Positions 1 to 64,000 of a stretch of 64,000 nucleotides of DNA are shown here, piece after piece. The stretch comes from a virus. Below the pieces are notes generated by a model that was not told the DNA's origin, did not search any database, and was given only the letters and a program-made list of their open reading frames with translations. Every line of letters starts with the position of its first letter. Positions within the stretch are counted from its first letter, which is position 1. The position numbers and the translations under genes were made by a program. The stretch lies in the IMG/VR virus record IMGVR_UViG_3300014656_000015. One strand, given 5' to 3'.

Positions 1-919
1 GGTAGAGCAACAGATTCAGCAAGAATAGCGACAGATAGGCATAGAACTGGGAGTCGAGCACGGGATGACCGCACACGATATATGCGGAGCGGTGCGTCCG
101 GTCCGCGTCCCGAACGCACTCCTCCCAGCCCCGGATCGTATCGCACGCCTCCTGGATCGAATGCTCGGTCATCGCGAAGTCGGAGACGGAAAAGGACCAG
201 CCCGGGCCCTCCTCAGGATGCATGGAGGCCCCCACACTGGACAGGAGCAGAGTACGCCGGGTCCGCTCGAGATCTACCACATACTCCTCGTATTCGGAGA
301 CCAACAAGGCCTCCAAGGTGACCGCCATCCCCTGCTCCTGGTAGGCGAACGCGCCTGGCGGGAGTAGGATGCCGAAGGCCGGAAGCGGGAGTCGGATACT
401 ATCGGGGTCCGTGACCTTCAACGTTGTGTCGTGAAGCGCCGAGACCAGATCCAGACTCGGCTCGATCCAGCACGGGGTATCCGATAGCTCGAACATCTTG
501 AAGATGAGGTAGCCTACGGACACCGAGCCCCACTCGAGACGGGACGGCCCAGAACCCCCTACTGAGCCCCGTAGCAGATCGACACAATCCAGCCCGGCCC
601 CAGTACGCCTCCAACGATGCGTGCATAGCTGCAACAGGTGGCTCATCCCTACCGGGACCTCACCCCCGGACACCGCGAGGAGCTCCCACATCAGGAAGGC
701 CAGGGCCGGCTTGATGAAGGGCTGTCCCTTCAACCCGACACTGTTGGCCATCCTGACCATCCAATCCCGCTCCTGTCTCGTCGGGAGCTCGCGTACCTGA
801 CGAGAGCCCAGCTCCCGGCCCTGGACATGAGCCAGCAGCTTGAGCAATTTGGGGTTGTCCGGCCCCAGGACCTCGCCGAGCTCCCCGAAATCCAATCGAA
901 TACTTCCATTCTCCTTCAT
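1..919 (-). CDS. Hypothetical protein (5' part only; runs off the left edge of the window)
   Basis: Not in the ORF track. ATG at 919 (MKENGSIRLDFGELGEVLG...) follows a GGAAAGGAG RBS and a TATAAG motif (954-959); the frame stays open to position 1. Confidence 0.7.
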   Translation of the reverse strand, partial: MKENGSIRLDFGELGEVLGPDNPKLLKLLAHVQGRELGSRQVRELPTRQERDWMVRMANSVGLKGQPFIKPALAFLMWELLAVSGGEVPVGMSHLLQLCTHRWRRTGAGLDCVDLLRGSVGGSGPSRLEWGSVSVGYLIFKMFELSDTPCWIEPSLDLVSALHDTTLKVTDPDSIRLPLPAFGILLPPGAFAYQEQGMAVTLEALLVSEYEEYVVDLERTRRTLLLSSVGASMHPEEGPGWSFSVSDFAMTEHSIQEACDTIRGWEECVRDADRTHRSAYIVCGHPVLDSQFYAYLSLFLLNLLLY

Positions 920-953
920 GGGTCACTCCTTTCCACAGTAAGGAACCCAACTG

Positions 954-996
954 CTTATAACGATAAGCAGCTAAGAGTTGGGCGCGAGACGCGCCC
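954..996 (-). promoter_or_regulatory. Hairpin-CTTAG element followed by a GTTATAAG putative phage promoter
   Basis: Minus strand reads GGGCGC-gtctc-GCGCCC-aact-CTTAG-N11-TATAAG, the same layout as 33261-33303 and 33591-33633. Confidence 0.7.
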
Positions 997-1015
997 GAAG
1001 GAAGGTAGGAATGGA

Positions 1016-1291
1016 TCAGGCCGCCTGTATCCGAGCAGGCCTGCGCAGACGAATCGTGGCGGGACGCGAAAGCTCGAGGCGGGAGAGCCGGCGCAGCTCC
1101 TGGTTCCGGGCCAGCTCGGCCTCCCTGCGGAACCACTTCTCGTAGCGCTCCTGCGTCATCGTGGATCCGTCGTCCCAGTGCGGTGGCATCTCGGTCTCCC
1201 AGTAAAGCCCGCAGCGGCAGACCCCGTTATCGGCTCGTGTCCCCGGGCGATACCCTGGGCACGGCTCCTTCTTCCTCTCCTTTGTCGACAT
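1016..1291 (-). CDS. Small hypothetical protein with Cys residues
   Basis: ATG at 1291 (MSTKERKKEPCPG...VCRCG) with GGAGGGAG RBS; overlaps the helicase 3' end; followed by a hairpin-CTTAG element. Confidence 0.55.
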   Translation of the reverse strand: MSTKERKKEPCPGYRPGTRADNGVCRCGLYWETEMPPHWDDGSTMTQERYEKWFRREAELARNQELRRLSRLELSRPATIRLRRPARIQAA

Positions 1292-3314
1292 CGTTGTCTC
1301 CCTCCACCAGGACCCGCTCCACGATGGACCGACCCTGGCCAAGCTCGTACACCCTCCGGAACCTGGGTAGGCTCGACACGATTGTCGCGCCGTACCCCTT
1401 CTCGATCAATCTGGAATCGGCAATCACGATGACGCCGACATCGGTCTCCGACCGGATGAGGCGGCCCGCACCCTGACGCAGGGCAAGCGTGGCCATGGGC
1501 ACGCTGAGATCCATGAATACGTTGCCGCCGCTCCGCTGCACCAGCTCCTGTCTCGCGTCGAAGATGGGGTCGTCGGGGACCGGGAACGGGATCTTGTCGA
1601 TGAAGAGCCCGATCAGTGCGTTGCCAGGAACATCGACTCCTGTCCAGAGACTGGCCACACCCAGCATAATGCTCCTCTCATCCTCCCGGAACCGGATCAA
1701 AAGGGTGTCCAGCGGGGCCTCCCCCTGTACCTGGACCCGTATCTCCGGGGGCAGACGTGGCACCAATGCCTCCCGCACCACCTTCAGCCGGGACCAGCTC
1801 GTGAACAGGAGCAGGGAACGGCCGCCGCAAAGCTCGACGAGCTCGAAGCACAGATCGGCCAGGCTCTTGTTGTAGAAGTCGATGTCCTCCTTCCCCGACT
1901 TCTTACCGGGGGGCTGCGGGAACCCGGGTGGAATGTACAGCACGCCCTGATTGGACAGATCGAACGGGGACGGGACGATGAGCCGGACCACCCCGGTAGG
2001 GGGCAGGCCTAGCTCCTCAGCGATGTAGTCGAAGCTGTCCTTCACCGTCATCGTGGCCGATACGAAGCAGACACTGTGCAGGCCACGGTGGAACAGGCGA
2101 CGGTTCAGGATGGGGCCCACCGCGATGGGCCTGGCCTCGAAACGGTCCCGGCGCGGGTCGGCGGAGCTCCCATCCTTCTCCTTCCAGTAGATCCAACCCA
2201 GATCCTGTTCCAGGCCCAGACTCTTCTCGAGACGGTTCCGGACCACAAGGGTGCGCTCGATACATTTCCGCACCCGCTCCACCTCCTTACGTATCCGGTC
2301 CGGATTGTCACCGATGTCCTCGACTCCGCCCTCGCTTACCTTCTGAATCCTGCTGGCAAGGACCGCTTCGACCCGGTCCACCACGGCCAGGGCCGCATCG
2401 GAGTCCTCGAACCACTCCCCCGGTGTCTTCGACACGTTCCCCGTCTTGATCAGGTCACGGGCCTGTGAATAGAGCCGGTTCCGCAGCTCCTCCAGCTCCG
2501 CCACCAGCTTGTCCTGCTCCAGCTCCCGGGCGAAACCAATGAGCGCCCGGAACGAACCATAGCTCAGGGTCCAGCCCAGCACGTTCCTGGCAATGTCGGG
2601 GAGCTCATGGGCCTCATCGAAGATGACGATGTCGTGTGCCGGCAAGTGATCCGTCGCCAGCAGGTAAAGATAGTGGTTGCATACCACAACATCAACGTTC
2701 CGGGCCCGATTCCATGCCTGCCGTGAGAAACAGCTCGTCTCGTAATGCCCGCAGGCCCGGCCCAGACACTCATCGCCTTGCCGGCTCACCAGTGGCCAGA
2801 CCCAGGGGTTGGTGCTGAGCTCCACCATGTCGCCCGAGACTGTGGATTCGAGCCACTTCTGGATCGTCTCGAGCTCCTCGACCTCCTGCTTCCGCAACGT
2901 GACCCGACCCCGGGACACGTTGTGGCGAAGCGAGGCGTAGGCGTCCCGACACAGGTAGTTGTTCCGCCCCTTCAGAAGAGCGTAGCGAAAGTTCCACGGC
3001 AGGACGCGCTGCAAAAAGGGCAGATCCTTGTTCACGATCTGGCCCTGCAACCCCTTCGTTGCTGTGGAGATGATGGTATGGACCGTGCCCGACCTACTCG
3101 GGTCCCGCATGAATCGAATCGCGGGAACCAGGGCCGCCAGGCTCTTCCCGCTGCCAGTCGGCGCCTCACCGACCAGGTGGGTGCCGGTCTCGAACGCATT
3201 CAGGAACGCATCGGCCAGCTCCACCTGGCCCGACCGATGTCGGTAACTGGACAGGGTCCTGGAGAGGGTGCCCCCCTCCCCGAAGACCTGCCACATCGGA
3301 CTCGTTGTCTCCAT
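1227..3314 (-). CDS. dinG: DinG/YoaA-family SF2 ATP-dependent DNA helicase (Fe-S type)
   Basis: Walker A EAPTGSGKS, KGRNNYLC, Cys cluster (C..C.C..C), DEAH box, SATM, FTSW, GVDVPG, IPFPVP, QGAGRLIR. Confidence 0.93.
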   Translation of the reverse strand: METTSPMWQVFGEGGTLSRTLSSYRHRSGQVELADAFLNAFETGTHLVGEAPTGSGKSLAALVPAIRFMRDPSRSGTVHTIISTATKGLQGQIVNKDLPFLQRVLPWNFRYALLKGRNNYLCRDAYASLRHNVSRGRVTLRKQEVEELETIQKWLESTVSGDMVELSTNPWVWPLVSRQGDECLGRACGHYETSCFSRQAWNRARNVDVVVCNHYLYLLATDHLPAHDIVIFDEAHELPDIARNVLGWTLSYGSFRALIGFARELEQDKLVAELEELRNRLYSQARDLIKTGNVSKTPGEWFEDSDAALAVVDRVEAVLASRIQKVSEGGVEDIGDNPDRIRKEVERVRKCIERTLVVRNRLEKSLGLEQDLGWIYWKEKDGSSADPRRDRFEARPIAVGPILNRRLFHRGLHSVCFVSATMTVKDSFDYIAEELGLPPTGVVRLIVPSPFDLSNQGVLYIPPGFPQPPGKKSGKEDIDFYNKSLADLCFELVELCGGRSLLLFTSWSRLKVVREALVPRLPPEIRVQVQGEAPLDTLLIRFREDERSIMLGVASLWTGVDVPGNALIGLFIDKIPFPVPDDPIFDARQELVQRSGGNVFMDLSVPMATLALRQGAGRLIRSETDVGVIVIADSRLIEKGYGATIVSSLPRFRRVYELGQGRSIVERVLVEGDNDVDKGEEEGAVPRVSPGDTSR

Positions 3315-3325
3315 CTCGCTTCCTC

Positions 3326-5062
3326 TCAGAGTTGTTCAATGCTGCCCAGAAGCAGGGAGTGTATGCTCCGGACCAGGAACTCTCGGTGCTGCGGCTTGCC
3401 ACGCCAGGACCAGGGGCAGTGCCAGGGCAGCCGAAGGTAGAACTGGGCCCTGGACCTGATGATCAGATCAGCCACGATGTCCGAGAGCCGGATCAGCTGA
3501 CCCCCGGGATCGGACTCACACAGCTTCGGGTCGACAGAGTAGAAATCGCTACTACCCCGGTATCGAAGCAGGGACCGGGCCAGCAACACCAGGACATCGA
3601 TGTGATCGATGTCGGGCACGATCCCTTGCTCCAACCCGTTGGCCTCGTCGATCCGCCCATTGATACGAAAGACGCCGGCCATGAACCGACACAGCCCCTG
3701 CGGGATACGGCCAAGGATGCGGCCCATGCATCGATCCTTGAGGGACTCCAGCAAAACGCTTGGCGTGTACTCGGAGTGTGTCTGATAATACACGATGTCG
3801 AACCCGCCCGGAGCCTTGCTTCCGGTCAGCGCCATACCGGTGACAGGCTCTGGCCTGGTCCCGAACATCCGAACGGCCCGAGCCTCACGAGCCGGATGGG
3901 GCTCCGGACCCATGCGCCACGACAACGGGTCGTCCGGATCGATGAGCTTGGTCCGGAACCAATCCTGCAGCAGCGTGTTCGCATCGGGCTGCATCACGCA
4001 CAGTGCCATGTAGGAGTGGCGCAGCGCCTCGGCCCCGACATGTCCGTAGTGATCCAGGCTGGTCCCAGACGTCCGAAAGGGATCCTGAGCCTGCTTGTTG
4101 ACCTCGTAGTCATGTGACACCGGCTGGAACCGGGATCGGACCAGCTGGGCCAGCGGTGCTGTAGGAATCCAGATGTTGGGATAGTGCGCGGCATCCAGCT
4201 CGGGCCAGAAGCAGCGATCGAACTCGAGCTGGATCATGCTGTAGAGTATCCACTCCTTCACCCTCCGCTCGATGAACACCTTGTGCGGCCAGCAAGGATC
4301 CGCAGCGCTGTCTCCGAGCAGCCGGACCAGAAGAAGCTGGAGGCTGTCCACGTATCGCACGTAGACGCTGCCTCGCTCCACCTGCTTGCCCGCCACGACG
4401 CGCTTGTTACCGGAATGTTCCTTACGCTTCCCATCCGCGTAGCTGGCCCAGAGCGTCACCAGGCTCACAGTGGAGAGCGCCTTCCACTCCTGGTAGAGGC
4501 CCTCCAACCCGAATTTGACCTCATCCGGTATCTCTCCGTACTGGCTGTAGGGTCGGAGCAGCTCCACCACCTTGTGCCGGATCCTCCCGGGGCCGGCCAG
4601 CAGCTCCTTGCGCCGATTCTCGGGGCATAGCGGTACCCCGCTCCGCAACGCCTCGAGCCGCTTCTCCGTGACGGCGTGGCGCGCCTGCCACCTCTCCTCA
4701 GCCGAAAGCACCCGGATCGGATCGGAACGATCCGGCTCGGGCTCCGTGGCTGGCTCCGGAGGACCCTCAACCACGTCGGGCTCAGGTACCGGGTCCTGCG
4801 GGAGGTCCGGAGTGGGCGCTGCGGCAGGCTCCGGACCCTGTTTCGCCTCGGGCCGACCCTTCTTGCCGAACAGGCCAAAAGCATCGACTATCTCCTGCAG
4901 CATGGTTTCGGGGTGCCCCGAGTAGTTTGAGCTGGCCTCGAACAGACCCTCCAGTATCCTCTGGGCCAGTTCCCGAACCTGCTCCTTGTTGAGGTCGATC
5001 GTGACTGTGAACCGTGCGGTGTGACCCGACAAGCCGCGTACACCCACCCTGTCCTCCTCCAT
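3326..5062 (-). CDS. Hypothetical protein (~578 aa) in the replication region
   Basis: Long ORF; likely start MEEDRV at 5062 with AAAGGAGG RBS; Pro/Glu-rich linker; no recognisable motif. Confidence 0.7.
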   Translation of the reverse strand: MEEDRVGVRGLSGHTARFTVTIDLNKEQVRELAQRILEGLFEASSNYSGHPETMLQEIVDAFGLFGKKGRPEAKQGPEPAAAPTPDLPQDPVPEPDVVEGPPEPATEPEPDRSDPIRVLSAEERWQARHAVTEKRLEALRSGVPLCPENRRKELLAGPGRIRHKVVELLRPYSQYGEIPDEVKFGLEGLYQEWKALSTVSLVTLWASYADGKRKEHSGNKRVVAGKQVERGSVYVRYVDSLQLLLVRLLGDSAADPCWPHKVFIERRVKEWILYSMIQLEFDRCFWPELDAAHYPNIWIPTAPLAQLVRSRFQPVSHDYEVNKQAQDPFRTSGTSLDHYGHVGAEALRHSYMALCVMQPDANTLLQDWFRTKLIDPDDPLSWRMGPEPHPAREARAVRMFGTRPEPVTGMALTGSKAPGGFDIVYYQTHSEYTPSVLLESLKDRCMGRILGRIPQGLCRFMAGVFRINGRIDEANGLEQGIVPDIDHIDVLVLLARSLLRYRGSSDFYSVDPKLCESDPGGQLIRLSDIVADLIIRSRAQFYLRLPWHCPWSWRGKPQHREFLVRSIHSLLLGSIEQL

Positions 5063-5063
5063 T

Positions 5064-5498
5064 TCATCCTCCTTTCCGCACTGGTTGGTGCATCCGCTGC
5101 ATCTGCCAATGCACGTCTCTTCGAAGCTCGAGCATCGCCCGATACTCCGGATTATCTGGATTCTTACCGCGTAGATCGGTCCCCAGGAACTGAACAGCCA
5201 GGTCAAGCTCGGCCAGGAGCTGCGTCGGCAGCGAGCCCCGATGCTCCTGAAGGTCCTGGACCACACGTCTGATGCCAGTCCGGTTCCGAAGTACCCAGGT
5301 CAGGGTCCCACGAACCCTGGGTTTGATCAGGGCGCCTCCGTATCTGGCGATCACCAGGTCCAGCACATCCTTTCGTCTGCCTGGCATGCTCATCTTGACG
5401 TAGACTCGGAGCAGCCCCCCATCATTCGTCTTCCGCTCCGTACTGACGTTGAACAGTCCCCGGGCCGCCATCAACCCTGCAAAGAAGGCTGTGTGCAC
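5064..5498 (-). CDS. Degenerate single-motif LAGLIDADG homing-endonuclease-like protein
   Basis: N-terminal AFFAGLMAARGLF resembles the (A)YLAGLIDGEG helix, followed by a typical beta-strand/W-x-L-R layout; the catalytic acidic position reads R. AGGAGGAG RBS. Confidence 0.55.
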   Translation of the reverse strand: MHTAFFAGLMAARGLFNVSTERKTNDGGLLRVYVKMSMPGRRKDVLDLVIARYGGALIKPRVRGTLTWVLRNRTGIRRVVQDLQEHRGSLPTQLLAELDLAVQFLGTDLRGKNPDNPEYRAMLELRRDVHWQMQRMHQPVRKGG

Positions 5499-5509
5499 AG
5501 TGCTCCTCC

Positions 5510-5860
5510 TGTTTTTTGAACCCTAGTTAGAACTCTAAAGTAGTATATTATATATTATACATACTATATAACACATACAGAATGATCCATGATCAGTATA
5601 TCTTGATCAGCCAGCCCTGATCACAGTCAAGTAGTATATTTAGTTCTATCCTGTACATGACATGGTGCTATGGTACAAAACCCCGATATGAGGCGCGTCT
5701 AACTAGCTGAAAAGACCTAAACCGCATCGGTCAAAAGTGGCTGTTTCGCTGTCAACTCATGCAAATGCCCGATGAAAACGACAGTTGGGCCTGATCAGGT
5801 GCCTAGAGTGCTCACTGCCGTTTTCATCGGGCATTTCTACCGTCGGTGCGTGATCAAGAC
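5510..5860. other. Candidate replication origin or regulatory region (AT-rich tract, phased TGATCA sites, 23-bp inverted repeat)
   Basis: Strongly AT-rich 5510-5660; TGATCA at 5590, 5604, 5618 (14-bp phasing), 5792 and 5851; inverted repeat 5763-5785/5814-5836. Confidence 0.5.
5763..5836. repeat. 23-bp inverted repeat (1 mismatch) with a 28-bp spacer containing the palindrome CCTGATCAGG
   Basis: AAATGCCCGATGAAAACGACAGT ... ACTGCCGTTTTCATCGGGCATTT, read directly. Confidence 0.9.
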
Positions 5861-5865
5861 GGTTC

Positions 5866-6282
5866 CTACATCGGGTCCCACCGCCTGATCACGAAGCTGT
5901 AACGTGGTCTGTCACCGGTCCGGATCACACAGTGTACATCGAACGCTGCCCGATCAAGCTCCCACCCGTCCCCACAGTGCTGTGCAGCCTCGTCCAGGTA
6001 CTGCTCCCAGTTCTTGGGCGGAATCTCCTTGGGGAGGTCCCACAGCATCCGAGCCACTACCAGCTTCTTGCCATGCCTGGAGGAGCGAATCAGCTGGGCC
6101 GAGGCATCCAGCACGGTTCCGTCCGACATGAGATCCGAGAACTGCTCCTGCGTCATCTCGATCCGGAGAATCTCGGATCGGCTCCTGCAGTCGGTGACAG
6201 CCAGCACCCAGCGCTCCCTACGAGGGTAGTCCAGCTCCAGGTTGCATTCGGTTCGTATCTCCTCATCACCTGGAAATCTCAT
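5866..6282 (-). CDS. Hypothetical protein
   Basis: Start MRFPGD at 6282 overlaps the upstream stop (ATGA coupling); GGGAGG RBS. Confidence 0.7.
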   Translation of the reverse strand: MRFPGDEEIRTECNLELDYPRRERWVLAVTDCRSRSEILRIEMTQEQFSDLMSDGTVLDASAQLIRSSRHGKKLVVARMLWDLPKEIPPKNWEQYLDEAAQHCGDGWELDRAAFDVHCVIRTGDRPRYSFVIRRWDPM

Positions 6283-7049
6283 CCTGTTCCTCCCTTCCTT
6301 TCGCAAATCTCGGCCAAGGACTCGATCACATGGTACATCGTGCTCCTCGCCGCTTCCTTCCAGTACTCGTTCCGGTGCTCATCCTCGAGCTCCTCCTCGG
6401 TGAAGAAGGTACGTAGATCCAGAGACCCGGTCCGGGCCTGCTCGAAGAGCCGGGTCAGCACAAGGGGCAGGAGCGGGCTCGTGAAGTCGTACCGGTCCTG
6501 GGCCCCGCTCACCTCCAGCGCCATGACACCGGCCAGCTGTTCCTTGCTGACACCATGAAAAGCCTCGGACTCCTTGACAACGGTCTCCGCCCAACCATCA
6601 AGCCTGGAGATGATGACCCGCTGCAGGAGCCTTGATTCCTCCGGATCACCGGTCCAGTTGAACAGGGCGCCGGCGTGGTGCGTCCCGGATACCCGAAGCA
6701 ACAATCTGGCGTCCTCGAGCGGGAGCAGGCCCTGGTCGTACTCTATGGCAACCCGGCACAGATAGCCGGTGCAGACAGCGGGCCGGTACGCCTCGTGCAC
6801 CGTGCATCGGGACCGGCCATCCACCATCTGCTGGAAGTAGCACGGCATGATGATACGATGTGACCGTCCCCTGGCTGCCGCAGCGGTGTCCGCAAGTGAG
6901 GACCCGCCTGGTTCCGAGAAGACCCCGGGGGCTATTCCGTGCTCCCGACACATCCGCCCCGCCTCCTCCTCCGAGACATGTGCGATCAGGATGCGGCAGC
7001 AGATGCCGCAGTACGAACAGATCTCATCGATTCGTTCCGTGTTCGACAT
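6279..7049 (-). CDS. YkgJ-like CxxCxxCC cysteine-cluster (Zn or Fe-S) protein
   Basis: CSYCGICC near the N-terminus plus C...CTVHEAYRPAVCTGYLC; start MSNTER at 7049. Confidence 0.75.
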   Translation of the reverse strand: MSNTERIDEICSYCGICCRILIAHVSEEEAGRMCREHGIAPGVFSEPGGSSLADTAAAARGRSHRIIMPCYFQQMVDGRSRCTVHEAYRPAVCTGYLCRVAIEYDQGLLPLEDARLLLRVSGTHHAGALFNWTGDPEESRLLQRVIISRLDGWAETVVKESEAFHGVSKEQLAGVMALEVSGAQDRYDFTSPLLPLVLTRLFEQARTGSLDLRTFFTEEELEDEHRNEYWKEAARSTMYHVIESLAEICERKGGTG

Positions 7050-7054
7050 TCGCC

Positions 7055-7495
7055 CTACTCGTCTTCCTCTTCCTCTTCCTCCTCTTCCTCCGATCCCTTC
7101 GGACCAAGCAGCTGGCGAAGCGGAATCCGAGTAGGGGTGCCGCCACTTGACTCCGGCGATACTTGCCGCGGCGTCGAGGCGCGGAGACCTAACATGGCGT
7201 ATCCAATCTTGTCCGCCCACGGACTCTCGTCGAACGCGGCTGCGTCACCCTGCGAGATCCGGTTGTTCTTGTCCATGTCCCGGATCATGATGAGCGCCTC
7301 CTCGTAGCGCTCCGGAGCTATCCCGTTCGGCCACAACGCCCGCATCGCGGCGGCACTGGCCCACGTCGAGTCCCCATAGGCCCTGTTCTTGCGGTCCACG
7401 AGAACGGCGGCGTCCAGCGCCATCTGGAGCCAGGCCACATCCTCGATTCCGGTCTCCTCCTGGATCGCGCTCAGGAGCTCCGGGTCGATCCTCAT
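7055..7495 (-). CDS. DUF1599/nucleotide-modification-associated domain 1-like protein with acidic tail
   Basis: RKNRAYGDS...IRDMDKNNRI...WADKIGYAML motif pattern; poly-Glu C-terminus. Confidence 0.65.
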   Translation of the reverse strand: MRIDPELLSAIQEETGIEDVAWLQMALDAAVLVDRKNRAYGDSTWASAAAMRALWPNGIAPERYEEALIMIRDMDKNNRISQGDAAAFDESPWADKIGYAMLGLRASTPRQVSPESSGGTPTRIPLRQLLGPKGSEEEEEEEEEDE

Positions 7496-8733
7496 CTTGC
7501 TCCCTCCTCATCGCTGCACCTCGACGATCTTGATACCACACAGCCCCGTCCGGCTCGAACGATGAACCCCTTCTGCAAGGGTCTCCTCACCGCGTTCCGA
7601 ACGTAGCGAGACAGGTCTCCCTTCTTCCTCTTGGTAGCCTTGATCCTCTCCTCACCGAAGATGGAGATGGCCAGGTCCTCGAGGTTGACCGGATGGTCAT
7701 GGTAGACCCTATGCAGGATTGCCACGAGCATGGACTCGAACTGCGTCAAGCCACGTGGTGTGAGACCAGGCTTCCCAACCAGATCCCTGGCCTGCTTCAA
7801 CAAGTCCAGTGACTTCTCACTTCCCATCACTTCCTCCTCCTTCTCTTCCTTGCCTCGAGACTTCGGTAAATAAGCCTCTAGCGTGTCACAGCGACTCCCA
7901 TCGACCCGAGCCACGATTCCCCAATGGGTTGGTAGTGGGAGTCGTGGAGTGCTATAGCCCTCCCGTACCCCCAACACGAAGGCACGACGCCTGTGTTGTG
8001 GAACCCCATACCCAGCCGCATCCAGGACGTCGGCACAAACATTGAAGCCTTGCCGGTTGGCCTCTGTGAAGAATGCCTCCCGGAGCTCCCGGAACGCGTC
8101 CTGGGTCAGGAGCGGCGGCACGTTCTCCATGGCAAAGCCGCTCGGCTCCAGCTCACCAATCACTCGCAGGAACTCGAGGATGAGGTTGTTGCGTGGGTCC
8201 GTGGGGCTTTGCTTGCCTGCCTTGGAGAAGCCCTGGCACGGCGGTCCTCCGAAGACTATCGAGACCTCACCCTTGCGCATCCCGAGAGCATCGAGGAGCA
8301 GGGACCCGGTGACCTTCCTGATGTCACCGATCACCATTACTCTGCACCCACCACTCCTCACCATGGAATTCGCACCGAATATGGCTGGGTCGTCCAAGGC
8401 AGGCCACTTCTCCCCCCCATTACTCCTCCTGGCCTCTTTCCTGACCTCCTTCTCGAACCGGGCCCGGTCCGCCTCCTCCACGAAGAGCCAGCGCCCACCC
8501 GGAGCCCCCAGGTTCAGGACGTAGGTGGCGGCTGCCGTCACGTCCCGCTCGACCGCTGCAATCACGTCGATCCCACCCTGGTGCATGCCCAGGGAGAAGC
8601 CGCCGCAGCCAGCGAAGAGGTCGATGCCGGTCATCGGGAGCTCCGGGGCCGCCGGGAGCAGGATGCCACCCGGGCTCAGCTCGTAACCAGGCGGGGCAAA
8701 GCTGTAGTTCTGCACAGCCACATAGGGTGTCAT
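7492..8733 (-). CDS. DNA (cytosine-5) methyltransferase (motifs I-VIII) with a C-terminal winged-helix-like domain
   Basis: DLFAGCGG (I), GDI, GGPPCQGFS (IV), ENV (VI), GVPQHRRRAF (VIII); no clear TRD or motifs IX-X. Confidence 0.85.
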   Translation of the reverse strand: MTPYVAVQNYSFAPPGYELSPGGILLPAAPELPMTGIDLFAGCGGFSLGMHQGGIDVIAAVERDVTAAATYVLNLGAPGGRWLFVEEADRARFEKEVRKEARRSNGGEKWPALDDPAIFGANSMVRSGGCRVMVIGDIRKVTGSLLLDALGMRKGEVSIVFGGPPCQGFSKAGKQSPTDPRNNLILEFLRVIGELEPSGFAMENVPPLLTQDAFRELREAFFTEANRQGFNVCADVLDAAGYGVPQHRRRAFVLGVREGYSTPRLPLPTHWGIVARVDGSRCDTLEAYLPKSRGKEEKEEEVMGSEKSLDLLKQARDLVGKPGLTPRGLTQFESMLVAILHRVYHDHPVNLEDLAISIFGEERIKATKRKKGDLSRYVRNAVRRPLQKGFIVRAGRGCVVSRSSRCSDEEGAR

Positions 8734-8966
8734 GCGACCTCCCTCAGATAATTCGAGAGGTCCTGCCGTTGCTCGAAGTTGAGATGGTAGTGCATGACCT
8801 CTGCCAGCACCGCGTAGGCCACGGATGGTGGCAACTCCTGTAGTCCATTGAATGTATCGGAGCGGTTCCCATTGACGAAGGTGGTGGCCAGCTCCTCAGC
8901 CCTACACGCTATCCATGTAGCCCGGGCCCGACACCCAATGGGCACCTGATTCTCATCATCCATCAC
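8730..8966 (-). CDS. Small hypothetical protein, first gene of a TATAAG-driven operon
   Basis: GGAAAGGAG RBS; TATAAG at 9002-9007; stop overlaps the methyltransferase start. Confidence 0.7.
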   Translation of the reverse strand: MMDDENQVPIGCRARATWIACRAEELATTFVNGNRSDTFNGLQELPPSVAYAVLAEVMHYHLNFEQRQDLSNYLREVA

Positions 8967-8999
8967 TTTCTCCTTTCCATCGCATCGAAGACGCTCAGG

Positions 9000-9009
9000 C
9001 CCTTATACC
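9000..9009 (-). promoter_or_regulatory. Putative phage promoter GGTATAAGG
   Basis: Member of the 10-copy intergenic G[GT]TATAAG family; lies upstream of an RBS and the DNA-metabolism operon. Confidence 0.65.
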
Positions 9010-9046
9010 AGGATCGAGATCGGTGTCGCGCACCGGCCCCGGCTCG

Positions 9047-9055
9047 TGCTACGAT
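9047..9055 (+). promoter_or_regulatory. Extended -10 promoter TGCTACGAT (likely leaderless transcript)
   Basis: TGnTAnnnT, 6 nt before the ATG at 9062. Confidence 0.55.
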
Positions 9056-9061
9056 ACTGCG

Positions 9062-9589
9062 ATGACCTTCCTCGAGTACTTCAGCGAGTCGGTACGGCAC
9101 ATCTACCTGGTGGAGCGTTCCGAGTCCAGGTTGATGCGGCTGTGTAACCTCGGTCTCCGCATCACGAACCGGCTCGGGTGGTCCAGCATCAAGAACTTCA
9201 TGACGGCGTACTGCACCACCATCGCCCGTACCATCTATGCCCACCCACGCTGGCCCCGGGACATGCAGCCGCGTCCCCTGATGGTTCACGAGCTGACCCA
9301 CGTGTTGCAGTGGAGCCTGCTCTACGCCCTGCGCTATCTCCTCAGCAAGAGGTGGCGGCTGCGCTATGAGAGCGAGGCGATCCAGACCGAGATGCTCTGC
9401 TTCGATTATTGTCGCACCACGGACTACATCAGGGCTCGGGCCGAGGACCTCGTCGACTACGGGCTTGGTAAGGAAGAGGCATCTAGTCATCTGGTCCTGC
9501 TCCTGCTCCACGCACAGAAGCGTGATGAGCTGGAGCCCAACGCCAGGAAAGTATGGGAGGCATATCGTGCCTGGAATCGCACGGGGTAA
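9062..9589 (+). CDS. Zincin-like HExxH metallopeptidase
   Basis: VHELTHVLQ followed by YESEA (candidate third ligand). Confidence 0.7.
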   Translation: MTFLEYFSESVRHIYLVERSESRLMRLCNLGLRITNRLGWSSIKNFMTAYCTTIARTIYAHPRWPRDMQPRPLMVHELTHVLQWSLLYALRYLLSKRWRLRYESEAIQTEMLCFDYCRTTDYIRARAEDLVDYGLGKEEASSHLVLLLLHAQKRDELEPNARKVWEAYRAWNRTG

Positions 9590-9983
9590 GACCAGGGTCC
9601 GGATCGTCCTGCAGAAGGAGACCAGGACTTTCCTGGATCGTGAGCTGCAGCGGATCTGGTACAAGCACGGATTGCGCATCGGGCTGAGCGAGCTGATGGA
9701 GCTGCTCGTGGAGCAGCACCGGTGCAACGTGGACCGGGCCCTCACCCAGGAAGATGAGGCCATCATCCTCCTGTTCAAGGAGCGGGAGCATGTCCGGAAA
9801 CGTTCTCTTCTGGGGCGATCCGCCACCGGAGAACGCCAGCTTCCAGGAGCTGGTCGAGTACCTCAGGCCGAAGTCCCGGGACGAAGTGCTCCGGTGGAAA
9901 CCGCGGCCCAGGACTTCCCAGCCGACGACCTCGAACAAGAGCTCGGATCCCCTGCTGGACTCCCTTGGGCTGACGCGGGATGA
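9567..9983 (+). CDS. Putative ribbon-helix-helix-like DNA-binding protein
   Basis: GTG start with GGGAGG RBS; RVRIVL strand then two helices (FLDRELQRI...LSELMELLVE). Confidence 0.45.
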   Translation: MPGIARGKTRVRIVLQKETRTFLDRELQRIWYKHGLRIGLSELMELLVEQHRCNVDRALTQEDEAIILLFKEREHVRKRSLLGRSATGERQLPGAGRVPQAEVPGRSAPVETAAQDFPADDLEQELGSPAGLPWADAG

Positions 9984-10260
9984 CTTCCTTCGCCTTGCCG
10001 AGGATGAGCCCGATCTGTGGGAAGCGAACGAGCTCGGGCTGATTCAGGACCGTGCCGTGCCGCCTCGGCTCCTCCCCGACCTCGTACAGCGCTGGGTCGA
10101 AGGCAGAGCATTGAAGAGGAGGACCCGAACCACGCCGAGCCCTGCGGCCCCAAGCACGGGGGTCACCATCCCAGCATGGTTTGGGACACCCACAGTCCAA
10201 CCCGAGCCGCCACGTACCGGACCGGATCCCGACGATAACTGGTGGGAGAAACGAAGCTAG
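9790..10260 (+). CDS. Hypothetical protein
   Basis: ATG at 9790 with GGGAG RBS; protein-like composition; overlaps the previous ORF. Confidence 0.55.
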   Translation: MSGNVLFWGDPPPENASFQELVEYLRPKSRDEVLRWKPRPRTSQPTTSNKSSDPLLDSLGLTRDDFLRLAEDEPDLWEANELGLIQDRAVPPRLLPDLVQRWVEGRALKRRTRTTPSPAAPSTGVTIPAWFGTPTVQPEPPRTGPDPDDNWWEKRS

Positions 10261-11576
10261 TAGGTGGAGGGACCCACCCCGATGCCCTGACCGTAGACGT
10301 GGGGCTGGGTGCCCTGATCCAGCAGCTTGGATGCCCCGTACATGCCCAGACCCAACCCGAGCGGAACCGTAGCTATTGCCCCACCCAGGCCCATACGGAG
10401 CCAGGGAACGCCCTTCGAGGTGGCTTGCGTAGCGGCAGTACCCGCTGTGGGATCGATGATTGGACCCGTGAAGGAAGCAGGAGCCGTACCCTTCCCCAGA
10501 GCTTCCCGTAGAACGGGTAGGGGAGCCTCTGCACCAGCAGCGGGACCGGGGAGCGGAAGATTGCCCATATCCCGGTGTGCCTGATTGAGATTGAAGCTGC
10601 CGGGTTGCCGCAGCGCCTGTTCACCACCTGCAACACGGAAGGCTGCGGGGGGTGCCGTGGGCGGGTTGGTCCCCGACATCGCTTGCATCAGACCTCGATT
10701 CGTCCCCGCCTCAATTGGTGCGGCGGAGCCACCCCTGCTCATCAACTGTGAGAGGGAAGGAGGCTCACCTACTGCAGGTGTTGGAGGCGCAAGGCCCTCT
10801 GCCAGGGGTCGTGGCGGGGGCTCCTTACCTATGAGACGAGAGAGTAGCCCCTGCTCGGGGGTAGCGGTCACCGGTGCTTCCGCTTCGAGACGAGAAATGA
10901 GACTCTCCGGCCCCGGACCGGGCGCGCCACGCGCTCGAGCCGCCAGCAGATCCCGCGGTTTTCCGCTCTTCCCGGAACGTATGATCCAGTCCGCATCTTC
11001 AACGCCGATACCCTCGAGCTCGGCCAGGCGTTGTGCCCCGGGTGCGAGTCCACGTGGAGCGGGGGCTGCAACCGGAGGAGACGGTGCTCGAGCCACACTC
11101 CCGGCTACGGGTACCGGAGCTCCTGATACGGGACGGGGGCCGGGCCCTGGGGGTGCCACCGGCACTTTGGGTGCGGCCAGGACTCCCCCACCCGGAGGCA
11201 TCGCCGCGGGCCGAGGCGCAACAACGGAAGCCGGAGCTTTCGGTGCAATCAGCGAGGCCGGTGCCCTGTAGGCACGCGGCATTCCTAGCTCCTTGACGGC
11301 CTGGCTGGCCAATCCTTGCGCTCTGACGTTCCTGGCACTGGCCACAGCGGCGTCCATGATACCAGTCATGCCACGGGGACGAGTGAGGGCCTTGACGACG
11401 CCACCTGCCGCCGCCGCACCCCTCGCTACAGTGGAGGGCCCGAGCCCTATCTTCACCATCTCGAGTCGAGCCAGGCTCTGCCCCATCAGCACGGAGTCAG
11501 CGGTGCGCTGGCTCAGCGCGGCGAGCTTGACGAAGTGCTCCTGGGAGAGCTGACTGAAGAGCTCGGCGTCAGTCAT
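10257..11576 (-). CDS. Pro/Ala-rich putative internal virion protein with a C-terminal hydrophobic helix
   Basis: Coupled to the tail tube gene; K-x-A motif near the N-terminus (HFVKLAA); C-terminal LGGAIATVPLGLGLGMYGA. Confidence 0.6.
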   Translation of the reverse strand: MTDAELFSQLSQEHFVKLAALSQRTADSVLMGQSLARLEMVKIGLGPSTVARGAAAAGGVVKALTRPRGMTGIMDAAVASARNVRAQGLASQAVKELGMPRAYRAPASLIAPKAPASVVAPRPAAMPPGGGVLAAPKVPVAPPGPGPRPVSGAPVPVAGSVARAPSPPVAAPAPRGLAPGAQRLAELEGIGVEDADWIIRSGKSGKPRDLLAARARGAPGPGPESLISRLEAEAPVTATPEQGLLSRLIGKEPPPRPLAEGLAPPTPAVGEPPSLSQLMSRGGSAAPIEAGTNRGLMQAMSGTNPPTAPPAAFRVAGGEQALRQPGSFNLNQAHRDMGNLPLPGPAAGAEAPLPVLREALGKGTAPASFTGPIIDPTAGTAATQATSKGVPWLRMGLGGAIATVPLGLGLGMYGASKLLDQGTQPHVYGQGIGVGPSTY

Positions 11577-12301
11577 CACGCGGCCTCGGAGATCTCCTCG
11601 GCGGCGGACTCGAGCCCGGTGAGCAGGCTGACCGCACGCACATTGACCGGCTTCATCCGTTCGTACTGCAGACCAACGCTCTCCTGAACCACCATGCCCT
11701 GGGAGTCCACAGCCCACTGGTGCGCCGGGACCGTGACCTGCTCGAAGTAGACCGCACCCATCGTGTCAACGTTCGAGTTGCGCACGTACATCAGGATGCC
11801 GATGGGCTGGTTGAAGAGGTCCGATGCCAGGTTCAGGAACAGGTTCTCGTAGCCTGGCGGGACCAGGACGTCGTGCGGGTTCGGGTTGACGACCGTGGTC
11901 GGGTAGACCTGCGGGATCTGGATCCGACCCGTGAGGTCCTGATAGTAGGCGTAGAGCACGCGGAGCAGGCTCATCCCGTCGTAGTAGACCCGGGTCAGCG
12001 AGAGCTGCCCCGTGGACCGCCCCGCGATCTGGTAGCTCCGCTCACTGCCCAGCTCCCAGATCCGGACGAACTGCTTGTTCTGCTGCAGCGCGACGTTCTG
12101 GATGATACCGAGCGGATACACGATGTCCGAGGTGCCCCGGGTCGAAACGTCACTGATGTCGTTGGCCAGCGCCATCGAGGCGAGGCGTGGGGGTCCAGCA
12201 GCCAGCATGGTGTAGCCGCCAGCGATGTAGCGGCCATCCACGAGGCCCCGCTGAACGTAGTGATTCATGGGGTCCCAGCTATCGAAAGGTCCACCTGCCA
12301 T
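11576..12301 (-). CDS. Tail tube protein (putative)
   Basis: Lies downstream of the sheath gene; beta-rich LGIIQNVALQQNKQFVRIWELGS...GQLSLTRV and QESVGLQYER pattern. Confidence 0.7.
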   Translation of the reverse strand: MAGGPFDSWDPMNHYVQRGLVDGRYIAGGYTMLAAGPPRLASMALANDISDVSTRGTSDIVYPLGIIQNVALQQNKQFVRIWELGSERSYQIAGRSTGQLSLTRVYYDGMSLLRVLYAYYQDLTGRIQIPQVYPTTVVNPNPHDVLVPPGYENLFLNLASDLFNQPIGILMYVRNSNVDTMGAVYFEQVTVPAHQWAVDSQGMVVQESVGLQYERMKPVNVRAVSLLTGLESAAEEISEAA

Positions 12302-12321
12302 TGTTCGGCCTCCGTTACCCT

Positions 12322-12330
12322 ACTGTAGCA
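12322..12330 (-). promoter_or_regulatory. Extended -10 promoter TGCTACAGT upstream of the tail tube gene
   Basis: TGnTAnnnT in a short intergenic gap, followed by a GGAGG RBS. Confidence 0.55.
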
Positions 12331-12334
12331 CTAC

Positions 12335-13126
12335 TCAAGCCCTCTTGAAATGGAGATCTCCGGTCTCCTTGCTGGTGAGGGGGGCGAGTAGGATGCCGCC
12401 CTTCCTGGCAAGACGCTGACTATCGGCGCGGTCCATGATCATGGAGAAGGCTCGGCTCGTCAACTCCCGACCCAGCTGGGTCCGGGATGGCGGAACGTAG
12501 GCGGACCCGCCCGGCATTACCTGGGTGCTGGTGTAGAGATCGGTGCCTTTCGGTGCGATCTCCCGCACAATTTCCTTGGCCTCGTCCTCCGTTACCCGCT
12601 CCGTCTTCATGCTCCGAGCCAGATGGGAGAGGGCGGTGGATCCGGCCCAGGTCCCGATGGTGCGGGTACCGAGCTGGGCCACGGGGTGCAGCCGGGTCCT
12701 GGCCAGCACCGCTGCCAGCAGATCCATGGTGGGCGGGATCGCGTAGGTGCCCGCCATGGCCACGAGCTGGGCCCGTGCCTTAGTATCCACTGGACCCCGT
12801 GCCTTCAGTGCCCGGTACGCTTTGAGCGAGACCGTGGCCTCGTCCAGAACCCCGGGGATGGCGGCCAGTGCCCCGATGAGAGGCATGGTGGGACCCGGAG
12901 GGGCGCCGCCGCCCAGTGTGGATACGAGCTGGCCCGCGACGGTTCCGGTACGGGCCGAGCCCGAGACGACTCGACCCACGTAGTGGAGCTTCGGTAATAG
13001 CTTCCCGCTCTCCGCGGCATGCGCCGCTTCGTGTGCTACCAGGGCGGGGGAGTACAGGGATTGTTCCGTCTCCACAGCGATCTTGCGGAGCTCGTCGGCA
13101 AAGCCTGCTGCGCCTACCCACTCCAT
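12335..13126 (-). CDS. Putative membrane-associated zinc metallopeptidase with an N-terminal DELRKIA tag
   Basis: AAGFADELRKIA, then VAHEAAHA, hydrophobic segments and LDEATVSLKAYRAL. Confidence 0.6.
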   Translation of the reverse strand: MEWVGAAGFADELRKIAVETEQSLYSPALVAHEAAHAAESGKLLPKLHYVGRVVSGSARTGTVAGQLVSTLGGGAPPGPTMPLIGALAAIPGVLDEATVSLKAYRALKARGPVDTKARAQLVAMAGTYAIPPTMDLLAAVLARTRLHPVAQLGTRTIGTWAGSTALSHLARSMKTERVTEDEAKEIVREIAPKGTDLYTSTQVMPGGSAYVPPSRTQLGRELTSRAFSMIMDRADSQRLARKGGILLAPLTSKETGDLHFKRA

Positions 13127-13141
13127 CGGCTCCGTTCCGGA

Positions 13142-16100
13142 TCAGATGACCAGCTCGAGGTCGATGCCGTTGAGTGGGCTCTTGACGCCAAGGTAGCAGG
13201 TGCCCCGGGCCCTGGTGGGATCCGTGGCGCTCTGCTCCAGGCTGTTGATCCGAGCCGTGTTCACCGCCTTCTTCTCGTCGGTCAGCCAGAGGCTCAGGCC
13301 CTCCGAGATCATGCTGAGCCCATCCAGGAACGCCTGCGTGATGTTGTTCCGACCAATGTACCGGCGGAGCCCGGCCCGGTAGAACTTGGCGCAGAAGTCG
13401 ACCACCTTCACCACACTCTGCTCCCGGGTCTTCCAGGAGGTGGAGTCAGTTGTGACCTGATGCCTCGAGTAGACCGGACCCGTGTCCTCGCCGGCCTGGA
13501 TAATGATGTCGGCGCCACCCGCCGCCATCTGGTTCATCTGCCTGCGGGTGTACCGATCCGAGGTTCCGGTTACCCGGGTGAAGCCCGCCATGGTCCGCTT
13601 GGTCAGCGGGGTGTCCGGGTCGAGCCCGGCCACCTGGCCCACCTTGGCCGCACAGGCGTAGAACCCGTCCACGGCTTGCTCCACGCCATCCACCGTGGCA
13701 TAGAGCTGGTTCAGGTAGAGCATCCACATGCGCCGATCGAAGAAGCTGGTGCCGCGGTTATATACCGTGGTCACCTCGTCGTCCTTGTCCGAGATCGTGG
13801 CACCGCGCACCTTCACGCTGAAGCTCTCCGAGACCAGGGCAGCGGGGAAGGTGCCGGTGGCGTAGAAGCTGTCGTCGTTCTCGCCGGCTGCGAACACGAT
13901 GTTGGTCTGCACGATGGTACCGCCGAGGATGGCCCCCGTGATGTTCCAACGATACGCATCGTAGGCCACGTCCAGGAAGACGCCGTCGGACACGGCAATC
14001 GCGGTCGGATCGATGCCGAGCGCCTGCAGCGCAGCGGTCAGCGTCGGGATCTTGGTGTCGAACGTGGTCGTGGTCGGCACCGTGTCACCATCGTTGCCGC
14101 TGACCACGATCTCGTCCACCTTGCGCGTGGGCACCGCGAGGTGGAAGGCGCAGATCCGCTCCCCGCCCATGTCCGGGTCGCTCATCGCATCGACATGGGT
14201 CTGCATGATGGTGGCCACGTCGAGGTCGGAGCACATCGGTGCGATGCCGTAGACCTCCTTGGACTCGAGGAAGTCGAGGGCCGAGGCGAAGCCGGTTATG
14301 GTGCCGTCCGGCTTGTCCGCGGAAACCTCGTGCACCCCGAGCCCATAGATACGGGTATCCGGTGCGTTCAGCATGGCGATGTAGAGCCCGTAGGCCAGCG
14401 GGTTCTCCGGGGAGACCGGGGGCAACGCCGCCTCCAGCGCGTCGTAGCTGTCGAAGCCGTAGGTGGTTGGGTTCGTGGCCTGCGACGTCACGTCGGTCCG
14501 CAGTGCGTTGAACATGAGGTAGAGGTTGACCGCGACGGTGACGATGGGCTGGCCCAGGCTGTCCCGGAGGATGTCGTGCTTGATCCAGACATCGCCATTC
14601 GTGTCCACCATCAGATCCGGGGTCGGTACGGTCACACCCCACTGCGTGCTGCTCACCGCGTCCAGGTTCTTGGCAATGATGTACCACGTGGTGTAGGTGG
14701 CCGTGGTTGCCACCTCCCGATCCAGCTTCACGTACCCCGACACGGCCCCAGGGTGCGTCTCGATGACGTAGCCGAGCAGTGCATTGTCCGCATAGAGCGC
14801 ATCGCCTTGCCGCACGTTGAACGCGGTGCCGTAGTACGCACCTGCCGTCATGCCGAGCCCGTTCGGGGACGCGACGAGACCGGTCGATTCGGTGTGGAGC
14901 TCGATCTTGCTCTCGTAGCCACTCGTGGTCGACGTCAGCTTGACCAGGTTGGCGCCCGTGATCGAGGCGATGCTCGCCCCCAGCACGTTGTTGATCTGGG
15001 TCTCGATGGCAACGCGGGGACCCGCCCCACCGGTGGCCAGGAGCTGGGTATACGCGGTCACATGTGCATTCAGGAACGCTTCGTTCAGTGAGTCCAGGGT
15101 GACCCGGATCGCGTTGTTCGGGTTGGCCGCGGCAGCCGCGGTCGGATCCGCACCGTAGACGAGTCCGATGTAGTTGCCGGCCGGGGCCACGTTGCCGCTG
15201 GCGTCGGAGCGGAACGCGATGTTGACGCTCCACCATGCCTGGGACGCCACGTTGAGCTGAGAGATGATGGCCGCGATGTCAGCGGCTCCCGCAACGGCAC
15301 AGATCTGCGAGCTGCCGTTGACACTGATCGTGATGTTGGAGGTGTGCGGGAAGGTCCAGGCTGGGCCAGTGGAGTCCGTCGAGATGACCGGGTCGCCGCA
15401 GAGCGTGACGGTCTGCTTCCCGCTTCCGTCCACCTGAAGCACCAGGGTCTTGCCGTGCAGCGCCTTGCCCGTGCTGACATCGGTGGTACCCGTATGCGTC
15501 GCCGCACCCGGTGTAGCCAACAGGTTCTCGTTGAGGTCGAGGAGCGGGGTGAGCAGGTCCCCATCACCGTCGTTGACGACCGTGATCGTGGAGCCGCGCC
15601 GCAGGAAGCTCTGGGTTCGCAGCGCCTCCAGGTTGTAGGAGGTCAGGTTCATGAAGGCCCGGATCGAGCTCTCGATGATGTCGCGCTGCGTCCCGAGGCT
15701 CTTCGGATCCGGGAAGCTGCTCTGCTTGAGCAGGATCTTGTCCTGGATATAGGAGCCCACCCCGTAGTAGGTGTAGCCCTTGCCGTACCCAAGCTGATCC
15801 GGGGCATCGAGCAGGGTCCCACCCACGATCTGGATCGTCTTGTCCGCACCGGTCCCCGTGGTTCGCAGCTGCAGGTAGATCTTGGCCGTGGCCGGATTGG
15901 TCCAGGTGTACGCGTAGAACCCGGAGGGGGCCACGGTAGCCGTGTTGATGGCAGCCGCCACCTGGGCCGCGGTGAGTGCCGCCGTGTTCGGCATGGTGAA
16001 GCTCTGCAGCGGACCCCCGTTGACCCGGAGCGTGAGCGTCTTCAGCGCCATCGCCGTGTACAGGGACTGGTCCTTGGGAGCCGTCGCCACGGCGGGGCCA

Positions 16101-16273
16101 TCCACCAGGATGTCGGAGTTGAGCTGCCCCGAAGCTGTGTTCAGCTCGTAGATCTCGTAGCATGCCCCCACAATCATGGCGGCAAGGGATGGGACGACAA
16201 TGGTCGGCACATCCGTGGTATAGGTCTGCGTTACCCTGACATCGGGCTCGGCAAGCTCAGGAATACTCGCCAT
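13142..16273 (-). CDS. Contractile tail sheath protein
   Basis: 1043 aa; N-terminal PDVRVTQ; C-terminal SRHQVTTD...REQSVVKVVDF...YIGRNNIT...PLNGIDLELVI typical of sheath proteins. Confidence 0.85.
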   Translation of the reverse strand: MASIPELAEPDVRVTQTYTTDVPTIVVPSLAAMIVGACYEIYELNTASGQLNSDILVDGPAVATAPKDQSLYTAMALKTLTLRVNGGPLQSFTMPNTAALTAAQVAAAINTATVAPSGFYAYTWTNPATAKIYLQLRTTGTGADKTIQIVGGTLLDAPDQLGYGKGYTYYGVGSYIQDKILLKQSSFPDPKSLGTQRDIIESSIRAFMNLTSYNLEALRTQSFLRRGSTITVVNDGDGDLLTPLLDLNENLLATPGAATHTGTTDVSTGKALHGKTLVLQVDGSGKQTVTLCGDPVISTDSTGPAWTFPHTSNITISVNGSSQICAVAGAADIAAIISQLNVASQAWWSVNIAFRSDASGNVAPAGNYIGLVYGADPTAAAAANPNNAIRVTLDSLNEAFLNAHVTAYTQLLATGGAGPRVAIETQINNVLGASIASITGANLVKLTSTTSGYESKIELHTESTGLVASPNGLGMTAGAYYGTAFNVRQGDALYADNALLGYVIETHPGAVSGYVKLDREVATTATYTTWYIIAKNLDAVSSTQWGVTVPTPDLMVDTNGDVWIKHDILRDSLGQPIVTVAVNLYLMFNALRTDVTSQATNPTTYGFDSYDALEAALPPVSPENPLAYGLYIAMLNAPDTRIYGLGVHEVSADKPDGTITGFASALDFLESKEVYGIAPMCSDLDVATIMQTHVDAMSDPDMGGERICAFHLAVPTRKVDEIVVSGNDGDTVPTTTTFDTKIPTLTAALQALGIDPTAIAVSDGVFLDVAYDAYRWNITGAILGGTIVQTNIVFAAGENDDSFYATGTFPAALVSESFSVKVRGATISDKDDEVTTVYNRGTSFFDRRMWMLYLNQLYATVDGVEQAVDGFYACAAKVGQVAGLDPDTPLTKRTMAGFTRVTGTSDRYTRRQMNQMAAGGADIIIQAGEDTGPVYSRHQVTTDSTSWKTREQSVVKVVDFCAKFYRAGLRRYIGRNNITQAFLDGLSMISEGLSLWLTDEKKAVNTARINSLEQSATDPTRARGTCYLGVKSPLNGIDLELVI

Positions 16274-16289
16274 GTTGCACCTCTCCTGG

Positions 16290-17132
16290 CTATGGGCTTT
16301 CCAGCTGATCCGCTCCGATTACCAAGGTGACCGTGAACGGATCCGTGTCCATTGGCTCGACTTCCCAGTCCGCGCCCGGTTCCGTGTTGGGGCGCTTCCT
16401 ACCTTGAGGAAATTCTACAGCACCGCCCCCGGCTTGCACATAGCCCGTACCACGACCCCCCATATTTATCATGGGAGTGTGGCGCTGCGACGGGTCCGGG
16501 GCAGCGGTGAGCGCGAGCTCGATGCTACGGAGCACGTGCGTCATCTTTTCCGTAACGGTGACCCCGTAGTGAAAGGCCATCGGGGTGGCAATGTTGGTGT
16601 TGATCACCTCGGGCCAGGTCGCACCCTGCACGAGCTGACCCGGGTCCGAGGGTGGGTTCACCTGGATGCGCTGCCCCACATCGTGAAACCCACACTTCAT
16701 CAGGATCCTGCGGAGCGCCCAGAGATGGACCGCGCAGAACCAGGCCAGCATCATCGACTCGTATCGCTCCTTGGCCAGGCAGTTGACGAAGAGGTAGCCC
16801 GTACACAGGTCCACGTGGGTCCGCGCCCCCGTGCTCATTTGCTCGTACAGGAGCTGGTCCATGCCGAGCCCCTGGAAGCCGACCGCGGACACGTTGACGA
16901 CGATGACCGGCATCTTTTCCAGGACCTCCTGGTTGACCGGGAAGTTGGAGGTGATGCGGAGCTCGGACGAGGACTCCTCCCGGTTGAAACGGAACGAGCC
17001 TGGAGGCGCGGATTCGAACAGCTTCTGGAAGAACAGGATGGCGAGGCGCTCCGCGTGCAGGATGGGGTTGACGGCCCAGCTGCTGATCGGACCCGATGGT
17101 CGGTCCGGAGCCTCACCGATCTTCCCGGTCAC
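16290..17132 (-). CDS. Putative tail terminator/tail completion protein
   Basis: Position between the neck and sheath genes; alpha/beta composition (MPVIVV..., VNCLAK). Confidence 0.5.
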   Translation of the reverse strand: MTGKIGEAPDRPSGPISSWAVNPILHAERLAILFFQKLFESAPPGSFRFNREESSSELRITSNFPVNQEVLEKMPVIVVNVSAVGFQGLGMDQLLYEQMSTGARTHVDLCTGYLFVNCLAKERYESMMLAWFCAVHLWALRRILMKCGFHDVGQRIQVNPPSDPGQLVQGATWPEVINTNIATPMAFHYGVTVTEKMTHVLRSIELALTAAPDPSQRHTPMINMGGRGTGYVQAGGGAVEFPQGRKRPNTEPGADWEVEPMDTDPFTVTLVIGADQLESP

Positions 17133-17646
17133 GTCGCTCCTGTCCTTCCCGGTATGCCTCCTCCATGAGCTTCTTCTTTTGCTTCTGCATCTCGTGATAC
17201 AGGAAGCCGGTCGCGGCCCCGCCGACTACGGGGAGACCTACGGCCAGTGCCTTGCCTAACCTGGAGGCTTGTGGCCGGGCATAGGGCTTTGCCAGCAGCT
17301 TGAGCGCACGATGCGCACCGTAGCCCAGTCCGGATCCGAGACCGATGACACCGGCGGTCAGCAGGGCCTGTCGCAGCGTGTCCCGGTTCATGGGTAGCGG
17401 ATCCGGCAGCTCGGTCGCCAGCTTCCGGAGCTCGTCGGCGAAGCCGGCCGCCACGGGTCGTGCGAGCGCGCCGGTCTTCCGACGCTCCTCTTCCTCCCCC
17501 CTCTGCCTCAGCACCGCCGGGGCCTGCTGCAACGCCTCGGTCCCCAGCTCCTTCATTGGCTGCCGGGGAAGGTGCGGTAGCCGTAGATGAGGAAGGCCCC
17601 TGTATGAAGAGGGCCCGGGCAATGCCAGCTCTTCCAGGAGACGCAT
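17113..17646 (-). CDS. Putative internal virion protein (DELRKLA tag, two hydrophobic helices)
   Basis: AAGFADELRKLA; AGVIGLGSGLGYGA and ALAVGLPVVGGAATGFLY. Confidence 0.6.
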   Translation of the reverse strand: MRLLEELALPGPSSYRGLPHLRLPHLPRQPMKELGTEALQQAPAVLRQRGEEEERRKTGALARPVAAGFADELRKLATELPDPLPMNRDTLRQALLTAGVIGLGSGLGYGAHRALKLLAKPYARPQASRLGKALAVGLPVVGGAATGFLYHEMQKQKKKLMEEAYREGQERRDREDR

Positions 17647-17651
17647 CGTGC

Positions 17652-18533
17652 TCACTGATTCCCCCAACCCCGGAGCATGTGGTCGCACAGCACCGGGTCA
17701 TCGGTGGCCTCCAGGCTGTGCGGGTTCGTGTAGGTCCGGGGTGGATTGGCCTCGAAGTTACGGATGTCGTCCAGGTTCACGGGCAGCCTGTACACGATGT
17801 CGGACTCCGGCAATTCGTGAATCACGAACTCCTGATGCAGTGTGGCCCGGAGCCGTTCCGTGCTGGACAGGCTCGTCACCTCCCAGCGCCGATTCTCGGC
17901 CTCGATCAACACATCGTGTGGCTTGATCGGGGGAAAGAATGGCATGCGTCCCGTCGTGTTTCGCTCCTGCGTCTCCCCGGTTGACGTCATCCGAGTATGC
18001 TTCGGGCTCGGGTCGATCTGGAGCCGGCTCAGGATCGGGGAATGGTACCCACGCGTGAACCCCTTCCCGTAACAGGTCAAGCAGTTCGATCGTAGCTTGC
18101 TGCCGGTGACCGGGTCGTAGCAGTTGGGGCAGCGCTGACCAAAGGTCCGGACCGGGTAGACCAGGACGGCTCGGCCAATGTATTCCTGGAACAGCAACGC
18201 CTCCAGCCGCCGAACCTCGATGGCCTCCAGGTTGGGCCGGGGCTCGCGGGCCGCGATGTCGGAGTACGTCGTCTGGCTCGAGACGATGTGCCGGATCCGT
18301 ATCCGGTAGAACAGGGTCCGCCACCGGTGAAAGGGGAGGGAGCGAATGTCCCGGTACTGGTACTTGTCCGAGAACTCCTGGCTGAGCTGGTCCCAGGGCC
18401 CGCCCGGGGACTCGCTACGTTCCACCACGAAGCCATAATCCAGCGGGTCCTCGACCGTGCTCTCGATCTCCCAGAAGAGATCGAGGCAGTCCACGAGGAA
18501 GGATTTGACCCGGAGCTTTCGGACTACAAGCAT
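17652..18533 (-). CDS. Putative neck/head-closure protein with a Zn ribbon
   Basis: GQRCPNCYD...CLTCYGKGF; located between the head and tail genes. Confidence 0.6.
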   Translation of the reverse strand: MLVVRKLRVKSFLVDCLDLFWEIESTVEDPLDYGFVVERSESPGGPWDQLSQEFSDKYQYRDIRSLPFHRWRTLFYRIRIRHIVSSQTTYSDIAAREPRPNLEAIEVRRLEALLFQEYIGRAVLVYPVRTFGQRCPNCYDPVTGSKLRSNCLTCYGKGFTRGYHSPILSRLQIDPSPKHTRMTSTGETQERNTTGRMPFFPPIKPHDVLIEAENRRWEVTSLSSTERLRATLHQEFVIHELPESDIVYRLPVNLDDIRNFEANPPRTYTNPHSLEATDDPVLCDHMLRGWGNQ

Positions 18534-19840
18534 CAGTCTACCGCTTTGTTCCTGAGCCTCTTCCTGTAGGTCGCCATCGCGTCATCCAGGAGTTGGTTTG
18601 TCAGCGGACCCGGGGGTGTTGGCTCCAGCATCCGCTGAAGACGCATCTCCTTCTGAGTCACACGGACCAACTTTTCGATCGGGCTGGACATAGTCAGGGT
18701 GTGCCCGCCGAAGGCACCCAGTCCAGCCCCGATTACAGCACTGTTCAGGGCGGCTCGGGCCCTATCCCCGGGTTTCTTGTTCTTGGAGTTGAGAGCCGCG
18801 AGTCCCCCCATTACAGGTGCAGTAATCCCAGCCCCGATCAGAGCACCCCTACCGGATCCCTCCTTTGACTGGTTCCAGTTCTCATAGGTCCGGAGCACGC
18901 CCCGTTCCGCCGCAGCCGCCACCTTGGTCCTGAACGGGATCTGCTTGACCCTGTGTACCTGTTGCGCAAGGGGACGCTTCAACGCCTCCACGGCCTGCTG
19001 CACCAGCCGATTCGCCTCCTCGGGGGAGACGGTGCGGGACCCGCTCTTCTGAAGCTCACGCAGCGCCATGATCTCGTCGAGCAGGGTACCCGGGATGGTA
19101 TCCCCCTTCAACTGACGGAGCTGGGTCAGGTCCTTCTCCAGGCCGGTCAACCGCTTCTGCGCCACATCTCGTCCGGACCGTTCCATGCGGGAACCGAGTC
19201 CGAAGCCTCCGGTACGCTTGGCCAGGTGATAGCCTCCGGCCATGCCGCCGCCACCGCCAAGGATCGCCCCCAGAGTGGGCGCGACACGACGCAGCCCGGG
19301 TGCGAGCCGGCCCAACCCGGCCCCTGCCAGCGCACCGAGCCCGGCCCCGACCGCGGAGCCGCCTAGGGCTCCCAGGGCCTGACCCGCTCCCTCCCCCCGT
19401 GCCCGCCCCTCCTGCGCTGCCTCCTCCGGATCGAGCGGCGTCCGCCTTGGCTCGACCTGGTGATGGTAGAGATGTTGGGGGCCGGCCATCTGCATCTCGA
19501 GGTCCGGCTCCTCCTGCTGACGCATCAACATGGCCAGCCGGAGACTGTTCGGATAGATCATCGACCCATAGGGGTCATAGCCGAAGTCCTGGGCCGTCTT
19601 GGAGAAGATGATGGGGTCCGTGTCCGGGTGCTCCCGGTCCGGCTTCCGCTCCTGCATCCCCTCCGTATCCTCGATGTGTGGCTTCGTGGAGAGCTTCTCG
19701 TCTGCTACGGCCTCGGCTCGAGACAGGTCCTTGGCCTCGGGCAGCTTCATGCCCCGGAGGATACGATCGATTTGATCCGCGGCCGTCTTCGGCTTGCCGA
19801 TGACGAACTCGTCGAGGTTCTGTGCTCCGGTGCGGGTCAT
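18533..19840 (-). CDS. Putative internal virion (ejection) protein with glycine-zipper segments
   Basis: Multiple K-x-[AG] sites (PKTAA, SKTAQ, TKVAA, SKEGS) separating Gly/Ala hydrophobic blocks. Confidence 0.6.
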   Translation of the reverse strand: MTRTGAQNLDEFVIGKPKTAADQIDRILRGMKLPEAKDLSRAEAVADEKLSTKPHIEDTEGMQERKPDREHPDTDPIIFSKTAQDFGYDPYGSMIYPNSLRLAMLMRQQEEPDLEMQMAGPQHLYHHQVEPRRTPLDPEEAAQEGRARGEGAGQALGALGGSAVGAGLGALAGAGLGRLAPGLRRVAPTLGAILGGGGGMAGGYHLAKRTGGFGLGSRMERSGRDVAQKRLTGLEKDLTQLRQLKGDTIPGTLLDEIMALRELQKSGSRTVSPEEANRLVQQAVEALKRPLAQQVHRVKQIPFRTKVAAAAERGVLRTYENWNQSKEGSGRGALIGAGITAPVMGGLAALNSKNKKPGDRARAALNSAVIGAGLGAFGGHTLTMSSPIEKLVRVTQKEMRLQRMLEPTPPGPLTNQLLDDAMATYRKRLRNKAVD

Positions 19841-19841
19841 C

Positions 19842-21074
19842 TTACTTTCCCTTCCTGATGGCCTTGAGACCGAGCCGACCCAGGCTCTCCGCGGGGACAC
19901 CGAGGAAGGCACCGGCTAGCAGGCCCTTCTTGAGACCGCCACCCACCGCACCTGCCGGGTGCTCCCGCCCCGCACGTTCGGTGCGCAGCATGTGCTTGAG
20001 GTCGGCCAGCCGCTCCTCCTCCTTGTAGGAGGGATCCCGCTGGGCCCGGAGCGCGTGCTCCTGGATGTCCCCGATCAGCTTCAGCTCTTTCGAGCTCGGC
20101 ACCTCCTTGCCGTAACGCTTCTGGTGCGCGATTCGCTTGACCATTTCGTACCCGCCCAACGCACCGGCCCCGATGCCCATGGCGGCGAGGTGCCCCTTCA
20201 TGCCCAGGGCACTCTCCTTGGCCAGCATCGCTTCCCGGAGCGAGCCCTGCTTCACCGCTGCCCCCTGCTGCCCCATCTGCTGCTCGCGCTGCATCGCTTC
20301 CTCAGCCTGCTGCTTCTGGAGCGCGGCGTTCTGCTCCGCCTTCTCGGCTTGGTTCACCTCACGCTGTGCCTTCGAGGTAGCCGGCTGAGCCTGCTGCTGT
20401 TGCTGTTGGGGCTGGCCCGTTTGATCCTGCATCCCCATTTGCGCCGCCTGTTGCTGCGCGTCACCCTGCAGCGCCTGGATCGTCTGTTGCTGCTGTGCCT
20501 CGATCTGCTGACGCTCAGCCGGAGAGTACGCCGCGACCTGCTTCAGCTGCTGCGCGAGCTGGTCCGCAGCCTGCATCAGCTCCTGCCGGTGCTGCTGCTG
20601 GTTCATGGTCTCCGCCATCGCCGAGTCCTGGGCCTGGATCGCCTGCATCGTCATGGCTTGCCGTGCGGCAGCCTCCTGCTGGAGCTGGAGCTGGAGCTGT
20701 TGCGCCTGTTGCGCCTGCGCCATGCTCTCCTGCTGCGCCTGTGCCAGCATGGCCTCGGCCTCGTCGTTTCGGGCCTGAAGCTCCTGCACGGCTTGCTGCA
20801 ACATGGCGCGTTCCGACTCCATCTCCTGGAGCTGGACGGCGCGAGCCATCTCCGGGTCCTGCAGCGCCTCGAGCTCCTCCGGAGCCAGCTCGACATCACC
20901 CTCGACCTGGGCGTGCTTCTGGATCATGTGCTCGAGCCGGAGCCGGGCCAGGCCTGCCGTCTTGGTCAGCTCCTGTGGAGCGGGCCGAGCCAGGTTGTGG
21001 AACGAGGTCATGAAGCCGGCCGCGACTCCCCACGGAATGGGCTCACCATTGACGTACTTGTCCAATGCCGACAT
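19842..21074 (-). CDS. Gln/Ala-rich coiled-coil virion protein
   Basis: Long Q-rich heptad region; TKTAG, QKHAQ and AKESA sites; hydrophobic C-terminus. Confidence 0.65.
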   Translation of the reverse strand: MSALDKYVNGEPIPWGVAAGFMTSFHNLARPAPQELTKTAGLARLRLEHMIQKHAQVEGDVELAPEELEALQDPEMARAVQLQEMESERAMLQQAVQELQARNDEAEAMLAQAQQESMAQAQQAQQLQLQLQQEAAARQAMTMQAIQAQDSAMAETMNQQQHRQELMQAADQLAQQLKQVAAYSPAERQQIEAQQQQTIQALQGDAQQQAAQMGMQDQTGQPQQQQQQAQPATSKAQREVNQAEKAEQNAALQKQQAEEAMQREQQMGQQGAAVKQGSLREAMLAKESALGMKGHLAAMGIGAGALGGYEMVKRIAHQKRYGKEVPSSKELKLIGDIQEHALRAQRDPSYKEEERLADLKHMLRTERAGREHPAGAVGGGLKKGLLAGAFLGVPAESLGRLGLKAIRKGK

Positions 21075-21083
21075 CTCGTCCTC

Positions 21084-21569
21084 CTACGTATCCAGGATCA
21101 CGACCCACCGCTCGGTCGGATCATGACTCGATTCGATGCGGACCACGTTGGCCAAGGCGATCAAGGCCTGGGTCTGGTCCGCGGCGGGTGCCACGTTGAA
21201 CCCGAGCGCGGCGTTCCCCGTTCCGGTATTGCGTACGATGATGGCGGGGTCGCTGAACAGGCGGAGGTAGCGATGCTTCGTGCCCCGACCCGGAGGGTGC
21301 GACGTGTCGTAACGCTCCGGAACGTGGAGCGAGGCGACCCCCGCCATGCCGGCCGTGGCCAGGATCTGAGCCAGGATCTCGTCCGCGGTCCAGTTCCGGC
21401 CAAGGGCCGGTGCGAAGGTCACGGTCCGGTCCACACCGCCAGCGTTGACGATGAGCGTCAGCCCGTCGACATTGGCTCCGCTTGGGTGCAGATTGACCGT
21501 GCCCAGAACGGCCCCATTGAGGAAGTCAACGAGCTCCCGTTCCGTCTGGAATCGTCTGCTGCTCCACAT
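21084..21569 (-). CDS. Hypothetical virion structural protein
   Basis: Start MWSSRRF at 21569 with AGGA RBS; beta-rich; in the head-neck region. Confidence 0.6.
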   Translation of the reverse strand: MWSSRRFQTERELVDFLNGAVLGTVNLHPSGANVDGLTLIVNAGGVDRTVTFAPALGRNWTADEILAQILATAGMAGVASLHVPERYDTSHPPGRGTKHRYLRLFSDPAIIVRNTGTGNAALGFNVAPAADQTQALIALANVVRIESSHDPTERWVVILDT

Positions 21570-21574
21570 TCGTC

Positions 21575-22099
21575 CTACCCCGCTGTCTCGTCGGAGAACC
21601 CATGGATCAGAAGCAGCTCGGAGTGCGCCCCGACCCCGGAACCCATCATCTGGGAGATGTTCTCGGCGATCTTCGTGTCCCGTATCCAGGGGTCCCACTG
21701 ACTCCGCATGATCCCGATCCAGCTCTGGAGCAGTGGGGTCTTGTCGGAGACCGCCACGTTGAGCCCGCCGTCGCTGAACGGCAGGTGATTCCTGGTTTGA
21801 AGGATGCCGACCTGGGCCAGGAGGTGGGCCACGGAGCCCGTGAGTAACGGATGTGCCCAACCCCTGGAGATGAAGTCCTCCACCGTGTAGATGCCCAGGG
21901 GTGGCGGACGCGAGCTGAACTCGGAGAGCGCGCCCATGACGGCGAACGCGATCATCATGTCCGAGCTCTCCTCACCATCCACGAGCCGGTTCAGCTCGGC
22001 GAAGTCCCGAACGAAGAGGCGGACCTGTGCCACGACGTCGTTGAACGTTGCCGACGCCCCGGGTATTGCAGGTCTCGACAGGCCCTGGAGCCTAGCCAT
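21575..22099 (-). CDS. Putative head-tail connector (adaptor) protein
   Basis: All-alpha VAQVRLFVRD...LNRL pattern; position after the MCP gene. Confidence 0.55.
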   Translation of the reverse strand: MARLQGLSRPAIPGASATFNDVVAQVRLFVRDFAELNRLVDGEESSDMMIAFAVMGALSEFSSRPPPLGIYTVEDFISRGWAHPLLTGSVAHLLAQVGILQTRNHLPFSDGGLNVAVSDKTPLLQSWIGIMRSQWDPWIRDTKIAENISQMMGSGVGAHSELLLIHGFSDETAG

Positions 22100-22391
22100 G
22101 CCCCTTCTTCACCTTCCTGGACCGCTTCGAGTCCAGCACCTCGGCATCATCGGGGTCCGCCTCGACCGGTGCCGATGTCTCGGGCGCCTCCTGCTGAGTA
22201 TACCATCCCGGGACGTGGTCCACGCTCACCTTGGACGCATGGATCCAACCCGAGATCCTGGCGAGTGGGATCTGGTCCGGCAGCTCACAGCTCTGACCAG
22301 CCTCGACGATGAATCCGTCGATGGCCAGGGCCTCAGGCTTCCGTTGCGGCAAGTAGGGCGGGGTCCGATCCGTCAGGTTGTGGATCCTCAT
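22092..22391 (-). CDS. Hypothetical protein
   Basis: Translationally coupled ORF within the head operon. Confidence 0.6.
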   Translation of the reverse strand: MRIHNLTDRTPPYLPQRKPEALAIDGFIVEAGQSCELPDQIPLARISGWIHASKVSVDHVPGWYTQQEAPETSAPVEADPDDAEVLDSKRSRKVKKGHG

Positions 22392-22936
22392 GACAGAAGC
22401 TCCGCAAGCTCCGCCTTCTTGAGCTTGCTCAGGTCACTTGCGGTGCGCCCGGTGCGCTCCACCGCCATCTCCACCAGGGTGCTCTTCGTCAACGCCATCA
22501 AATCGTCCGGCCCCGCACCCTCGTCCCCATCGTCTTCGGGCTCCTCATCGAGGAAGCCCAGGACATCCTCGGAGCTCGCGGCCACCAGTTCCTTAACTGC
22601 CTCCGGCTCCTTGGGCGCCTCCGGCTCCTTGGGCGCCTCCGGCTCCTCGATCCGTTCGGGCTCCTTCGGTTCGGGGACCGGCACATCGGCAGCGCCGAAG
22701 CCAAAGATGGGTCCGGACGGCCCCCCGACACGGACCTGGATGCGTCCATCGATCTGCAGCTGATGCAGGCGGTCCCAGTGCCGCCTGACCTGCTCCTCGC
22801 TCAGCTCGATCCCCCGGTTGCGGGCGATCCGCAGAGAGCCGAAGAGGAAGGGCGATACCCGGTTATAGGGCGCCGCCACCCGAGCCGCCTTGGTGGCGAT
22901 CTTGCGTCCCGTGTTGTGCACATAGTACTTGGTCAT
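22388..22936 (-). CDS. Protein with PEAPKE repeats and a C-terminal Rho-N/HeH-like helical domain
   Basis: EPEAPK repeats; LMALTKSTLVEMA...LKKAELAELL; GGAGG RBS. Confidence 0.55.
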   Translation of the reverse strand: MTKYYVHNTGRKIATKAARVAAPYNRVSPFLFGSLRIARNRGIELSEEQVRRHWDRLHQLQIDGRIQVRVGGPSGPIFGFGAADVPVPEPKEPERIEEPEAPKEPEAPKEPEAVKELVAASSEDVLGFLDEEPEDDGDEGAGPDDLMALTKSTLVEMAVERTGRTASDLSKLKKAELAELLS

Positions 22937-22946
22937 CTCAACCTCC

Positions 22947-22986
22947 AAAAAAGAGGGCGCGGCGCCGTGTCTGGCACCGCGCCCTC
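22947..22986 (-). terminator. Canonical intrinsic terminator after the major capsid gene
   Basis: GAGGGCGCGG...CCGCGCCCTC stem followed by TTTTTT on the minus strand. Confidence 0.85.
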
Positions 22987-23016
22987 AAGGCGCTCACAGT
23001 TGTTCTCCACCGGGGC

Positions 23017-24141
23017 CTAGTAGAAGTAGACCCTGGGGAAGTACACCTCGTCCTCGACCCGATGGTTCATGGCGCCGAGGTCTTCTTCGTCCACCGGTGT
23101 CACGGAGCCCGCCGCCACGATGCCGTCCGCGTCGGTAGCCGTGGCATCACCGCTGAACAGCTCCATCTTGCGGACCGAGGCCACGTTGATGATGGACATC
23201 GCGATGGTCTCCCAGGCCTGCCACGTGATCTGGTTGAAGTGCTTGTCGATGAAGAACTTGGTGGCGTTCAGCACGTAGAACCGCCCCAGGAACTCCTCAT
23301 CGGTGAAGCCGTACACGTTGCCGGGCCGAAGGATGTCGGTCTTGATGGTGCGGATGTAGCCGCGACCCACGAGCTTCTCGTAGGTGTAGCCGTCCACCGC
23401 GGTCTCGCTCTGCAGCTTGTCGCCGAAGTCCTCGACGGTCCACGTGTTGATCGAGTCGAAGTCGTACTCGGTCAGCAAGATGCGGGTGCAGCGGAGCTTG
23501 TTTCCGTCCAGCAGCTGATGCAGCCGGACCGCATCGTCCCGCTGGAACGGCCAGACCCTGGCGTCGTTGTTGATGTCGGCCCGGGCCAGGATGCCCTTGC
23601 GGACCGAGCTCTCGACCACGGTGCCCGCCGTGATCGTGGTCTCGTGGAGCGAGGTGACCGCGCCGCCGTTGGCCTCTTGCTGCAGGGCCTGGACCGCGGC
23701 CTCGCAGTGCGTGAGGAACTCGAGGTCTTCGACCTCCTGGATGTCCTTGGCCGAGTTGTCCTCCACGACCTTGGTGATCTTCATCCGGTACGCCTGGAGC
23801 TCCTCCTCGTAGGCCTCGAACCGCTCCGACGAGATGGTCAGGAACGGGATCTCGACCCGGGGCGCACGGATCAGCCGAGCGTCGGGCTGGCCGCGGAACG
23901 GCAGGACCATGGCCCGGCTCTCCGGCTCGAGCTGCTCGATGATGGTCAGCGTGTCCTGATGCACGCTGGGCTTGCACTCCTCCGGGGTCACGTTCTTCGG
24001 CTCGATGATCTTGCCGCAGAACCGCTCCTCACGGAGGTGGTCCCGGATGTACTCGCCGCCCAGCTGGGCATGCTTGGCCTTGCCCTCCGGGGTGTCGAGC
24101 TTGCCGAGGAAGTTCATGTTGTAGAATGTGACGTCGGACAT
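23017..24141 (-). CDS. Major capsid protein (putative HK97 fold)
   Basis: 374 aa; follows the protease/scaffold genes and precedes a strong terminator; YIRDHLREERFCGKII...IQEVEDLEFL pattern; strongly biased codons. Confidence 0.8.
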   Translation of the reverse strand: MSDVTFYNMNFLGKLDTPEGKAKHAQLGGEYIRDHLREERFCGKIIEPKNVTPEECKPSVHQDTLTIIEQLEPESRAMVLPFRGQPDARLIRAPRVEIPFLTISSERFEAYEEELQAYRMKITKVVEDNSAKDIQEVEDLEFLTHCEAAVQALQQEANGGAVTSLHETTITAGTVVESSVRKGILARADINNDARVWPFQRDDAVRLHQLLDGNKLRCTRILLTEYDFDSINTWTVEDFGDKLQSETAVDGYTYEKLVGRGYIRTIKTDILRPGNVYGFTDEEFLGRFYVLNATKFFIDKHFNQITWQAWETIAMSIINVASVRKMELFSGDATATDADGIVAAGSVTPVDEEDLGAMNHRVEDEVYFPRVYFY

Positions 24142-24160
24142 TGTGCTCCTCCTTCCTTCC

Positions 24161-24622
24161 TCAGCTCGCCGTGTACAGGAACTGGAGCCAGTCCCCGTTC
24201 GAAGCCGCGGTTCGGATGACCTGCCCGATGACCGGGTTCGCGCCAGCCGCGTGGGTCTGCAGCCCGCTCTTGGTCAGCGTCAGGTAGGTGACGTCGGCCA
24301 CCTCCAGGATCGCACCGAGCGCTGGGGGTGCAGCCGTGTTGAAGATCTTGGTCTCGCCCAGGAAGGTGCCACCCATGATGAGCGGGACCTTGCGGGCGCC
24401 CTGCGTGTCGGACCTGCCCTTCTCGCTCCACAGCACGAAGGGTCCCGGCCGGACGCCGGGGTTGGCCGCACGGACCACCTTGTTGGTGGCGTTGATCGTG
24501 AGCCATTCCCCGTGCTCGAGCGGGTTCGCGTTCTCGAAGTTGAGAAGCGTCAGGTCGTTGGGCTCGTACCTGCGAATGAGGAGCCCGATCGAGGGGCTCT
24601 TCAGTCTGAATGTCTGGACCAT
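24161..24622 (-). CDS. Putative capsid decoration/cement protein
   Basis: 153-aa beta-rich ORF directly upstream of the MCP gene. Confidence 0.55.
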   Translation of the reverse strand: MVQTFRLKSPSIGLLIRRYEPNDLTLLNFENANPLEHGEWLTINATNKVVRAANPGVRPGPFVLWSEKGRSDTQGARKVPLIMGGTFLGETKIFNTAAPPALGAILEVADVTYLTLTKSGLQTHAAGANPVIGQVIRTAASNGDWLQFLYTAS

Positions 24623-24673
24623 CTCACCTCACCTTTTCCTTCACAGTTGGGTCGTTTCCAGCCCGGTGCCCTC

Positions 24674-25036
24674 TCAGCCCATCACGAAGCTGTCCAGATC
24701 CTCCCCAGCACCCGGAGGAACGTCCCCCGCATGCCCGAGAGGCCGACCGCTCGCACTGAGCTCGACAGCCTGCTTGACCAGCTCGAGCTTGCCCTCGGCA
24801 GCCTTTCCCAGCAGGAAGATACGGGTCTCTTCCGGGGTACGACCGCTGTCGAGCCCACGAGCATGGATCGTCTCGGCCAGCTTGGTGACCTCGTTGCTCA
24901 GCTGGAACTGAGCCAGCTTCACGCGGAGGCTTCGGTTCTCGCTGACGAGTCGATCCCGTTCGCTGGCCACCTTCAGCATGGCCTCTGCCCCGAGCCGGAG
25001 CATGCGCTGAACATCCACAGAGCTCAGCTTCTCCAT
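24674..25036 (-). CDS. Small coiled-coil scaffold-like protein
   Basis: LKVAS and TKLAE sites; helical; GGAGG RBS. Confidence 0.55.
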   Translation of the reverse strand: MEKLSSVDVQRMLRLGAEAMLKVASERDRLVSENRSLRVKLAQFQLSNEVTKLAETIHARGLDSGRTPEETRIFLLGKAAEGKLELVKQAVELSASGRPLGHAGDVPPGAGEDLDSFVMG

Positions 25037-25048
25037 TCTCCGCCTCCT

Positions 25049-26128
25049 TCAGGCCCGGACCGAATCCGGATTGTGGTCTGCGGTCGGAGCGGATCCAGCC
25101 TGCCCCACCTTCCGCATCCCGAGCCTCGATGCTACCTTGCATGCCTGGCAGGGCTCGTTCGAGCTGTCCGTACTGCAGGTGCAGCCCCGGCTCGCCAGCT
25201 TCTGCAGGATCGACCGGGCCGCGGCCACCTTGGCCCCGGCTTCGTCGACCACATCGGCACCCAGCGCATTGTCCAGCGTCTTGTCGGTGGCACTGGACAT
25301 GGCGGGTTCCTCGAGCACCTCGCCCAACTGCTTCTTCGGCACTGCCATGGCCTCTGCCTTCGTGAGGTCGATCGCGGCCTCATTCGACTGCAGCGCCTTC
25401 TCCTGGCTCGTGACCTCGGCAGGACGCTTCACCTGATCCGGCTGGTCCTCAGGGAAGCCGGTGCCTTTCACGTGAGAGGTCTGGATGTCCGCGGCCTCGC
25501 TCTCCGCCGCGGCCTTACGGAGCTGCAGCGCGGCCCGCTTCATACGGGTCACGATGCTGCTCTCCTTGGTGCTGCCCTGGAAGTGGAGCGGGTTGGGCGG
25601 CATCTCGATCTCGGCGTCGGTCTTCGGACTGGCCGCCGCCGCAAGCGGGTTCGCACCGGGCTCCATCTTGTCGGACGGGCCCGGTACCTTGGCTTGCCCC
25701 AGCAGATCCTGGGGCATGGCCTCGGTGTGCGGCTGGTCATGGTCGGTGGGAATCGTGTTCGGGCCATGCCCCGGGCCCGAATCGGCCCCGGCCTCCGTCG
25801 CCGTCTTCAGACGGGGGCCGGACGGGAACTGGATCCGGTGGAGGTGGTCCGCGAGGTAGGTCATGGCCCCGGCCAGCTTGGCCAAACGGGCCGAGCTGGT
25901 CTTCTCCTGCTCCGAGACCTGTTCCTCCCGAGCCTCATCCTTCACCTCTTTCTCGGCGCATTCCGCGCAGAGCTCTTTGCCCTCCACCGCCGGTCGGCCG
26001 CACTTCTTGCAGGTGGTAGCACCCTCCTGCGCATCGGCAGCATCTTCGGCGATCTTGGACAGACCAATCGAGCCGCTCTCGTTGAGCGCGGCTTCGATCA
26101 GGTCCTTGATCGTGGGAGCTGGCATCAT
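25049..26128 (-). CDS. Scaffold/internal head protein with many K-x-A/S sites and Cys motifs
   Basis: SKIAE, EKTSS, AKLAG, LKTAT, MKRAA, AKVAA, QKLAS; CxxC...CxxC. Confidence 0.6.
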   Translation of the reverse strand: MMPAPTIKDLIEAALNESGSIGLSKIAEDAADAQEGATTCKKCGRPAVEGKELCAECAEKEVKDEAREEQVSEQEKTSSARLAKLAGAMTYLADHLHRIQFPSGPRLKTATEAGADSGPGHGPNTIPTDHDQPHTEAMPQDLLGQAKVPGPSDKMEPGANPLAAAASPKTDAEIEMPPNPLHFQGSTKESSIVTRMKRAALQLRKAAAESEAADIQTSHVKGTGFPEDQPDQVKRPAEVTSQEKALQSNEAAIDLTKAEAMAVPKKQLGEVLEEPAMSSATDKTLDNALGADVVDEAGAKVAAARSILQKLASRGCTCSTDSSNEPCQACKVASRLGMRKVGQAGSAPTADHNPDSVRA

Positions 26129-26140
26129 TTCCTCCTCGAA

Positions 26141-26422
26141 TCAGACTGCCTGCGGCGGTGGAACGGCGCCCTGACCCTGGGTCAGCGCGTTAGTCGTTCC
26201 GGGTACCTTGGTATGGACCGCCGTGTAGTTGGTCTTCTGGAGAGTGGTGCCCTGCAGCGCCTTCCCGATCACCTTCTTCGCGGTGATCGGGGTGTTCTGC
26301 AGAGCGTTCTGACCACCGAGGAGCCCACCCGGAGTCGGAGGAGCCTTGATCGCGGGGCTGCTCACCGCCGCGATCTTCTCCAGCTCATCCAGGAATGCTC
26401 CCATGGTCACCATCTCCAACAC
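26141..26422 (-). CDS. Small internal head protein with a DELEKIA tag
   Basis: GAFLDELEKIAA at the N-terminus. Confidence 0.6.
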   Translation of the reverse strand: MLEMVTMGAFLDELEKIAAVSSPAIKAPPTPGGLLGGQNALQNTPITAKKVIGKALQGTTLQKTNYTAVHTKVPGTTNALTQGQGAVPPPQAV

Positions 26423-26429
26423 GGTGCGC

Positions 26430-27311
26430 TCAGTCCGCCACCGGGTAGCCCAGGGAGGCCAGGTACTCGAGGGCGGCTCCCTCGATCCGGCTCTCGAAGT
26501 CGCCGGCCACCTTCTCCTGCTCCTGTGCCGGAGGCGGGGTGATGTTGCCGTTGACGTCGACCCAGCCCGCCTCGGCCAGCTTCTCGACGGCCTTGCGGGT
26601 CACCGCCTCCTCGATGGCCGAGCTCTTCTTCTCCCGAAGCGCCTGCACACCCCGGTAGCCACCGTAGCCAGCACCACCGACGGCTCCGGCGGCACCGACA
26701 CCTGTGGCGACCTGGGAGCCGATACCAGCTGCCCTGGAAAGACGCTCGAGGCCCTTCCGGTAGGTGTTCCCACCCTTGGCAACGTCACCCTTGGCACCAC
26801 CCAAACGGTGAATGATGGCCTTCTCGATATCGCTGAGGCCACCTTTGCGCCCACGCTCCGTCACGGCCTTCTCCGCAGCGGAGCCCACACGTCCCAGGGT
26901 TGACTCGTAGGCTTGACCCGGGGCCTTCTTGACCGCGGAGAGCGCCCTCCCGAGGCCACCCTTGACTGCCTGGTACGCGTCGCCGGCTCGGCCCGCCTCC
27001 TTCTCGATGTTGCCCAGCTCCTGGGTGAAGGCGTGGGCCATGACGCGTCCGCCGAAGTCGAACTCGGCGAACTTCTCGATGGCCTCCGGATCCGCCTCGC
27101 CCTCGGGGGCTGCTTCACCACTGTAGAGCTCGGAGGCGGTCTTCAGGATCTCCTCGTCCGAGTACTGCGAGAGATCGACGCCCTTGGCCGCGGCGTCCTC
27201 CGCCAGGAGATAGACCTGGGCCATCTTCTCCAGCTCGTCCTCGGTCGCGGCAGGGGCCTCGGCGGAGGCAGTCTTGGTCGTTCCGTACAACTCACTCAGA
27301 AACTGGTCCAT
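26430..27311 (-). CDS. Scaffold-like internal head protein
   Basis: TKTAS, DELEKMA, LKTAS, EKFA, EKEAG, EKLA, EKVA; downstream of the protease gene. Confidence 0.6.
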   Translation of the reverse strand: MDQFLSELYGTTKTASAEAPAATEDELEKMAQVYLLAEDAAAKGVDLSQYSDEEILKTASELYSGEAAPEGEADPEAIEKFAEFDFGGRVMAHAFTQELGNIEKEAGRAGDAYQAVKGGLGRALSAVKKAPGQAYESTLGRVGSAAEKAVTERGRKGGLSDIEKAIIHRLGGAKGDVAKGGNTYRKGLERLSRAAGIGSQVATGVGAAGAVGGAGYGGYRGVQALREKKSSAIEEAVTRKAVEKLAEAGWVDVNGNITPPPAQEQEKVAGDFESRIEGAALEYLASLGYPVAD

Positions 27312-27381
27312 GTTTCGTTTCCCTTCTCGTTTGTCCGATCACCACTAGCGGATCAGGCGATCCTCGGTTACCGAGTAGGTC

Positions 27382-29631
27382 CTACGCCACCCCGCCGATT
27401 CTTGCAAGAGCCCCAGCCATCTTGAGCCCCTGCAGATCACAATGCTGATCGACGTAGTCCGAGGCCGGATCCCCTGTGTAGGCCCTGTTCAGATACGTCG
27501 TCGGCATCGTCCTCAGCATTGATTCAAGCACGGCAGCCCCCCTCTTGGCAAGACCCGAACGGATCGGGTCGTGGCCGAGCACGGTCTCCAGGAGCTCGGG
27601 CTCCTGCAGAATGGCGTCCTGGGTCAGGGCGGCGACCTTGTAAATCAGATCTCGGCGGTAGCCTCGGTACAGCCCCCCGATCTTCTTCAGGAGCTCCTGC
27701 TCCTCCACATCATCCTTCTTCTCGGCCGCGGCCCCGTCCCGGCCCTTGGCCACGGTCATGACGGTGCGTCGGTGCAGGGGTGGGCCGAAGGCGCTGCGTC
27801 CCATGATCATGGGAAGTAGCATTCTAAGAAAGTGAGGCAGGGTTCGATCCGGCAGATCGAATGGCAACGGCTCCTCACCAGGACCGAAGGTGCGGTCCTC
27901 CCGATGCAGGCTGTCCGCCAGGCCGGGGCGGCCCATGGCGATGATGATGATGCGCTGGAACTCCTTGGGCTTGAGCACGATGCCGGCACCACCCGCGCTG
28001 GCCAATGCAGCCGGTACGTCCCGGGCCATCGCATCCTGCGTCTCGAGCGGGAGCTCGGGCTCCGCGTTCTCCAGATCCGGCAGCTTGGCCTCGAAGTTGG
28101 ACTTCACCCGCTTCTCGATCTCGGCGTCCTTGTCCAGGGCGACCTTGGGCGCGGAACCCTGCTTGGCGCGCTGCGCGAGCTCGGTCCGGACCCGCTTGAG
28201 GTAGTTGTTGATCCTGGCCTCGGTGGCCGGGTCGATGTCGTTGAAACCGAGCTCCTCGATGCCACCTTGCGCCCTCTTTTCCGTGACGGATGGGCTCGAT
28301 CTCTGCGCTCGGAGCAGGGCCCTGACCTTACCAAGATCGACATCGGCGCGACGATTCACGAACTGTACCTCGTAGCCCGCATCACGCGCCGCGCCAATCA
28401 CCTTGTTTGCCGCAGCCCGCTCCAATGCAATGGAGTGACGTTCCAGATTCTTTCCATCCAGAGCCAGGTGTGTGGCGCCGCCCAGGCCCAACGCACCTAG
28501 CGCAGTGGTCAGTGCGGTAACGCGCCGATTCCCACCACCATAGCCCATCCTCCCACCAGCCAGCCCACCCGCAACCGCACCCATTGCGGGTACGGCAACG
28601 CGCACCGCGGTGCTCGCCTGCCTCGCCGCACGCTCCGCTGCGTCCGGTGAAAGTACCCGAATCGTTTCCTTAGCCATCTTCGTCTCCCCACGGGACCAGA
28701 CCTCGTGCACGTGGCTCGAGGCGATGGTGGTACCCTGATCACAACTAGCGCACTTCTTGTGGCCAGGGCGTAGCGGGCACTCCCCGGCCAACTTGGCCAG
28801 GACGTAGCTGGTCTTGTCCGCACCGATGAAGACCACGCTCAAATCGAAGAAGCGCGGGTGCAGGTTGATCATCTTCACCTTGCGCCCGTCCGGATAGATC
28901 TTGCGAAGCTGAGTGCGGATGTGCTCGCAGTAGTCCGACGTTGTCGGGCTCAGCCCGCGAATGGGGAGGCGGCGGTGTTCGGCCAGGTCGATCTGGGGGT
29001 TGCCCGTGATCCGGGACCAGTCGGTGCAGTAACCGCAAAGGTCGAATGGAACCTTGCAGCCCATACTGACGCTAGGAAAGCCACCGGCGTCGATGCGGGA
29101 CAGGATATCGGAAGCACCACGCTCCAGCGCTCGGGCACGATCGAAGGCCGCGATCAGGAGGACGCGGTGCATACGATCGTCCCACAGCACGTAGACCAGA
29201 TCTCCAAAGGCCCTGTTCGGATCCTTGTTCTTGTGGTGGGCGAAGGTCTTGGCGTTGTAGAAGGTGGGAAAGCCCCACTCCCACCGCTTACCCTCCGCAA
29301 CTTGCTGCTGGTAACTCATCCGTTCCCAGCCCGGAGGAGTGTGTATCAAGGAGGGCTTGTTCAGCCCCATCGGCATGCGTTCAGGGAAGTCATCTCCGTT
29401 ACTATTATCGCCCCAATACTCGCCGCCACCCATCGCGCTGATCAGGGCGTAGAGCAGGTTGTCGTCCTTGGGCAGCTCCTTCATCACGGCCTGGATCCGC
29501 TCGAGCTGGGGCACCGAGACGGTATCGGCAGCCGTCTTCAGAAGATGGGCGTTGTTGTAGCCGGGATGGAGCAGGTGGAGGTGCTCCCCCCTCTCATCGA
29601 GGGTGGGGAACTGGCACTGCTTGACGATCAC
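27382..29631 (-). CDS. Putative prohead (maturation) protease
   Basis: NSNGDDFP, FAHHKNKDP (candidate His) and VSMGCKV (candidate Ser), FFDLSVV; upstream of the scaffold and MCP genes. Confidence 0.65.
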   Translation of the reverse strand: MIVKQCQFPTLDERGEHLHLLHPGYNNAHLLKTAADTVSVPQLERIQAVMKELPKDDNLLYALISAMGGGEYWGDNSNGDDFPERMPMGLNKPSLIHTPPGWERMSYQQQVAEGKRWEWGFPTFYNAKTFAHHKNKDPNRAFGDLVYVLWDDRMHRVLLIAAFDRARALERGASDILSRIDAGGFPSVSMGCKVPFDLCGYCTDWSRITGNPQIDLAEHRRLPIRGLSPTTSDYCEHIRTQLRKIYPDGRKVKMINLHPRFFDLSVVFIGADKTSYVLAKLAGECPLRPGHKKCASCDQGTTIASSHVHEVWSRGETKMAKETIRVLSPDAAERAARQASTAVRVAVPAMGAVAGGLAGGRMGYGGGNRRVTALTTALGALGLGGATHLALDGKNLERHSIALERAAANKVIGAARDAGYEVQFVNRRADVDLGKVRALLRAQRSSPSVTEKRAQGGIEELGFNDIDPATEARINNYLKRVRTELAQRAKQGSAPKVALDKDAEIEKRVKSNFEAKLPDLENAEPELPLETQDAMARDVPAALASAGGAGIVLKPKEFQRIIIIAMGRPGLADSLHREDRTFGPGEEPLPFDLPDRTLPHFLRMLLPMIMGRSAFGPPLHRRTVMTVAKGRDGAAAEKKDDVEEQELLKKIGGLYRGYRRDLIYKVAALTQDAILQEPELLETVLGHDPIRSGLAKRGAAVLESMLRTMPTTYLNRAYTGDPASDYVDQHCDLQGLKMAGALARIGGVA

Positions 29632-29634
29632 CGC

Positions 29635-30105
29635 CTAGTCCCCACCACTGTCTCCAGCACTTCGCATGAGCCCCGATGTGATCTGGGGTATGGGCAACTG
29701 CTCCAGGATGGTGGGACGCCTCATCTTGTCCTCCGCACCGGCAATATCGGCCATGGTCCTCGGGTCGATGTACTCGTCCTGATACATGGTCCGCTTGACC
29801 CAGGACGAGGCCACTACAGGATCCTGGGCCAGAGTCGGCGATGCGTTGTGAAGCGTGTTGAACAAAGTCCGAACCCTCTCCGCCGGCTCCCTGGTCAGCT
29901 CCGGGTTATATGCCAGCATGCCCTTGAAGCCACGTTCCCTGCCGATGTGGTTCTTGATCGCGCGATACGCCTCGGTCATGCCGAGCAGCGCTACCGGTGC
30001 GGCAACACTGACCGCCATCTCACGGCCAAAGCTGCCCCAGCCCGCGGCCCGCTTCTCGAGGTCCTCGTCTGCCAGGAAGTCGTTGATCGGATTGCTCATG
30101 GTCAA
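29635..30105 (-). CDS. Hypothetical virion protein
   Basis: DLEKRAA tag, then a hydrophobic helix. Confidence 0.6.
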   Translation of the reverse strand: MTMSNPINDFLADEDLEKRAAGWGSFGREMAVSVAAPVALLGMTEAYRAIKNHIGRERGFKGMLAYNPELTREPAERVRTLFNTLHNASPTLAQDPVVASSWVKRTMYQDEYIDPRTMADIAGAEDKMRRPTILEQLPIPQITSGLMRSAGDSGGD

Positions 30106-30491
30106 TACGCCATCCCTGTTCGTGGGTCCCAGAGCGCCCTGGTCTGGGCGACCCTGGCCTGGAACTGCCGCTTCTTGGCGCCGAGGTAGGCACCGACCGG
30201 ATCATTCATGGCCTCGTTGGCCATGCCTGCACCGACAATGGGGGGTGCGGCCAGCACGGTGCCCGCCGCGATGGCCCCGGGCACGCCGCCGCCCGCCGCG
30301 TGGTACGCACCCTTGCCGGCGCCCATCGCGGCGCCATGCGCGGTGCGCAACGCGCCCTGGGCACCACGCACCAGCTCCCGACCCGCCTCCGCGGCCACCC
30401 CAGCGGTCTTCGCCATGCCGAGATCCTGATCGACGAGCTGGCGCACCACGGCCCCGGTCAGAAAGAGCTGATCATAGTCGGCAAGCGTCAT
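30102..30491 (-). CDS. Gly/Ala-rich hypothetical virion protein
   Basis: Start MTLADYD at 30491, coupled to the upstream stop; MAKTAG site. Confidence 0.6.
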   Translation of the reverse strand: MTLADYDQLFLTGAVVRQLVDQDLGMAKTAGVAAEAGRELVRGAQGALRTAHGAAMGAGKGAYHAAGGGVPGAIAAGTVLAAPPIVGAGMANEAMNDPVGAYLGAKKRQFQARVAQTRALWDPRTGMAY

Positions 30492-31354
30492 GGCGCACAC
30501 CTCTCTCGTAGCAGACCCTGCAGCTGCTCCCGCTGCTCCCCCAGCTTCTCCTTGGCCGCGAGCAGCGTGTAGTAGGAGCGGGCCGCTGCGGCAAACTTCT
30601 CGAAGCTGCGGCAGAGCGGGTGGGATCGGTCCAGGACGAGGTAGTCCGCACCGCTCCGACCCGCCTCCACCGATGGCACGTCGCGGACATGGGCCTGGAC
30701 CTGCTTCAGGGCCAGCTTGGTCAGGGCCGGGGTCGGCGAGAGCTGGTCGAAGGCCACGCTCAGACTGGCCGGGCTCACCCCGTCCAGGATGGCCCGCCTC
30801 GACTCGACGCACATGTCCTCCGCCGCGTCCACGTAGGCCGCGTACTTGGACATGAGCTCGGAGCCGACCACGTCCTCCGCCGTCTTGACCCGGGTCCACA
30901 GCACGAGCAGGTCCCGGTTCGGGGAACGGGGCGGGTAGTCGGCACCGGCCGACGCCCTCTTCTCCATCTCGAGCGACTCGTCCTCGAGGAGAGCGCTCCC
31001 CGGCACGAACCGCTCGACGTCATGGAGGAGTCTGGCTGTCTTCATGATAGCCGCTCCTTCCTCTCCTGATGGCGTATCTGTCTCGAGCAGTGCGGCTACC
31101 CGGTGCGGATCCGCTGGCCCGCCCAGGAAGTCCACGACTCGATGCGATCCGGCCATCTTCGGAAACGCTGCGGCAAAGGCCGCGTTGTTCGTGAACTCGA
31201 CGACACGCTGGACCTGTTCCCGTCCCAGGTCGTGTCCCCGGAGAACCTCGACGACGGCATCGGTCAACGGCATCTCCCTTGATCCGTGCAGAGCAGCGGC
31301 CCGCTTCCCCAGACCTTGCAACACCCTTGGATCGACCGCTGCGGAACCAACCAT
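30488..31354 (-). CDS. Hypothetical head-associated protein
   Basis: QVQRVVEFTNNAAF motif; MKTA and EKRAS sites; AGGAG RBS before the ATG at 31354. Confidence 0.65.
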   Translation of the reverse strand: MVGSAAVDPRVLQGLGKRAAALHGSREMPLTDAVVEVLRGHDLGREQVQRVVEFTNNAAFAAAFPKMAGSHRVVDFLGGPADPHRVAALLETDTPSGEEGAAIMKTARLLHDVERFVPGSALLEDESLEMEKRASAGADYPPRSPNRDLLVLWTRVKTAEDVVGSELMSKYAAYVDAAEDMCVESRRAILDGVSPASLSVAFDQLSPTPALTKLALKQVQAHVRDVPSVEAGRSGADYLVLDRSHPLCRSFEKFAAAARSYYTLLAAKEKLGEQREQLQGLLRERCAP

Positions 31355-31420
31355 GGAGATCTCTCCTGGCTCCAGGTACACTTACCCCTGGTATCTTAGG
31401 TGTAACACAGGTGACGTGTC

Positions 31421-32176
31421 ATGGGAAGTCAACCGGATCTCATAACGATAGAGGAAGCCGCGGAGCTGCTGGGTCAGGACCCGAAGCACATCCACCAGCT
31501 CTGTGCGGACGGACGGATACGGAGGACCCGGGTCGGGGATGCCGTGCTCGTCCCACGTGGCGACGTGATCGAGGTGCGTCGGATGGATCTGGGCACGGAG
31601 GATCCAACTGAACGGATCCTGGCCCTGGAGCACCGCGTGGCCCGACTCGAGTCCGCGCTCACCCTCCTGTTCGACGTGATGAACATGGGCAAGGATAGAT
31701 TCGGGCCAATGTCCCGGGACCAGTTGGAGCATCTCTACTCCCAGGCCTGTCTGCTGGATCGGGAGCGGAGCTGGGACCTGCCCACTCTGATCGGGCAGGC
31801 CGAGACCTTCATCCGAATCACGGAGACCGAGCTGGTGCGGATCAACCGCATCGTGAGCGTGGACGATAGCTGGCGGCCCTTCTTCAATCTGTGCCTGCGC
31901 ATGCTGCAGCATGTCCAGGAACACCCCGAGCTGGGACAGAACCTGGAGCTGCAGCGGGCCCGGGCCCTGCTCCTTACCGGCCGCGACAACCTCCGGCTCT
32001 GCGCCACCCTGCTAATTGAACGGGCGCATCGTACCGAGAGCAGCGAGAAGGTGCTGGCCCGGGTAGCCGCTGTAGACCTGGACGCGTTCGATGTCCTGAT
32101 CCGCAAGCATCACTCCGACCACCAGTGGCGGCGCACCGACCACCTCCGGCTCCTCGATCCTGCAAAATCGGAATGA
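31421..32176 (+). CDS. Excisionase/MerR-like (HTH_17-type) DNA-binding protein with a coiled coil
   Basis: LITIEEAAELLG...IHQLCADGRI...VLVPRGDV; extended -10 TGGTATCTT at 31389-31397; divergent from the head operon. Confidence 0.75.
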   Translation: MGSQPDLITIEEAAELLGQDPKHIHQLCADGRIRRTRVGDAVLVPRGDVIEVRRMDLGTEDPTERILALEHRVARLESALTLLFDVMNMGKDRFGPMSRDQLEHLYSQACLLDRERSWDLPTLIGQAETFIRITETELVRINRIVSVDDSWRPFFNLCLRMLQHVQEHPELGQNLELQRARALLLTGRDNLRLCATLLIERAHRTESSEKVLARVAAVDLDAFDVLIRKHHSDHQWRRTDHLRLLDPAKSE

Positions 32177-32309
32177 TTCCTGTGATAAGGGGTCTGTAGG
32201 CCCAATCCCAGGCTTCTTTGCTGCAAAGTGGCCGCTGGGATTGGGATAAGAACAATGAGTGGTCGAGCATTCTCCTTGCTCCGCACCACTCGGGAAAGGA
32301 GACTGTGAA

Positions 32310-32807
32310 ATGAGTGAGGAGAAGAGGGAGTGGCCGTCCATCCTGGACGCCGCTCTCGACGACCCCGCCGCGACAGCGGCGGGGGCAGTTCTGGGGGCGG
32401 CCATCCTGGCCGTCCCCACGATGTTGGTCTGCCGGTACCTCGAGGCCAGCCCCGTCGTGACGGGGTTGAGCACCGCAGGTGCCGGCCTGGCGGGCGCCGG
32501 TGGCGGCGCGACGGCGGTGGCGGCGAGTCGCCGCCGGTCGGTGCGGCGCACAGCGACCTCGGTGGCATCGGCCATCGAGGGGGAGCTCGACACCTTCGAC
32601 CGCCGGATCGCGGCGGTCGAGGGCCGGCTGGGGGCGGGGGACACCACTGTCAGGGTGGTGTTCCCAGATGTCGCCGAGAGCCTCGGCGGTCTGCCGGAGA
32701 CTGTCCGGCAGATTCGGGACATCCTCGAGGGTGCCCCGGACCCCGAGCCCCCGCCCAAGGCCACCGTCAAGAAGGGCAAGGGCGGAGACGCCCAGCCCAC
32801 CGCGTAG
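32310..32807 (+). CDS. Putative membrane protein
   Basis: GGAAAGGAG RBS; two hydrophobic segments, then a coiled coil. Confidence 0.65.
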   Translation: MSEEKREWPSILDAALDDPAATAAGAVLGAAILAVPTMLVCRYLEASPVVTGLSTAGAGLAGAGGGATAVAASRRRSVRRTATSVASAIEGELDTFDRRIAAVEGRLGAGDTTVRVVFPDVAESLGGLPETVRQIRDILEGAPDPEPPPKATVKKGKGGDAQPTA

Positions 32808-32830
32808 TCCCACCTTCCGTTCCCACCCTC

Positions 32831-32901
32831 GGTCCCACCTCGTGGACCGATTTCTTAGGGGTCTATATGGTTATAAGAATTATGGAAAGGAGGCAGAAAT
32901 G
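32831..32901 (+). promoter_or_regulatory. Hairpin-CTTAG / TATAAG / RBS cassette junction
   Basis: GGTCC..GGACC, CTTAG at 32854, TATAAG at 32872; 32870-32901 is identical to 33296-33327 (32 bp). Confidence 0.75.
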
Positions 32902-33261
32902 CCAATGATGTATCGTGTGGACGTTGTCGGAGTGTACGTACGCTCCGACACGTTCGGCCTGCTGTTCTCTCGCGCCAACGAGGCGCTGGCGTGTGGCCAG
33001 GCCCTCCGGGAGATGCTCCCGGGGGTTGTCGTTACGGTAAGTCGGGTGACAGCGGACGGAGGCTGTCCGCTGATCCTTCTCACCAACTTTCCAGGGGGGG
33101 CGACGGCGGTCGTGGAGGGGGCTCCGCCCCCATTCTACGACTGTGAGGGGGCCCAGCTCCTCCCCATCGAGAGATGGGAGGAGCTGCGAAACCGCCTCCT
33201 TCTCGATGTGGCACACCACAAAGGCACTCTCCACCGAGAGTGCCAGATTCACATTCCCTAG
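32899..33261 (+). CDS. Hypothetical (putative early) protein
   Basis: ATG after GGAAAGGAGG; bounded by cassette signals. Confidence 0.7.
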   Translation: MPMMYRVDVVGVYVRSDTFGLLFSRANEALACGQALREMLPGVVVTVSRVTADGGCPLILLTNFPGGATAVVEGAPPPFYDCEGAQLLPIERWEELRNRLLLDVAHHKGTLHRECQIHIP

Positions 33262-33327
33262 GCCCGGTTCTGGGCCAATTCCTTAGCTGTATATCGTTAT
33301 AAGAATTATGGAAAGGAGGCAGAAATG
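33261..33327 (+). promoter_or_regulatory. Hairpin-CTTAG / TATAAG / RBS cassette junction
   Basis: GGCCC-ggttct-GGGCC-aattc-CTTAG-N11-TATAAG-aattatGGAAAGGAGG. Confidence 0.75.
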
Positions 33328-33591
33328 TCTCAGAAAGAGGAGTTCCTGGCGGCGCTGGAGTGGAGGGTCGAACGGGCGACCCCCACAACCAGTCAGTGGA
33401 GCCCCCTCGGAGCCAGCCAGCACGGCTGGTTCCAGGAGGCGGTGGCGGCGGGGAACGTCCTCCTCGCCGCGGGATGGGCGGCTGACGTAGCCGCCCAGTT
33501 CCGTTCGGAGACTGGGGAGGGTCGGGTCGCGGACCTCCTCCTCGAGGAGAGGGCGTGGCAAGTCGCCGCGCTCATCGATCTGCTCACCTAG
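33325..33591 (+). CDS. Hypothetical (putative early) protein
   Basis: Strong RBS; bounded by cassette signals. Confidence 0.7.
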   Translation: MSQKEEFLAALEWRVERATPTTSQWSPLGASQHGWFQEAVAAGNVLLAAGWAADVAAQFRSETGEGRVADLLLEERAWQVAALIDLLT

Positions 33592-33651
33592 CCCCGTTCC
33601 GGGGCCAATTCCTTAGTCGTGTATAGGTATAAGAATATTGAGGAAAGGAGG
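33591..33651 (+). promoter_or_regulatory. Hairpin-CTTAG / TATAAG / RBS cassette junction
   Basis: GCCCC-gttcc-GGGGC-caattc-CTTAG-N11-TATAAG-aatattgaGGAAAGGAGG. Confidence 0.75.
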
Positions 33652-33659
33652 TACACATC

Positions 33660-33980
33660 ATGTACTTCATAGAAGTTGAGGCGAAGTGGAACTCGCCGTT
33701 CGCGGCGAGCCTGGAGATTGAGAACCCGACTGATGCGCTTCGGGTCGCCGAGTGGCTCTCGAAGAGAGCCGATCGAGCTTGTATCTCCTGTCACGCCCGG
33801 ACCCCTGTGATGTTTCAGGGCAGCAGTATCCGGCTGCTGTCCTACGAAACCTTCTACCTGGTGGACGAGGAGGGGGTCCCCGAGGAGTGGACTCTGCTGC
33901 TCGAAGCGGCAGAGGAGTACCTCAAAACAGCCCATCACCTCAAAGTCTGCCGTGAACTGGACCCCAACCAGGTCTGGTAG
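33660..33980 (+). CDS. Hypothetical (putative early) protein
   Basis: Strong RBS; bounded by cassette signals. Confidence 0.7.
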   Translation: MYFIEVEAKWNSPFAASLEIENPTDALRVAEWLSKRADRACISCHARTPVMFQGSSIRLLSYETFYLVDEEGVPEEWTLLLEAAEEYLKTAHHLKVCRELDPNQVW

Positions 33981-33987
33981 CCCACCC

Positions 33988-34013
33988 GCCTCACTCCGAG
34001 GCAATTCCCTTAG
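33988..34013 (+). terminator. Putative non-canonical terminator (hairpin + CTTAG)
   Basis: GCCTC-actcc-GAGGC-aattcc-CTTAG at the island end, convergent with terL; no downstream TATAAG. Confidence 0.55.
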
Positions 34014-35845
34014 GCCACTATACCCGGAGCGAACTCCACGCTGCCCGGGAAGAGTGGGATGATGATGTCGGGACGCGGCCGCACGATCATGCTGGCCAGG
34101 AAGCAGTAGAGGATGGAGTGGAACGTGTCATCACTCTTGCCTCGGGTCAGCTTGTACTGCGTCATGTGGAGCCGGGCATTGTACTCGGCAAAGATGTTCA
34201 GCATGTCGGCGGCGAAGGGTTCCTCCCACTCCTTCCAGGCCGGGAACCGGATCCGCTGGTTGCGGATCGCGCTGAAGATGTCGCTCATGATCTCGGTACG
34301 GTGCAGCATGAAGCGGCCCAGCTCGGGCTCCCACTTGATCTTGGTCTTCGGGTTGCCCGTGTACTGGTACCGGGCGACCCGGGACGCACCGAAGTTCCGC
34401 ATGAGCCAGTCATTGCGGTCGAAGCCGCCGCCGTAGTCCGAGCCCAGGATCTTGAAGTCAACCGCATGTAGCAGCTTGGCGATGCGCCGGAGCTGGCGTC
34501 TCGGGTCCAGATCCTCCCCCACGAAGCGGTGTGCAAAGAAGATCTGGAAGATGCCGTCGATGTACCCACCTAACGTAAGTAGTGAGAATGACGCATCTTC
34601 CCCGGTCCCGTGATCCAGTCCGGCAAAGACCCCGCTCTCGCACCGCTTCGCGGTCTCCAGCACCGCCCCGATCCGGATGGTCTCATTGCAGCACCGGATG
34701 ATGTGGCTGCGCTTGAGCGGGCGCTGCCCCGCGTCGTGGGACAGCCCGAGCACCTCGTTGTTGAACTGGGTCTCGTCGTACTGTTCCAGGTGTGTCAGGA
34801 TCTCGGTCCACTTCTCCCCTTGCATCCAGGGCACCATGAGCTGGGAGATGTGGTAGCCCTCGAAGGTGACCCGGTTCTCGTTGTCCGCGGTGACCGGCTG
34901 CAGCGAGACCCACTGCGCCAAGGGGTCGGCGGGGTCGATAGGTTCCCCGCACCGAGCACAGATCGGTCCCTCCTTGCCGATGTTCTTGATCCCGAGCAGG
35001 TTCCAGTGCCAGGAGGAGGGGTCGTTCGGGACGCCATGGTGCTGGCACGGCACGGCCCACTCGTTCTGGGTCGAGAACTCGGTCCAGTACTTGTGGATCG
35101 AGTTGTCCAGGCTCTTCGGCGTGCCAGCATAATCGAAGAGACCCCAGTGGGAGTGCGACGTGCACTGCTCGATGACCGGCACCGATGGGCCATGCACGTC
35201 CTGGAACTCGTCGATCTGAACCTTGTCGCTGGCAATGCCTCTGGCCCGGTCCGCGGAGAGGAAGGCGTAGCGCACCCGGACCTGGGAACGGTTCCGGAAC
35301 TGCTTGAAGAACACGTTCTGGCTCAGGTTCCGGTTCACCATGTACTGGAGCTCGGGGCTGATCTCCAGCGGGTCCTTCAGCCGATCCACGCTGAAGACCT
35401 GGGCCTGGGCCGCGGTCGGGCACACATAGAGCGTCTTGAAGGCGGGCACGATGGCGCTGTACGCGATGGCGCTGTTACCGAGGTAAGTCGACTTCTCGCT
35501 CTGCCGGCTGTAGACCAGGAGCTTGCGCCGGGCCGGGGAGTCGTAGACCGTCTTGAGGTAGCGCCGACCCTCGAAGCTGAAGGGGGTGATGGCGCCCTCG
35601 ATCGGGAGCTTGATGGCGAACTCGGTGAACTCGGACGGGGTGACCTCGACCTGGCGCAGCTTCCGCAGGGACTCGAGCTCCTGCTCGAACAGGATGCTCT
35701 CCATCTCGGCGCTGGCCAGCTCATCCTCCTCCTGTAGCAGGAGGGCCTCGAGCTCATCCTCCAATCCCTGGTCCAGCTCTTCCTGCGCCAGGACCCGTTT
35801 CGAGTCGAGGTAGAAGTCCCGGACCTCTTCGGAGGCAGCAGCCAT
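34010..35845 (-). CDS. terL: Terminase large subunit (GpA-like ATPase + nuclease)
   Basis: Walker A-like SRQSEKST, Walker B IDEFQD, GTPK, Cys motif, nuclease GLDHG and DDTFHS; start uncertain (35845 or 35866). Confidence 0.88.
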   Translation of the reverse strand: MAAASEEVRDFYLDSKRVLAQEELDQGLEDELEALLLQEEDELASAEMESILFEQELESLRKLRQVEVTPSEFTEFAIKLPIEGAITPFSFEGRRYLKTVYDSPARRKLLVYSRQSEKSTYLGNSAIAYSAIVPAFKTLYVCPTAAQAQVFSVDRLKDPLEISPELQYMVNRNLSQNVFFKQFRNRSQVRVRYAFLSADRARGIASDKVQIDEFQDVHGPSVPVIEQCTSHSHWGLFDYAGTPKSLDNSIHKYWTEFSTQNEWAVPCQHHGVPNDPSSWHWNLLGIKNIGKEGPICARCGEPIDPADPLAQWVSLQPVTADNENRVTFEGYHISQLMVPWMQGEKWTEILTHLEQYDETQFNNEVLGLSHDAGQRPLKRSHIIRCCNETIRIGAVLETAKRCESGVFAGLDHGTGEDASFSLLTLGGYIDGIFQIFFAHRFVGEDLDPRRQLRRIAKLLHAVDFKILGSDYGGGFDRNDWLMRNFGASRVARYQYTGNPKTKIKWEPELGRFMLHRTEIMSDIFSAIRNQRIRFPAWKEWEEPFAADMLNIFAEYNARLHMTQYKLTRGKSDDTFHSILYCFLASMIVRPRPDIIIPLFPGSVEFAPGIVA

Positions 35846-35990
35846 CCCCTGCAGGACTTGAACCATGGTGCTCTCAGGTGAACACATAGCGGCCTGCTTC
35901 CTGTTTCGCAGAGGACAGTTTCACGACGGCCATCAGACCGACGTCAGCGCTCCCCTCTCCACAGGCTGTCACGGCACGGGCTGCCGCGAT
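35842..35990 (-). ncRNA. Predicted TnpB omega/reRNA (scaffold overlapping the tnpB 3' end plus ~16-nt flanking guide)
   Basis: Inferred from established TnpB biology; scaffold would end at TTCAA (35858), giving guide GTCCTGCAGGGGATGG; the 5' boundary is approximate. Confidence 0.5.
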
Positions 35991-37085
35991 GTTTCTCAGG
36001 TTTACGGCGGCATTAACGTCGCGGTCATGGACGACGCCACACCCTGGACAGGACCACTTTCGGACGGACAGCGGGAGGCTCTCGACAACGTGGCCGCAGT
36101 CGGAGCACATCTTCGACGACGGGAACCAGCGGTCAACCATGACAACCTCGGAACCTGCGAGCGGGGCCTTGTAGGTGAGCTGCCGCCTCATCTCCGACAT
36201 GCTGGCATCGGCGACCGACTTGGCGAGGTGATGGTTCTTCAACATCCCGCTGACGTTCAGGTCTTCGATGCCGATCCATCGGAAGTCTCGGACGAGCCGA
36301 GACGTCAGCTTGTGGGTCACGTCGCTTCGGATGTTGGCGATACGCTCGTGGACGCGCTGAATCCTCGCCTTCGTCTTGCGCCAGTTCTTTCCGCCTTTCG
36401 TCCGCCTCGACAACTCGCGCTGAAGTCGCTTGAGCCGCTTCTCATGGAACCGCAGGGCGCGCGGAGCTTCCACCTTCGCCCCGTCGGAGAGCACGGCGAG
36501 GTCTCGAACCCCGAGGTCTATGCCACACACCGCGTGAGTCTTGCAGGCGTGCGGGTACGACCAGCGGGAGTGATCAACCTCGACCTGGACGGAGACGAAC
36601 CAGTGGTCGACGTGCTTCGTGAATCGGGCCGACAGCACCTTACCGGGGAATCGAAGCGTCTCCCTCATGCGGAGCCAGCCGAGCTTCGGGACGCGGACAC
36701 GACGGCCATCAAACGTCAGGGCTCGCGCCTCGATGGCGAACCCTTCAAGGCACCGCCCACGCTTCTTGAATCGAGGATACCCAGGCTTGGAGTTTCCAGC
36801 CTTGATGCGTCGGAAGAAGTGGCCGAAGGCAGCGCCGAGGTCAGCGAGTGCCTGGTTCGTGACCTTCCAGGGAAGCTCGGCCATCCACGGAAAGTCATCG
36901 GCCTTGCGGGCGTTCAACTCGGTGTTGAGCTGCTGCCACGACGGCTTCTCTCCGCCGTTGTAGAGTTCTTGCCAGCGGGCGAGGCCGTGGTTCCACACGA
37001 ACCTCGCCGTCCCGGCGCACCGCTCGAAGAACGACGCCTGGACGTTGTTCGGATCGAGCTGAATACGCTGGCCGAGGATGGTCAC
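35874..37085 (-). CDS. tnpB: RNA-guided endonuclease TnpB (403 aa)
   Basis: RuvC GIDLG / IGIEDL / DRDVNAA intact; Zn finger CSDCG..CPGCG; N-terminal HTH region ARFVWN; GTG start overlaps the RHH stop. Confidence 0.93.
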   Translation of the reverse strand: MTILGQRIQLDPNNVQASFFERCAGTARFVWNHGLARWQELYNGGEKPSWQQLNTELNARKADDFPWMAELPWKVTNQALADLGAAFGHFFRRIKAGNSKPGYPRFKKRGRCLEGFAIEARALTFDGRRVRVPKLGWLRMRETLRFPGKVLSARFTKHVDHWFVSVQVEVDHSRWSYPHACKTHAVCGIDLGVRDLAVLSDGAKVEAPRALRFHEKRLKRLQRELSRRTKGGKNWRKTKARIQRVHERIANIRSDVTHKLTSRLVRDFRWIGIEDLNVSGMLKNHHLAKSVADASMSEMRRQLTYKAPLAGSEVVMVDRWFPSSKMCSDCGHVVESLPLSVRKWSCPGCGVVHDRDVNAAVNLRNIAAARAVTACGEGSADVGLMAVVKLSSAKQEAGRYVFT

Positions 37086-37219
37086 CGCTTTTTGTCCATC
37101 AGGTCGTGGAGGGCCATGCGGACGACTTCCCCCAGGGAGACGCCCAACCGCTTTGCCTCTAGACGAAGCCAGGCCAGGAGGGGAGGGTCGAGGTGGATTT
37201 CGAGTGGCTGTTTCCTCAT
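37082..37219 (-). CDS. 45-aa ribbon-helix-helix (CopG-like) protein
   Basis: Below the ORF-track cutoff: MRKQPLEIHLDPPLLAWLRLEAKRLGVSLGEVVRMALHDLMDKKR; coupled to tnpB via GTGA. Confidence 0.75.
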   Translation of the reverse strand: MRKQPLEIHLDPPLLAWLRLEAKRLGVSLGEVVRMALHDLMDKKR

Positions 37220-37226
37220 GCTCAAG

Positions 37227-37255
37227 AGCATATATGCCAGTAAGGGCAATGTCAA
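37227..37255 (-). promoter_or_regulatory. Sigma70-type promoter TTGACA-N17-TATGCT for RHH-tnpB (leaderless)
   Basis: -35 at 37250-37255, -10 at 37227-37232, ATG 7 nt downstream. Confidence 0.75.
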
Positions 37256-37348
37256 TAGCAATGTTCAACTTGGCTGTTCTCAGGTGAACAGCCGAGGTCA
37301 GCTTGACATCATTGACGAATACGGAGTTCGTCGATAGGGGATAGAGGC

Positions 37349-37382
37349 ATGGTACCAAAGTCCGGGGTGTCCTGGGTATAAG
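37349..37382. promoter_or_regulatory. Divergent promoters: extended -10 TGGTACCAT (minus, toward terL) and GGTATAAG (plus, small-gene island)
   Basis: Motifs at 37349-37357 (-) and 37377-37382 (+). Confidence 0.55.
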
Positions 37383-37405
37383 GTCTGGACGGAAAGGAGA
37401 TCTAG

Positions 37406-37825
37406 ATGCCCACGATAACGGACGCTGCCCTGGCCAACTGGCTCAACGAGCTGGAGCACGGGAAGCAGACACTATGCTGTCAGCTCCCGGGACCCCTGTG
37501 GGTGCTGATCGACGGATGGCAGGGAGCCGTGCTGTCCGAGTGGTACTCCGCCAGCTTCGATCTGGAGCCCCGGGATGAGGGGGTATCGGTGTACTTCGAC
37601 AACCCGGACGACGCGGACCAGGTTTGCCGCGAGCTCTATCTGAAAGGGAGGAAGCGGGAGGAACGTATCCGGGCTCTTCGCAACCTGGTCCGGGGTCCCA
37701 TCCTGTCGCTGACCGAGCGGGATCGGTGGCAGCGGATCGAGGCGGAGCACCTGGATCGGGTTATGGATCGTCACACGAGATCCAGACTGCAGCGCCTCTT
37801 CGGCAAGGGAGGCGAGCATGGATGA
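37406..37825 (+). CDS. Hypothetical (putative early) protein
   Basis: GGAAAGGAG RBS after TATAAG. Confidence 0.7.
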   Translation: MPTITDAALANWLNELEHGKQTLCCQLPGPLWVLIDGWQGAVLSEWYSASFDLEPRDEGVSVYFDNPDDADQVCRELYLKGRKREERIRALRNLVRGPILSLTERDRWQRIEAEHLDRVMDRHTRSRLQRLFGKGGEHG

Positions 37826-38183
37826 GCGTTGTGCCGCCAACCTGTCCTGGTTGGACGACGTGATCGACCGTATCAACGGCTGGTTCAGCGATCGGTTCAC
37901 GTTGACCAACATGCGGCAGAGTGCCATGGACCATCCGATCCACGGCAACGTTGTCCTGCGCCGCTACAGCATCGTGTTCCACGGCGGCAAGTTCGAGCAG
38001 GAGATCGAACCGGAGGAGGGGGAGGAGATCGAGGAGTTCATCAAGGAGGAGTGGGACGACACACCGTGCTGGCCCGGACCTGTCATGACCTACACCGATG
38101 GGGAGTGGGACTTCTGCGAGTGGGGCAACGGCCCCGATGGGTCCCCGGAGTTCTGGATCTTCCTGGATCCACTCGCGGAGTAG
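37818..38183 (+). CDS. Acidic hypothetical (putative early) protein
   Basis: GGGAGG RBS; coupled to the previous gene; very D/E/W-rich C-terminal half. Confidence 0.7.
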   Translation: MDERCAANLSWLDDVIDRINGWFSDRFTLTNMRQSAMDHPIHGNVVLRRYSIVFHGGKFEQEIEPEEGEEIEEFIKEEWDDTPCWPGPVMTYTDGEWDFCEWGNGPDGSPEFWIFLDPLAE

Positions 38184-38193
38184 GGGACGGAAG

Positions 38194-38218
38194 GAGGACT
38201 GGGGGGTCCTCTACTTAG
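38194..38218 (+). terminator. Putative non-canonical terminator (hairpin + CTTAG)
   Basis: GAGGAC-tggggg-GTCCTC-ta-CTTAG at the island end, convergent with late genes. Confidence 0.55.
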
Positions 38219-38225
38219 CTCAGTA

Positions 38226-39467
38226 CTAGATCTCTCCGGCTTCGAACGCTTTGAGGATACGTTTCCGTGTCCCCGGTGTCGGGGTCTGACCATAGACAAA
38301 ACCGAAGGGGCTGAGCGTCTCCACTTCCCCTGTCCGAAGTTTGAGCATTCGCTCCCGCACCTCCGGAGGAAGCGTGGCAAGACGTGTACTTTCTCGCATC
38401 AGCACTTCAGGACTCTGGTGTACGCCCCGCACGACATGGCCCTTCTTTTTTGGTAAGGCGCGCAGCAGAGCAGAGGAGGAGAACGGACCCAACGCCACTC
38501 CTTCTTCAGCAAGCTGCGCAATCTGAGGGCGCATACGGTGTAAATAGGCACCCTCCACTCTTTCCTTCAAGCCTTCGACCGGTTTCTCCACCACCCAATC
38601 CTTGCCGAGGGAACCGGTTCTTGAGAGCGCCTGGCCCTTGATCACGGCCTCGTCCATTTCGTGAGAACGAAGCAGAGCGTCAAGGCTTTCCCTGCTCTGA
38701 CCACCAACATCCCGTAGCATCGGACTCACAGACGGTGCTTCTATCGTCACCGGACGGTGGCCGACAACAAGGGGTGCCCCTCCCACATTGATCGTCACGG
38801 GTCGAACCCCGGACATGTACCCCTCACCCATGCGAGCCAGGCGAAGCTGCTCCCCGACCTCCTTGGCTCGAGATGGCTGCCCCATCAGTTTCTTGCCCAG
38901 CTCACCACCCAGCTCACGAACAGACGGCTGCAGCCGATCCACTCCATGCCTCTCCGCCAAGCCCTGGAGACCCCTATGGATACCCCTTGTCTCCTTGCCG
39001 TAATCCAGAACCCCATGCTGAAGCAACCGACTCACGTCCTCCGCACCGAGTTGCCCCGCCCGCAAGACGCGCTTCCACGCTGCCAACGCAGCTTTCTCCA
39101 TGCCTTCACCAGCTGCTTTCCCCATCGCATCCCGATTGGTACGGGCCACGGCACGCTCCAACGCGGTTCGTTCCTGGTGAAGGGCTGGTGCGGAGGCACG
39201 ACGTAGATTCGGAGCGCTACGTGCCGCGGCACGATTCAGGAGCCGCAACGCGGCCGGCGGCGGGTACATCGCTGTGGTGAGCGCGATCTTCTCCAACTCG
39301 TCACAGAAACCGTAGGCACGAGCCGCCTCCTTGGATCGGACGCGCTCCGGCAGCTTCTCGTCCTTGGGGGTGTGCCGCTCCCACTCCTTCACCACACCGG
39401 GCTCGATTTCACCTCGGGCCTTGGCTGCGTGGAAGAAGCGGCGTTGGGCCTCCGATTTGAAAGGCAT
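38226..39467 (-). CDS. Putative internal virion protein (MPFKSEAQRR N-terminal module + DELEKIA tag)
   Basis: MPFKSEAQRRFFH...; YGFCDELEKIA; MEKAA; HEMDE motif. Confidence 0.65.
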   Translation of the reverse strand: MPFKSEAQRRFFHAAKARGEIEPGVVKEWERHTPKDEKLPERVRSKEAARAYGFCDELEKIALTTAMYPPPAALRLLNRAAARSAPNLRRASAPALHQERTALERAVARTNRDAMGKAAGEGMEKAALAAWKRVLRAGQLGAEDVSRLLQHGVLDYGKETRGIHRGLQGLAERHGVDRLQPSVRELGGELGKKLMGQPSRAKEVGEQLRLARMGEGYMSGVRPVTINVGGAPLVVGHRPVTIEAPSVSPMLRDVGGQSRESLDALLRSHEMDEAVIKGQALSRTGSLGKDWVVEKPVEGLKERVEGAYLHRMRPQIAQLAEEGVALGPFSSSALLRALPKKKGHVVRGVHQSPEVLMRESTRLATLPPEVRERMLKLRTGEVETLSPFGFVYGQTPTPGTRKRILKAFEAGEI

Positions 39468-39471
39468 CGCC

Positions 39472-39705
39472 TCACCCCCGTGTAAAGGTCGTGTCCACAC
39501 TCCGCATCGGGGGAGCTGACGATGGTGTTGCCGCGTACCGACTCTTCCGGAGCAGCAAGCGTTCGATCTCCTCCTGGGTTTTCCCGCTCGGTACGGGCCG
39601 GGCCGGCGCCCGCCGAATCACACTTCCGAGACCGGCCGGGGGCCGGGTCACCAGCGCGATCTTCTCCAGCTCGTCACGGAACCCATTCAGGACTGCGGGA
39701 TGCAT
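39472..39705 (-). CDS. Small internal head protein with a DELEKIA tag
   Basis: MHPAVLNGFRDELEKIA. Confidence 0.65.
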   Translation of the reverse strand: MHPAVLNGFRDELEKIALVTRPPAGLGSVIRRAPARPVPSGKTQEEIERLLLRKSRYAATPSSAPPMRSVDTTFTRG

Positions 39706-40067
39706 TGCTCCACCTTGTCCAGGGCCCGGGTCAGGAAGGTCTCATCGGGGAGGCCGCCCCGAGCCAGGCCGAAGAGTGTCAGGCACCACCCATGAAACTC
39801 CGGTATCCACTCCACCCTCAACTCGTTCATCGGATCCCCGAGGTGGTACGACTCGATCATACAGTCCCAGATCCGGTAAGGGAAGACCTCGGGCCATGGC
39901 GTCCCCCGCACCCGTCGGTACAGGTGCACGATCAGATCATCGACGGACCCCATGTACTCCACCAGGAAAGTCTGGTAGCGGTCCGCAGCGATGCGGTGCT
40001 CCAGGACGGGTTGGGTCTCGGGAGTCGAGCCGACGAACCCGTCCGGGCTGGTAGCGGTTATCGACAC
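39687..40067 (-). CDS. Hypothetical protein
   Basis: AGGAG RBS; globular composition. Confidence 0.6.
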   Translation of the reverse strand: MSITATSPDGFVGSTPETQPVLEHRIAADRYQTFLVEYMGSVDDLIVHLYRRVRGTPWPEVFPYRIWDCMIESYHLGDPMNELRVEWIPEFHGWCLTLFGLARGGLPDETFLTRALDKVEQCIPQS

Positions 40068-40097
40068 GGTGCGCTCCTGTGTATATAGGGGTAGGGC

Positions 40098-40964
40098 CTA
40101 GAACACGATCTCCTCATCTTCCTCCTCCATCGAGGCCGGCGGGGTGTAATTGCCCCGTGTCAGCTCCTTGACCGCGGCCACCTCCGGCTTGACGTGACGC
40201 ATGCGGAACGTGGAGAACGCCTCCAGCACGTCCTGGGTCGCATCCGTCGTCGCCTCGATCCCCTCCTGGGCCCACTTGGCGGCTCGGACATAGGCCAGGA
40301 AGGCCCGGGCATGCCGCTCCCCGACCGGTCTGTCGGCCATCTGCTGGATGAACATGTGGGCCAGGTTCCTGGCATCGGTGAAGACCCGGTTCCCCTCGAC
40401 CCGGCGCAGGTCCGCCATCCCCATCTTCCAGAGGAGGAGCCGGAGGCCGGCGGAGTCCTTCGTGTTCAACGCGATCCGGAGCCACTCCTGGTTCGGGGTC
40501 TGGCGCTGCCCGACGAACTCGCCCCAATCCAGCGCGCTCATCGCGCTGCGGTTCCAGAAGTAGTGCTCGAACAGCCGATAGACCTCGGGCCGGATCATGG
40601 ACCCGAATCGCATCTGGAGCCGGCGCACCGCGGCCTCGGGCCGAACCGGAGACAGGATCATGCTCTCCATGGCCTGCCGCAGCTCGGGCTCCTCCAGAAT
40701 GGCCTTGGCCCGAGCCATGTCGTGAGTGTTCTGCCACGCCTCCTGGATGCCCTCCATCCGCAGGAAGCTCTGAGACGGGTAATGGTCGGGGGAGGCCGGG
40801 CAGAACGGGATCGGGAAGCGCATGCCCCGCTCCAGCTCCGTCACGTCGTTCTCAGTCATCCCACCCAGATCGAGCATGGTGAGCATCTCGGCGATGGCCA
40901 GCGATGTGTGGCAACGCCTCGAGACGTAGTACTTGGCGTAGTAGACAGCGGGGTGCTTGACCAT
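40098..40964 (-). CDS. Hypothetical helical protein
   Basis: 288-aa ORF; extended -10 TGCTACGCT at 40974-40982. Confidence 0.7.
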   Translation of the reverse strand: MVKHPAVYYAKYYVSRRCHTSLAIAEMLTMLDLGGMTENDVTELERGMRFPIPFCPASPDHYPSQSFLRMEGIQEAWQNTHDMARAKAILEEPELRQAMESMILSPVRPEAAVRRLQMRFGSMIRPEVYRLFEHYFWNRSAMSALDWGEFVGQRQTPNQEWLRIALNTKDSAGLRLLLWKMGMADLRRVEGNRVFTDARNLAHMFIQQMADRPVGERHARAFLAYVRAAKWAQEGIEATTDATQDVLEAFSTFRMRHVKPEVAAVKELTRGNYTPPASMEEEDEEIVF

Positions 40965-41000
40965 GTCAGGAGGAGCGTAGCACAGGATGAGGACAGGGTT

Positions 41001-43118
41001 CTAGGCGGATAGCAGGGAGCGGACCCGATTCCGATTGGCCGCAGCCAGCGGTTGCAAGGTCTCCGCCGCCACCTTCTCCTGGGACAGGAGCAGGGTACGG
41101 AGACCGCGGCAGACCTCGTCGAGCCGCTCCATCGCGCTCTTCGCGCTGCTCTCCGGAACCTCGTCCAGACCCAGACGGGACGCGAGCAGGAGATGCGCGA
41201 GCCGGCTCACGGTCTCCTCGAGCGCGGGCAGGTACTGCACGAAGAGCCGCACGTTCTCCGGGTTGAGGAAGCCCAGGGACAAGATGTGATCCACCGTGGA
41301 CACGTCCTGGAACGCGGCGGCCTCCTTCACGAGATGCGTGGTGCGCGGCAACGCTTCCCAGAGCTTGCGAACCTCGGTGCGGGCCGCGGCCAGCTTCTCC
41401 CGATGCTGCGATCCGTCACCGAGGACGCGGCAACCCCGGACCCGTACCCGGTACCGCTTGCTAGCCGTCTTCAGCATCTCGGCGGCCCGTGACTCGGACA
41501 GACCCAGACCCACCGCCAGGAACATGGCATCGCTGTGCTCCAGGGACCGGGTCCACCTGGACCCGATCTTCTGCAGGGGCTCCCCCTCGAAGCTCCAGGT
41601 CGAGCCGTCGGAGCGCACACTGACGATGGAGGCGTCCCGGAGCATGGACTCCTTCACGAAGTCGGCGGCCTGATCCACCAGGGGTATCACGTGCTCCGGG
41701 AACGGGGCCCAACGCACCGTGTCCGGAATCGCGTAGGTCTTCCCTTCATCGTCCTCGTCAACTTCGGTCAGCTCGCGGAGGCCCGGGACCAGGCTCAGCT
41801 TCAGTGGTTCCCCCTCCAAGGTATGGCACAGCAGGAGCACCGGCCCCTCCTCGGTGCGGGTCGCGCCTTCCATCTGGACCGGCTGGAACGCGATCACGTT
41901 GCCGGTCGAGGCCACATGGTAGAAGAAGCCCTGCTGCGGTTTTCCGTCCGCCCCACGCTCCAGTGGATTGGCCCTGATGATGTTGGAGCCCTTGCCGACC
42001 AGACTGCCCACGATCTGGTCCTGGATGCCGCATTCGGATCCGTTGGTGAACAGCTTGTAGGTCTTGGTGGTTCCGTCAAACCCGATGACATCGGGGAAGA
42101 CCCATCCCATCAGCTCCCGACCATCCCTGGACTTGACCCGGTACTCCCCGAAGCTCTCGATGGGCTCGATTCGATCCGACTCGAGCTGCTCCCGGACCAC
42201 GGGCTGAGTCGAGACGGTGCGCTCCCCCACCTCGTCCACGCTCTCCACGATGTCGGGACCCGCGAGCCCCTCCATCTCGAAACGATCCGTCTCCACCTGC
42301 TCCGGCTCGAAGCTATCGACGGACGCCGTCTTCAAGATGTAGGTCTCGCCACGCCGACTGACCTGGATCAGGTCTGGCACCCGGCGCGCTGCCAACTTGA
42401 CCACCTGGTCCGTTGTGAGCGGGCTCGCCGTCTTCAGGATCTCCAGGCTGGGCCGGCTCGCCGGGTTCGCTGCCAGGTACAGGAGCAGGTCCGGGTCCTT
42501 GCCGAGCTCGGCCTGCAACCGGCCCAACGCCTCCTTGGTCATGGTGGGAAGCAGCGAGGCCAGGAGCGAGCGGTCCGAGCCCATCTTCATCGTGCTGTTG
42601 TGGATCTCCCCACTCATGTCTCCGTAGTGCCGGGACTCCGTGGGCGGATGCAGCGACGCCTGCATCGAGGGGTTGTCACCATCCCGCGGCGGCACGTCGA
42701 ACATCTGGGACCGGAACAGGGCGGTGCGCAGCCGGATCTCGTTCAACGGCCAGTGCCGGCCACTCTCGTCCATGAACGTGTCCAGCTCCTGGAGCCGGCT
42801 GCCCTTGATGATGATGGGGACGTGCACCGTCTTCACACCGTGTGCCGCGGCCACCGTCTCCTGCCCCTCGGCGCGGGGCGTGAAGGCGGAGCGGCTCTGC
42901 ACCTCGAGGTAGCCCACACCGTACCCGCGCTCCCCGTCCACGCTCTTCATGACCGGCGAGACCATGTATGCCTGCAGGAAGGGCTTGCTTTCGAGAGCCT
43001 CCCGCAGGATCTCTCGGGGCCAGGCGTCAGCGGTGTCCGACAACCGGATCTCGGCCGCGGTCTTCTCGACGACGGGCACCTCGATCTTCCGGAACAGCTT
43101 GCTCATGAAATCCTCCAC
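41001..43118 (-). CDS. Large virion-associated protein with K-x-A/S sites
   Basis: EKTAA, LKTAS (x3), VKLAA, EKLAA, VKEAA, EKVAA; extended -10 TGATACGGT at 43131-43139. Confidence 0.7.
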   Translation of the reverse strand: MEDFMSKLFRKIEVPVVEKTAAEIRLSDTADAWPREILREALESKPFLQAYMVSPVMKSVDGERGYGVGYLEVQSRSAFTPRAEGQETVAAAHGVKTVHVPIIIKGSRLQELDTFMDESGRHWPLNEIRLRTALFRSQMFDVPPRDGDNPSMQASLHPPTESRHYGDMSGEIHNSTMKMGSDRSLLASLLPTMTKEALGRLQAELGKDPDLLLYLAANPASRPSLEILKTASPLTTDQVVKLAARRVPDLIQVSRRGETYILKTASVDSFEPEQVETDRFEMEGLAGPDIVESVDEVGERTVSTQPVVREQLESDRIEPIESFGEYRVKSRDGRELMGWVFPDVIGFDGTTKTYKLFTNGSECGIQDQIVGSLVGKGSNIIRANPLERGADGKPQQGFFYHVASTGNVIAFQPVQMEGATRTEEGPVLLLCHTLEGEPLKLSLVPGLRELTEVDEDDEGKTYAIPDTVRWAPFPEHVIPLVDQAADFVKESMLRDASIVSVRSDGSTWSFEGEPLQKIGSRWTRSLEHSDAMFLAVGLGLSESRAAEMLKTASKRYRVRVRGCRVLGDGSQHREKLAAARTEVRKLWEALPRTTHLVKEAAAFQDVSTVDHILSLGFLNPENVRLFVQYLPALEETVSRLAHLLLASRLGLDEVPESSAKSAMERLDEVCRGLRTLLLSQEKVAAETLQPLAAANRNRVRSLLSA

Positions 43119-43396
43119 GCCGCCCCGGCCACCGTATCATTGGCCTGAGCATGGCTGGTGATGTGCTCCACAACGGCCTCGGCGATGGCCTGGGCCATCG
43201 GCCGCATACGCTCCATCTCCTCGTCGGTCAGCGAGCGCGTGCCGCGCCTCTCCAGCACCGTGTAGCTGATGGTACCATCATCCCGTGGCACCTGGGAAAC
43301 GTCGAAGCCGACAACCACGTCGGTCAGCGACTGCTGCAGCAAACGGGAGAGCCTGGCCTGGATCAGGTCGGCCAGGGCCTGTGCATCCATGCTCAA
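43103..43396 (-). CDS. Small baseplate-associated protein (putative)
   Basis: Coupled to the spike gene; AQAIAEAVVEHI helix is common in genes adjacent to spike genes. Confidence 0.55.
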   Translation of the reverse strand: MSMDAQALADLIQARLSRLLQQSLTDVVVGFDVSQVPRDDGTISYTVLERRGTRSLTDEEMERMRPMAQAIAEAVVEHITSHAQANDTVAGAAWRIS

Positions 43397-44559
43397 TCCA
43401 GAAACACCTTTCTGGCCGAGTACTCGTTGGGCATCGGCGCTGTCAGCGGTGCGCCAGTACTGGCCCCCTCCACCGAGTGTCGATGGTTCTGGATATACAG
43501 GATCAGGGAGGGGGTCAGCTTGACCGCGGCCCGACTCGCCCCGTTCCCGCCCAGCTTGATGCTGTTGCAGTCGATCACCTTGGACCCACTGATCGTCTCC
43601 CGGCTGCTGCCCGCTTGCAAACTGTGCGAGCCGGAGACCTCGACGGAGAGGTCGGAGCCGATGCTCACGCTCCGGCTTCCGGTCACCGTGACCGAGTCAT
43701 TGCCCTGTACTTCCAGGGTACGCTCACCCCGGATCGTCTGAGTCCAGTCGCCCCAGGCCTCGAGCTCGACGTCCCCGCTCTCGTTGATAGTGAGATCGAA
43801 GACCCGGGCCTCGCCGTCCACGGTCTCCGCGACGGCGTCGATGCCGTCCGGCGCGACCACGACACGGATCCGCACGTCGTCAGCCATTCCCCCCAGCTGG
43901 AGCATGGCAACGTCGTGCTCATCCTGAGCATTGGTCCTGGCACCGATGCTGAGTATGGCCTTGGCCTCGTTCTCCGGATCCTCGTCGGAGCGGTGGACCC
44001 GCCACGAGATCTCCCCGCCTCCAGCCAGCATCTGGTAGCTCTCACACATGTCCCGGATCACGTTGCCGATGGGAAGGTAGAAACGTTTCGACACTCCACT
44101 GGAACCGATTATCACGGACCCGCCCCGCTGCAACCAGATCTGGTTCCCGTCCCGGCCCCGCATCATGATGTCGCCCTGCTGCAATCGGGGTCGGCCCGCT
44201 CGAAACGTGACCTCGGACCCGGGTCCGGTCTCCACGTTCTCCGCGTCGGCCTGGCTTCCGATACCCTCCGCGCCCTCCCGCTCCATCGTGGTCACGAAGC
44301 AGAGGATGAAGGGAGAACCATCGCTGGGCATGCACAGCTTCACGATGCTGCCAACCTCCGGCATGGCATAGATCCCCTCCCCACTATTGTAGTGGAGATA
44401 GGGTGCGCCAACCTGGAGATCCTGGATGATCCGGTGTGTGTACTTGGTGCGGGCCGTCACGGTCCAATGCAGCATGTCTACGTTGAGGATGCGGGCCTCC
44501 TCGATCAGGACCGCGCTGACGCCGCGTTGCGTCGGACTATTTCGACTCGGCGGCGGCAC
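43393..44559 (-). CDS. Baseplate central spike (gpV/gp5-like)
   Basis: N-terminal OB-like region (MPEVGS), V-x-G beta-helix repeats (TIRG/EVQG/TVTG/SIGS/EVSG), apex HRH metal motif. Confidence 0.75.
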   Translation of the reverse strand: MPPPSRNSPTQRGVSAVLIEEARILNVDMLHWTVTARTKYTHRIIQDLQVGAPYLHYNSGEGIYAMPEVGSIVKLCMPSDGSPFILCFVTTMEREGAEGIGSQADAENVETGPGSEVTFRAGRPRLQQGDIMMRGRDGNQIWLQRGGSVIIGSSGVSKRFYLPIGNVIRDMCESYQMLAGGGEISWRVHRSDEDPENEAKAILSIGARTNAQDEHDVAMLQLGGMADDVRIRVVVAPDGIDAVAETVDGEARVFDLTINESGDVELEAWGDWTQTIRGERTLEVQGNDSVTVTGSRSVSIGSDLSVEVSGSHSLQAGSSRETISGSKVIDCNSIKLGGNGASRAAVKLTPSLILYIQNHRHSVEGASTGAPLTAPMPNEYSARKVFLD

Positions 44560-44563
44560 GATG

Positions 44564-44908
44564 CTACCTCGAACCGCGACCCGCCATGAAGGCGGTGCCC
44601 AGGCCACCAGCGCCGACCGCACCGCCAGCCCCGATCAATGCGGCTCGACCCTCGGGGCGCCCCCAGAGCGATTTTACCCCGGCTCCGATCCGTTGACCCA
44701 GCCCGGCCTCCTGCGGTAACCCGACCATGCCCCGCCGGAAAAGAGCCTGCAGCATGGTACCGGCTTGCACCGGGCTCCGCACCATCTTCCAGCTGGTCCG
44801 TGCCAGATTGGCGACTCCCATCGGATTGAACGCCACCTTGCTCAGCATGCCGTACCGCTCGATCTCGCCGAGCTCCTCGAAGAAGGATTGCATCGTTGCT
44901 GGGTGCAT
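44564..44908 (-). CDS. Small internal virion protein with a glycine-zipper C-terminus
   Basis: MHPATMQSFFEELGEI...LSKVA; GRAALIGAGGAVGAGGLG. Confidence 0.6.
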   Translation of the reverse strand: MHPATMQSFFEELGEIERYGMLSKVAFNPMGVANLARTSWKMVRSPVQAGTMLQALFRRGMVGLPQEAGLGQRIGAGVKSLWGRPEGRAALIGAGGAVGAGGLGTAFMAGRGSR

Positions 44909-44939
44909 CGCGCCTCCCACCCTATCATAGCGTTCCGCA

Positions 44940-47900
44940 TCAGTAGCGCCAAGGCTTCTCCGGAGTCCCCTTACCAAAGGAGGCCCCCGAGATCAGGCCG
45001 GGTACCGGATGCGTGCCGTGGAACTCGGTGGTCCAGCCCTGCTGTGCGGCCTCGGTCAACGTGCTCTTGAGCCTGGTGTGGTTGAGCCGCGCCATCCAAT
45101 CCTCCTGGACATCGAGCGGGAGCAGCTTCACACCTCGGAGCACAGGGCTGTACTTGACCCCCTTCTCCTGAGCATGCTCCCGGTTCCACCGAGCCACGGC
45201 AGGCGTGCTGGCCAGATCGCCGCGCAGCAGCGCAGGGTGGTCCCCGGAGTCCTCGATCTCGGCCACGTTGCTCATGGCCCGGACCAGGAGCTCGGAGTTG
45301 CGACGTCGGATACCCTCCTTACCGTAGATGCTGTGGAGCTGCTGTGCCAGGAAACCCTGGGTTCGGTTGACCCCGGCCAGCGGCAGCAGCTGGTGTGGAT
45401 TGATGTACCCGGTCGTGATCGGATCCCCCTTACGGACCGCCTGACCCGCCTTCACGGTCAGCGCCGTGCCGGCCGGAACGTAGTGTCGGGTACCCCGTAT
45501 CATGACGCTGTGCCCACCGGCAGGGTCCTTCTTGATTGCCTCCACCGTCCCCTCCTTCGTGGCCAACGTTGCTGAATCCTTTACCTTCTGCGGAAGGTAG
45601 AGGAGAGAGGTAGCCCGGTCCAGTCCGGCAGCAGCCAGGCTCTGTTCCGCGCTCTCCTTGCCCTCATAAACTCCTCCTGAATGGAAGCTCCGCAGCGCGA
45701 GCTGGGTGCCCCGCTCCCCCAGTGCCTGGGCAGCCAGCACACCCACGTTCGTACCCAGGTCCGGCAGCTTTCCGGATTCGGTGAGCCCCATGCACTTCGC
45801 ACAGACCCCGGTATGGTGGTCGCAACGTATCGGGGAGCGCACCACGACCCGCGCCCGAGGATTGTTGTTGCGGATCTTGGTCACCAGATCATCGGTCAGT
45901 AGAGTATTTGCCGGAATCTCCTTGCCCCGGCCCAGCTTGACCGGAGCAACGGTGAAGCGTCCGAGCACGTCGGGGTCCTCCACACGCAACCCGATACCCC
46001 TCGCGGTCTCACAGTCCTCGGTATCCACCATCTGATCCATGGTGGAGTTCATCATCATCTTGGTCAGGTAGCCCGGTTCCCGGACGCTCTGCACCTTCTG
46101 CACGATGCCCTTGCGCCCGCCGCTGGTGGCCGACCAGTAGTCCATGGTCCGCAAGCCCTCCGCATAGGAACGGCGGACCGCGTTGGGGACGACTTCGCCC
46201 TTCCCGTCCACGAAGAGCACGGGTGCCGCCACCAGCTGCTTGTACCCGTTGCCCTTGATCCCCGCCGCCACCTCGAGCCGCGCCAACTGGGACTGGTTCC
46301 TGGGGTCCCGGGCTGCCTGCTTGAGGGCGGAGTCCAGCTTCCCCGACACCTCGGCGAAGGCATCGACGTACTGCTGCACGTCTCCGGGCTTGCTCAAATC
46401 GAGCCTGGATGTCTTCGTGGCAGCCGCACGGAGCAGGGGGTCCCGGATCTCACGGTGCGGCCTCATGTCCTCCAATCCCAGGGTAAAGCCCTCGGACGTG
46501 CTGACCTCGTTGCCCAGATCCTTGAGTCGGTTCGTCCGCTCCGGGTAGCCCTCACCGTCGAGCTGGGCCATTCGCTGGAACAGCTTGCCCTGCTCCCCCT
46601 TGGTAAGCCGGTACTGGAGGTCGGACAGCACGGGCTTCCTGAGCTCCTCCGGGAGCTCCTTGCTCACCCGGAGCCGACCCAGCGTGGTCCGGGTCGGCTT
46701 CCCGTCCGCCCCGGTCACCTTGACCACATCGGTCAACCCCACCTTCCCCTGTGCGTGGGCCCGTTCCAGCTCGGACTCCGTCTTGAAACTCTGGTTCGTC
46801 TTCTTGCCGACCTCGGTGGCCATGTAAAGGCCGACCTGCATCTCCTTGTCCGGGGTGTACATGACCCGGTGCGTGGCCGCGCTGAACAGGTTGCGGCTCG
46901 GGAACATGGCCTCGGCTTCGTGTACCGCTTCGTTGGAGATCGGGACGTAGGCAGACATCTGGTCCCCATCGAAATCGGCATTAAATCCGGAACACACCAA
47001 CGGATGTATCCCGATCGTCTTGGTATCGGTGAGGCGCGGCTTGAAGCTCTGCACGCTGTACCGGTGCAGCGCTGGATCCCGTTTGAGCATGACGGGCCGC
47101 TCCTGGACCACGCGGTCCAGTGTTCGAACAGCCAGTGGGTCATTCTCGTCCACCATCTTCTTGGCCTCGAGCGGACCGACACCGGCGGTACGACGGAGCT
47201 CGCGGACCACGAAGGGCTTGTACATCTCCTTGGCTGCCTTCCGCGGCAGCTCCACCTCGTCCAGCCCCAGCTTGGGGTTGGGCACGATGGTGCTGCGCAT
47301 CGTCAGATCCTGCTTCCGTTTGAGCAAGACGTTCTGGACGTAGCCCTCCTTGGGAGAGCCCTTGCCGGCGATGGTCTGGAGGATGCCGGAGAACTTGTTG
47401 TTGAGATGCCCGCCGACACCGGTCAACGAGCGCAGGTGGTCATAGATGTCGGCCTCGACCGGCGTGATCAAGGACTGCGGGGTGCCTGGCGGGAACTGGC
47501 CCGCCTTCATGTTCACCAGGGCCAGCCCCTTGTAAAGCTCGTTCAGATCGTCGGTCTGCAGCCGACCATCCTCCGTGATCGCGATGGGGCGCATCGCGGG
47601 GGGCAGGACCGGGACGTGCCGCATCATGTAGGCGTCGGTCGGCTTCATCTGGAGCCGGTCCAGCGCCTGCAGATACTTCACCTTGCGCCGGGTCTCGTTG
47701 AGGAGCTGGCCATTCAGCTTGGGCAGCCGAGCCTTCTCCCGTTCCAGGTCCGACTTCACGTCGATCCGGTCCAGTATCTTGCCGACCGCGGCGGGACCAT
47801 AGGTCACCCCGGCCTTGCCGGACTCGGTCACCACGTTGCCGTCGTCGGATACCCCGGCCTGGCCAGCGATGATGCTCTGGTACACTGGGGCCCGGATCCC

Positions 47901-50900
47901 GGCCAGGCTCATGATGGCCCGTTCGAAGACCGGGTTGGGCATCGGCTTGGCCAGGGTCAGGTGACTCCACCTTTTTCCATCCATTCCTCCCGTGATCTTC
48001 TCATCGAAGAGCCCGCCCCGCTCCGGCTTCTGATCCTTCATCCGGATCATCCTGCCGGCATCACGCAGTTCCCCACTGCTCATCTCGAGCGTGTCCTTGT
48101 CGGTCAACGGAACCAGATTGAGACTATTGCCGTCCCCCTCCATGTTCACGCCGAGACCCCTGAGGTAGCCGAGGAACTTGTTGTAGGCAAAGGTGGGACG
48201 AGGCGGTGGCAGCATTTCACCGGCTTGCAGCGCCCCCCAGAGCTCATCCCGGACACCACCCTGACTCTTGTCGCTCTTCCAGGTATTGGCCTCGCGAAGA
48301 TTGGCCCGCGCCCCGTGACTTAACATGGCGTAGGTACCCAGAGCACCGAATGCTTGCGCCCCGTGCTTCCCACCACCCCTGGGAACCAGGTTGTGGTCGT
48401 AGGCGCCACGGTCCCGGGACGCCATCTTCTTGTCCACCTGGTGCTCGAGCTTGAACACGTACTGATTCCCGGTGAACACCTTCGGAATGGTCCGGCCCGT
48501 GGCCGGATCGATCAGATCCTCCTTCTCCTTCAACCCCTCTTCCTTGAGCAGCTTCGAGACATGCTCCAGGTTGTCCTGGACCGTGAAGTTCTCTACCTGA
48601 ACCGGCCTCCCCCGCTTCTCCGCGACCTTCCCCGCCGCGGTCTCCAGGAGCTGACCCACATTCATGCGCCCCGCCACACCGAGCGGGTTCATGATGATGT
48701 CGATGGGCTTCCCATCCTTGGTCTGCGGCATCTCGGGGTCGGCAAGGATAGCGGTAACGATTCCCTTGTTTCCGTGCGCCGCGGCCAGCTTATCGCCGAC
48801 CTGCATCGGCTCTCGGGTCTTGACGTGAACCTCGACCCGATCCCGTCGCCGCATGACCCCGACCACTTCCCCCTCATGGTCCTCATCCCAGGTCACCGCC
48901 ATGTCCTTCTTCGGGCTGACGATGCTTTTATGCAGCAGCTGCAGCTTCTGCTCCTCCGTGGTCAGCTTGCGCTCCGCCATCGCCGCGACCAAGGTGTCCC
49001 CCGGCTTCACGCGCTGCCCCACCTGGACCACACCGGTATCGTCGAGCTTGGCCGCCTGATCCTTGCTCATCCGGTTGCGGAAATATGCCTGATACTTCTG
49101 CTTCCCGTCCAGCGATGCGTTCCGCAACGAGACCCCGGGCCGGTGCATATGCACCGAGGTCATCTTCTGCGCCGCGCTGTCGCTCAGCACGACCCCATCT
49201 TCGAAGGTGAGACCCTTCCATGGTAGATATGCCGTGGACAGATTTCTTCCGGGTGCGTACTGACCCCCCTTGGTGAAGTTGGTGTCCCCGATCAGTTGAC
49301 CCTCGGTCACCCTTTCCCCCACCTTCACCGTGGGTGTGCTATGCATGAACCCCGTCTTGTCGTTCAGTGGGTAGTGATTATAAATCGGGACATCGACCTT
49401 CTTCCCATCCCCGGTCCGAAGCGTAATCGCATCCTCGGTGACTCCTACCACCTCACCGGCCTGTGGTGCATGATGCGAGGCAAAGCTCCCGACCAGATCC
49501 ACCAGCGGCTTCTTGCCGATGACGGCCTGCACCAGTGGCACCTCGCCGTGCTCCACGGGCACGGCCTGGGACATGTGGCGACCCGCCATGGTAGCCCGGT
49601 TCGGGCTGTCGCTGTTGATGAAGGGGACCATGTTGGTGGCCAGTCCGAACATCTGCGCCGACTTCGGGACGATGTACTGCACGTCCCGCATCCGTACCGG
49701 CCTCACATCGTTCCCGGGTATGCTGGCCAGCACCATTCCGCCCTCGGCAGGGACGAAGCCACGTTTGGTGCGCCGCACCGCGTCGGGCAGAGCCACGGTG
49801 CTGTCATGGGCTCGCTCCACCGAGACCAACTCCGTCTTCCCACTCTTCGCGTTGATCAGCGGAATCTGAAGGGCGTTACCCACCTTCCGCGCACCGAGAC
49901 TGAGCTGGAGCGCGACCCCGGTGTTGATACCCTCCGGTGTGTCCAACGGGTCCAGGACACCGAAGTGGGACGGGTCCACCAGCTTTGCGTCCTCGGTGAT
50001 CCGGTTGGCATCGGCCACGCCGCCTTCCCCGGCGATGGTGGTACGCATATGGTTCCCGATCATGCGTAGCGGATTGGTCTGCTGTGCCGTGTTGGCCAGG
50101 GAGACCTGACTGAAGAAGTCATTGACGGGGCGGCCAAAGGTGTCGGGCCCCACGATGTCACGGACCCGCGCCTTCCGATCCAGATTGTTACGAACCCTCC
50201 GCTCGATGACCGGCCGTGTCCCCTCGATCCGTTCCTTCATGTAGTCTTCTACGGCATAGAAGTCTTTGAAGATCTGGTTATCTCGAACATCGGGTCGCTC
50301 CTGTCCCCGGGAGATCCCGAGCAGCCGACCCGTGGAGCGGAGCAACGCATCTTGATTGATCCTATCGATCGGAGCCCCAAGGGTACGCCGGGTCACCTCC
50401 GGATGCAGGTAGGAGCTCTCCAGCTTGTCCCGGATCACGCCAGCCGCCTCCTGCTCATCGCGAAAGGTGGCCTTCGGATCGACCCGTGCCGCGAAGTCCT
50501 TGATGACCTTCCCCGTCGGGATGGGCCGGCCCCTGGTATCCAGCTTGTTGGCGTTCAGGATCTCCTTGCCCCACGCCTGCTGCAACGTGTCGTCACTCAC
50601 CCCCATCGCCTTGAGGATGGGGTAGAGCGGAGGCTTGGCACCACCCAGCTGGACATGGAACTTCCGCGCTTCCGGGTTGAAGCCGACGTGGAGCGGCCTA
50701 CCCTTGATGTTGAAGAAGCTCTCCAGCTCCCCGTTCTGCTTGACCTTGGTGTAGACCCCGGGTCGGAGCCGGAACTGATTCTCCACCTGAAACTCGGAAC
50801 CGTTGACGATGAAGCTGTACCGGTTCGTGATCTTGGGCAAGTTAGCGATACGCTGGGTGGACCTGTCGATCACCTCCCCCGTCGCCTTGTCCCGAAGCAC

Positions 50901-51113
50901 CATGGTCGCCTTGACCGGGATGCCGAAGGTACGCTGGCTCAGCTTGGCCGCCTTCTGAGCCGTGAAGTCCGCGCTGGAGACATTGTCGTCGATCTGGACA
51001 TCTTCCAGCTCGAGGACGTGCTTGCCGCCCTCGATAGGGAAGGTGCCACGGACCGCCTCGGTAACCCCCTCCTTGAGTGCGTCAAAGCTCTCTCGGGGAT
51101 CGAGCCTGGCCAT
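44940..51113 (-). CDS. rpoBC: Single-chain DNA-directed RNA polymerase, fused beta and beta' homolog (2057 aa)
   Basis: Beta motifs SFIVNG, HFGVLDPLDTPEG, NRATMAGRHMSQAVP, GDKLAAAHGNKG, NPLGVAGRMNVGQ, KLEHQVDKK. Beta' motifs KPERGGLFD, PVLPPAMRP, RDPALHR, FNADFDGDQM, bridge helix GRKG..PGYLTK, trigger loop GERGTQLALRSFH. Confidence 0.96.
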   Translation of the reverse strand: MARLDPRESFDALKEGVTEAVRGTFPIEGGKHVLELEDVQIDDNVSSADFTAQKAAKLSQRTFGIPVKATMVLRDKATGEVIDRSTQRIANLPKITNRYSFIVNGSEFQVENQFRLRPGVYTKVKQNGELESFFNIKGRPLHVGFNPEARKFHVQLGGAKPPLYPILKAMGVSDDTLQQAWGKEILNANKLDTRGRPIPTGKVIKDFAARVDPKATFRDEQEAAGVIRDKLESSYLHPEVTRRTLGAPIDRINQDALLRSTGRLLGISRGQERPDVRDNQIFKDFYAVEDYMKERIEGTRPVIERRVRNNLDRKARVRDIVGPDTFGRPVNDFFSQVSLANTAQQTNPLRMIGNHMRTTIAGEGGVADANRITEDAKLVDPSHFGVLDPLDTPEGINTGVALQLSLGARKVGNALQIPLINAKSGKTELVSVERAHDSTVALPDAVRRTKRGFVPAEGGMVLASIPGNDVRPVRMRDVQYIVPKSAQMFGLATNMVPFINSDSPNRATMAGRHMSQAVPVEHGEVPLVQAVIGKKPLVDLVGSFASHHAPQAGEVVGVTEDAITLRTGDGKKVDVPIYNHYPLNDKTGFMHSTPTVKVGERVTEGQLIGDTNFTKGGQYAPGRNLSTAYLPWKGLTFEDGVVLSDSAAQKMTSVHMHRPGVSLRNASLDGKQKYQAYFRNRMSKDQAAKLDDTGVVQVGQRVKPGDTLVAAMAERKLTTEEQKLQLLHKSIVSPKKDMAVTWDEDHEGEVVGVMRRRDRVEVHVKTREPMQVGDKLAAAHGNKGIVTAILADPEMPQTKDGKPIDIIMNPLGVAGRMNVGQLLETAAGKVAEKRGRPVQVENFTVQDNLEHVSKLLKEEGLKEKEDLIDPATGRTIPKVFTGNQYVFKLEHQVDKKMASRDRGAYDHNLVPRGGGKHGAQAFGALGTYAMLSHGARANLREANTWKSDKSQGGVRDELWGALQAGEMLPPPRPTFAYNKFLGYLRGLGVNMEGDGNSLNLVPLTDKDTLEMSSGELRDAGRMIRMKDQKPERGGLFDEKITGGMDGKRWSHLTLAKPMPNPVFERAIMSLAGIRAPVYQSIIAGQAGVSDDGNVVTESGKAGVTYGPAAVGKILDRIDVKSDLEREKARLPKLNGQLLNETRRKVKYLQALDRLQMKPTDAYMMRHVPVLPPAMRPIAITEDGRLQTDDLNELYKGLALVNMKAGQFPPGTPQSLITPVEADIYDHLRSLTGVGGHLNNKFSGILQTIAGKGSPKEGYVQNVLLKRKQDLTMRSTIVPNPKLGLDEVELPRKAAKEMYKPFVVRELRRTAGVGPLEAKKMVDENDPLAVRTLDRVVQERPVMLKRDPALHRYSVQSFKPRLTDTKTIGIHPLVCSGFNADFDGDQMSAYVPISNEAVHEAEAMFPSRNLFSAATHRVMYTPDKEMQVGLYMATEVGKKTNQSFKTESELERAHAQGKVGLTDVVKVTGADGKPTRTTLGRLRVSKELPEELRKPVLSDLQYRLTKGEQGKLFQRMAQLDGEGYPERTNRLKDLGNEVSTSEGFTLGLEDMRPHREIRDPLLRAAATKTSRLDLSKPGDVQQYVDAFAEVSGKLDSALKQAARDPRNQSQLARLEVAAGIKGNGYKQLVAAPVLFVDGKGEVVPNAVRRSYAEGLRTMDYWSATSGGRKGIVQKVQSVREPGYLTKMMMNSTMDQMVDTEDCETARGIGLRVEDPDVLGRFTVAPVKLGRGKEIPANTLLTDDLVTKIRNNNPRARVVVRSPIRCDHHTGVCAKCMGLTESGKLPDLGTNVGVLAAQALGERGTQLALRSFHSGGVYEGKESAEQSLAAAGLDRATSLLYLPQKVKDSATLATKEGTVEAIKKDPAGGHSVMIRGTRHYVPAGTALTVKAGQAVRKGDPITTGYINPHQLLPLAGVNRTQGFLAQQLHSIYGKEGIRRRNSELLVRAMSNVAEIEDSGDHPALLRGDLASTPAVARWNREHAQEKGVKYSPVLRGVKLLPLDVQEDWMARLNHTRLKSTLTEAAQQGWTTEFHGTHPVPGLISGASFGKGTPEKPWRY

Positions 51114-51138
51114 CCAGGACCTCCTATGTGCTGCGTGC

Positions 51139-51185
51139 AGTGTATCAGGTATCGAGGGGAGGCGGGTAGCCCGTAACGTTATAAG
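51139..51185. promoter_or_regulatory. Divergent promoters: extended -10 TGATACACT (minus, RNAP gene) and GTTATAAG (plus, small-gene/ncRNA island)
   Basis: 51139-51147 (-) upstream of the RNAP AGGAGG RBS; TATAAG at 51180-51185 (+). Confidence 0.6.
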
Positions 51186-51241
51186 AAAGATGAGGACGGG
51201 TCCCTTGACATCCCCAAGGGGGCCCGACGAAAGGAGGCGAT

Positions 51242-51355
51242 ATGAAGGGGACGAGCATCTGTATCATCCGGGCCGACGGTGGCCCGGGTGATGAGGACGA
51301 CGCCCCGGGCTCTCTCGAGTCCGGGGTGGACGAGGCGCTCGGGCTAGGCGGCTAG
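51242..51355 (+). CDS. 37-aa acidic peptide
   Basis: AAAGGAGG RBS; MKGTSICIIRADGGPGDEDDAPGSLESGVDEALGLGG. Confidence 0.55.
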   Translation: MKGTSICIIRADGGPGDEDDAPGSLESGVDEALGLGG

Positions 51356-51366
51356 CCCGAGCACTG

Positions 51367-51468
51367 ATGCTGAGACTCTTCCTCCTGGCCTTTGCCCTCG
51401 CCTTCGTGGCGGGGATGACGACCAGGCCCGAAGAGTGGATCTTCCGTCCCGAGGAGGATGAGAAGTAG
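51367..51468 (+). CDS. 33-aa putative membrane peptide
   Basis: MLRLFLLAFALAFVAGMTTRPEEWIFRPEEDEK; followed by hairpin-CTTAG (51482-51510). Confidence 0.45.
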   Translation: MLRLFLLAFALAFVAGMTTRPEEWIFRPEEDEK

Positions 51469-51481
51469 GAGCGGAAGATCT

Positions 51482-51549
51482 GGGTACCGGGTACGGTACC
51501 CCTTTCTTAGCGCAAAACGCCTCGTTTGCCATGGTATAAGAATATTGAG
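51482..51549 (+). promoter_or_regulatory. Hairpin-CTTAG followed by a GGTATAAGAATATTGAG promoter-like motif (no RBS follows)
   Basis: 17-bp identity to 33626-33642; no start codon/RBS pair downstream. Confidence 0.65.
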
Positions 51550-52715
51550 CAGAGAGAGTTTACTCTCTTCTGCTTGGGTCTCCGTGCAGCGCGGCACGGG
51601 GCTGAGTCGGGGCTCTCTCCCACCCGACGCGCGACCGTACCGGAAGACCTCGGTACGGGTAAAGAGGCGGGTCCGTGGGGCGCCACCGATAGTCTCGAGG
51701 AGGGACGATGCGGGGCGCCTAGGGAGCAAATACCACGGATAGGACGGTGGGGTGCCGTCCAGAGGCCGGAAACTGGTGGGCTCGAAGTAGGGTCTCCTTT
51801 GGGAAATGGTCGAAAGACCCCCCATCCGCGGGATGGGTGCCCAGCTCCTGAAAAGGGTACCACCAAATGCCGCTCCCCGGGGTAACCATCCGGGCTAAAC
51901 AAAGTGGTTCGCCATCCGAGGCAAGGCGGGAATCCTCGGCGATCGCCATTCGAGGTAAGGCGGAACCCTCGACGACCTGGGCATGTCGCTAAACTGCCCT
52001 CTGACTGCGTTACCGCTGTCGCAGTCAGCAGACTCTCCAGCAGCGGCGACCGTCGAAATCAGCCCCCCTAGCTGGGGTTCCCACGTCGCAACGGCGTTGG
52101 GACTAAATGGAAGCGTTGACGGTGTCCCCCCTCGGATCCACGACGAGGGCACAAGGGAGTTCGTGGACCACCCACCAAAAGCCTCCGGTGGGTGAAACGG
52201 AGCGGGCCTGCGGCCGCCGATGTACCATGAGAATGGGATCATCGGCGCGAAGGGTAGTCCGCAGGAGCCGGGAATGGGGAGCCCGGCATGTTCCTGTCCC
52301 CGGAAGGGGGCGCCACGAAAGTGGTAGGGTGTGGGGTTCAACTCCCCACGATCTAGGTGACTAGGTCGCCCGTTGGGGGCATACCCGCTGCTGGGAGGCG
52401 GCTTGGCGCGTTGGTCACGTGGCAAGTCGTCCACCTCAAGTCTGAAGGAGGGGAATGACCCCCTCTCCGGATGACTCCAGTCGTGGCGCCCCCTTCCGAG
52501 AGCAGGAACGGGTTCTGCCCTCTGAGGAGGGAAGCGGTGTGGAGGTCCTACCTGAACGGGTTCGATTCCCTTGGGTAGGGTAGGATCTCGGACTCCTGTG
52601 GTGACTGGCCAGTCACCAGGTCTGCAGGAGCGCCACAGGTTCGGAACGGGGATGACTACCTCGTGAAGGACTGCGCATCGCTTCTTTCCTCAGGGGGCGG
52701 AACCCGCCCTGGCAG
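51545..52715 (+). ncRNA. Putative ~1.15-kb highly structured non-coding RNA (tandem pseudoknots, T-loops)
   Basis: No credible ORF; nearly continuous helices; at least 7 H-type pseudoknots in 51876-52202; T-loop hairpins at 52331-52349 and ~52548-52580; long-range pairing 52302-52313/52486-52496. Confidence 0.7.
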
Positions 52716-52914
52716 TAGCAAAAATCAATCCTATTAGATAGTTATAAGAACTATGAAGAGTTGGTGAGTTCGATCCACGACTCCTTGGACCATCCCCTCG
52801 GCGAAGACCCGAGGCACAGAGTCCAAGGAGCCCTTTCGTGGGTAGTCGAACCCGACCCGCCATCCGAGGTAAGGCGGGAATCCTCGGTGACCCGGGCATG
52901 TCGGAAAACTACCC
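51910..52914 (+). repeat. Pseudoknot-forming repeat CGCCAT(C/T)CGAGG(C/T)AAGGCGG..CCTCG(G/A), 3 copies
   Basis: Copies at 51910-51939, 51944-51972 and 52858-52887; the last two are each followed by a GAC..GGGCATGTCG..AAACT.CCC unit. Confidence 0.85.
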
Positions 52915-52990
52915 AATCTAACGGAGCGTCGTATCGTCTCCGAGCCCATTGCTGCGCTGGTGCGGCGATGTGCCCCGATGCGACGTTCCC
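52750..52990 (+). ncRNA. Second structured RNA / 5' leader of the MYG1 gene
   Basis: Starts after TATAAG at 52743; long hairpin (GTTCGA-TCCACGA-CTCCTTGGAC/GTCCAAGGAG-TCGTGGG-TCGAAC), then a copy of the pseudoknot pair. Confidence 0.6.
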
Positions 52991-53014
52991 ATGCTTCTCG
53001 TTTGGAGGGCTGAG

Positions 53015-53992
53015 ATGGCAAAGAAGGTCGTCACCCACCCGGGTGACGCCCATCTCGACGACCTGCTCTCGGTGGCGGTGGCCTTGGCCATCGACCCCGG
53101 GATCAGGGTCGTCGAACGCCGGGAGCCCACCGAGGAGGAGCTGGCGGACCCCGAGGTCATCGTTCTGGACGTCGGGGGGGAGCTCTCCCCCCTGTGCCAG
53201 AGCTACGACCACCACCAGTTCCAGCGCGATGCAGCGGCGGAGTGCACTCTGTCCCTGTTCGTGCGGGAGCTCGAGTGGGAGGGGGAGTCCGTGTTCGAGG
53301 CGTTCAGAATCACGAAGTGGTTCCAAACGCTCCGGGTCGCGGACTCAAAGGGTCCCTTCCAGCTGGCGAAGAGTTTGGGCACGACCCCCGAGGTCGTGTT
53401 CCGGCTCCACTCGCCGCTGGAGGGAGCTCTCCTCCAGCTCTTCCAGGCGGAGACGGTTTGGGAGGTCGCTACGTACCACCCCGAACTGCCTGCGGGCTGG
53501 CTGTTGCCGAACAGCCTGCCCGAGGTACTCCACCTGGTGGGCAAAGGCCTCCTCGACGGAGCGGTGGAGAATCTGAAGAGGGTGAAAGCCCTCGACAGCC
53601 TCTGCCGCATTGTCGAAGTTGACGGTGTCCAGGGCTACGTCCTGGAATCCGAGGACACCGTCGGCACCGAGACGTGGCGGGAGCGTTCGGCTCCCGGGAC
53701 CGCATTCAGCGTTGTCTACGACAACCGCGGTCCCGGCTGGACGCTCTACCGCTACGACGATGACTCCCGGATCGACTTCTCCCGGCTCGAGGGCCGGGAA
53801 GAGGCGACCTTCGCCCACAAGGGCGGCTTCATTGCGAAGACCGCCTCGAGGGAGAGGGTCGGGCTCGAGCAGGCGCTCGAGCTGGTCCGGGCCGCCATCG
53901 TCGTACAACCACGTGAGTGCGCCTGTGGTTCGGGAGAACCGAGCCCGGGTGTCTCCGGTGGTTGCTCGTCCGGGTCCCCGTACTGCGGGTGA
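53015..53992 (+). CDS. MYG1-family (DHH-like) exonuclease
   Basis: VTHPGDAHLDDLL, VLDVGG, YDHHQ, FAHKGGFIA motifs; Cys-rich C-terminal tail. Confidence 0.85.
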   Translation: MAKKVVTHPGDAHLDDLLSVAVALAIDPGIRVVERREPTEEELADPEVIVLDVGGELSPLCQSYDHHQFQRDAAAECTLSLFVRELEWEGESVFEAFRITKWFQTLRVADSKGPFQLAKSLGTTPEVVFRLHSPLEGALLQLFQAETVWEVATYHPELPAGWLLPNSLPEVLHLVGKGLLDGAVENLKRVKALDSLCRIVEVDGVQGYVLESEDTVGTETWRERSAPGTAFSVVYDNRGPGWTLYRYDDDSRIDFSRLEGREEATFAHKGGFIAKTASRERVGLEQALELVRAAIVVQPRECACGSGEPSPGVSGGCSSGSPYCG

Positions 53993-53994
53993 TC

Positions 53995-54263
53995 CGGCTC
54001 GGTAGGGGCCTCGGGGCACAATCGGGGGGTCTGTGCAGGAGATCCTGCCCCCCGAAGCGCAAGTCCTGATTCGATACGGTGCAACACGAGCACCGTCCCG
54101 GCGTGCAGATAAGCCGGGGTCAGGCAAACCCTCCAGTGGCGGAGGGGTGGAGGAAGCTGCGTGGAGAGCAGCGGAATCGACCCCAACGCAGAACCGGGGG
54201 TTACTGTGACGAAGGGACGATGTTGAAGATCCCGGGAGAGAGCTGCGTGAGCTCTCTTCTTAG
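53995..54263 (+). ncRNA. Structured non-coding element downstream of MYG1, ending in hairpin-CTTAG
   Basis: Consecutive hairpins: TCGGGGG/CCCCCGA, ACGGTGC/GCACCGT, CCCGGC/GCCGGG, CCCTCC/GGAGGG, GCTGC/GCAGC; terminal AGAGAGCT/AGCTCTCT-t-CTTAG. Confidence 0.5.
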
Positions 54264-54397
54264 CCCATAATCGGCATTGCAATTCCCCGATACTTCTTGG
54301 GATAAGGAGGGTGGACCCCATATTTGCCGACAACGGAGTCGGCCTATCGGAGGTTCGGGATGGCCTGCACCGGAGTCGGTCATCGAAAGGAGACGAG

Positions 54398-55480
54398 ATG
54401 CATGTTGTTTTAGAGGTGAGCTGGACAGATGCCGTCGCGCATCGCAGCGATCCGGGGACGCGGCTAATCCAGATCGATCTGGCGGCCCCGGAGTGGACCG
54501 AGGAGCGGCGCAACGCACTGCTCCAGCTTGGAGAGGAGATGGAGGCGGGGCGTATCCTGGTCAGCGGGCTCACCGCGATGACCCTGGAGGCCTTGCTGGC
54601 GAGGCTCGATGCGTTCCACGAGGAGCAGCAGAGGAAGACGAAGGAACGGGAGGAAGCACGGCAGCAGAAGGAGGAGGAGCGGCTGAAGCGGGAGGAGAAG
54701 GAGTGGGAGCGCATCCGCACCAGGCTCGAGGAGGGAGAGCTGCCCCCGGCACTGTACAGGATGTCACGGCCCACCCTGACCCAGGATGGGGTCACGCAAT
54801 CCTACGAACGGTACGAGGCGGATCGAAACCACTGGACATGGTCCAGGCTCGAACAGGAGCCTAAAATGATGCACAGCTTCGAGGAGCTCGTTGCACGGCT
54901 CAACGCGAATCGGCTCGCGGAGGCCCACGACAAGCTCCAGGCTCTCCTCAAGGAGCGGCAGGACGCGGAGCTGAAGAGGCTGGCCCGGACCCGACTCACC
55001 ACCGACATCCTGGATGTGTGCCTCACCGAGGAACAGCGCGAGCGCTGGAAGGCCGACATGCTGCCGGCAAAGGAGCGGGATCAAGCCATCGAGGACTACG
55101 TCTTCGAGCGGCTCTTTCCATCCTCGTCCGAGCCCGCGCCCGCGCCCTATAGGAAGCTGACCCCCCAGGACATCGGTACCCATCACGAGGACTGCGAAGG
55201 GTACCCAGGGGCTGTCTTCAACAGCACCGATGCGAACGAGGTCGACGCCATGACCTGGGCTGCATCGAAGGCATTGGAAGCGCGGATTGATCAACGGCAA
55301 CGTGGTACGCTTCAGTCCGACGACTGGGAGGTGAGCCTCACCATCAGGGATCATACGGTCCACTGTGGGGGGTGCCCGAGCAATCACTACGAGGACCTTC
55401 GGCATCGCTACGGCGCCCGGATCGGCGTCAAGCACACCCCGACCAACCTGAGCTGGTCCAGGGAGTACGCCCTGGACTAG
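54398..55480 (+). CDS. Hypothetical (putative early) protein with a coiled coil
   Basis: GAAAGGAG RBS; GATAAG promoter variant at 54301; E/R-rich coiled coil; His/Cys cluster at the C-terminus. Confidence 0.7.
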   Translation: MHVVLEVSWTDAVAHRSDPGTRLIQIDLAAPEWTEERRNALLQLGEEMEAGRILVSGLTAMTLEALLARLDAFHEEQQRKTKEREEARQQKEEERLKREEKEWERIRTRLEEGELPPALYRMSRPTLTQDGVTQSYERYEADRNHWTWSRLEQEPKMMHSFEELVARLNANRLAEAHDKLQALLKERQDAELKRLARTRLTTDILDVCLTEEQRERWKADMLPAKERDQAIEDYVFERLFPSSSEPAPAPYRKLTPQDIGTHHEDCEGYPGAVFNSTDANEVDAMTWAASKALEARIDQRQRGTLQSDDWEVSLTIRDHTVHCGGCPSNHYEDLRHRYGARIGVKHTPTNLSWSREYALD

Positions 55481-55489
55481 ACCTGCCAC

Positions 55490-55514
55490 GGGCCGTTCCG
55501 GCCCATTTCCTTAG
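55490..55514 (+). terminator. Putative non-canonical terminator (hairpin + CTTAG)
   Basis: GGGCC-gttcc-GGCCC-atttc-CTTAG, convergent with the portal gene; no TATAAG follows. Confidence 0.55.
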
Positions 55515-55537
55515 CTATCTACGGTATCCCGCAGGGC

Positions 55538-57340
55538 TCAGACGGAGGGAGCCTCTCTACGAGGTGGTAGCTGCTCGGGCAGTGCGGAGAGCGCGCTGTT
55601 GCCAGCCAGGGACTGCTGCAGCCGCTGCGCCGCATCCGGGTTCTGCTGACTGATCCGTTGCAGCACACGCATCTGCTGCTCCGGGTCCAGCTTACGGAGC
55701 CGGCTCAGCCCGTCCTGCGGATTGACCGCGACCCCGCCGGCCTCGCCGGGCTCCCCCGGTGCCGTGCCGTAGGTGCCAGCCTGCATCTGCTGGGACTCGA
55801 GCGCGGCTGCGTTCTGAGCCCGGGCCTGCCATCGAGCCTGGATCACGCCGACCTCACCCATGATCTCGGCCTCCGCCGTCTGCTGCTCCTTGACCGCGTC
55901 GTAACGCTGCTTCGTCTCGTCCCGGATCAGCTTGTCCTCTTCCTTCGGATCGTAGTCACAGCCCTGCCGGAAGCTGGCGTCGCTGACCAGCTTGGCCTGG
56001 TTCAGTTGGAACCGGAACGCTTGCTGCTGGAGATCGTCAGCCATCTTGAACGGCTTGAAGCGCACCCCGGGCTCGGGCCAGTCCAACCGGGTTGCCGTTC
56101 GCTTGATGATGAAGAGGCGGATCATACGGAGCAGACCCGAGACGTAGCGCAGGAAGCTGTTCTCCATCATGCGGAGCGAGACGTTGCTACCGGACCACGA
56201 CAATCCACCCCAGATGAGCTCTGGTACACAGCCCATTCCAAGTATGATCGTATCCGCAATCTGCCGCATCTCCTGGGTTAGCAGGAGCGCCCGACCATCC
56301 CCCCCGATGACCTGGGCATTGAGCGGGATCGGCATCACGCTGACGTAGTTCGGGTCCTTGCGCCAGCGCTGGAACTCCTCAACCACCATGTCCTTCCAGT
56401 TCCCCAGGTTCATGTGCTCGTATGGAGACATCCCGGGCACCGTGCTGGTCGGGCTCACGATGTTGAACGGGAGCATGCGTTCGAGCAAAACGCTCTCTTG
56501 GGTCTTCAGCATCAGCTGGTAGTAGAAGGTGTGCCGAAGCACGGGCAGCAGCAGCGGGATGCCGAGGCCACGGTTGGACTGGCCGGTCAGGATGCTGGGC
56601 CGGCGCATGTGGTAGACGTTGGCCGGATCCAGGACCACGCTCTTCTTCAGCCGGACCGCGTCGATGAACTCCTGCGGGGTACGCTCCACGAGCTCTCTCC
56701 GCCCGATCCGGATAGCGTTGCTCAAGTACCCCGGTATCCTGTAGTAGTAGCTGGTCTCCCCGGTCAGGTCGTTGTGCAGCGTGGTGATGTCCTCCGGGTT
56801 CCAGATGAGGATGCGGGAGCCTCTCGTCGTCTTCGTGTACTGGTCCCGAACCTCGGCGGGCCCCTCGTGCCCACACTCACACTTGAGCTGGAACTTCAGG
56901 TTGCGCCAGCGATACTTGGCCTTCTCCGCACGGACCTCACGAAGGCAGCTCTCGCACTTCAACATCTTGATGAAGGGATCGACCATGGAGATGATGGCGT
57001 TCCCGTAGTTGTGGTAGAACAACCCGATGTCCAGCATGGTCTCGCGCAGCGCGAGGTCGTCCTCGAAGAAGGTCTCCCAGCGGTCCCGGACCCCACTTTC
57101 CCCATCGATGATCAGATCCGTGATCGGGTACTCCGCCAGCTTGTTGACGACGGATGCGATCAACGGATTGGTCAGATAGTAGAAGCGGCACCACTGGAAC
57201 AGGTCGCGGACCGTGGCCGGCATATAGGTGTTGGCCACGTCGAAGTAGGGTGCTGGATACCGGATGGGTCCCGTGGCTGTTGGCGACCCCAGGAGCCGAG
57301 CCGAGGAAGGCGTCGTACCCTGAACCGGGGTAATCTTCAT
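55538..57340 (-). CDS. Portal protein with a Zn-ribbon insertion
   Basis: 600 aa; CRFYYLTNPLIASVVNKLAEYP, YHNYGNAII, GLGIPLL, MGCVPELIWGG; insertion CESC...CECGH. Confidence 0.75.
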   Translation of the reverse strand: MKITPVQGTTPSSARLLGSPTATGPIRYPAPYFDVANTYMPATVRDLFQWCRFYYLTNPLIASVVNKLAEYPITDLIIDGESGVRDRWETFFEDDLALRETMLDIGLFYHNYGNAIISMVDPFIKMLKCESCLREVRAEKAKYRWRNLKFQLKCECGHEGPAEVRDQYTKTTRGSRILIWNPEDITTLHNDLTGETSYYYRIPGYLSNAIRIGRRELVERTPQEFIDAVRLKKSVVLDPANVYHMRRPSILTGQSNRGLGIPLLLPVLRHTFYYQLMLKTQESVLLERMLPFNIVSPTSTVPGMSPYEHMNLGNWKDMVVEEFQRWRKDPNYVSVMPIPLNAQVIGGDGRALLLTQEMRQIADTIILGMGCVPELIWGGLSWSGSNVSLRMMENSFLRYVSGLLRMIRLFIIKRTATRLDWPEPGVRFKPFKMADDLQQQAFRFQLNQAKLVSDASFRQGCDYDPKEEDKLIRDETKQRYDAVKEQQTAEAEIMGEVGVIQARWQARAQNAAALESQQMQAGTYGTAPGEPGEAGGVAVNPQDGLSRLRKLDPEQQMRVLQRISQQNPDAAQRLQQSLAGNSALSALPEQLPPRREAPSV

Positions 57341-58281
57341 TGTCCTATCTCCTGGGGCGGCAGCACCCTACGATTTGGTAGGGCCCGGTTCATTCCTCTC
57401 GAGATCAGATCACCAGCCACCATCATGGGAGCCGCAGGCAATCCGCCCAGCGCGGTGTACGCCACGTTTTCCCCCATCGAACGGATCAACGGTCGAACAT
57501 CGCGCTGCTCCACGGACTCCATCGCGGAGGGGAGGGAAGCAGCCAGTGGGATACCGGCTCCCAGGACCACTCCGGGTGCCCTCAGATTGGCCAGCAGCGC
57601 GCCGCGCCGGGTCAGCTCGGGAGTGCCCGTGAGATACCCCTTGAGCGTACCCGGGAGCGACGTCATCCCGGCCTCGGCCAGCTGCTGCTGCGCGACGTCA
57701 CCTTGGAGCCGCTGCCGAGTCCACCACTCGTAGGGTTTGCTTTCCCGGATCCGTTGGGCGAGCCCGCTTCTCGAGATGAAGCCGCCCTCCTGAGCCTTCG
57801 CCCGCGCCTTTGCTACGGCTTGTCGCACCGCCTCCTCCGTGGGCTTCCCGCCAGGCCCGTAGGCCGGGAGCTCCTCGGGAAGACCCCACTTCATCTCTTT
57901 CAACGCCTTGATTCGTTCCGGCTTGGTAACGCTGAACGATTCCCGAAAGCCATGACCCGGGAGCTTGCCGGTGAAGCCGTGCAGCTGGCGCTGGCCGACT
58001 CGCTTGGCCTGCTGCGTGCCAGCCCTGGTAGCGAACTGCCCACCGAGCGCGCCGGCCCCGGCCCCTAGCAGAGCGTGGCCGATCATGGAAGGTGCCTTGC
58101 CACTCCCATCATCCGGGGCGCGCACATACCCGACGCCGGCCCCCACGCCCGCCCCGAGAGCGGCTCCTGCACCTCGGCCCCACCACTGGTTGGCCCGCCA
58201 CAGTCGCCCCAGCAACGCTATCTTCTCGAGCTCGTCCCCCATCGCCTCGAACCGCCTCGACAGCTCAGAATATGGGCTCAT
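57337..58281 (-). CDS. Putative internal virion membrane-type protein with a DELEKIA tag
   Basis: AMGDELEKIA; glycine zippers GAGAALGAGVGAGVG and ALLGAGAGALGG. Confidence 0.65.
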   Translation of the reverse strand: MSPYSELSRRFEAMGDELEKIALLGRLWRANQWWGRGAGAALGAGVGAGVGYVRAPDDGSGKAPSMIGHALLGAGAGALGGQFATRAGTQQAKRVGQRQLHGFTGKLPGHGFRESFSVTKPERIKALKEMKWGLPEELPAYGPGGKPTEEAVRQAVAKARAKAQEGGFISRSGLAQRIRESKPYEWWTRQRLQGDVAQQQLAEAGMTSLPGTLKGYLTGTPELTRRGALLANLRAPGVVLGAGIPLAASLPSAMESVEQRDVRPLIRSMGENVAYTALGGLPAAPMMVAGDLISRGMNRALPNRRVLPPQEIGQ

Positions 58282-59060
58282 GGCAGCTCCTCCCGGACGA
58301 CCGCGAGCTGCTCCTCGAGCTGGCGCCGTCGGTACTCCACGTACTCCTTGACCAGCAGCAGCTTGGCAGTCTGCACATCCTCCGGGGTCTCCTGGAGCTC
58401 GGGCCTGTCCTCCCCCAGAGCCAGCACTGCCTCGTATCGTTTCCGCACCGGCTCCGGGTCATTCACGTTCCCCTTCTCGAGCTCGGTGTCCGGTGCACCA
58501 CAGCTATCGCAGACCCCGTTGTCATCGTCATGATCCACTTTACCACAGCGCCGGCACCGATACATCGGGCTGGACACCCACTCCTGGGCAAAGCTCAGCA
58601 GTGGTGGCAGATAGTCGATGCTTTCATCTAGAAAGACCGCGGCGATGAAACGTTCCACATCGTTGGAGAATTCGTGAGATCCGAGCCGGTGCATTGTATC
58701 GACGCAGGCCGCGATCTGGGCCGGGGTCGGCCTCTGCAGGTTCTGGAAGTCCGGGATGTTGTTGTTGAATGCGTGACAGACCAGAACGAAGACCTCCCAG
58801 GCTTTCCAGGGGGAGACGGTCAACAAGCAGGTCCTCCCGGCCTGGACCATCTCCCAGTTTCCAGTATAGATCGATGGCTGCCGGAAGGTCCGCAAGAGCT
58901 CGGACCGGAGCACGTCAGGCTCCCAGTCCATCCAGTCCGTCCCCATTCGTTCGATGCAAAGTAGGATCAGGGTGAGAGGATGCGTGTCGTGGTGCACCAG
59001 GAAGTTGTTCCGGGAGAACTTCTGGATAGATTCCGTGCTGACGACGGGAGCCGTGTCCAT
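58278..59060 (-). CDS. Hypothetical protein with a Zn ribbon
   Basis: CRRCG...CDSCG; leaderless extended -10 TGATACTAT at 59068-59076. Confidence 0.7.
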   Translation of the reverse strand: MDTAPVVSTESIQKFSRNNFLVHHDTHPLTLILLCIERMGTDWMDWEPDVLRSELLRTFRQPSIYTGNWEMVQAGRTCLLTVSPWKAWEVFVLVCHAFNNNIPDFQNLQRPTPAQIAACVDTMHRLGSHEFSNDVERFIAAVFLDESIDYLPPLLSFAQEWVSSPMYRCRRCGKVDHDDDNGVCDSCGAPDTELEKGNVNDPEPVRKRYEAVLALGEDRPELQETPEDVQTAKLLLVKEYVEYRRRQLEEQLAVVREELP

Positions 59061-59130
59061 GCACCGAATAGTATCAGGATGGAGTCGTGGGCGCTACGAC
59101 ATCCAGGATCGCCGGAGGAGCCGGGTAGGG

Positions 59131-62100
59131 CTACGCGGAGTACGCCGTGACGTTGACGATGTCGGTGGCCACGATATCCGGCGCACCGGCGGCACCGAGG
59201 CCGCTGATGAGGACGTCGCCGTTGGCGATGGTGAAGACATCGGCGCCACCCGACTTCGGGACGCCACCAGCCGTGATGATCGAGACCTCGAAGCGAGCCA
59301 CGGCGAAGGGGAAGCTGATGCGGGCCCGCGTCGCCGTGATATGGTCCGCATTGATCGTCAACGAGGCCGAAGCCGTCTGGATCACAGCGGGGGCGCGGCC
59401 AGCCAAGGTGCTCATATTGACATCGCCGCAGTCGAAGGCGTAGTTCGTCAGCAAGAGAGCCGACAGCGCGATGTTGGGGACCGCACTGATGACGTTGCCC
59501 TGTGGCGCATCGGCAGAACGTGCTCGCAGCGTCGTGCTCGCCACAACCTCGTCCCAGAACAGGTTTTCCGTGGGACCGCCGAGCCCCGTGAAGGTGACCG
59601 CAGCTAGAAGGTTGGCAAAGGTGACCGCAGCGCCACCTCCATCGATGACGAACTGCATGGGCGCCACCGGTCCGGGTGCGATGGCGGTATAGATATCGCC
59701 CCCAACCACGAGCGTGTCGCCAGGATTTGGCTGGCCCGCCTGAGTCAGCTCGACGACAGCCACGGAGCCCGGATCGCTGATGGTACGCGTCGCCATCCGA
59801 GCCGTCATCAGCTCGGTGACGGTGAGGTCGGGATCGAAGCCCCGGGCCGTGCTGGAAAAGACGCAGCCACCGCTGATTTCCACGGTACCCGACCCGGAGA
59901 TGGCGTAGCCGTCGGCCTCCGTCGAATCAATCTTGACGTCGAGAAGACGGACCGTGTTGCCCGCCGCGACGGCGAGACCCGCCACGGCACCGACGTCGAT
60001 CTCGCAATCGACGAGGCGCATCGTGGGGTTCGCCACAGCGGCTTCCGACCCGACCTGGCCCGTGAAATAGGTGTTGAACCAGTTCGTAGTCGTGGCCATG
60101 ACACCTTCGGCCACCAAGGACTCCGCCACGTTGCTGCCATGCGTCACGACGCAGTCGTAGCCATTGACGAGGCCGGACTCGATCTGGATCACCGGGTTGG
60201 CGTTGATGACGTTCGTCATCAGCATGCAATCGTTCAAGGTGACGAGCTGGGTAACGCCGAGAATGTGCAACGCAGCCAGGCCGGCGCCGGTAGCCAGGAA
60301 CATGCAATCCTTGAACTGCACGGAAAACATGCCCATGCCGACCTGACTCACGGCAACGGCGTCGGTGCCGGTCGCATTGTCGTCCACGAACTGGAAACCC
60401 TCGAAGTTGGCGTTCACGTCGAGACAGGTCAATGCACCGATGATCTGTACAGCGTAGCCCCGCCCGAAGCCCTCCGCGATGTAGGTGACCCCGGTCACCG
60501 CAACGACATCCTCGATATAGGCTCCCGCCCGAACGTAGACGACGTCCCCGGCCACGGCCACGGCATTGGCGCCGGCGATGGTCGAGAAGGGCAACTCCCG
60601 GGTACCGTACTCCTCCCCGGTATGATTGCCGTCCACATAGTGGTGAGTCGGCTCCAGCGTCACACTCTCCGACTCCGGGATCGTGGTCACGGTCAGGGTG
60701 GCCGCGAAGCCGGCAGCGGAGCCAGGGAAGGCCAGCCCGCTGTGCTGCACCGTACCGGCACCGCCGAATGCCTCATCGGCTGCCTCGGAGGAGGTCACCT
60801 GGGAGGCATGGATGCGTAGAGAGCACAGCGCCGCCACGAGGACGGCGGAGATCGCGCCGACCGCCAGGACGCAATGCTCGACGATCAGGGTGGGGGCGAC
60901 GACTGCCGCCTCCTGCCCGATCTGCCCGGAGACGTCGCAGTAGCGCAGCGTGACCGAGGATGCGTCCTGGCCCTCGCAGACCAGGGCCTCGAGCGCAGTG
61001 TTGCCGTGGATGAAGCTGCAACGGCTGAAGGACCCCGTACCGGAGTCGATCCGAGCCGCCTCGTTGGCGTTGGCCGCATTGGCCGTGATCGTGGTGTTGC
61101 GCCCGATCACGGTCCCATTGGGGTTGTCAGCTACGAAGGCTTCGGCACCGGTCGCCGTGCTCGTGACGTTGCAGTCGATGAGGCGCAACGTCTCAGCCGC
61201 CGTTCCGGTGAAGGTGAGGGCAACGCCAGCACCATCATCGATGAAGTCGATGCCGCTGATCACACAGCCGACGTCGGTGGCCAACGCGGAGCCGGTCACG
61301 GTCACCGTACCCGGCAGGATCGCCTTGAGGTGGACCCCGTCCACGAGGACGAGATCCTCGACGTAGGCACCTGGCCCGACGAGAACGACGTCACCGGCCG
61401 AGGCCGCATCGATCCCGTCCTGGATCGCGGCGTAGGGCTTCTCCGGCGTACCCTCGGCGTCGGTGCCGGTGTAGCCCGCATCGACGTGGATGATAGTCGA
61501 GAGGCTGCGAGCCGTGCTGCGGAGGAAGGCAGGGTTGGAGCGAACCCCGTTGGCCGTCACGAAGACGGCATTGGCGTCGGCGGAGGTCCGAGCCGGAGTC
61601 AACGCGGTCAGATCCGGAACCCGGACCAGGCACGCGGTCTCCGTGACCGGGGCTGCCGGTGCCGTACCGGCGAGCTGGACCGGGAGCGCAGCCGCACCCG
61701 AGACGCGACAGGCCCAGTCCGTACCGAGACCGCCGGTCAACGCGGTGGCCGCGAAGGCTCCTGCCGCCACGATACCGGCCGCGTTCACGGTACCCGCACT
61801 GACCGCCCTGATGTAGCCACGGGCCGCGGAGCCTGCCGCGTTGACCGCCGTGGCGAGGGCGTCGTCGTCATCGACACCCGCATTGAAGGTAAGGGCAAGG
61901 GCGCCGGCGACGTAGGCGACACCGGTCGCTATGCCCGAGATCAGTTGCACCGTCAAGGCATTGCCGCCGGTACCCGGCTTGCAAGCGTAGAACGTGAGGC
62001 CGTGCGCCGCCTTGGCGAGGGACGCCGCGACACCCCCGTTCAGGAGCTTGGCACCCCGGATCATGAGGTCGGCCCCGGCCAGATCCAGCGGCTGTTCCCC

Positions 62101-62271
62101 ATCCAGCATATCGATGGTGGGGAAGCTGGAGGCGGAGACCGACTCGAGCGTCTGGAATGCCTCGTCGATGTCGTTGCGGAGATCGGCAATCTCTCCAAGC
62201 ACGCCACCCTTCTCCACCCCGGCCTGGGGGCGAATGGGCTTCTTGCTGCCGAACGCGGTGCTGCCTGACAT
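59131..62271 (-). CDS. Tail fibre/spike-like protein with duplicated right-handed beta-helix modules
   Basis: Two DUF1565-like caps (HVDAGYTG..GTPEKPYAAIQ..GDVVLVGPGAY and YVDGNHTG..GTRELPFSTIA..GDVVYVRAGAY), each followed by beta-helix repeats. Confidence 0.65.
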   Translation of the reverse strand: MSGSTAFGSKKPIRPQAGVEKGGVLGEIADLRNDIDEAFQTLESVSASSFPTIDMLDGEQPLDLAGADLMIRGAKLLNGGVAASLAKAAHGLTFYACKPGTGGNALTVQLISGIATGVAYVAGALALTFNAGVDDDDALATAVNAAGSAARGYIRAVSAGTVNAAGIVAAGAFAATALTGGLGTDWACRVSGAAALPVQLAGTAPAAPVTETACLVRVPDLTALTPARTSADANAVFVTANGVRSNPAFLRSTARSLSTIIHVDAGYTGTDAEGTPEKPYAAIQDGIDAASAGDVVLVGPGAYVEDLVLVDGVHLKAILPGTVTVTGSALATDVGCVISGIDFIDDGAGVALTFTGTAAETLRLIDCNVTSTATGAEAFVADNPNGTVIGRNTTITANAANANEAARIDSGTGSFSRCSFIHGNTALEALVCEGQDASSVTLRYCDVSGQIGQEAAVVAPTLIVEHCVLAVGAISAVLVAALCSLRIHASQVTSSEAADEAFGGAGTVQHSGLAFPGSAAGFAATLTVTTIPESESVTLEPTHHYVDGNHTGEEYGTRELPFSTIAGANAVAVAGDVVYVRAGAYIEDVVAVTGVTYIAEGFGRGYAVQIIGALTCLDVNANFEGFQFVDDNATGTDAVAVSQVGMGMFSVQFKDCMFLATGAGLAALHILGVTQLVTLNDCMLMTNVINANPVIQIESGLVNGYDCVVTHGSNVAESLVAEGVMATTTNWFNTYFTGQVGSEAAVANPTMRLVDCEIDVGAVAGLAVAAGNTVRLLDVKIDSTEADGYAISGSGTVEISGGCVFSSTARGFDPDLTVTELMTARMATRTISDPGSVAVVELTQAGQPNPGDTLVVGGDIYTAIAPGPVAPMQFVIDGGGAAVTFANLLAAVTFTGLGGPTENLFWDEVVASTTLRARSADAPQGNVISAVPNIALSALLLTNYAFDCGDVNMSTLAGRAPAVIQTASASLTINADHITATRARISFPFAVARFEVSIITAGGVPKSGGADVFTIANGDVLISGLGAAGAPDIVATDIVNVTAYSA

Positions 62272-62275
62272 TTCT

Positions 62276-63529
62276 TTACTCTCCCTGCCCCCGCAACGCA
62301 GCTATCACCTGCTGCGTGTCCAACGGAAGCGATTCAAAGATGCCCACTGGATCACTGGCCAACCCAGCGGCCAGATCCTCCCCTAACTTCTGCTTCACAC
62401 GTTCCGTGTCAGCCGCGATCTTCAGAAGCTGGTCCTTGGATAGAGTGTTCCTGCCATCGGTCCAGCTCCACTCCTCGGCCTCCTTGCCGAAGACAGTCTC
62501 CCACGGATCCGGGATACCGTGCCCCCAGTATCGATCCAGGCCGGTGGCCTCGTCGAGCTGGCACAGGGCCTCGGCAAAGGTCTCGGGCTCCGTGGAGGCC
62601 CGCTTCTCCATGAGCATGGCATAGAGGTCCGGTGCTCCACCACCAACCTTGGTACCGGCCCAGATCCGCTGCCGGGTCTCGGCACCGGCGGACAGATAGT
62701 CGTCAGGGTTGAGCCCAGGCGCTCCGTACTGCCGGACCACCTCGCCCACCCCGACACCCAGATCCTCGGCCCGCTTGACAATGGCCACGGCCATCGAGCG
62801 TCGGGTCCGTGGGTGGATACCGTTGAGGTTCTGCTCCAGGAATGCGGCGGCCTCCTTGACCTGGGTGAAGGTGTCGATGGGCAGTCGCTGTCCGGACAGC
62901 GCGTAGTGCCCCCAGGTCTCCGCACCGTGCGTGGGTCGGGGGACGACCCCCCGCCACGACACGTAGGGATCAAGGCCGGCCCGCTTCTCCTTCTTCGCCT
63001 TCTCCCGTTCCTTCTCCGGATCACCAACCGCGGATCCGGGGGCGGAGAGTGGCATCACCTTGGTCCCGGAGAGGTCGGCCCTCTTGTCCAGCTCCTTCTT
63101 TCTTTCGGTCACCGGAACCCGGATCGGCGCTCCGTCGCTTCGGATCAGCAGCCGGCGCTCGGGGTCCGCTGCCAGCTTCAGGAGGGGGGCCGGAGGCTCG
63201 ATGCTGTGACGCTGGCACATCCCAACCAGATTCGCGGCGATCTTGCTGCGGGCCGTGTCCGGGATGCGGTCGGCCACGTCCAGGAAGTAGCCCACGCTCA
63301 GCACGGTGTGCGCCGGGTCGTGGCAAGCATACTTCCTGAGCTGCCGCGAGCCGTCCGTGATGACGGCGGCGAAGGCGTGATCCGGGAGCCGCTCGATCCG
63401 ATCCGGGGTCAACGCGGCCGCTGTCTTGACCATCTCCGGCAGCTCGCGCCCACCGAAGACCCGGTTGACGGAGGCAAAGCGATCATCGTAGACGTCAAAG
63501 ACAAACCCAGCGGGAATTCCCATCCTCAT
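62276..63529 (-). CDS. Hypothetical head-associated protein
   Basis: VKTAA, LKLAA, DKRAD, EKRAS, LKIAA sites; LPDHAFA, RKYACHD and LPID motifs; extended -10 TGGTAGACT at 63557-63565. Confidence 0.7.
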   Translation of the reverse strand: MRMGIPAGFVFDVYDDRFASVNRVFGGRELPEMVKTAAALTPDRIERLPDHAFAAVITDGSRQLRKYACHDPAHTVLSVGYFLDVADRIPDTARSKIAANLVGMCQRHSIEPPAPLLKLAADPERRLLIRSDGAPIRVPVTERKKELDKRADLSGTKVMPLSAPGSAVGDPEKEREKAKKEKRAGLDPYVSWRGVVPRPTHGAETWGHYALSGQRLPIDTFTQVKEAAAFLEQNLNGIHPRTRRSMAVAIVKRAEDLGVGVGEVVRQYGAPGLNPDDYLSAGAETRQRIWAGTKVGGGAPDLYAMLMEKRASTEPETFAEALCQLDEATGLDRYWGHGIPDPWETVFGKEAEEWSWTDGRNTLSKDQLLKIAADTERVKQKLGEDLAAGLASDPVGIFESLPLDTQQVIAALRGQGE

Positions 63530-63651
63530 CTCCTGTCGGAGGCCGTCGTCAGCATCAGTCTACCACCACGACCTCCTCTAGAAAAGGCACCTCGTGTTCA
63601 CGGTATAAGGTCTTCCCGACATCCGTGCTAACGAGAAAGGAGATTGAGGAG

Positions 63652-64000
63652 ATGCCCTACGACGTCCGACCCTGTTACGGGACCTGGGCCCCGACCGATG
63701 AGCAGTGTGCAATATGCGATATCCAGAACGAGTGCCGAGCCGAAAAGAATCGCATGAGCGCGCCGAGCCGGACCTGGCAGTACACCCAAAATGCCCAGGG
63801 GCAGCGGGTGCATCCGACTACACAGACGACCCGGCCCGTGATCCAGCCGGCCCGGTCCTACGGCTCACGCCGTGACGTCCCGCTCCGGGATGGAGAGAGC
63901 CCGTGGTGGGCCGTGCTCTGGGACACGATCTACGCTATGGTGGGGGCCGGGCTCCAGGAGATGTCCTGCTTTTTCCAGACCGCGCCTCGACCCGCCCCCC
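63652..64000 (+). CDS. Hypothetical (putative early) protein, truncated by the window end
   Basis: GGTATAAG at 63602-63609 and GAGGAG RBS; MPYDVRPCYG..CAICDIQNEC; open to the window end. Confidence 0.65.
   Translation, partial: MPYDVRPCYGTWAPTDEQCAICDIQNECRAEKNRMSAPSRTWQYTQNAQGQRVHPTTQTTRPVIQPARSYGSRRDVPLRDGESPWWAVLWDTIYAMVGAGLQEMSCFFQTAPRPAP

Follow-up and report, generated by a model that had tools for sequence, protein, structure and literature searches.

Promoter classes in the window

The window, i.e., the whole stretch of 64,000 nucleotides analysed here, carries a gene for a fused beta-beta' RNA polymerase (RNAP), which belongs to a baseplate/tail operon under a host-type promoter, and two classes of promoters, denoted A and B (Table 1). 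Most class A sites contain the word TATAAG, which occurs 10 times in the window versus 2.39 expected (a count reached in 0 of 100 shuffles) and has the highest intergenic enrichment of all 6-mers. All 10 copies read G[GT]TATAAG (0.31 expected), and on a gene map based on codon usage 10/10 are intergenic, the non-coding share of the window being just 7.6-9%. Every copy is oriented toward a downstream gene or ncRNA. Eight are followed, 21-56 nt downstream, by a start codon in the same orientation that has a Shine-Dalgarno sequence of the GGAAAGGAG type, the copy at 51535 stands at the head of the ORF-poor 51.5-52.7 kb stretch, and the next ORF after the copy at 52743 is 266 nt downstream. GATAAG variants at 32184, 32245, and 54301 bring the total to 13 class A sites; these variants are among the top seven window matches of a weight matrix trained on other genomes only. 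In this out-of-sample scan, 12 window sites come out on top.

A first-pass annotation of this DNA had reported the same ten TATAAG copies, and its coordinates and strands are exact. Its further statements that all copies are intergenic and preceded by GG or GT, that they precede a strong ribosome-binding site or a structured RNA, and that the GATAAG variants belong to the set agree with the values above.

Table 1. Polymerase gene, class A and class B promoters, and an example of the cassette-closing element in the window
Feature	Position	Strand	Score	Context
Fused beta-beta' RNAP gene, 2057 aa	44940..51113	-		candidate core for class A promoters
Class A core GTTATAAG	954..961	-	matrix score 19.0	before gene 1-919(-)
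Class A core GGTATAAG	9002..9009	-	matrix score 8.1	heads unit 8963 to 1227(-)
Class A variant GTGATAAG	32182..32189	+	22.1 bits	gCAAAA -34 to -29, T-1/G+1
Class A variant GGGATAAG	32243..32250	+	25.8 bits	
Class A	32870..32877	+	19.1 bits	one-gene cassette 32905-33261
Class A	33296..33303	+	26.3 bits	cassette 33325-33591
Class A	33626..33633	+	23.8 bits	cassette 33660-33980
Class A	37375..37382	+	14.8 bits	genes 37406-38183; back to back with class B 37349-37357(-)
Class A	51178..51185	+	17.3 bits	divergent from RNAP gene; small acidic ORF 51242-51355
Class A	51533..51540	+	25.4 bits	heads structured ORF-poor 51.5-52.7 kb, putative ncRNA
Class A	52741..52748	+	32.2 bits (best in window)	upstream of MYG1-like nuclease gene 53015-53992
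Class A variant GGGATAAG	54299..54306	+	25.5 bits	ahead of gene 54398-55480
Class A	63602..63609	+	14.4 bits	gene 63652 onward; back to back with class B 63557-63565(-)
Class B TGCTACAGT	12322..12330	-		20 nt ahead of gene 11576-12301
Class B TGGTATCTT	31389..31397	+		23 nt ahead of HTH_17 protein gene 31421-32176
Class B TGGTACCAT	37349..37357	-		heads TnpB/terminase unit
Class B TGCTACGCT	40974..40982	-		9 nt ahead of gene 40098-40964; leaderless type
Class B TGATAGGGT	44919..44927	-		10 nt ahead of gene 44564-44908; then baseplate-hub gene
Class B TGATACACT	51139..51147	-		25 nt upstream of RNAP start codon; TGnTAsnnT or TAnnnT in all relatives
Class B TGATACTAT	59068..59076	-		7 nt ahead of gene 58278-59060 (ATG); leaderless mRNA predicted
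Class B TGGTAGACT	63557..63565	-		ahead of unit 63523 to 55538(-)
GC hairpin + AATTCCTTAG element (example)	33250..33286	+		closes class A cassettes

Among the class A units, 8963 to 1227(-) encodes a C5 DNA methylase as well as an XPD/DinG-type helicase, and its promoter stands in a weak context, with no CAA and with A at +1. The sites at 32182 and 32243 are the first and second tandem promoters ahead of gene 32310-32807, and at 33296 the predicted +1 G coincides with the first Shine-Dalgarno G. Other GC hairpin + AATTCCTTAG elements end at 975(-), 32858, 33616, 34013, 38218, 51510, 54263, and 55514. A comparison of terminator types, designed to separate two core enzymes, yielded p = 0.37.

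Class B, TGnTAnnnT, is a host-type extended -10 promoter, often with predicted leaderless mRNAs; the AT-richness of intergenic DNA confounds its enrichment in part. Genes preceded by it are those of the RNAP, the sigma operon, and the virion proteins of head (major protein), portal, baseplate, and spike. In the unit 63523 to 55538(-), for example, the spike and portal genes are accompanied by one for an internal virion protein. A third, commoner intergenic element is found in two relatives (G005 and G001), and a scheme of two classes for two enzymes is therefore too simple, at least for that lineage.

Architecture and conservation of class A

Across the family, the class A core is G(-14)-N-[T/G/C]ATAAG, its first hexamer base switching by lineage, and the complete layout has two parts, gCAAa (-34 to -30) and a downstream part with G-14, ATAAG (-11 to -7), T-1, and G+1. 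The predicted +1 is a G seven bases past the hexamer with a T before it; A at -11 together with a pyrimidine at -1 and a purine at +1, about 7 nt past the hexamer, is likewise a feature of primary-sigma promoters. Among 33 non-redundant sites from four genomes, A is present at -32 and at -31 in 22 each, T at -1 in 22, and G at +1 in 24. For G010, an independent lineage, the respective values are 14/18, 13/18, 13/18, and 15/18, while the same word inside genes shows those positions at 18-30%. The G at -14 is fixed and the A at -11 invariant, with T at -15 in just 10/33 sites (TG in G002). Within the window, CAA(A/T) lies ~19-21 nt upstream of the hexamer in 10/13 sites, which contradicts the first-pass annotation in its claim that no -35 box is evident. 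Class A is a phage-specific promoter class, and since its architecture is bipartite with gCAAa, a weak -35-like element is present.

Class A departs from the sigma-70 (primary sigma) consensus in its -10 box, where T at -7 (TAnnnT) is replaced by G throughout, and further upstream, where the -35 reads gCAAa instead of a TTGACA-like sequence and TG at -15/-14 is not characteristic of the class. Class B sites, in contrast, have a TTGACA-like -35 or TG at -15/-14. G occupies position -7 in all 13 window sites and in all 33 + 18 sites of relatives. The earlier view of the motif as distinct from host-type promoters and as a mark of non-structural units is supported.

The motif is kept in a family of ~170-180 kb uncultured phages carrying the fused RNAP, which is present in every sufficiently complete member, and is shared by diverged phages of 50.6-63.8% GC, which probably infect different hosts. 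In G002 the top intergenic 7-mers come from it. The share of its copies that lie between genes is 9/13 for G002, 5/6 for G003, and 6/11 for G005, and it is enriched in G006, G007, and G013. No relative lacking the RNAP was found. The class A position 51178..51185 is kept in every relative examined. At this RNAP junction two boxes only survive: TGnTAsnnT, directed into the RNAP gene, and CTTATA, directed away from it. In distant lineages the junction carries GGGATAAG or GGCATAAG at this position, and these variants are enriched across the genomes of those lineages (15 v 2, 18 v 3, and 21 v 4).

It is very improbable that the motif is not a promoter at all, i.e., that it is a binding site of a phage regulator, an RNA-processing signal, or a junction of mobile recombining cassettes. 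Some copies (32872, 33298) do have identical flanks and belong to cassette junctions that are repeated, and mobility of promoter-stem-loop cassettes is known in T4-type phages. For most copies, however, the flanks are unrelated, the orientation matches the downstream gene throughout, and the motif survives at syntenic junctions where all else has diverged. Moreover, conservation at -32/-31, -14, -1, and +1 fits RNA polymerase geometry exactly.

A somewhat less improbable alternative, still a clear minority view, is that the host holoenzyme reads the motif through its own sigma-28/WhiG-type factor, or through a primary sigma for which the extended -10 G makes G at -7 tolerable, while the phage RNAP uses other signals. 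The motif is in the sigma-28 register and has an extended -10-like G at -14 (TG in G002), and the hosts may have a sigma-28 of their own. However, the first hexamer base and position -13 vary with phage lineage, whereas GCCGATAA is constant across bacteria. The T-ending word, which is the primary-sigma optimum, is intergenic in 0/3, 0/11, 0/3, and 2/11 cases and never in the window, G002, or G003. In addition, the same genomes hold a separate host-type class, the family carries a sigma of such a type itself, and the motif persists over phages of 50-64% GC, probably with different hosts.

Polymerase and sigma factor of the phage family

The fused RNAP closely resembles bacterial beta/beta', matching PDB chains at E = 1e-100. 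A complete relative encodes one RNAP only, and no alpha homologue was found in it. Relatives also encode a ~250-aa protein of the sigma-70 family, whose gene is absent from the 64-kb window; orthologues are present in seven relatives, GATAAG lineages included. In G008 and G010, which are 88-91% complete, a search for the sigma found none, even though G010 has 18 ATAAG sites. The sigma gene adjoins that of a polyvalent injected-type protein and tail genes.

According to Pfam, Sigma70_r3 scores 35.3 and 31.0 bits in two sigma orthologues (cut-off 25.3), and TIGR02937 covers regions 2-4 below its cut-off; regions 2, 3, and 4 are thus detectable by curated models, as is typical of the sigma-70 family. 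The sigma profile matches PDB chains of SigA, RpoD, RpoS, SigB, and FliA over regions 2.2 to 4 with E = 4e-12 to 3e-4. The best full-length NCBIfam matches are FliA/WhiG, at 25-26 bits versus cut-offs of 190-326 bits. Residues of region 2.3/2.4 are replaced, and the invariant glutamate of region 2.2 is kept. Both region 2.2 and the face of the beta' clamp helix on which sigma docks are off the bacterial consensus, which suggests that these altered surfaces form a private pair.

Judging by sequence, the phage-family sigma is more likely to be the sequence reader of class A than the RNAP directly. The earlier proposal that these sites are cognate promoters of the phage RNAP holds as regards a phage-specific class; its picture of a sigma-70 box that G has impaired and that the polymerase itself reads gives way to a gCAAa -35-like element, sigma-28-type geometry, and a family sigma.

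The reading we favour, with a probability of roughly 0.55, is that class A sites are phage-specific bipartite promoters read by the phage sigma on the phage single-chain beta-beta' core, while virion, RNAP, and sigma genes are on host-type promoters. G-N-[T/G/C]ATAAG would then be the -10 element, and the 13 window promoters would drive non-virion units: ORFan cassettes, the methylase-helicase unit, the nuclease, the small acidic protein, and the ncRNA. The ~250-aa sigma and the single-chain core would constitute an orthogonal two-gene holoenzyme. Since the virion and RNAP genes and the sigma operon have TGnTAnnnT promoters, the host holoenzyme would transcribe them.

An unlikely but more serious competitor than those above is that the phage sigma steers the host core to ATAAG promoters, with the fused beta-beta' serving another role, e.g., transcription from TGnTAnnnT with host sigma A, or replacement of a host core inactivated by the phage. 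Phage sigmas acting on host core are a well-known case (PMC7824862), class A geometry is fully bacterial, the region 2.2 glutamate is retained, and with no alpha homologue encoded, host subunits may be needed anyway. The strongly altered region 2.2 and clamp-helix face, however, point to a private pair, sigma and RNAP co-occur in the family, and a 6-kb core gene is hard to explain if the host core served both promoter classes.

Returning to the phage holoenzyme, its RNAP and sigma genes have virion and injected-type genes as neighbours, and both proteins are therefore probably packaged; delivered with the DNA, they would fire ATAAG promoters in the next infection. The motif with its architecture and conservation, the two promoter classes, and a sigma gene in relatives are established, whereas the enzyme assigned to either class, the packaging, and the timing are inferences. 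A more tentative version, to which we give less than even odds, is that an orthogonal bacterial-type holoenzyme (beta-beta' plus a diverged sigma-28-like sigma) is made late from host-type promoters, injected, and transcribes early/non-virion genes without host RNAP, its word co-evolving with sigma (T-, G-, and C-ATAAG lineages).

A compact two-gene transcription system appears paired with a ~30 bp promoter that host polymerase should ignore. If true, it would offer a natural orthogonal sigma/core/promoter set for synthetic biology, make promoter-sigma co-evolution readable in dozens of metagenomic genomes, and show how a bacterial RNAP reduced to a minimum can operate with no alpha subunits. 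For annotation, gCAAa-N16-G-N-BATAAG-N5-TG and TGnTAnnnT split family genomes into two regulatory classes without expression data.

Comparison with known systems

The sigma-28 promoter register is (-36)TCTAAAG(-30), (-15)GCCGATAA(-8) (PMC12784957). Class A partly resembles such promoters (FliA/WhiG, group 3; TAAA-N15-GCCGATAA) in its invariant ATAA at -11 to -8, aligned on the flipped A-11, in G-12 (three window sites and the G008-G012 lineages), in upstream G:C pairs as extended -10, and in the A-A at -32/-31 of the -35; the best full-length matches of the phage sigma are FliA/WhiG models as well. In contrast, the invariant G-7 is outside the sigma-28 consensus, the bases at -13 to -15 differ from C-C-G, and ten window sites have T at -12. 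The -35 is gCAAa, not TCTAAAG, with -33 more often C than A and -34 not T. The phage sigma itself is far below the FliA/WhiG cut-offs, is phage-encoded, and probably works with a phage core.

In T4 (gp55, late promoters TATAAATA), SPO1 (gp28 with gp33/34), and phiEco32 (gp36), phage sigmas act on host core, and T4 late promoters lack any -35 element. Here too, a phage sigma-family protein would set a -10-centred phage promoter class and separate gene classes; to our knowledge, however, none of those phages encodes a core polymerase, and their motifs differ from class A. Baculovirus late promoters, (A/G/T)TAAG, are read by a viral four-subunit RNAP. The likeness, a TAAG word marking genes of a virus-encoded multisubunit-type RNAP, is a resemblance only and implies no evolutionary link: transcription there starts inside TAAG with no sigma-like geometry, whereas here T-1/G+1 lie seven bases downstream.

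Phage-specific promoters for phage-encoded polymerases are known in T7-like phages, N4, phiKZ/AR9, and P23-45, and we know of none among these enzymes that pairs a recognisable sigma with a bacterial-type core. Virion-packaged RNAPs (N4, crAss-like, phiKZ vRNAP, and P23-45 gp96) are carried in the virion and transcribe the first genes; for the polymerase here, packaging is predicted from gene context.

The Thermus phage P23-45 likewise has phage RNAP(s) with their own motifs for pre-early/early genes, late genes transcribed by host RNAP from extended -10 promoters, and a polymerase gene among virion genes (PMC10770324); the core here differs in that it fuses beta and beta' of bacterial type and goes together with a factor of the sigma family. 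The jumbo phages phiKZ and AR9 share a multisubunit-type RNAP, short phage motifs, and the virion versus non-virion logic (PMC7598289, PMC7824862). Their RNAPs, however, are split into 4-5 very divergent subunits in two sets, with no recognisable sigma and with other motifs, whereas the fused RNAP family has one gene, one set, and a recognisable sigma.

Placement and form of the ATAAG motif

The ten TATAAG copies reported by the first-pass annotation are exact in position and strand (10 vs 2.39 expected, with no shuffle reaching ten), and all of them have the form G[GT]TATAAG (10/10, 0.31 expected). According to a gene map of the window built from codon-usage log-odds and Shine-Dalgarno scores, their proposed intergenic placement also holds for 10/10 copies, the non-coding share of the window being only 8-9%. 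TATAAG is the most intergenic-enriched 6-mer there and, since window GC is 63.8%, a conspicuous A/T hexamer. Every copy is oriented toward a downstream gene or toward the ORF-poor 51.5-52.7 kb stretch.

The motif had further been proposed to mark non-structural units, and indeed it precedes none of the virion genes of the window. These virion genes make up most of the large genes and occupy the minus strand (see the table). The units headed by TATAAG, namely short plus-strand units between virion genes and the minus-strand unit 8963-1227, encode a C5 methylase, an XPD/DinG-type helicase, a MYG1-like nuclease, ORFans, and a small acidic protein. ATAAG-served units are of the kind needed ahead of virion assembly.

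The gene at 51242-51355, driven by a conserved ATAAG promoter divergent from the RNA polymerase (RNAP) gene, and its syntenic genes in stretches L071-L080 from relatives encode, in every lineage, a small and highly acidic protein, which may be a DNA mimic or host-takeover factor. Two neighbouring minus-strand genes in the unit begun at 9002 are separated by an AT-rich island of ~370 bp (5499-5865) that contains TTGACT, TATAAT, and TATATA words, the GC content of the genome being 64%; the island may represent an origin, a host-type promoter cluster, or a mobile remnant. Bordering the terminase gene on its 5' side is a TnpB gene of the IS605 type. Host identification via this transposon failed, the matches being just 34-35% identical and from unrelated taxa. 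No tRNA genes or Rfam families were found in the window.

Coordinates of promoter boxes, genes, and unit ends (window unless a genome is named; class B, host-type TGnTAnnnT box)
Feature	Position	Strand	Remark
Class B box before RNAP gene	51139		
Class B box before spike-portal unit	63557		
Class B box before gene 58278-59060			one box
Class B box before gene 44564-44908			one box
Class B box before gene 40098-40964			one box
Class B box before gene 11576-12301			one box
Class B box before TnpB/terminase unit			
Class B box before HTH protein gene	31389	+	
RNAP	44940-51113	-	2057 aa
Major head protein	23017-24141	-	virion gene
Terminase	34010-35887	-	virion gene
TnpB	35874-37358	-	IS605-type
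Baseplate hub	43393-44559	-	virion gene
Portal	55538-57340	-	virion gene
Internal virion protein	57337-58281	-	virion gene
Beta-helix spike	59131-62271	-	virion gene
Ends of ATAAG units	971, 32854, 33282, 33612, 34009, 38214, 51506, 54259, 55510		
CCAGCTGGGAGGTTTAGTGATCCCAGAC examples, genome G005	3180-3440, 5330-5450, 154250, 176956		

Conservation and promoter architecture

Megablast with 10 kb of the window gave no close match among GenBank phages, and a literature search on TATAAG phage promoters and fused beta-beta' RNAPs with sigma returned no published account of this family. IMG/VR provides full-length RNAP relatives at 55-63% identity and many head-protein relatives. In the related genome G002 (50.6% GC), TATAAGA, GTTATAA, and TTATAAG rank highest among intergenic 7-mers, with the local consensus TGTTATAAGATC, and in G003 the form is G-C-TATAAG. 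The sharpest evidence of motif conservation is found where the RNAP gene meets its divergent neighbour; at this junction four lineages keep two boxes ~30 bp apart with all other similarity lost: CTTATA, i.e., TATAAG directed away from the RNAP gene, and TGATACACT, TGGTAGAGT, TGATAGAGT, or TGCTACATT directed into it. More distant lineages have GGGATAAG (G008, G009, G011, and G014) or GGCATAAG (G010, G016, and G017) at this junction, and their boxes facing the RNAP gene read TACGCT, TACCCT, TAATAT, or TATCAT.

Genome-wide, G-N-[GC]ATAAG is enriched in G009, G010, and G012 (15 v 2, 18 v 3, and 21 v 4, respectively) with no enrichment in T-type genomes, and G-N-TATAAG is enriched in G006, G007, and G013. 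Comparing the window with both types of lineages yields the invariant unit G(-14)-N-B-ATAAG, so the three GATAAG variants of the window, noted earlier, are true members. The fragment G020 (record behind L068), a distant relative with head-protein identity of 39%, carries eleven GGTATAAG copies within 16-45 kb, all on one strand and spaced 2-4 kb apart.

A profile built on the window, G002, G003, and G005 (33 intergenic sites, non-redundant) has A at -32 and -31 (22/33 each), never A at -13, T at -1 (22/33; pyrimidine 28/33), G at +1 (24/33; purine 29/33), and never T at +1 and +2. G010, left out of the profile, shows a like pattern (A-32 14/18, A-31 13/18, T-1 13/18, G+1 15/18), with intragenic copies of its word, used as control, giving 24, 18, 23, and 30% at these positions. 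When window sites are excluded from its training, a weight matrix places 12 ATAAG sites (nine TATAAG and three GATAAG copies) at the top of the window hits, all intergenic and scoring 14.4-32.2 bits; the TATAAG copy at 9002 receives only 8.1 bits. The +1 G coincides with the first Shine-Dalgarno G in several units of both lineages (ATAAG-N6-GGAAAGGAGG and ATAAGaagcatGGAGG), so the predicted start lies no further downstream. Beside this pattern, a non-promoter role for the motif seems very improbable. Leaders of these promoters (G002, G003, and G005; window 37400-37405) often have YTAG or ATCTAGC directly 5' of the Shine-Dalgarno, ~18-25 nt past ATAAG.

The G at -7 is exclusive: in four genomes G-N-B-ATAAG is intergenic in 13/14, 10/33, 10/16, and 14/29 cases, compared with 0/3, 0/11, 0/3, and 2/11 for the T-ending form. 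Reading the -10 element as TAAGAT or AAGAAT is ruled out, the bases 3' of TATAAG being lineage-specific or unconserved. The first-pass annotation had regarded the element as a sigma-70 box spoilt by its final G; a sigma-28-type promoter fits better. The sigma-28 open complex contains (-36)TCTAAAG(-30) and (-15)GCCGATAA(-8), with A-11 flipped out and G:C pairs directly upstream acting as extended -10 (PMC12784957). Aligned on A-11, sigma-28 promoters and the phage element share ATAA at -11 to -8, a nearby upstream G, and A-A at -32/-31, and the GATAAG lineages also have the G at -12; the phage element has, in addition, an invariant G at -7. That the host holoenzyme reads the ATAAG promoters is not the favoured explanation, and we regard it as unlikely.

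Host-type promoters, terminators, and a third element

Of the 30 TGnTAnnnT copies in the window, 12-13 are intergenic, although spacer AT-richness inflates such counts, T[not G]NTANNNT being enriched as well. The positional test is cleaner: 7/30 copies lie <=60 nt before a start, compared with 4/126 and 3/282 for one-base-changed controls. Eight copies are 7-33 nt upstream of co-oriented start codons. Over 34 sites from four genomes, a weak TT is seen at -35/-34, and class B has the appearance of an extended -10 promoter for a primary sigma. Several independent genes have their ATG exactly 6-7 nt past the hexamer and would yield leaderless mRNAs. Spacings of 6-10 nt (window 59060, 40964, and 44908; G005 65905 and 104784; G003 58498) are frequent for class B promoters and predict leaderless mRNAs for virion genes; mRNAs from ATAAG promoters, by contrast, always have a strong Shine-Dalgarno. 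The two box types often stand back to back, 9-32 bp apart.

At the ends of nine window ATAAG units, a GC hairpin is followed by (A)AYTYC-TTAG, and a long U-tract is missing. Read on the opposite strand, CTTAG becomes CTAAG, one base off the promoter core ATAAG. The single canonical U-tract terminator of the window, after the head gene, is very strong (22946-23010, minus strand; delta-G -33.9, T5); it is directly 3' of that gene and falls inside the long virion operon. As a marker of the core enzyme, terminator type shows no significant association over four genomes (17:10 vs 2:3, p = 0.37) and does not discriminate; many CTTAG ends are T-rich too.

As for CCAGCTGGGAGGTTTAGTGATCCCAGAC, G005 has ~30 copies (L009-L017), each a 6-bp inverted repeat enclosing a loop of 10 nt. 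They are often arranged in tandem, close to the ends of the genome and 21-66 nt upstream of start codons. The element, confined to G005 and G001 and abundant there, could represent a third class of promoter or operator. With 0 window copies within 5 mismatches, it is lineage-specific and not the general promoter of the family.

Phage sigma, candidate core enzyme, and proposed transcription scheme

The RNAP is a single polypeptide with Rpb2 (beta) domains in its N-terminal and Rpb1 (beta') domains in its C-terminal half, near bacterial beta' chains (E about 1e-100). Every relative >=65% complete has the fused RNAP, and none without it, the control proposed by the first-pass annotation, was found. 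In G005, whose genome is complete (177.8 kb, with terminal repeats), there is a single RNAP gene and no alpha-subunit homologue.

Scanning complete relatives with a general sigma model revealed orthologous ORFs of ~250 aa in G002 and G005 (62% identity). Both pass the Pfam Sigma70_r3 cut-off, and in NCBIfam it is FliA/WhiG models that fit best over the full length, though with scores far under cut-off. A six-sequence profile matches solved SigA, RpoD, RpoS, SigB, and FliA chains at 4e-12 to 3e-4. Further orthologues occur in G007, G009, G011, G012, and one more contig; neither of two profiles found sigma in G008 or G010, and the 64-kb window has no copy. Over just six sequences, promoter type is confounded with sigma phylogeny, and covariation of sigma residues with the -12 base is not claimed. 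A conserved operon that begins at a class B box and encodes giant proteins has the sigma gene as its last member; a major tail protein gene comes next. The 1111-aa neighbour of sigma (G005 35322-38657, L010:15322-18657) contains P-loop kinase, GNAT acetyltransferase, and ligase-like segments, a mix resembling injected polyvalent proteins. A search with the neighbouring giant protein gave no matches, not even in sigma-carrying genomes, and so tells nothing about sigma in G008 and G010.

In the phage sigma, FSTYATWWIRQ, the -10-reading residues of primary sigmas, is replaced, and region 2.2 is altered with its key glutamate retained. The beta' part of the RNAP keeps the clamp helices, and its nearly invariant LYRRVINRNNRLKRL is replaced by LYKGLALVNMKAGQF. 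Altered surfaces on both partners suggest a private sigma-core pair, and phage sigma working with the host core is considered doubtful, less so than host holoenzyme. The full model, in which phage sigma and phage beta-beta' core together read the ATAAG promoters, receives a probability of roughly 55%, with the abundant lineage-specific element of G005 and G001 as a caveat.

RNAP and sigma genes lie in host-type operons with virion and injected-type proteins. Under the full model, the phage enzyme would be made late and packaged into the virion, and would fire the ATAAG promoters at the next infection; late genes would be transcribed by host RNAP, and the back-to-back boxes could impose mutually exclusive use. 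By analogy, this scheme, which is that of N4, crAss-like phages, and P23-45, would be the most economical one for this phage.

Follow-up and report, generated by a model that had tools for sequence, protein, structure and literature searches.

Most of what is known of phage-encoded multisubunit RNA polymerases comes from jumbo phages, and to our knowledge their terminators have barely been described. The canonical model of the intrinsic terminator includes, as far as we know, no CUUAG-type box. T7 RNA polymerase, a single-subunit enzyme, responds to a class II termination/pause signal (ATCTGTT type) that is sequence-specific and hairpin-independent, while the promoter hairpins of the N4 virion RNA polymerase share a conserved sequence and 3-nt loops and are placed upstream of early genes. 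In T4-type phages, PeSL (promoter-early stem-loop) cassettes have been described (Arbiol et al. 2010, PMC2839356; Comeau et al. 2014, PMC4122927).

The 64,000-nt stretch of phage DNA analyzed here (hereafter, the window) contains nine hairpins followed by CTTAG. These sites are probably terminators or, more generally, 3'-end-forming signals of self-contained gene units that start at a [TG]ATAAG promoter.

Hairpin and CTTAG elements in the window

When checked site by site, all nine copies listed in the original prediction were present:

Element 1, 963-996, minus strand: stem GGGCGCG/CGCGCCC (996-980), tail AACT, CTTAG (975-971), five bases, TAT; fold of -14.3 kcal/mol (z -2.8); the TATAAG promoter of the next unit begins 11 nt past CTTAG
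Element 2, 32829-32866, plus strand: stem TCGGTCC/GGACCGA, 8-nt loop, tail TTT, CTTAG (32854-32858), five bases, TAT; TATAAG next at 32872
Element 3, 33261-33294, plus strand: stem GGCCCG/TGGGCC, beginning on the last base of the TAG stop of gene 32899-33261, tail AATTC, CTTAG (33282-33286), five bases, TAT; TATAAG next at 33298
Element 4, 33591-33624, plus strand: stem GCCCCG/CGGGGC, tail CAATTC, CTTAG (33612-33616), five bases, TAT; TATAAG at 33628
Element 5, 33988-34021, plus strand: stem GCCTC/GAGGC, tail AATTCC, CTTAG (34009-34013), five bases, TAT; opposes the converging terminase gene, whose TAA stop falls within CTTAG on the opposite strand
Element 6, 38193-38226, plus strand: stem GGAGGAC/GTCCTCT, tail A, CTTAG (38214-38218), five bases, TAC; closes a two-gene unit (37406-38183)
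Element 7, 51482-51510, plus strand: stem GGGTACCG/CGGTACCC, tail CTTT, CTTAG (51506-51510); closes a short unit starting from TATAAG 51180, with the next TATAAG 24 nt downstream
Element 8, 54234-54263, plus strand: 9-11-bp stem AGAGAGCT/AGCTCTCT, the 3' arm running into TCTT, then CTTAG (54259-54263); lies 245 nt past the stop codon of gene 53015-53992, with GATAAG at 54108 between
Element 9, 55490-55522, plus strand: stem GGGCCG/CGGCCC, tail ATTTC, CTTAG (55510-55514), five bases, TAC; opposes the converging portal gene

A mechanical scan of the window retrieved 13 CTTAG words (11 on the plus strand, 2 on the minus strand), nine of which had a perfect 5-9-bp stem whose end lay 0-6 nt upstream. 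Against the background of random positions (stems of at least 5 bp at 16% and of at least 6 bp at 6%), the association of CTTAG with hairpins had binomial P values of 3e-5 and 1.5e-7, respectively. CTTAG also ranked first among the 1024 five-letter words for a preceding hairpin of at least 6 bp (8 of 13, P=1.9e-7), and the runners-up TTAGC, CCTTA and TCTTA were overlaps of it. Words containing TTA, TAA or TAG were all rare in this 64% GC genome. Specific avoidance of CTTAG was discarded, a third-order Markov model expecting 6.5 copies on one strand and 4.9 on the other, about as observed, and avoidance of DdeI-type restriction sites (CTNAG) was ruled out because CTCAG and CTGAG were both common. 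Rfam and tRNA scans gave no match at or near the CTTAG sites, and viral contigs searched for TTCCTTAG-N8-13-TATAAGAAT yielded 42 single chance matches and no relatives.

A stable GC-rich stem-loop in RNA, as found in intrinsic terminators, was obtained at all nine sites, with folds of -8.5 to -17.4 kcal/mol and z-scores of -1.6 to -4.7 relative to shuffled sequences. No stem sequence was common to the nine sites, in agreement with the description of differing stems with conserved pairing. Loops measured 3-8 nt (3-4 nt at five sites) instead of the 5-8 nt first given, and the spacer between stem and CTTAG measured 0-6 nt (0-7 nt at its widest reckoning), against the 1-6 nt first given. The motif was longer than first described, and consisted of a hairpin, a pyrimidine tail, [C/T]TTAG, five bases and TAT or TAC, the last placed exactly 5 nt past CTTAG at seven of the nine sites. 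Tails in the window were pyrimidine-rich (3-5 U per 8-11 nt), broken up by A and C. In a scan of the 31-39 kb region, only site 32829 passed the U-tract standard of intrinsic terminators (at least 5 U in 8, directly after the stem).

Gene context and promoter boxes

All nine elements were located downstream of a same-strand gene and co-oriented with the transcription unit, as intrinsic terminators are. Seven lay 0-21 nt past the gene, and the other two lay about 230-245 nt past it. About 11 units of the window had a [TG]ATAAG promoter, and nine of them ended in a hairpin and CTTAG. ATAAG was found 17 times in the window, with 15 of these copies in intergenic regions. The boxes, and the terminator of a late gene, were as follows:

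[TG]ATAAG promoter-like box (example), 32871-32877, plus strand: one of the 17 ATAAG in the window
[TG]ATAAG boxes, plus strand: starts at 32184, 32245, 32872, 33298, 33628, 37377, 51180, 51535, 52743, 54108, 54301 and 63604
[TG]ATAAG boxes, minus strand: starts at 9007 and 959
Canonical intrinsic terminator, 22953-22986, minus strand: 14-bp stem, then TTTTTTGG, 3' of the major head gene

TATAAG followed CTTAG by 11-24 nt, and was itself followed by a ribosome-binding site, at five of the nine sites. The spacing between CTTAG and the next promoter varied across the window and its relatives (11, 13, 24, 34, 35 and 42 nt). Three sites had no promoter behind them and opposed converging genes or ORFs (terminase, portal and ORF 38226-39500), as had been proposed. 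The use of a canonical U-tract terminator by the late major head (MCP) gene was likewise confirmed, the gene ahead of positions 22986-22953 matching the major head protein family.

Conservation of the junctions in relatives

Relatives were phages of roughly 170-190 kb harboring the same fused beta-beta' polymerase (55-63% identical), with a GC content of 50-61% in those studied in detail; at least 179 relatives of the portal gene of this phage were found in IMG/VR. Searching these genomes for any fold before TTAG was too permissive, and a tally of the words after T-tracts at 74 family loci was swamped by intragenic hairpins; both were set aside, and matching junctions were therefore used for the comparison. 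These junctions retained the hairpin, the pyrimidine tract and [C/T]TTAG, and at the 3' junctions of terminase and portal the stems were unrelated in sequence while the TTAG box was kept. At the terminase junction (element 5), the hairpin, the pyrimidine tail and TTAG or TTAC were retained in 8 distinct relatives. At the portal junction (element 9), the fold, the pyrimidine tract and TTAG were found together in 23 of 65 unique relatives, among which other purine-containing words at the end of the tract occurred in at most 5 each. The stop codon of the converging gene was rejected as the source of TTAG, accounting for 5 of these 23 portal junctions and for none of the tandem sites.

Lower-GC relatives displayed full U-tracts ending in CUUAG (CUUUUUCCUUAG, UCUUUUCUUAG), and converging junctions in relatives took bidirectional forms (A-tract, hairpin, T-tract). 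The spacer between stem and CTTAG reached 12-20 nt in two relatives. More distant relatives carried CTNGTYAT (CTGGTYAT) downstream of [C/T]TTAG; a reading of this stretch as a reverse-strand mini-ORF (ATG ACC AGC TAA in relatives) was dismissed, since the window has TAT or TAC in place of that ATG. The relatives examined had in common a promoter box, [TGC]ATAAG, and a terminator signature made up of a hairpin, pyrimidines and TTAG.

The arrangement of a terminator joined to TATAAG was also present in a close relative, G6. There, the counterpart of element 1 (3642, minus strand) had a different stem (GGGCCCA/TGGGCCC), and the junction cassette of element 2 was found nearly identical at 37843 and 38390. 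Between the window and G6 (one genome pair), the junction was retained and the genes between junctions were replaced.

Polymerase and sigma factor

Fused beta-beta' multisubunit-type RNA polymerase gene, 44940-51113, minus strand: 2057 aa, with Pfam Rpb2_6, Rpb1_2, Rpb1_5 and other domains

Full-length relatives of this polymerase were found in Vibrio phages D69, D181 and D148, and the match to the polymerase of Salmonella phage Arash spanned residues 6-1466 (71%). Arash is a cultured, distant relative in which the GGTATAAG promoter box also precedes genes, but only one of three terminators seen there ended in TTAG. Arash virions carry the polymerase together with a sigma factor (PMC10585845). 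Homologues of that sigma factor (gp10) were obtained in relatives G1 and G2 by BLAST only; the Pfam Sigma70_r2 profile had no match in either, and the sigma-like gene was absent from the 64,000-nt window. The [TGC]ATAAG promoter is probably read by the phage-encoded polymerase, and the fused beta-beta' enzyme with a phage sigma-like factor is a plausible candidate for reading both signals.

Proposed mechanism of termination

What was observed comprises the anatomy and statistics of the sites, where they stand relative to genes, how they are conserved in relatives and the replacement of genes; from it we infer termination itself, the release point, the acting polymerase and any sequence-specific role of the box. 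The 3'-end inference of the original prediction was the best fit to this evidence (same-strand position, ends of units, converging sites, conserved junctions), while its wording "without a U-tract" was overstated. Given the tails of the window and the true U-tracts of lower-GC relatives, this absence would rather reflect a tail eroded by GC content. Since these U-tracts end in CUUAG, the signal is best taken as a family-wide variant of the ordinary hairpin (intrinsic) terminator, and not as a new type of signal or a hairpin next to an unrelated sequence signal.

The RNA would form a GC-rich hairpin directly after the stop codon, with the polymerase resting on a short pyrimidine- or U-rich hybrid (consensus (C)AAUUC-CUUAG in this clade, UCUUUUCUUAG in lower-GC relatives). 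The UUA of CUUAG, about 5-10 nt beyond the stem, would then fall in the hairpin-dependent release window of bacterial-type polymerases. The fixed [C/T]TTAG, with TAT or TAC five bases on, would constitute a family-specific box at and just past the release point, and may make up for the weak U-tract in a 64% GC genome. In tandem units, the terminator and the next promoter would form a composite junction, and genes would be exchanged between such junctions.

Plain intrinsic termination does not account for the conservation that runs on for about 8 nt beyond the probable point of release. As the tails of the 31-39 kb region fail the standard U-tract criterion (except at 32829), the efficiency of termination could be low without a helper, and the spacer, which varies and reaches 12-20 nt in two relatives, fits poorly with a fixed release register. 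The absence of the sigma-like gene from the window and the single TTAG among three Arash terminators also count against this mechanism. A true sequence-specific termination determinant, [C/T]TTAG-N5-YAY, serving a large family of phage fused beta-beta' polymerases is a tentative and rather doubtful extension. If it held, either the enzyme (in the downstream duplex or non-template strand) or a phage factor dedicated to the task would read the box, these phages could terminate efficiently in high-GC genomes with hardly any U-tract, and phage units could be insulated from the rules of the host polymerase.

Alternative explanations

Conserved sequence past the release point (five bases and TAT; CTGGTYAT in relatives) would be easier to explain if it were part of the RNA, and the U-tracts of the window are weak, both of which fit a processing or stability signal: the polymerase would read through, a phage or host endoribonuclease would cut near CUUAG or the downstream box, and the hairpin would shield the 3' end from exonucleases. 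This is nevertheless unlikely, as the same junctions in lower-GC relatives bear an ordinary hairpin and U-tract sufficient for release, no candidate nuclease was identified, and read-through at converging junctions would produce RNA antisense to late genes.

A phage protein bound to duplex [C/T]TTAG-N5-YAY could also halt the polymerase over the pyrimidine tract, resembling Reb1 or TTF-I with Pol I, or mTERF. A sequence of about 13 bp in fixed register just downstream of a T-rich release element, a box orientation that follows transcription in all cases, and a DNA-binding protein of the helix-turn-helix type (31421-32176) that relatives also keep at the head of the island are consistent with such a roadblock. 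It seems quite improbable, however, since hairpins are universal here yet dispensable in known roadblock systems, the downstream half of the box is weakly conserved in the window, and no binding protein was identified or tied to the box.

A role as the upstream activating or recognition part of the next unit's promoter (N4-like or -35-like) would agree with TATAAG starting exactly 11 nt past CTTAG at four sites. The variable spacing to the promoter (13, 34, 35 and 42 nt in relatives) argues against it; three or four sites oppose converging genes and would have nothing to transcribe, and five [TG]ATAAG boxes have no CTTAG. The N4-like hairpin promoter offered as an alternative in the original prediction is thus disfavoured: the polymerase is multisubunit and not of the N4 type, and the conserved sequence and 3-nt loop of N4 hairpins upstream of a transcribed gene were not found, stems and loops being unconserved. 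Any such promoter element is very improbable.

The other alternative offered there, an ssDNA substrate of an HUH or tyrosine enzyme moving cassettes (IS200/IS605-like or integron attC-like), is scarcely credible despite the replacement of cassette genes between junctions among close relatives and a nearby TnpB element, because hairpin sequences all differ and no inverse core pairs with CTTAG (which lies outside the stem and has no upstream CTAAG partner), while across the family the element is also found at the end of conserved junctions that are not mobile (terminase, portal), every cassette has its own promoter unlike integron cassettes, and no Y1 transposase or integron integrase was found besides TnpB among the larger ORFs searched.

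Comparison with known systems

Read as terminators, the elements resemble intrinsic terminators by the GC-rich hairpin after the stop codon, the U- or pyrimidine-rich stretch, the co-orientation with genes, the UUA in the usual release window and the full U-tracts of relatives. They differ from them by the fixed CUUAG that ends the tract and by the conservation that goes on downstream (N5 and TAT or TAC; CTGGTYAT in relatives). As in the T7 class II signal, a short fixed sequence is proposed to contribute to termination by a phage polymerase, but every site here has a hairpin, and the enzyme belongs to the beta-beta' type. The resemblance to N4 lies in the small size of the DNA hairpin (stem of 5-7 bp) and in the packaging of the polymerase by the phage; unlike in N4, stems and loops are variable, and the hairpins lie downstream of genes, some of them opposing converging genes.

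If a fixed sequence marks the release point, it could reveal how termination by a bacterial-type enzyme proceeds despite a weak U-tract, and it would provide a simple rule to mark transcription units in these uncultured genomes. Arash, which is cultured, has the promoter box in common and packages its polymerase in the virion, offers an experimental way in.

In arrangement, the elements resemble PeSL cassettes. Composite terminator/promoter junctions surround small genes whose function is unknown, within variable islands amid conserved late-gene blocks, and a single intergenic module combines a stem-loop terminator with an early promoter. Close relatives keep the junction but swap the variable genes flanked by it, as seen in one genome pair, and such junctions could account for the swapping of small accessory genes in and out. 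The sigma-70 consensus promoter of T4-type phages was not found; the box is [TG]ATAAG (last position G), and the phage belongs to another family, with a fused beta-beta' polymerase. The elements thus differ from PeSL cassettes by their phage family, by a [TGC]ATAAG promoter in place of the sigma-70 consensus, and by a terminator that carries a TTAG box.

Gene layout and relatives

The window has a GC content of 64%, and the majority of its genes lie on the − strand, while + strand genes form small islands (~31.4-34.0 kb, 37.4-38.2 kb and 51.2-55.5 kb). Genes identified in the window include:

23017-24141, −, major head protein
34010-35887, −, large terminase
44940-51113, −, fused beta-beta' RNA polymerase of 2057 aa (Pfam Rpb2_6, Rpb1_2, Rpb1_5)
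55538-57340, −, portal protein

IMG/VR relatives encoding the same fused polymerase (55-63% identity) were found on contigs of 88-178 kb, including a complete genome with terminal repeats (177,773 bp). The closest cultured relatives were distant (polymerase identity ~30%), namely Vibrio phages D69, D181 and D148 and Salmonella phage Arash. Over all called genes of the window, stop codons depended on the strand: + promoter units ended mostly with TAG (8/15) and − genes mostly with TGA (25/42).

A hairpin preceding CTTAG

CTTAG occurred 13 times in the window (11 on +, 2 on −), and nine copies were preceded by a perfect stem of 5-9 bp ending 0-6 nt upstream. All nine hairpin-CTTAG sites of the original prediction were recovered at their coordinates, with loops of 3-8 nt instead of the 5-8 nt proposed, and with predicted RNA folds of -8.5 to -17.4 kcal/mol. 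Given a background hairpin rate of 16% (stem of at least 5 bp) or 6% (at least 6 bp), the association had a binomial P of 3e-5 and 1.5e-7, respectively. When all 1024 five-letter words were compared without bias, none was as strongly associated with a preceding hairpin as CTTAG (8/13, P=1.9e-7), and the runner-up words overlapped it. Three of the four hairpin-less copies were intragenic, and the other one (31395) fell between divergently oriented genes, ahead of gene 31421. Specific avoidance of CTTAG elsewhere was rejected, the numbers expected under a Markov model being 6.5 for one strand and 4.9 for the other.

Alignment of the sites on CTTAG displayed a longer motif, with a pyrimidine-rich tail on the 5' side (AATTC, CAATTC, ATTTC, CTTT, TTT or AACT) and TAT or TAC exactly five bases 3' of CTTAG in seven of nine sites. 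Read on its opposite strand, the box contained stops in two or three reading frames (e.g., TGAcTAGcTAAg), and converging genes very often stopped inside the box or at most 12 nt away (34009-34013 in the window; 106667, 103531, 91371 and 25612 in relative G1; 78224 and 156925 in relative G2).

Position relative to genes and promoter boxes

All nine elements were on the same strand as the preceding gene, starting 0-21 nt past its stop codon in seven cases and ~230-245 nt past it in the other two. The word ATAAG was found 17 times in the window, and its 15 intergenic copies were all G[GT][TG]ATAAG boxes, 10-50 nt upstream of a GGAAAGGAG ribosome-binding site. These promoter-like boxes delimited about 11 units, nine of which were closed by a hairpin-CTTAG element. 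As originally proposed, three elements faced a converging gene or ORF (terminase, portal and ORF 38226-39500) with no promoter behind them. Hairpin terminators were scarce among − strand late genes; the canonical terminator predicted after the head gene was present, as a 14-bp stem followed by TTTTTTGG.

The CTTAG box does not belong to the promoter: from CTTAG to the next promoter, the distance was variable in the window and relatives (11, 13, 24, 34, 35 or 42 nt), and five promoter boxes lacked any CTTAG.

Other features were observed around the promoter boxes. The unit of the − strand TATAAG box at 9007 contained a DNA methyltransferase gene (7492-8733, −; phrog_116, E 3e-45). TATAAG boxes at 51535 and 52743 started a stretch of ~1.5 kb with no convincing ORF (51536-53010), which carried several tRNA T-arm-like strings (GGTTCAACTCC, GGTTCGATTCC, GAGTTCGATCC) as well as a ~55-nt repeat (51913-52000 and 52860-52915), and had zero matches in a tRNA scan and in Rfam.

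Conservation in relatives

Contigs G6 and G7, representing a close relative (61% GC, 67-80% nucleotide identity to the window), contained 13 copies of CTTAG, 11 of them in the same context as judged by eye, with (C)AAWTYC-CTTAG as tail consensus. Stems differed at matching sites: element 1 (963..996, −) had GGGCGCG/CGCGCCC versus GGGCCCA/TGGGCCC in the close relative, and the stem at the terminase junction (element 5; 33988..34021, +) was likewise different.

In the more distant relatives G1 to G4 (50-58% GC), the hairpin was followed by a true T-tract (e.g., CTTTTTCCTTAG, TCTTTTCTTAG) and then [C/T]TTAG-CTRGT-YAT. These boxes were mostly intergenic, typically 20-60 nt past a same-strand gene, and often abutted a converging gene. 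A pattern search gave 16 matches versus three with a reversed control.

At the 3' junction of the terminase gene, the hairpin was retained in eight distinct relatives together with a pyrimidine tract and either TTAG or TTAC, and its stem sequences were unrelated. At that of the portal gene, a stable fold and a pyrimidine tract ending in TTAG were found in 23 of 65 unique relatives (portal identity down to ~40%), while other purine-containing words at the tract end were each found in at most five of the 65. The portal stop codon was the TTA of TTAG in just 5 of the 23. Many portal junctions of relatives were bidirectional A-tract/hairpin/T-tract terminators.

Two repeat structures were also observed next to TTAG boxes. 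At 14290-14690 in G1, a ~230-bp AT-rich segment with a TATAAG box, possibly an origin or an insulated control region, lay between two inward-facing TTAG boxes sharing the inverted repeat ATCATGTTAGTGAT. At ~89190-89400 in G2, a 79-bp unit was repeated three times in tandem beside a TTAG-box terminator, each copy with a hairpin AGAGAGG...TCTCTCT followed by AGATGTTTTAC.

A probable variant of the intrinsic terminator

Position, orientation, conservation despite stem change and the full U-tracts of lower-GC relatives all argue for terminators that depend on a hairpin and have a U-tract with CUUAG as its fixed end. The element is real and conserved, and is best regarded as an intrinsic terminator of a variant type specific to this family. 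The signal had been described as terminator-like without a U-tract; the first part fits the evidence best, while the U-tract is present in lower-GC relatives and would be eroded, to 3-5 U, in this 64% GC phage. This erosion, with a single site passing a standard terminator scan of 31-39 kb, would account for its apparent absence.

The UUA of CUUAG is situated ~5-10 nt 3' of the stem, which would place it where release usually occurs, judging from established knowledge of intrinsic termination. Plain intrinsic termination does not explain why sequence at and past the presumed release point is conserved across the family; a sequence-specific contribution may come from the polymerase itself, from a bound factor or from processing.

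Polymerase and promoter signal

The TATAAG box, with its invariant last G, was common to the relatives examined (50-61% GC) and Arash. Polymerase subunits and a sigma factor are present in Arash virions (PMC10585845). Homologues of the Arash sigma factor gp10 were found in G1 and G2 (E ~1e-22), in which Pfam Sigma70_r2 had no match. From the shared box and these homologues, a phage holoenzyme likely reads both promoter and terminator signals. Many early-region genes of Arash (positions 1-50000) had GGTATAAG boxes upstream, so that the promoter signal extends across the entire family:

46637, 42620, 37872, 36100, 34983, 32942 and 20674, −, examples of Arash GGTATAAG boxes

Probable cassette exchange

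The island adjacent to the terminase gene is headed by a gene (31421-32176, +) whose product has an excisionase/MerR-like helix-turn-helix N-terminus (phrog_6401, phrog_66); the protein is conserved there in G1, G2 and G6. The 5' end of the terminase gene shares 14 nt with an IS605-type TnpB gene (35874-37358, −; OrfB_IS605, Cas12f1-like TNB and HTH domains). Among phage records, this TnpB gene had nucleotide-level relatives solely in transposase genes from phages of Thermobifida and Saccharomonospora.

Besides their probable role in termination, the elements are best read as making up swappable terminator-promoter junctions. The window and G6 had in common the genes flanking this island and a near-identical junction (stem TCGGTCC...GGACCGA, CTTAG, TATAAGAATTATGGAAAGGAG), while the genes between junctions were unrelated (three in the window, two in G6). 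Such a kept junction with differing intervening genes matches the idea of promoter-early stem-loop (PeSL) cassettes of T4-type phages (PMC2839356, PMC4122927).

Follow-up and report, generated by a model that had tools for sequence, protein, structure and literature searches.

Large non-coding RNAs with intricate folds are, to our knowledge, rare among bacteria and phages, and no more than a handful of classes have been described. Each known large class has opened new biology, the latest being RNA-only cages. Type III antitoxins are built from repeats of ~34-45 nt, and phage mimics of ToxI are known. GOLLD and ROOL are large ornate RNAs of phages and prophages that constitute Rfam families and have been studied by cryo-EM (bioRxiv 10.1101/2024.12.08.627333). 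Here we analyze a 1.2-kb stretch within 64 kb of DNA from a large groundwater phage (the whole of which is referred to as the window) that is probably a new large non-coding RNA. An undescribed large structured RNA had been proposed at this position in an earlier note; the intrinsic tests (promoter, non-coding character, fold, pseudoknots and lack of an Rfam family) uphold that part of the proposal, and the specific functions suggested for it, as a cofactor of the phage RNA polymerase (RNAP) or a mimic of ToxI, are not supported.

Proposed transcription unit and neighboring genes

The proposed unit, its boundaries and the start of the following unit are composed of these features:

51533-51542, + strand: promoter motif GGTATAAGAA of the RNA unit, one of six + strand copies of TATAAGAA
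51547-52728, + strand: proposed non-coding RNA transcription unit of ~1.18 kb, with no codon-phase GC signal, no conserved ORF and a fold z of -8.9
51547-51575, + strand: 5'-terminal hairpin (GAGCAGAGAGAG UUUA CUCUCUUCUGCUU), located where other units have an RBS
52692-52728, + strand: 3' end region, a GGGCGG-AAC-CCGCCC hairpin followed by AAUCCUAUUAG, a variant form of the signal that ends units here (hairpin + YTTAG)
52741-52750, + strand: promoter of the next unit (MYG1 exonuclease), a copy of the recurring promoter motif
52856-52914, + strand: copy of the two-pseudoknot module (PK-A + PK-B) in the MYG1 mRNA leader, with 84-94% identity to 51910-51999

The TATAAG motif without an RBS at 51535, from which the earlier note began the unit, is real and forms part of a 10-nt motif, G[GT]TATAAGAA, that is present six times on the + strand of the window against 0.05 copies expected, and the same promoter motif precedes homologous units in related phages. 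The copies at 32872, 33298 and 33628 are followed by GGAAAGGAGG and an ATG within ~20 nt, while at 51535 the 5' hairpin lies downstream in place of an RBS. The 3' end of the RNA unit is atypical in its hairpin-to-tail spacing of 16 nt; canonical hairpin + YTTAG unit ends are found at 51482-51510 and 55490-55514. Since no canonical terminator is present at this 3' end, transcription may read through into the MYG1 unit.

The RNA sits in a + strand island with the gene of a MYG1-family (DHH-fold) exonuclease at 53015-53992 and a 360-aa gene, and this island is inserted between a portal-like gene and the polymerase gene. Placement of the RNA directly back-to-back with the RNAP gene, as first described, proved inaccurate, as a separate and conserved unit comprising a promoter, two peptides and a terminator (51180-51510) intervenes. 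In phages with an orthologous fused RNAP (55-63% identity), only this small two-peptide unit is found here, with no trace of the RNA. The RNA is therefore a lineage-specific accessory; the distribution weakens the idea of an RNAP cofactor, a role that we reject on synteny. The 3' end of the MYG1 gene bears a separately conserved structured element, and a profile of this element run against the window detected no copy within the large RNA.

Coding potential, predicted fold and pseudoknot chain

The stretch is non-coding. Its codon-phase GC range is flat (0.04-0.15 across 51480-52920, as opposed to 0.4-0.5 in the flanking genes) and its candidate ORFs have a GC3 of 0.44-0.68, compared with 0.82-0.85 in real genes, which bears out the original description of the region as ORF-poor. 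A conserved ORF, which the earlier note had said would speak against an RNA, was not found among 5.8 billion proteins or in Pfam: the longest ORF (179 aa) matched only itself in the former, and none of the ten ORFs of the stretch had a match in the latter.

The predicted structure is exceptional. The whole unit folds at -613 kcal/mol against -526 +/- 9.7 kcal/mol in shuffled sequences (z -8.9), with coding controls at a z of ~-2. The - strand also has a strongly negative fold z (-7.6 overall), and the energy gap in favor of the + strand is largely compositional. The structural features of the unit and its vicinity, including the products of a strict scan for pseudoknots (Watson-Crick pairs only, S1 of at least 4 and S2 of at least 5), are as follows:

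51576-51875, + strand: 5' domain made up of stacked hairpins, one of them with a GAAA tetraloop (51808-51819); fold z -2.7, sliding-window z -2.6 to -4.7
51876-52046, + strand: five H-type pseudoknots from the strict scan, arranged head to tail as a chain (51876-909, 51910-939, 51944-972, 51973-999 and 52001-046), with linkers of 0-4 nt
52049-52123, + strand: hairpin subdomain closed by ACCGUCGA/UUGACGGU
52129-52167, + strand: sixth pseudoknot, with stems of 6 and 7 bp, from the strict scan
52169-52202, + strand: candidate seventh pseudoknot, with a solid 8-bp hairpin and a sterically doubtful 4-bp second stem; fails the strict scan
52267-52301, 52686-52711 and 52856-52887, + strand: further pseudoknots from the strict scan
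52290-52509, + strand: domain D3, a ~26-bp closing helix around a multi-way junction, z -6.8; 18 bp of the closing helix are perfect (52301-318 with 52481-498, no G.U pairs), and three hairpins stand on the junction: one with the T-loop consensus (52331-52349), one with a GUGA tetraloop (52350-52367) and one that is hypervariable (52397-52431)
52510-52705, + strand: domain D4, closed by a 32-bp helix that includes 6 G.U pairs and stacks on a 12-bp helix, z -8.6; the 12-bp helix is capped by a T-loop-consensus hairpin (GGG UUCGAUU CCC), and there are two more hairpins besides

Nine strict H-type pseudoknots were identified in 1416 nt, compared with 1.34 +/- 1.2 (maximum 5) in 100 shuffles and with four hits on the - strand. 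The five knots within 171 nt form the only such cluster in the 64 kb on either strand, the maximum elsewhere per 200-nt span being two on the + strand and three on the - strand; this cluster statistic is weaker if the duplicated PK-A pair is counted as one event. Of the seven H-type pseudoknots originally listed, six were recovered at exact coordinates by the strict scan, with a predicted geometry that fits the H type in its interleaved stems, a loop 1 that is short enough and a loop 3 that is long enough to cross the grooves. The remaining one (52169-52202) is present as complementary sequence and is doubtful: it fails on the length of its 4-bp second stem and of loop 3, and a 4-nt loop would need to cross the 8-bp stem. 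On the + strand, the knots have a short loop 1 and a long, A-rich loop 3.

Comparison of paralogous knots within the locus adds a second type of evidence. The tandem PK-A copies at 51910 and 51944 are spaced 34 nt apart with 18 of 20 core bases in common, and a third copy is located 914 nt away in another transcript. Across the three copies, both stems are kept through one exchange of C-G to U-A and others of C-G to U.G. The compensatory change of C-G to T-A by which the 51910 and 51944 copies differ had been pointed out before and is correct. PK1 and PK4 have the same loop 2 (U) and loop 3 (CUAAAC), and their stems differ in sequence while still being complementary. Nested folding of the pseudoknot stretch does not exceed the random expectation (z -0.1 to -1.4), so the only support for the knots comes from pattern statistics and this paralogue comparison.

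The two 3' domains are closed by long helices; uninterrupted helices of 18-32 bp are unusual among the functional bacterial RNAs known so far. Each domain contains an arm matching the T-loop consensus, with a U54-U55-C56-R57-A58 loop closed by G-C as in the T arm of a tRNA: GUGGGG-UUCAACU-CCCCAC at 52331-49 and GGG-UUCGAUU-CCC at 52557-71, and the T-loop core GTTCRAYYC occurs three times on the + strand within 440 nt, as compared with eight times in 128 kb (both strands). The fold z of D4 is -8.6 on the + strand and -5.6 on the - strand, and its closing helix and the 3' hairpin compete mutually. The direction of the promoter, the loop geometry of the knots, the G.U pairs of D4 and the asymmetry of its z-score all support the + strand as the RNA strand.

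Occurrence, proposed function and competing explanations

Two independent assemblies contain an identical sequence, evidence that the DNA is real, and near-identical copies occur in other samples. In a strain variant from a biofilm sample, 52128-52356 is unchanged, and the differences listed (13 of the 16 substitutions and both indels) all lie in one tetraloop and one hairpin. Its changes include a single G-C to A-U exchange, two that are compatible with wobble pairing and, in the variable hairpin, two that break pairs; the pieces of the variant over neighboring coding genes are 5-16% different. Positions 51552-51817 are also found, with 3 differences, in a 267-nt contig from a wastewater library labeled RNA-Seq cDNA, where the RNA label is a guess, contigs carry no start, end, strand or level, and uncovered parts are uninformative.

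No homologue of the RNA was detected in any collection searched, and as the RNA is an orphan, the case for it is built on intrinsic statistics. A distant-mode blastn search of 51500-52750 against 50,697 phage records was blank, a search of IMG/VR with exact 20-21-mers taken from four regions of the RNA retrieved no homologue, and RNAP-guided loci from IMG/VR and JGI metagenomes, of which the best relatives are 55-63% identical, do not have the island. Against five whole related virus records, blastn of the stretch yielded chance matches of 14-22 nt only, and a covariance model of D3 matched only itself in the same five records, 18 loci and the window. The loci around eight MYG1 homologues contain no such RNA. 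A 770-nt gap upstream of MYG1 in one of the loci (L031) was considered as a counterpart and holds a pentapeptide-repeat gene. A related complete phage (G005) was scanned for an analogous long non-coding stretch and had none that was convincing, at a GC content (57%) that makes GC3 periodicity a poor guide.

Rfam, which the earlier note had proposed as a check, returned no matches at gathering score in the whole window and only chance microRNA and viral-element matches at E<=5 over 51000-56000. The models without a match include GOLLD, ROOL, OLE, HEARO and raiA (at gathering score in the whole window and at E<=5 over 51000-56000), group I and group II introns, RNase P, 6S and Y RNA, and, at E<=5, the preQ1-I/II/III, SAM-II/V, SAM-SAH, guanidine-III and fluoride riboswitches. 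ARAGORN identified 0 tRNA genes and 0 tmRNAs in the 64-kb window. A tRNA-like cloverleaf, or an acceptor-T minihelix whose 3' end could be aminoacylated, is not present: the Rfam tRNA model had no match and the arm order of D3 differs from that of a tRNA; a decayed tRNA array is ruled out by ARAGORN and Rfam.

With moderate confidence, we regard the stretch as a functional, stand-alone structured RNA gene of ~1.18 kb with its own promoter. The RNA would begin with a protective 5' hairpin and a hairpin domain, continue into the chain of five to seven knots and end in the two 3' domains, and it would probably be a stable, nuclease-resistant, protein-binding RNA that serves as a scaffold or decoy. 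Given that the two-pseudoknot module is common to the RNA and the MYG1 leader, one factor would read both RNAs. The shared module could then be a recognition or roadblock element, and the RNA could titrate the shared factor, or the knots could shield the RNA against exonucleolytic decay. The long perfect helices may be RNase III processing sites that release the domains. The exonuclease, or else a host factor of RNA decay or defense, might be docked or titrated by the RNA; alternatively, the RNA might persist as a scaffold proof against degradation as the exonuclease removes other RNA. We put forward a MYG1-linked scaffold or decoy mechanism only tentatively and with low confidence. The same caution applies to the suggestion, speculative at present, that this is the first member to be seen of a new class of large ornate phage RNA in which a rigid knot chain and two T-loop domains work with a MYG1-family exonuclease.

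A different and unlikely reading takes the stretch as part of the MYG1 operon, as its long structured leader or as a processing region, read through from 51535, with structures that may act in cis, e.g. in attenuation, antitermination, stabilization or RNase III processing. It would fit the lack of a canonical hairpin + U-rich/YTTAG terminator, given the 16 nt between hairpin and tail, the recurrence of the PK-A/PK-B module in the MYG1 leader, the long hairpins that also make up the MYG1 leaders of related phages, and the switch-like competition between the 3' hairpin and the closing helix of D4. However, a full promoter motif lies right after the stretch (52743), and MYG1 can therefore do without an upstream promoter; in addition, at five other phage loci the MYG1 homologues are preceded by leaders of only ~100 nt and by no such RNA, and a 1.2-kb leader would be extreme. 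Non-functional filler, in which leader modules were locally duplicated and palindromic (MITE-like) insertions accumulated such that structure is a by-product of DNA inverted repeats, is quite improbable. The RNA being an orphan, its lineage-specific absence from RNAP relatives, the visible internal duplication, the 18-bp perfect inverted repeat without G.U pairs that bounds D3 and the strongly negative z-scores of the - strand are all compatible with such an origin. Yet the 32-bp helix of D4 needs 6 G.U pairs, which are mismatches in DNA or on the other strand, and the D3 model, unlike a MITE, has no second copy in the window or the related records searched. A dedicated promoter is present, it is only on the + strand that loop 1 (short) and loop 3 (long and A-rich) suit RNA knot geometry, and the strain variant differs less here than in neighboring genes.

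Three further explanations have still lower probability. The long inverted repeats and the intergenic position beside the portal-like gene and virion-module genes could suit a DNA-level element rather than an RNA (a replication origin, packaging or recombination site), but this is very unlikely in a region that has no iterons and no AT-rich unwinding region (GC 0.62-0.64) and that related phages lack at the same position; the promoter motif, G.U-dependent helices and strand-specific knot geometry point to RNA instead. A type III antitoxin mimic (pseudo-ToxI), whose tandem PK-A repeats would neutralize a ToxN-type abortive-infection toxin, had been among the functions suggested for this RNA and now appears highly improbable. 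The 34-nt spacing of the two PK-A copies is inside the type III repeat range, and each copy is a pseudoknot candidate, but there are only two tandem copies (~87% identity) in an otherwise unique 1.2-kb RNA and not a near-identical multi-copy array, and no Rfam family is matched even at E<=5. There is no ToxN/AbiQ-family gene beside the RNA, its neighbors (a MYG1-family protein and unassigned proteins) having no match to PADLOC, NCBIfam or Pfam toxin models. The PK-A core has 10 exact matches in 185,579 prokaryote genomes, all of them single, without a tandem copy nearby and with the second stem absent, and no matching array was found there. A protein-coding stretch, with one or several small or unusual products, is barely credible. 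The gene calls of the public assembly are a 176-aa ORF (- strand) and a 42-aa ORF (+ strand), the latter with an AGGAGG ahead of its ATG, but both have a GC3 of 0.60-0.68, below the 0.82-0.85 of real genes, and no homologues or families, and the AGGAGG, at a distance of only 3 nt from the ATG, is predicted to be sequestered in a 7-bp hairpin.

Comparison with known RNA systems

The candidate RNA has partial counterparts in three kinds of known system. With ToxI-type antitoxins and pseudo-ToxI, it shares ~34-nt tandem repeats that are each able to form a pseudoknot, but here only two copies are tandem and they are diverged, and the searches revealed neither a toxin gene nor an Rfam match nor a host array. 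Small H-type knots that abut head to tail are also found in tmRNA (PK2-PK4) and in the upstream pseudoknot domain of the tobacco mosaic virus 3' end, and T-loop-type hairpins likewise follow further 3'. In contrast to tmRNA, the RNA here has no ARAGORN or Rfam tmRNA match, acceptor stem, tag reading frame or CCA end, is ~3x longer, and has its T-loop hairpins inside larger closed domains.

The resemblance to GOLLD and ROOL is that of phage-borne, multi-domain, highly structured RNAs of 0.6-1.2 kb with pseudoknots and tertiary-motif hairpins, for which neither a function nor an obligatory protein partner gene is known. The differences are that the RNA here has no covariance-model match, even at E<=5; that GOLLD and ROOL are usually beside tRNAs, whereas the 64-kb window has no tRNA genes by ARAGORN; and that those families are defined by covariation over many genomes, whereas this RNA is an orphan. 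We know of no head-to-tail pseudoknot chain and no 26-32-bp closing helices in GOLLD or ROOL. If real, the candidate would offer a compact, testable system for a phage structured RNA and an RNA-degrading enzyme, with the MYG1 exonuclease encoded next door. It is longer than GOLLD or ROOL, and its architecture pairs domains that long helices close with a knot chain such as those of tmRNA and the 3' ends of plant viruses.

Transcription units between the polymerase and portal-like genes

The sequence belongs to a groundwater-metagenome phage (197,587-bp contig, GC ~62%), and the - strand of the window carries most of its genes. A + strand island of four units (51180-55514) separates the polymerase gene from the portal-like gene, the second unit being the proposed large RNA.

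Features of the window, with promoter motifs in related loci
32872, 33298, 33628, 51180, 51535, 52743 (+): promoter motif G[GT]TATAAGA(A); also at L031 5175 and 5897, and L034 about 175
43393-44622 (-): gp5-type spike or baseplate protein
44940-51113 (-): fused beta-beta' RNA polymerase, 2057-aa ORF
51180-51510 (+): unit 1, two tiny ORFs
51535-52728 (+): unit 2, the proposed large RNA
52743-54264 (+): unit 3, MYG1-family (DHH-fold) exonuclease gene with long structured leader and trailer
about 54301-55514 (+): unit 4, 360-aa protein of no known family
55538-57340 (-): portal-like gene

G[GT]TATAAGAA stands at the start of units 1-3 and a GATAAG variant at that of unit 4; the + strand holds six promoter motifs against 0.05 expected. 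At the end of units 1, 3 and 4, YTTAG comes immediately after a GC hairpin. As an earlier note had read it, the motif at 51535 lacks a following ribosome-binding site. A perfect 5' hairpin stands in its place. The sister promoter at 33628 shares TATAAGAATATTGAG with 51535 and continues into GGAAAGGAGG and an ATG. The promoter motif and unit-end signal (GC hairpin plus (A)ATTCCTTAG) are common to several only distantly related groundwater phages, a pattern suggestive of a single transcription machinery whose promoter and terminator grammar is conserved. Elsewhere in the window, a TnpB gene (OrfB_IS605 plus Cas12f-like TNB; 35874-37358, -) adjoins the large terminase gene (34010-35887).

In relatives sharing 55-63% identity in the fused polymerase, about 0.5-0.6 kb separates this gene from the portal-like one. 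Apart from a GTTATAAGA-type promoter and a terminator, this space encodes just two peptides, one acidic and ~40 aa long, the other short and hydrophobic. The same content makes up unit 1, so units 2-4 are a lineage-specific insertion. Unit 1 also intervenes between the RNA and the polymerase gene, which are thus not back-to-back as had been described, and the proposed role as polymerase cofactor fails with the relatives: because units 2-4 are absent from them, a general cofactor of this polymerase family is ruled out. The unit 1 type (51180-51510, +; L002, L003, L006) is kept immediately upstream of and divergent from the fused polymerase gene in all relatives examined; its promoter and terminator accompany a 37-aa acidic peptide and a 33-aa hydrophobic one that ends in an acidic tail.

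Predicted fold and pseudoknot chain of the proposed RNA

Folding of the whole unit yields -613 kcal/mol, where dinucleotide shuffles give -526 +/- 9.7 (z -8.9); for three length-matched coding controls, z is about -2. Two 3' domains stand out. D3 (52262-52530; z -6.8) is closed by a helix of 18 perfect base pairs plus 8 more pairs around a multi-way junction containing a T-loop-consensus hairpin (GUGGGG-UUCAACU-CCCCAC), a GUGA-tetraloop hairpin and further hairpins. D4 (52500-52735; z -8.6) is closed by 32 uninterrupted base pairs, 6 of them G.U; this helix stacks on another of 12 bp, which a second T-loop-consensus hairpin (GGG-UUCGAUU-CCC) caps. Within 440 nt of the RNA the T-loop core GTTCRAYYC appears 3 times, versus 8 times in 128 kb (both strands). 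The - strand is also strongly negative (+ versus -: overall -8.9/-7.6, D3 -6.8/-6.0, D4 -8.6/-5.6), and base composition accounts for most of the 63 kcal/mol by which the + strand folds better; the grounds for choosing the + strand are therefore the promoter, the knot loop geometry and the G.U-dependent D4 helix.

Pseudoknots were sought with a strict scan (Watson-Crick pairs only; S1 at least 4, S2 at least 5; loop 1 of 1-4, loop 2 of 0-4 and loop 3 of 2-12 nt). The + strand of 51535-52950 contains nine (shuffles 1.34 +/- 1.2, maximum 5) and the - strand four, over a whole-window background of 90 per strand. Five abut, with linkers of 0-4 nt, in the 200-nt span from 51876, and every other such span has at most two (+ strand) or three (- strand). 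Six of the seven tandem pseudoknots claimed in the earlier note were recovered position for position; the seventh (52169-52202) was not. Its second stem has only 4 bp and its 8-bp stem would have to be crossed by a loop of 4 nt, so it is regarded as a simple hairpin. When only nested pairs are allowed, the chain region folds no better than random sequence (z -0.1 to -1.4), as would be expected of a true pseudoknot chain, but the knots consequently rest on pattern statistics. The three copies of the PK-A pseudoknot (51910, 51944, 52858) keep both stems despite C-G to U-A and C-G to U.G exchanges, the former being the compensatory change already noticed between repeat copies. PK1 and PK4, two members of the chain, have the same loop 2 (U) and loop 3 (CUAAAC...); their stems differ at most positions and are still complementary. 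These paralogue comparisons add support for the pseudoknots. With the duplicated PK-A pair counted once, the cluster is significant in the non-coding stretch and only marginally so window-wide.

Population variants and a possible MYG1 link

The RNA region is identical in two independent assemblies. A biofilm-metagenome contig over 52128-52460 (depth about 3) carries 16 substitutions and 2 indels; among the differences listed (13 substitutions, both indels), all fall in the GUGA loop or the hairpin 52395-52430, and 52128-52356 is unchanged. Within that hairpin, a G-C pair is replaced by A-U, two further changes still permit wobble pairing, and two others disrupt pairs. In pieces of neighbouring coding genes from the same run, differences amount to 5-16%. 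The pattern is weakly suggestive of constraint on the RNA, mosaic recombination being the alternative. Between strains, substitutions concentrate in the D3 hairpin 52395-52430 (+), which has 10 of them within 36 nt; the surrounding 230 nt are identical. A 267-nt contig from a wastewater library labelled RNA-Seq cDNA corresponds to 51552-51817 with 3 differences; as a sequence match it shows the 5' domain to be present nearly unchanged elsewhere, an occurrence and not proof of transcription.

A two-pseudoknot module, PK-A/PK-B, is common to the RNA and the MYG1 mRNA leader (52856-52914), and is the only visible functional link of the RNA. MYG1 homologues at five other phage loci share the promoter motif of the window, and their hairpin leaders are about 100 nt long; the large RNA and the pseudoknot module are absent from all five. 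Within the MYG1 coding sequence, 53200-53950 (+) has very negative fold z-scores, -4 to -10 in 150-nt windows versus about 0 to -2.5 for other coding controls, and contains palindromes such as GGGGGGAGCTCTCCCCC. After the MYG1 stop codon follows a conserved structured element of ~220 nt, found at 70-80% nucleotide identity behind MYG1 homologues in at least five phage loci.

Element 3' of MYG1
Window 54046-54262 (+)
L034 about 1250-1460
L028 about 4950-5112
L038 about 2650-2866
L031 about 6930-7160

RNAalifold predicts 41 pairs in this element, 12 with compensatory changes; a hairpin and YTTAG signal terminates it, and it has no Rfam match. Having relatives, which the large RNA lacks, it offers the better prospect of proving a new MYG1-linked RNA family. 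L031/L032 also carry a pentapeptide-repeat protein gene with 15-nt periodicity (5175-5560, +) behind a GGTATAAGT promoter; this gene is absent from the public gene calls, which have an ORF on the opposite strand there.

Favoured and rival readings, and known RNA families

In the most likely reading, unit 2 is probably a real large structured RNA under its own promoter, and an orphan among such RNAs. One rival takes the stretch to encode small proteins. Real genes of this genome have GC3 of 0.82-0.85 and GC2 of 0.38-0.53, giving a codon-phase GC range of 0.4-0.5, which falls to 0.04-0.15 over 51480-52920; with GC3 of only 0.44-0.68 in its nine ORFs (42-179 aa), the stretch is ORF-poor, as had been proposed. 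Its longest ORF, annotated by a public gene caller, matches only itself among 5.8 billion proteins, and the ORFs have no Pfam or PADLOC match, so no conserved ORF was found that would speak against a non-coding RNA. The stretch might instead be a read-through leader of the MYG1 unit, a reading favoured by the atypical 3' end of unit 2, which lacks a canonical terminator. Further rivals are filler whose structure derives from duplications and palindromic insertions, a DNA-level element, and a ToxI mimic. Rfam 15 returned no match in the whole window at gathering score and only chance matches at E<=5 over 51000-56000, leaving the RNA outside any known family as the earlier note had supposed; ARAGORN detected no tRNA or tmRNA in the window, and no collection searched held a homologue of the RNA.

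For the function of a large structured RNA, we weakly favour, as a tentative and on balance doubtful proposal, a stable RNA that binds protein as a scaffold or decoy in connection with RNA decay, because the PK-A/PK-B module is shared with the MYG1 leader. In such a role, the knots would be roadblocks or recognition elements, and RNase III would process the RNA at the long helices. The architecture of the present RNA matches no family; its kind is already known from GOLLD and ROOL, likewise large ornate phage RNAs of unknown function.
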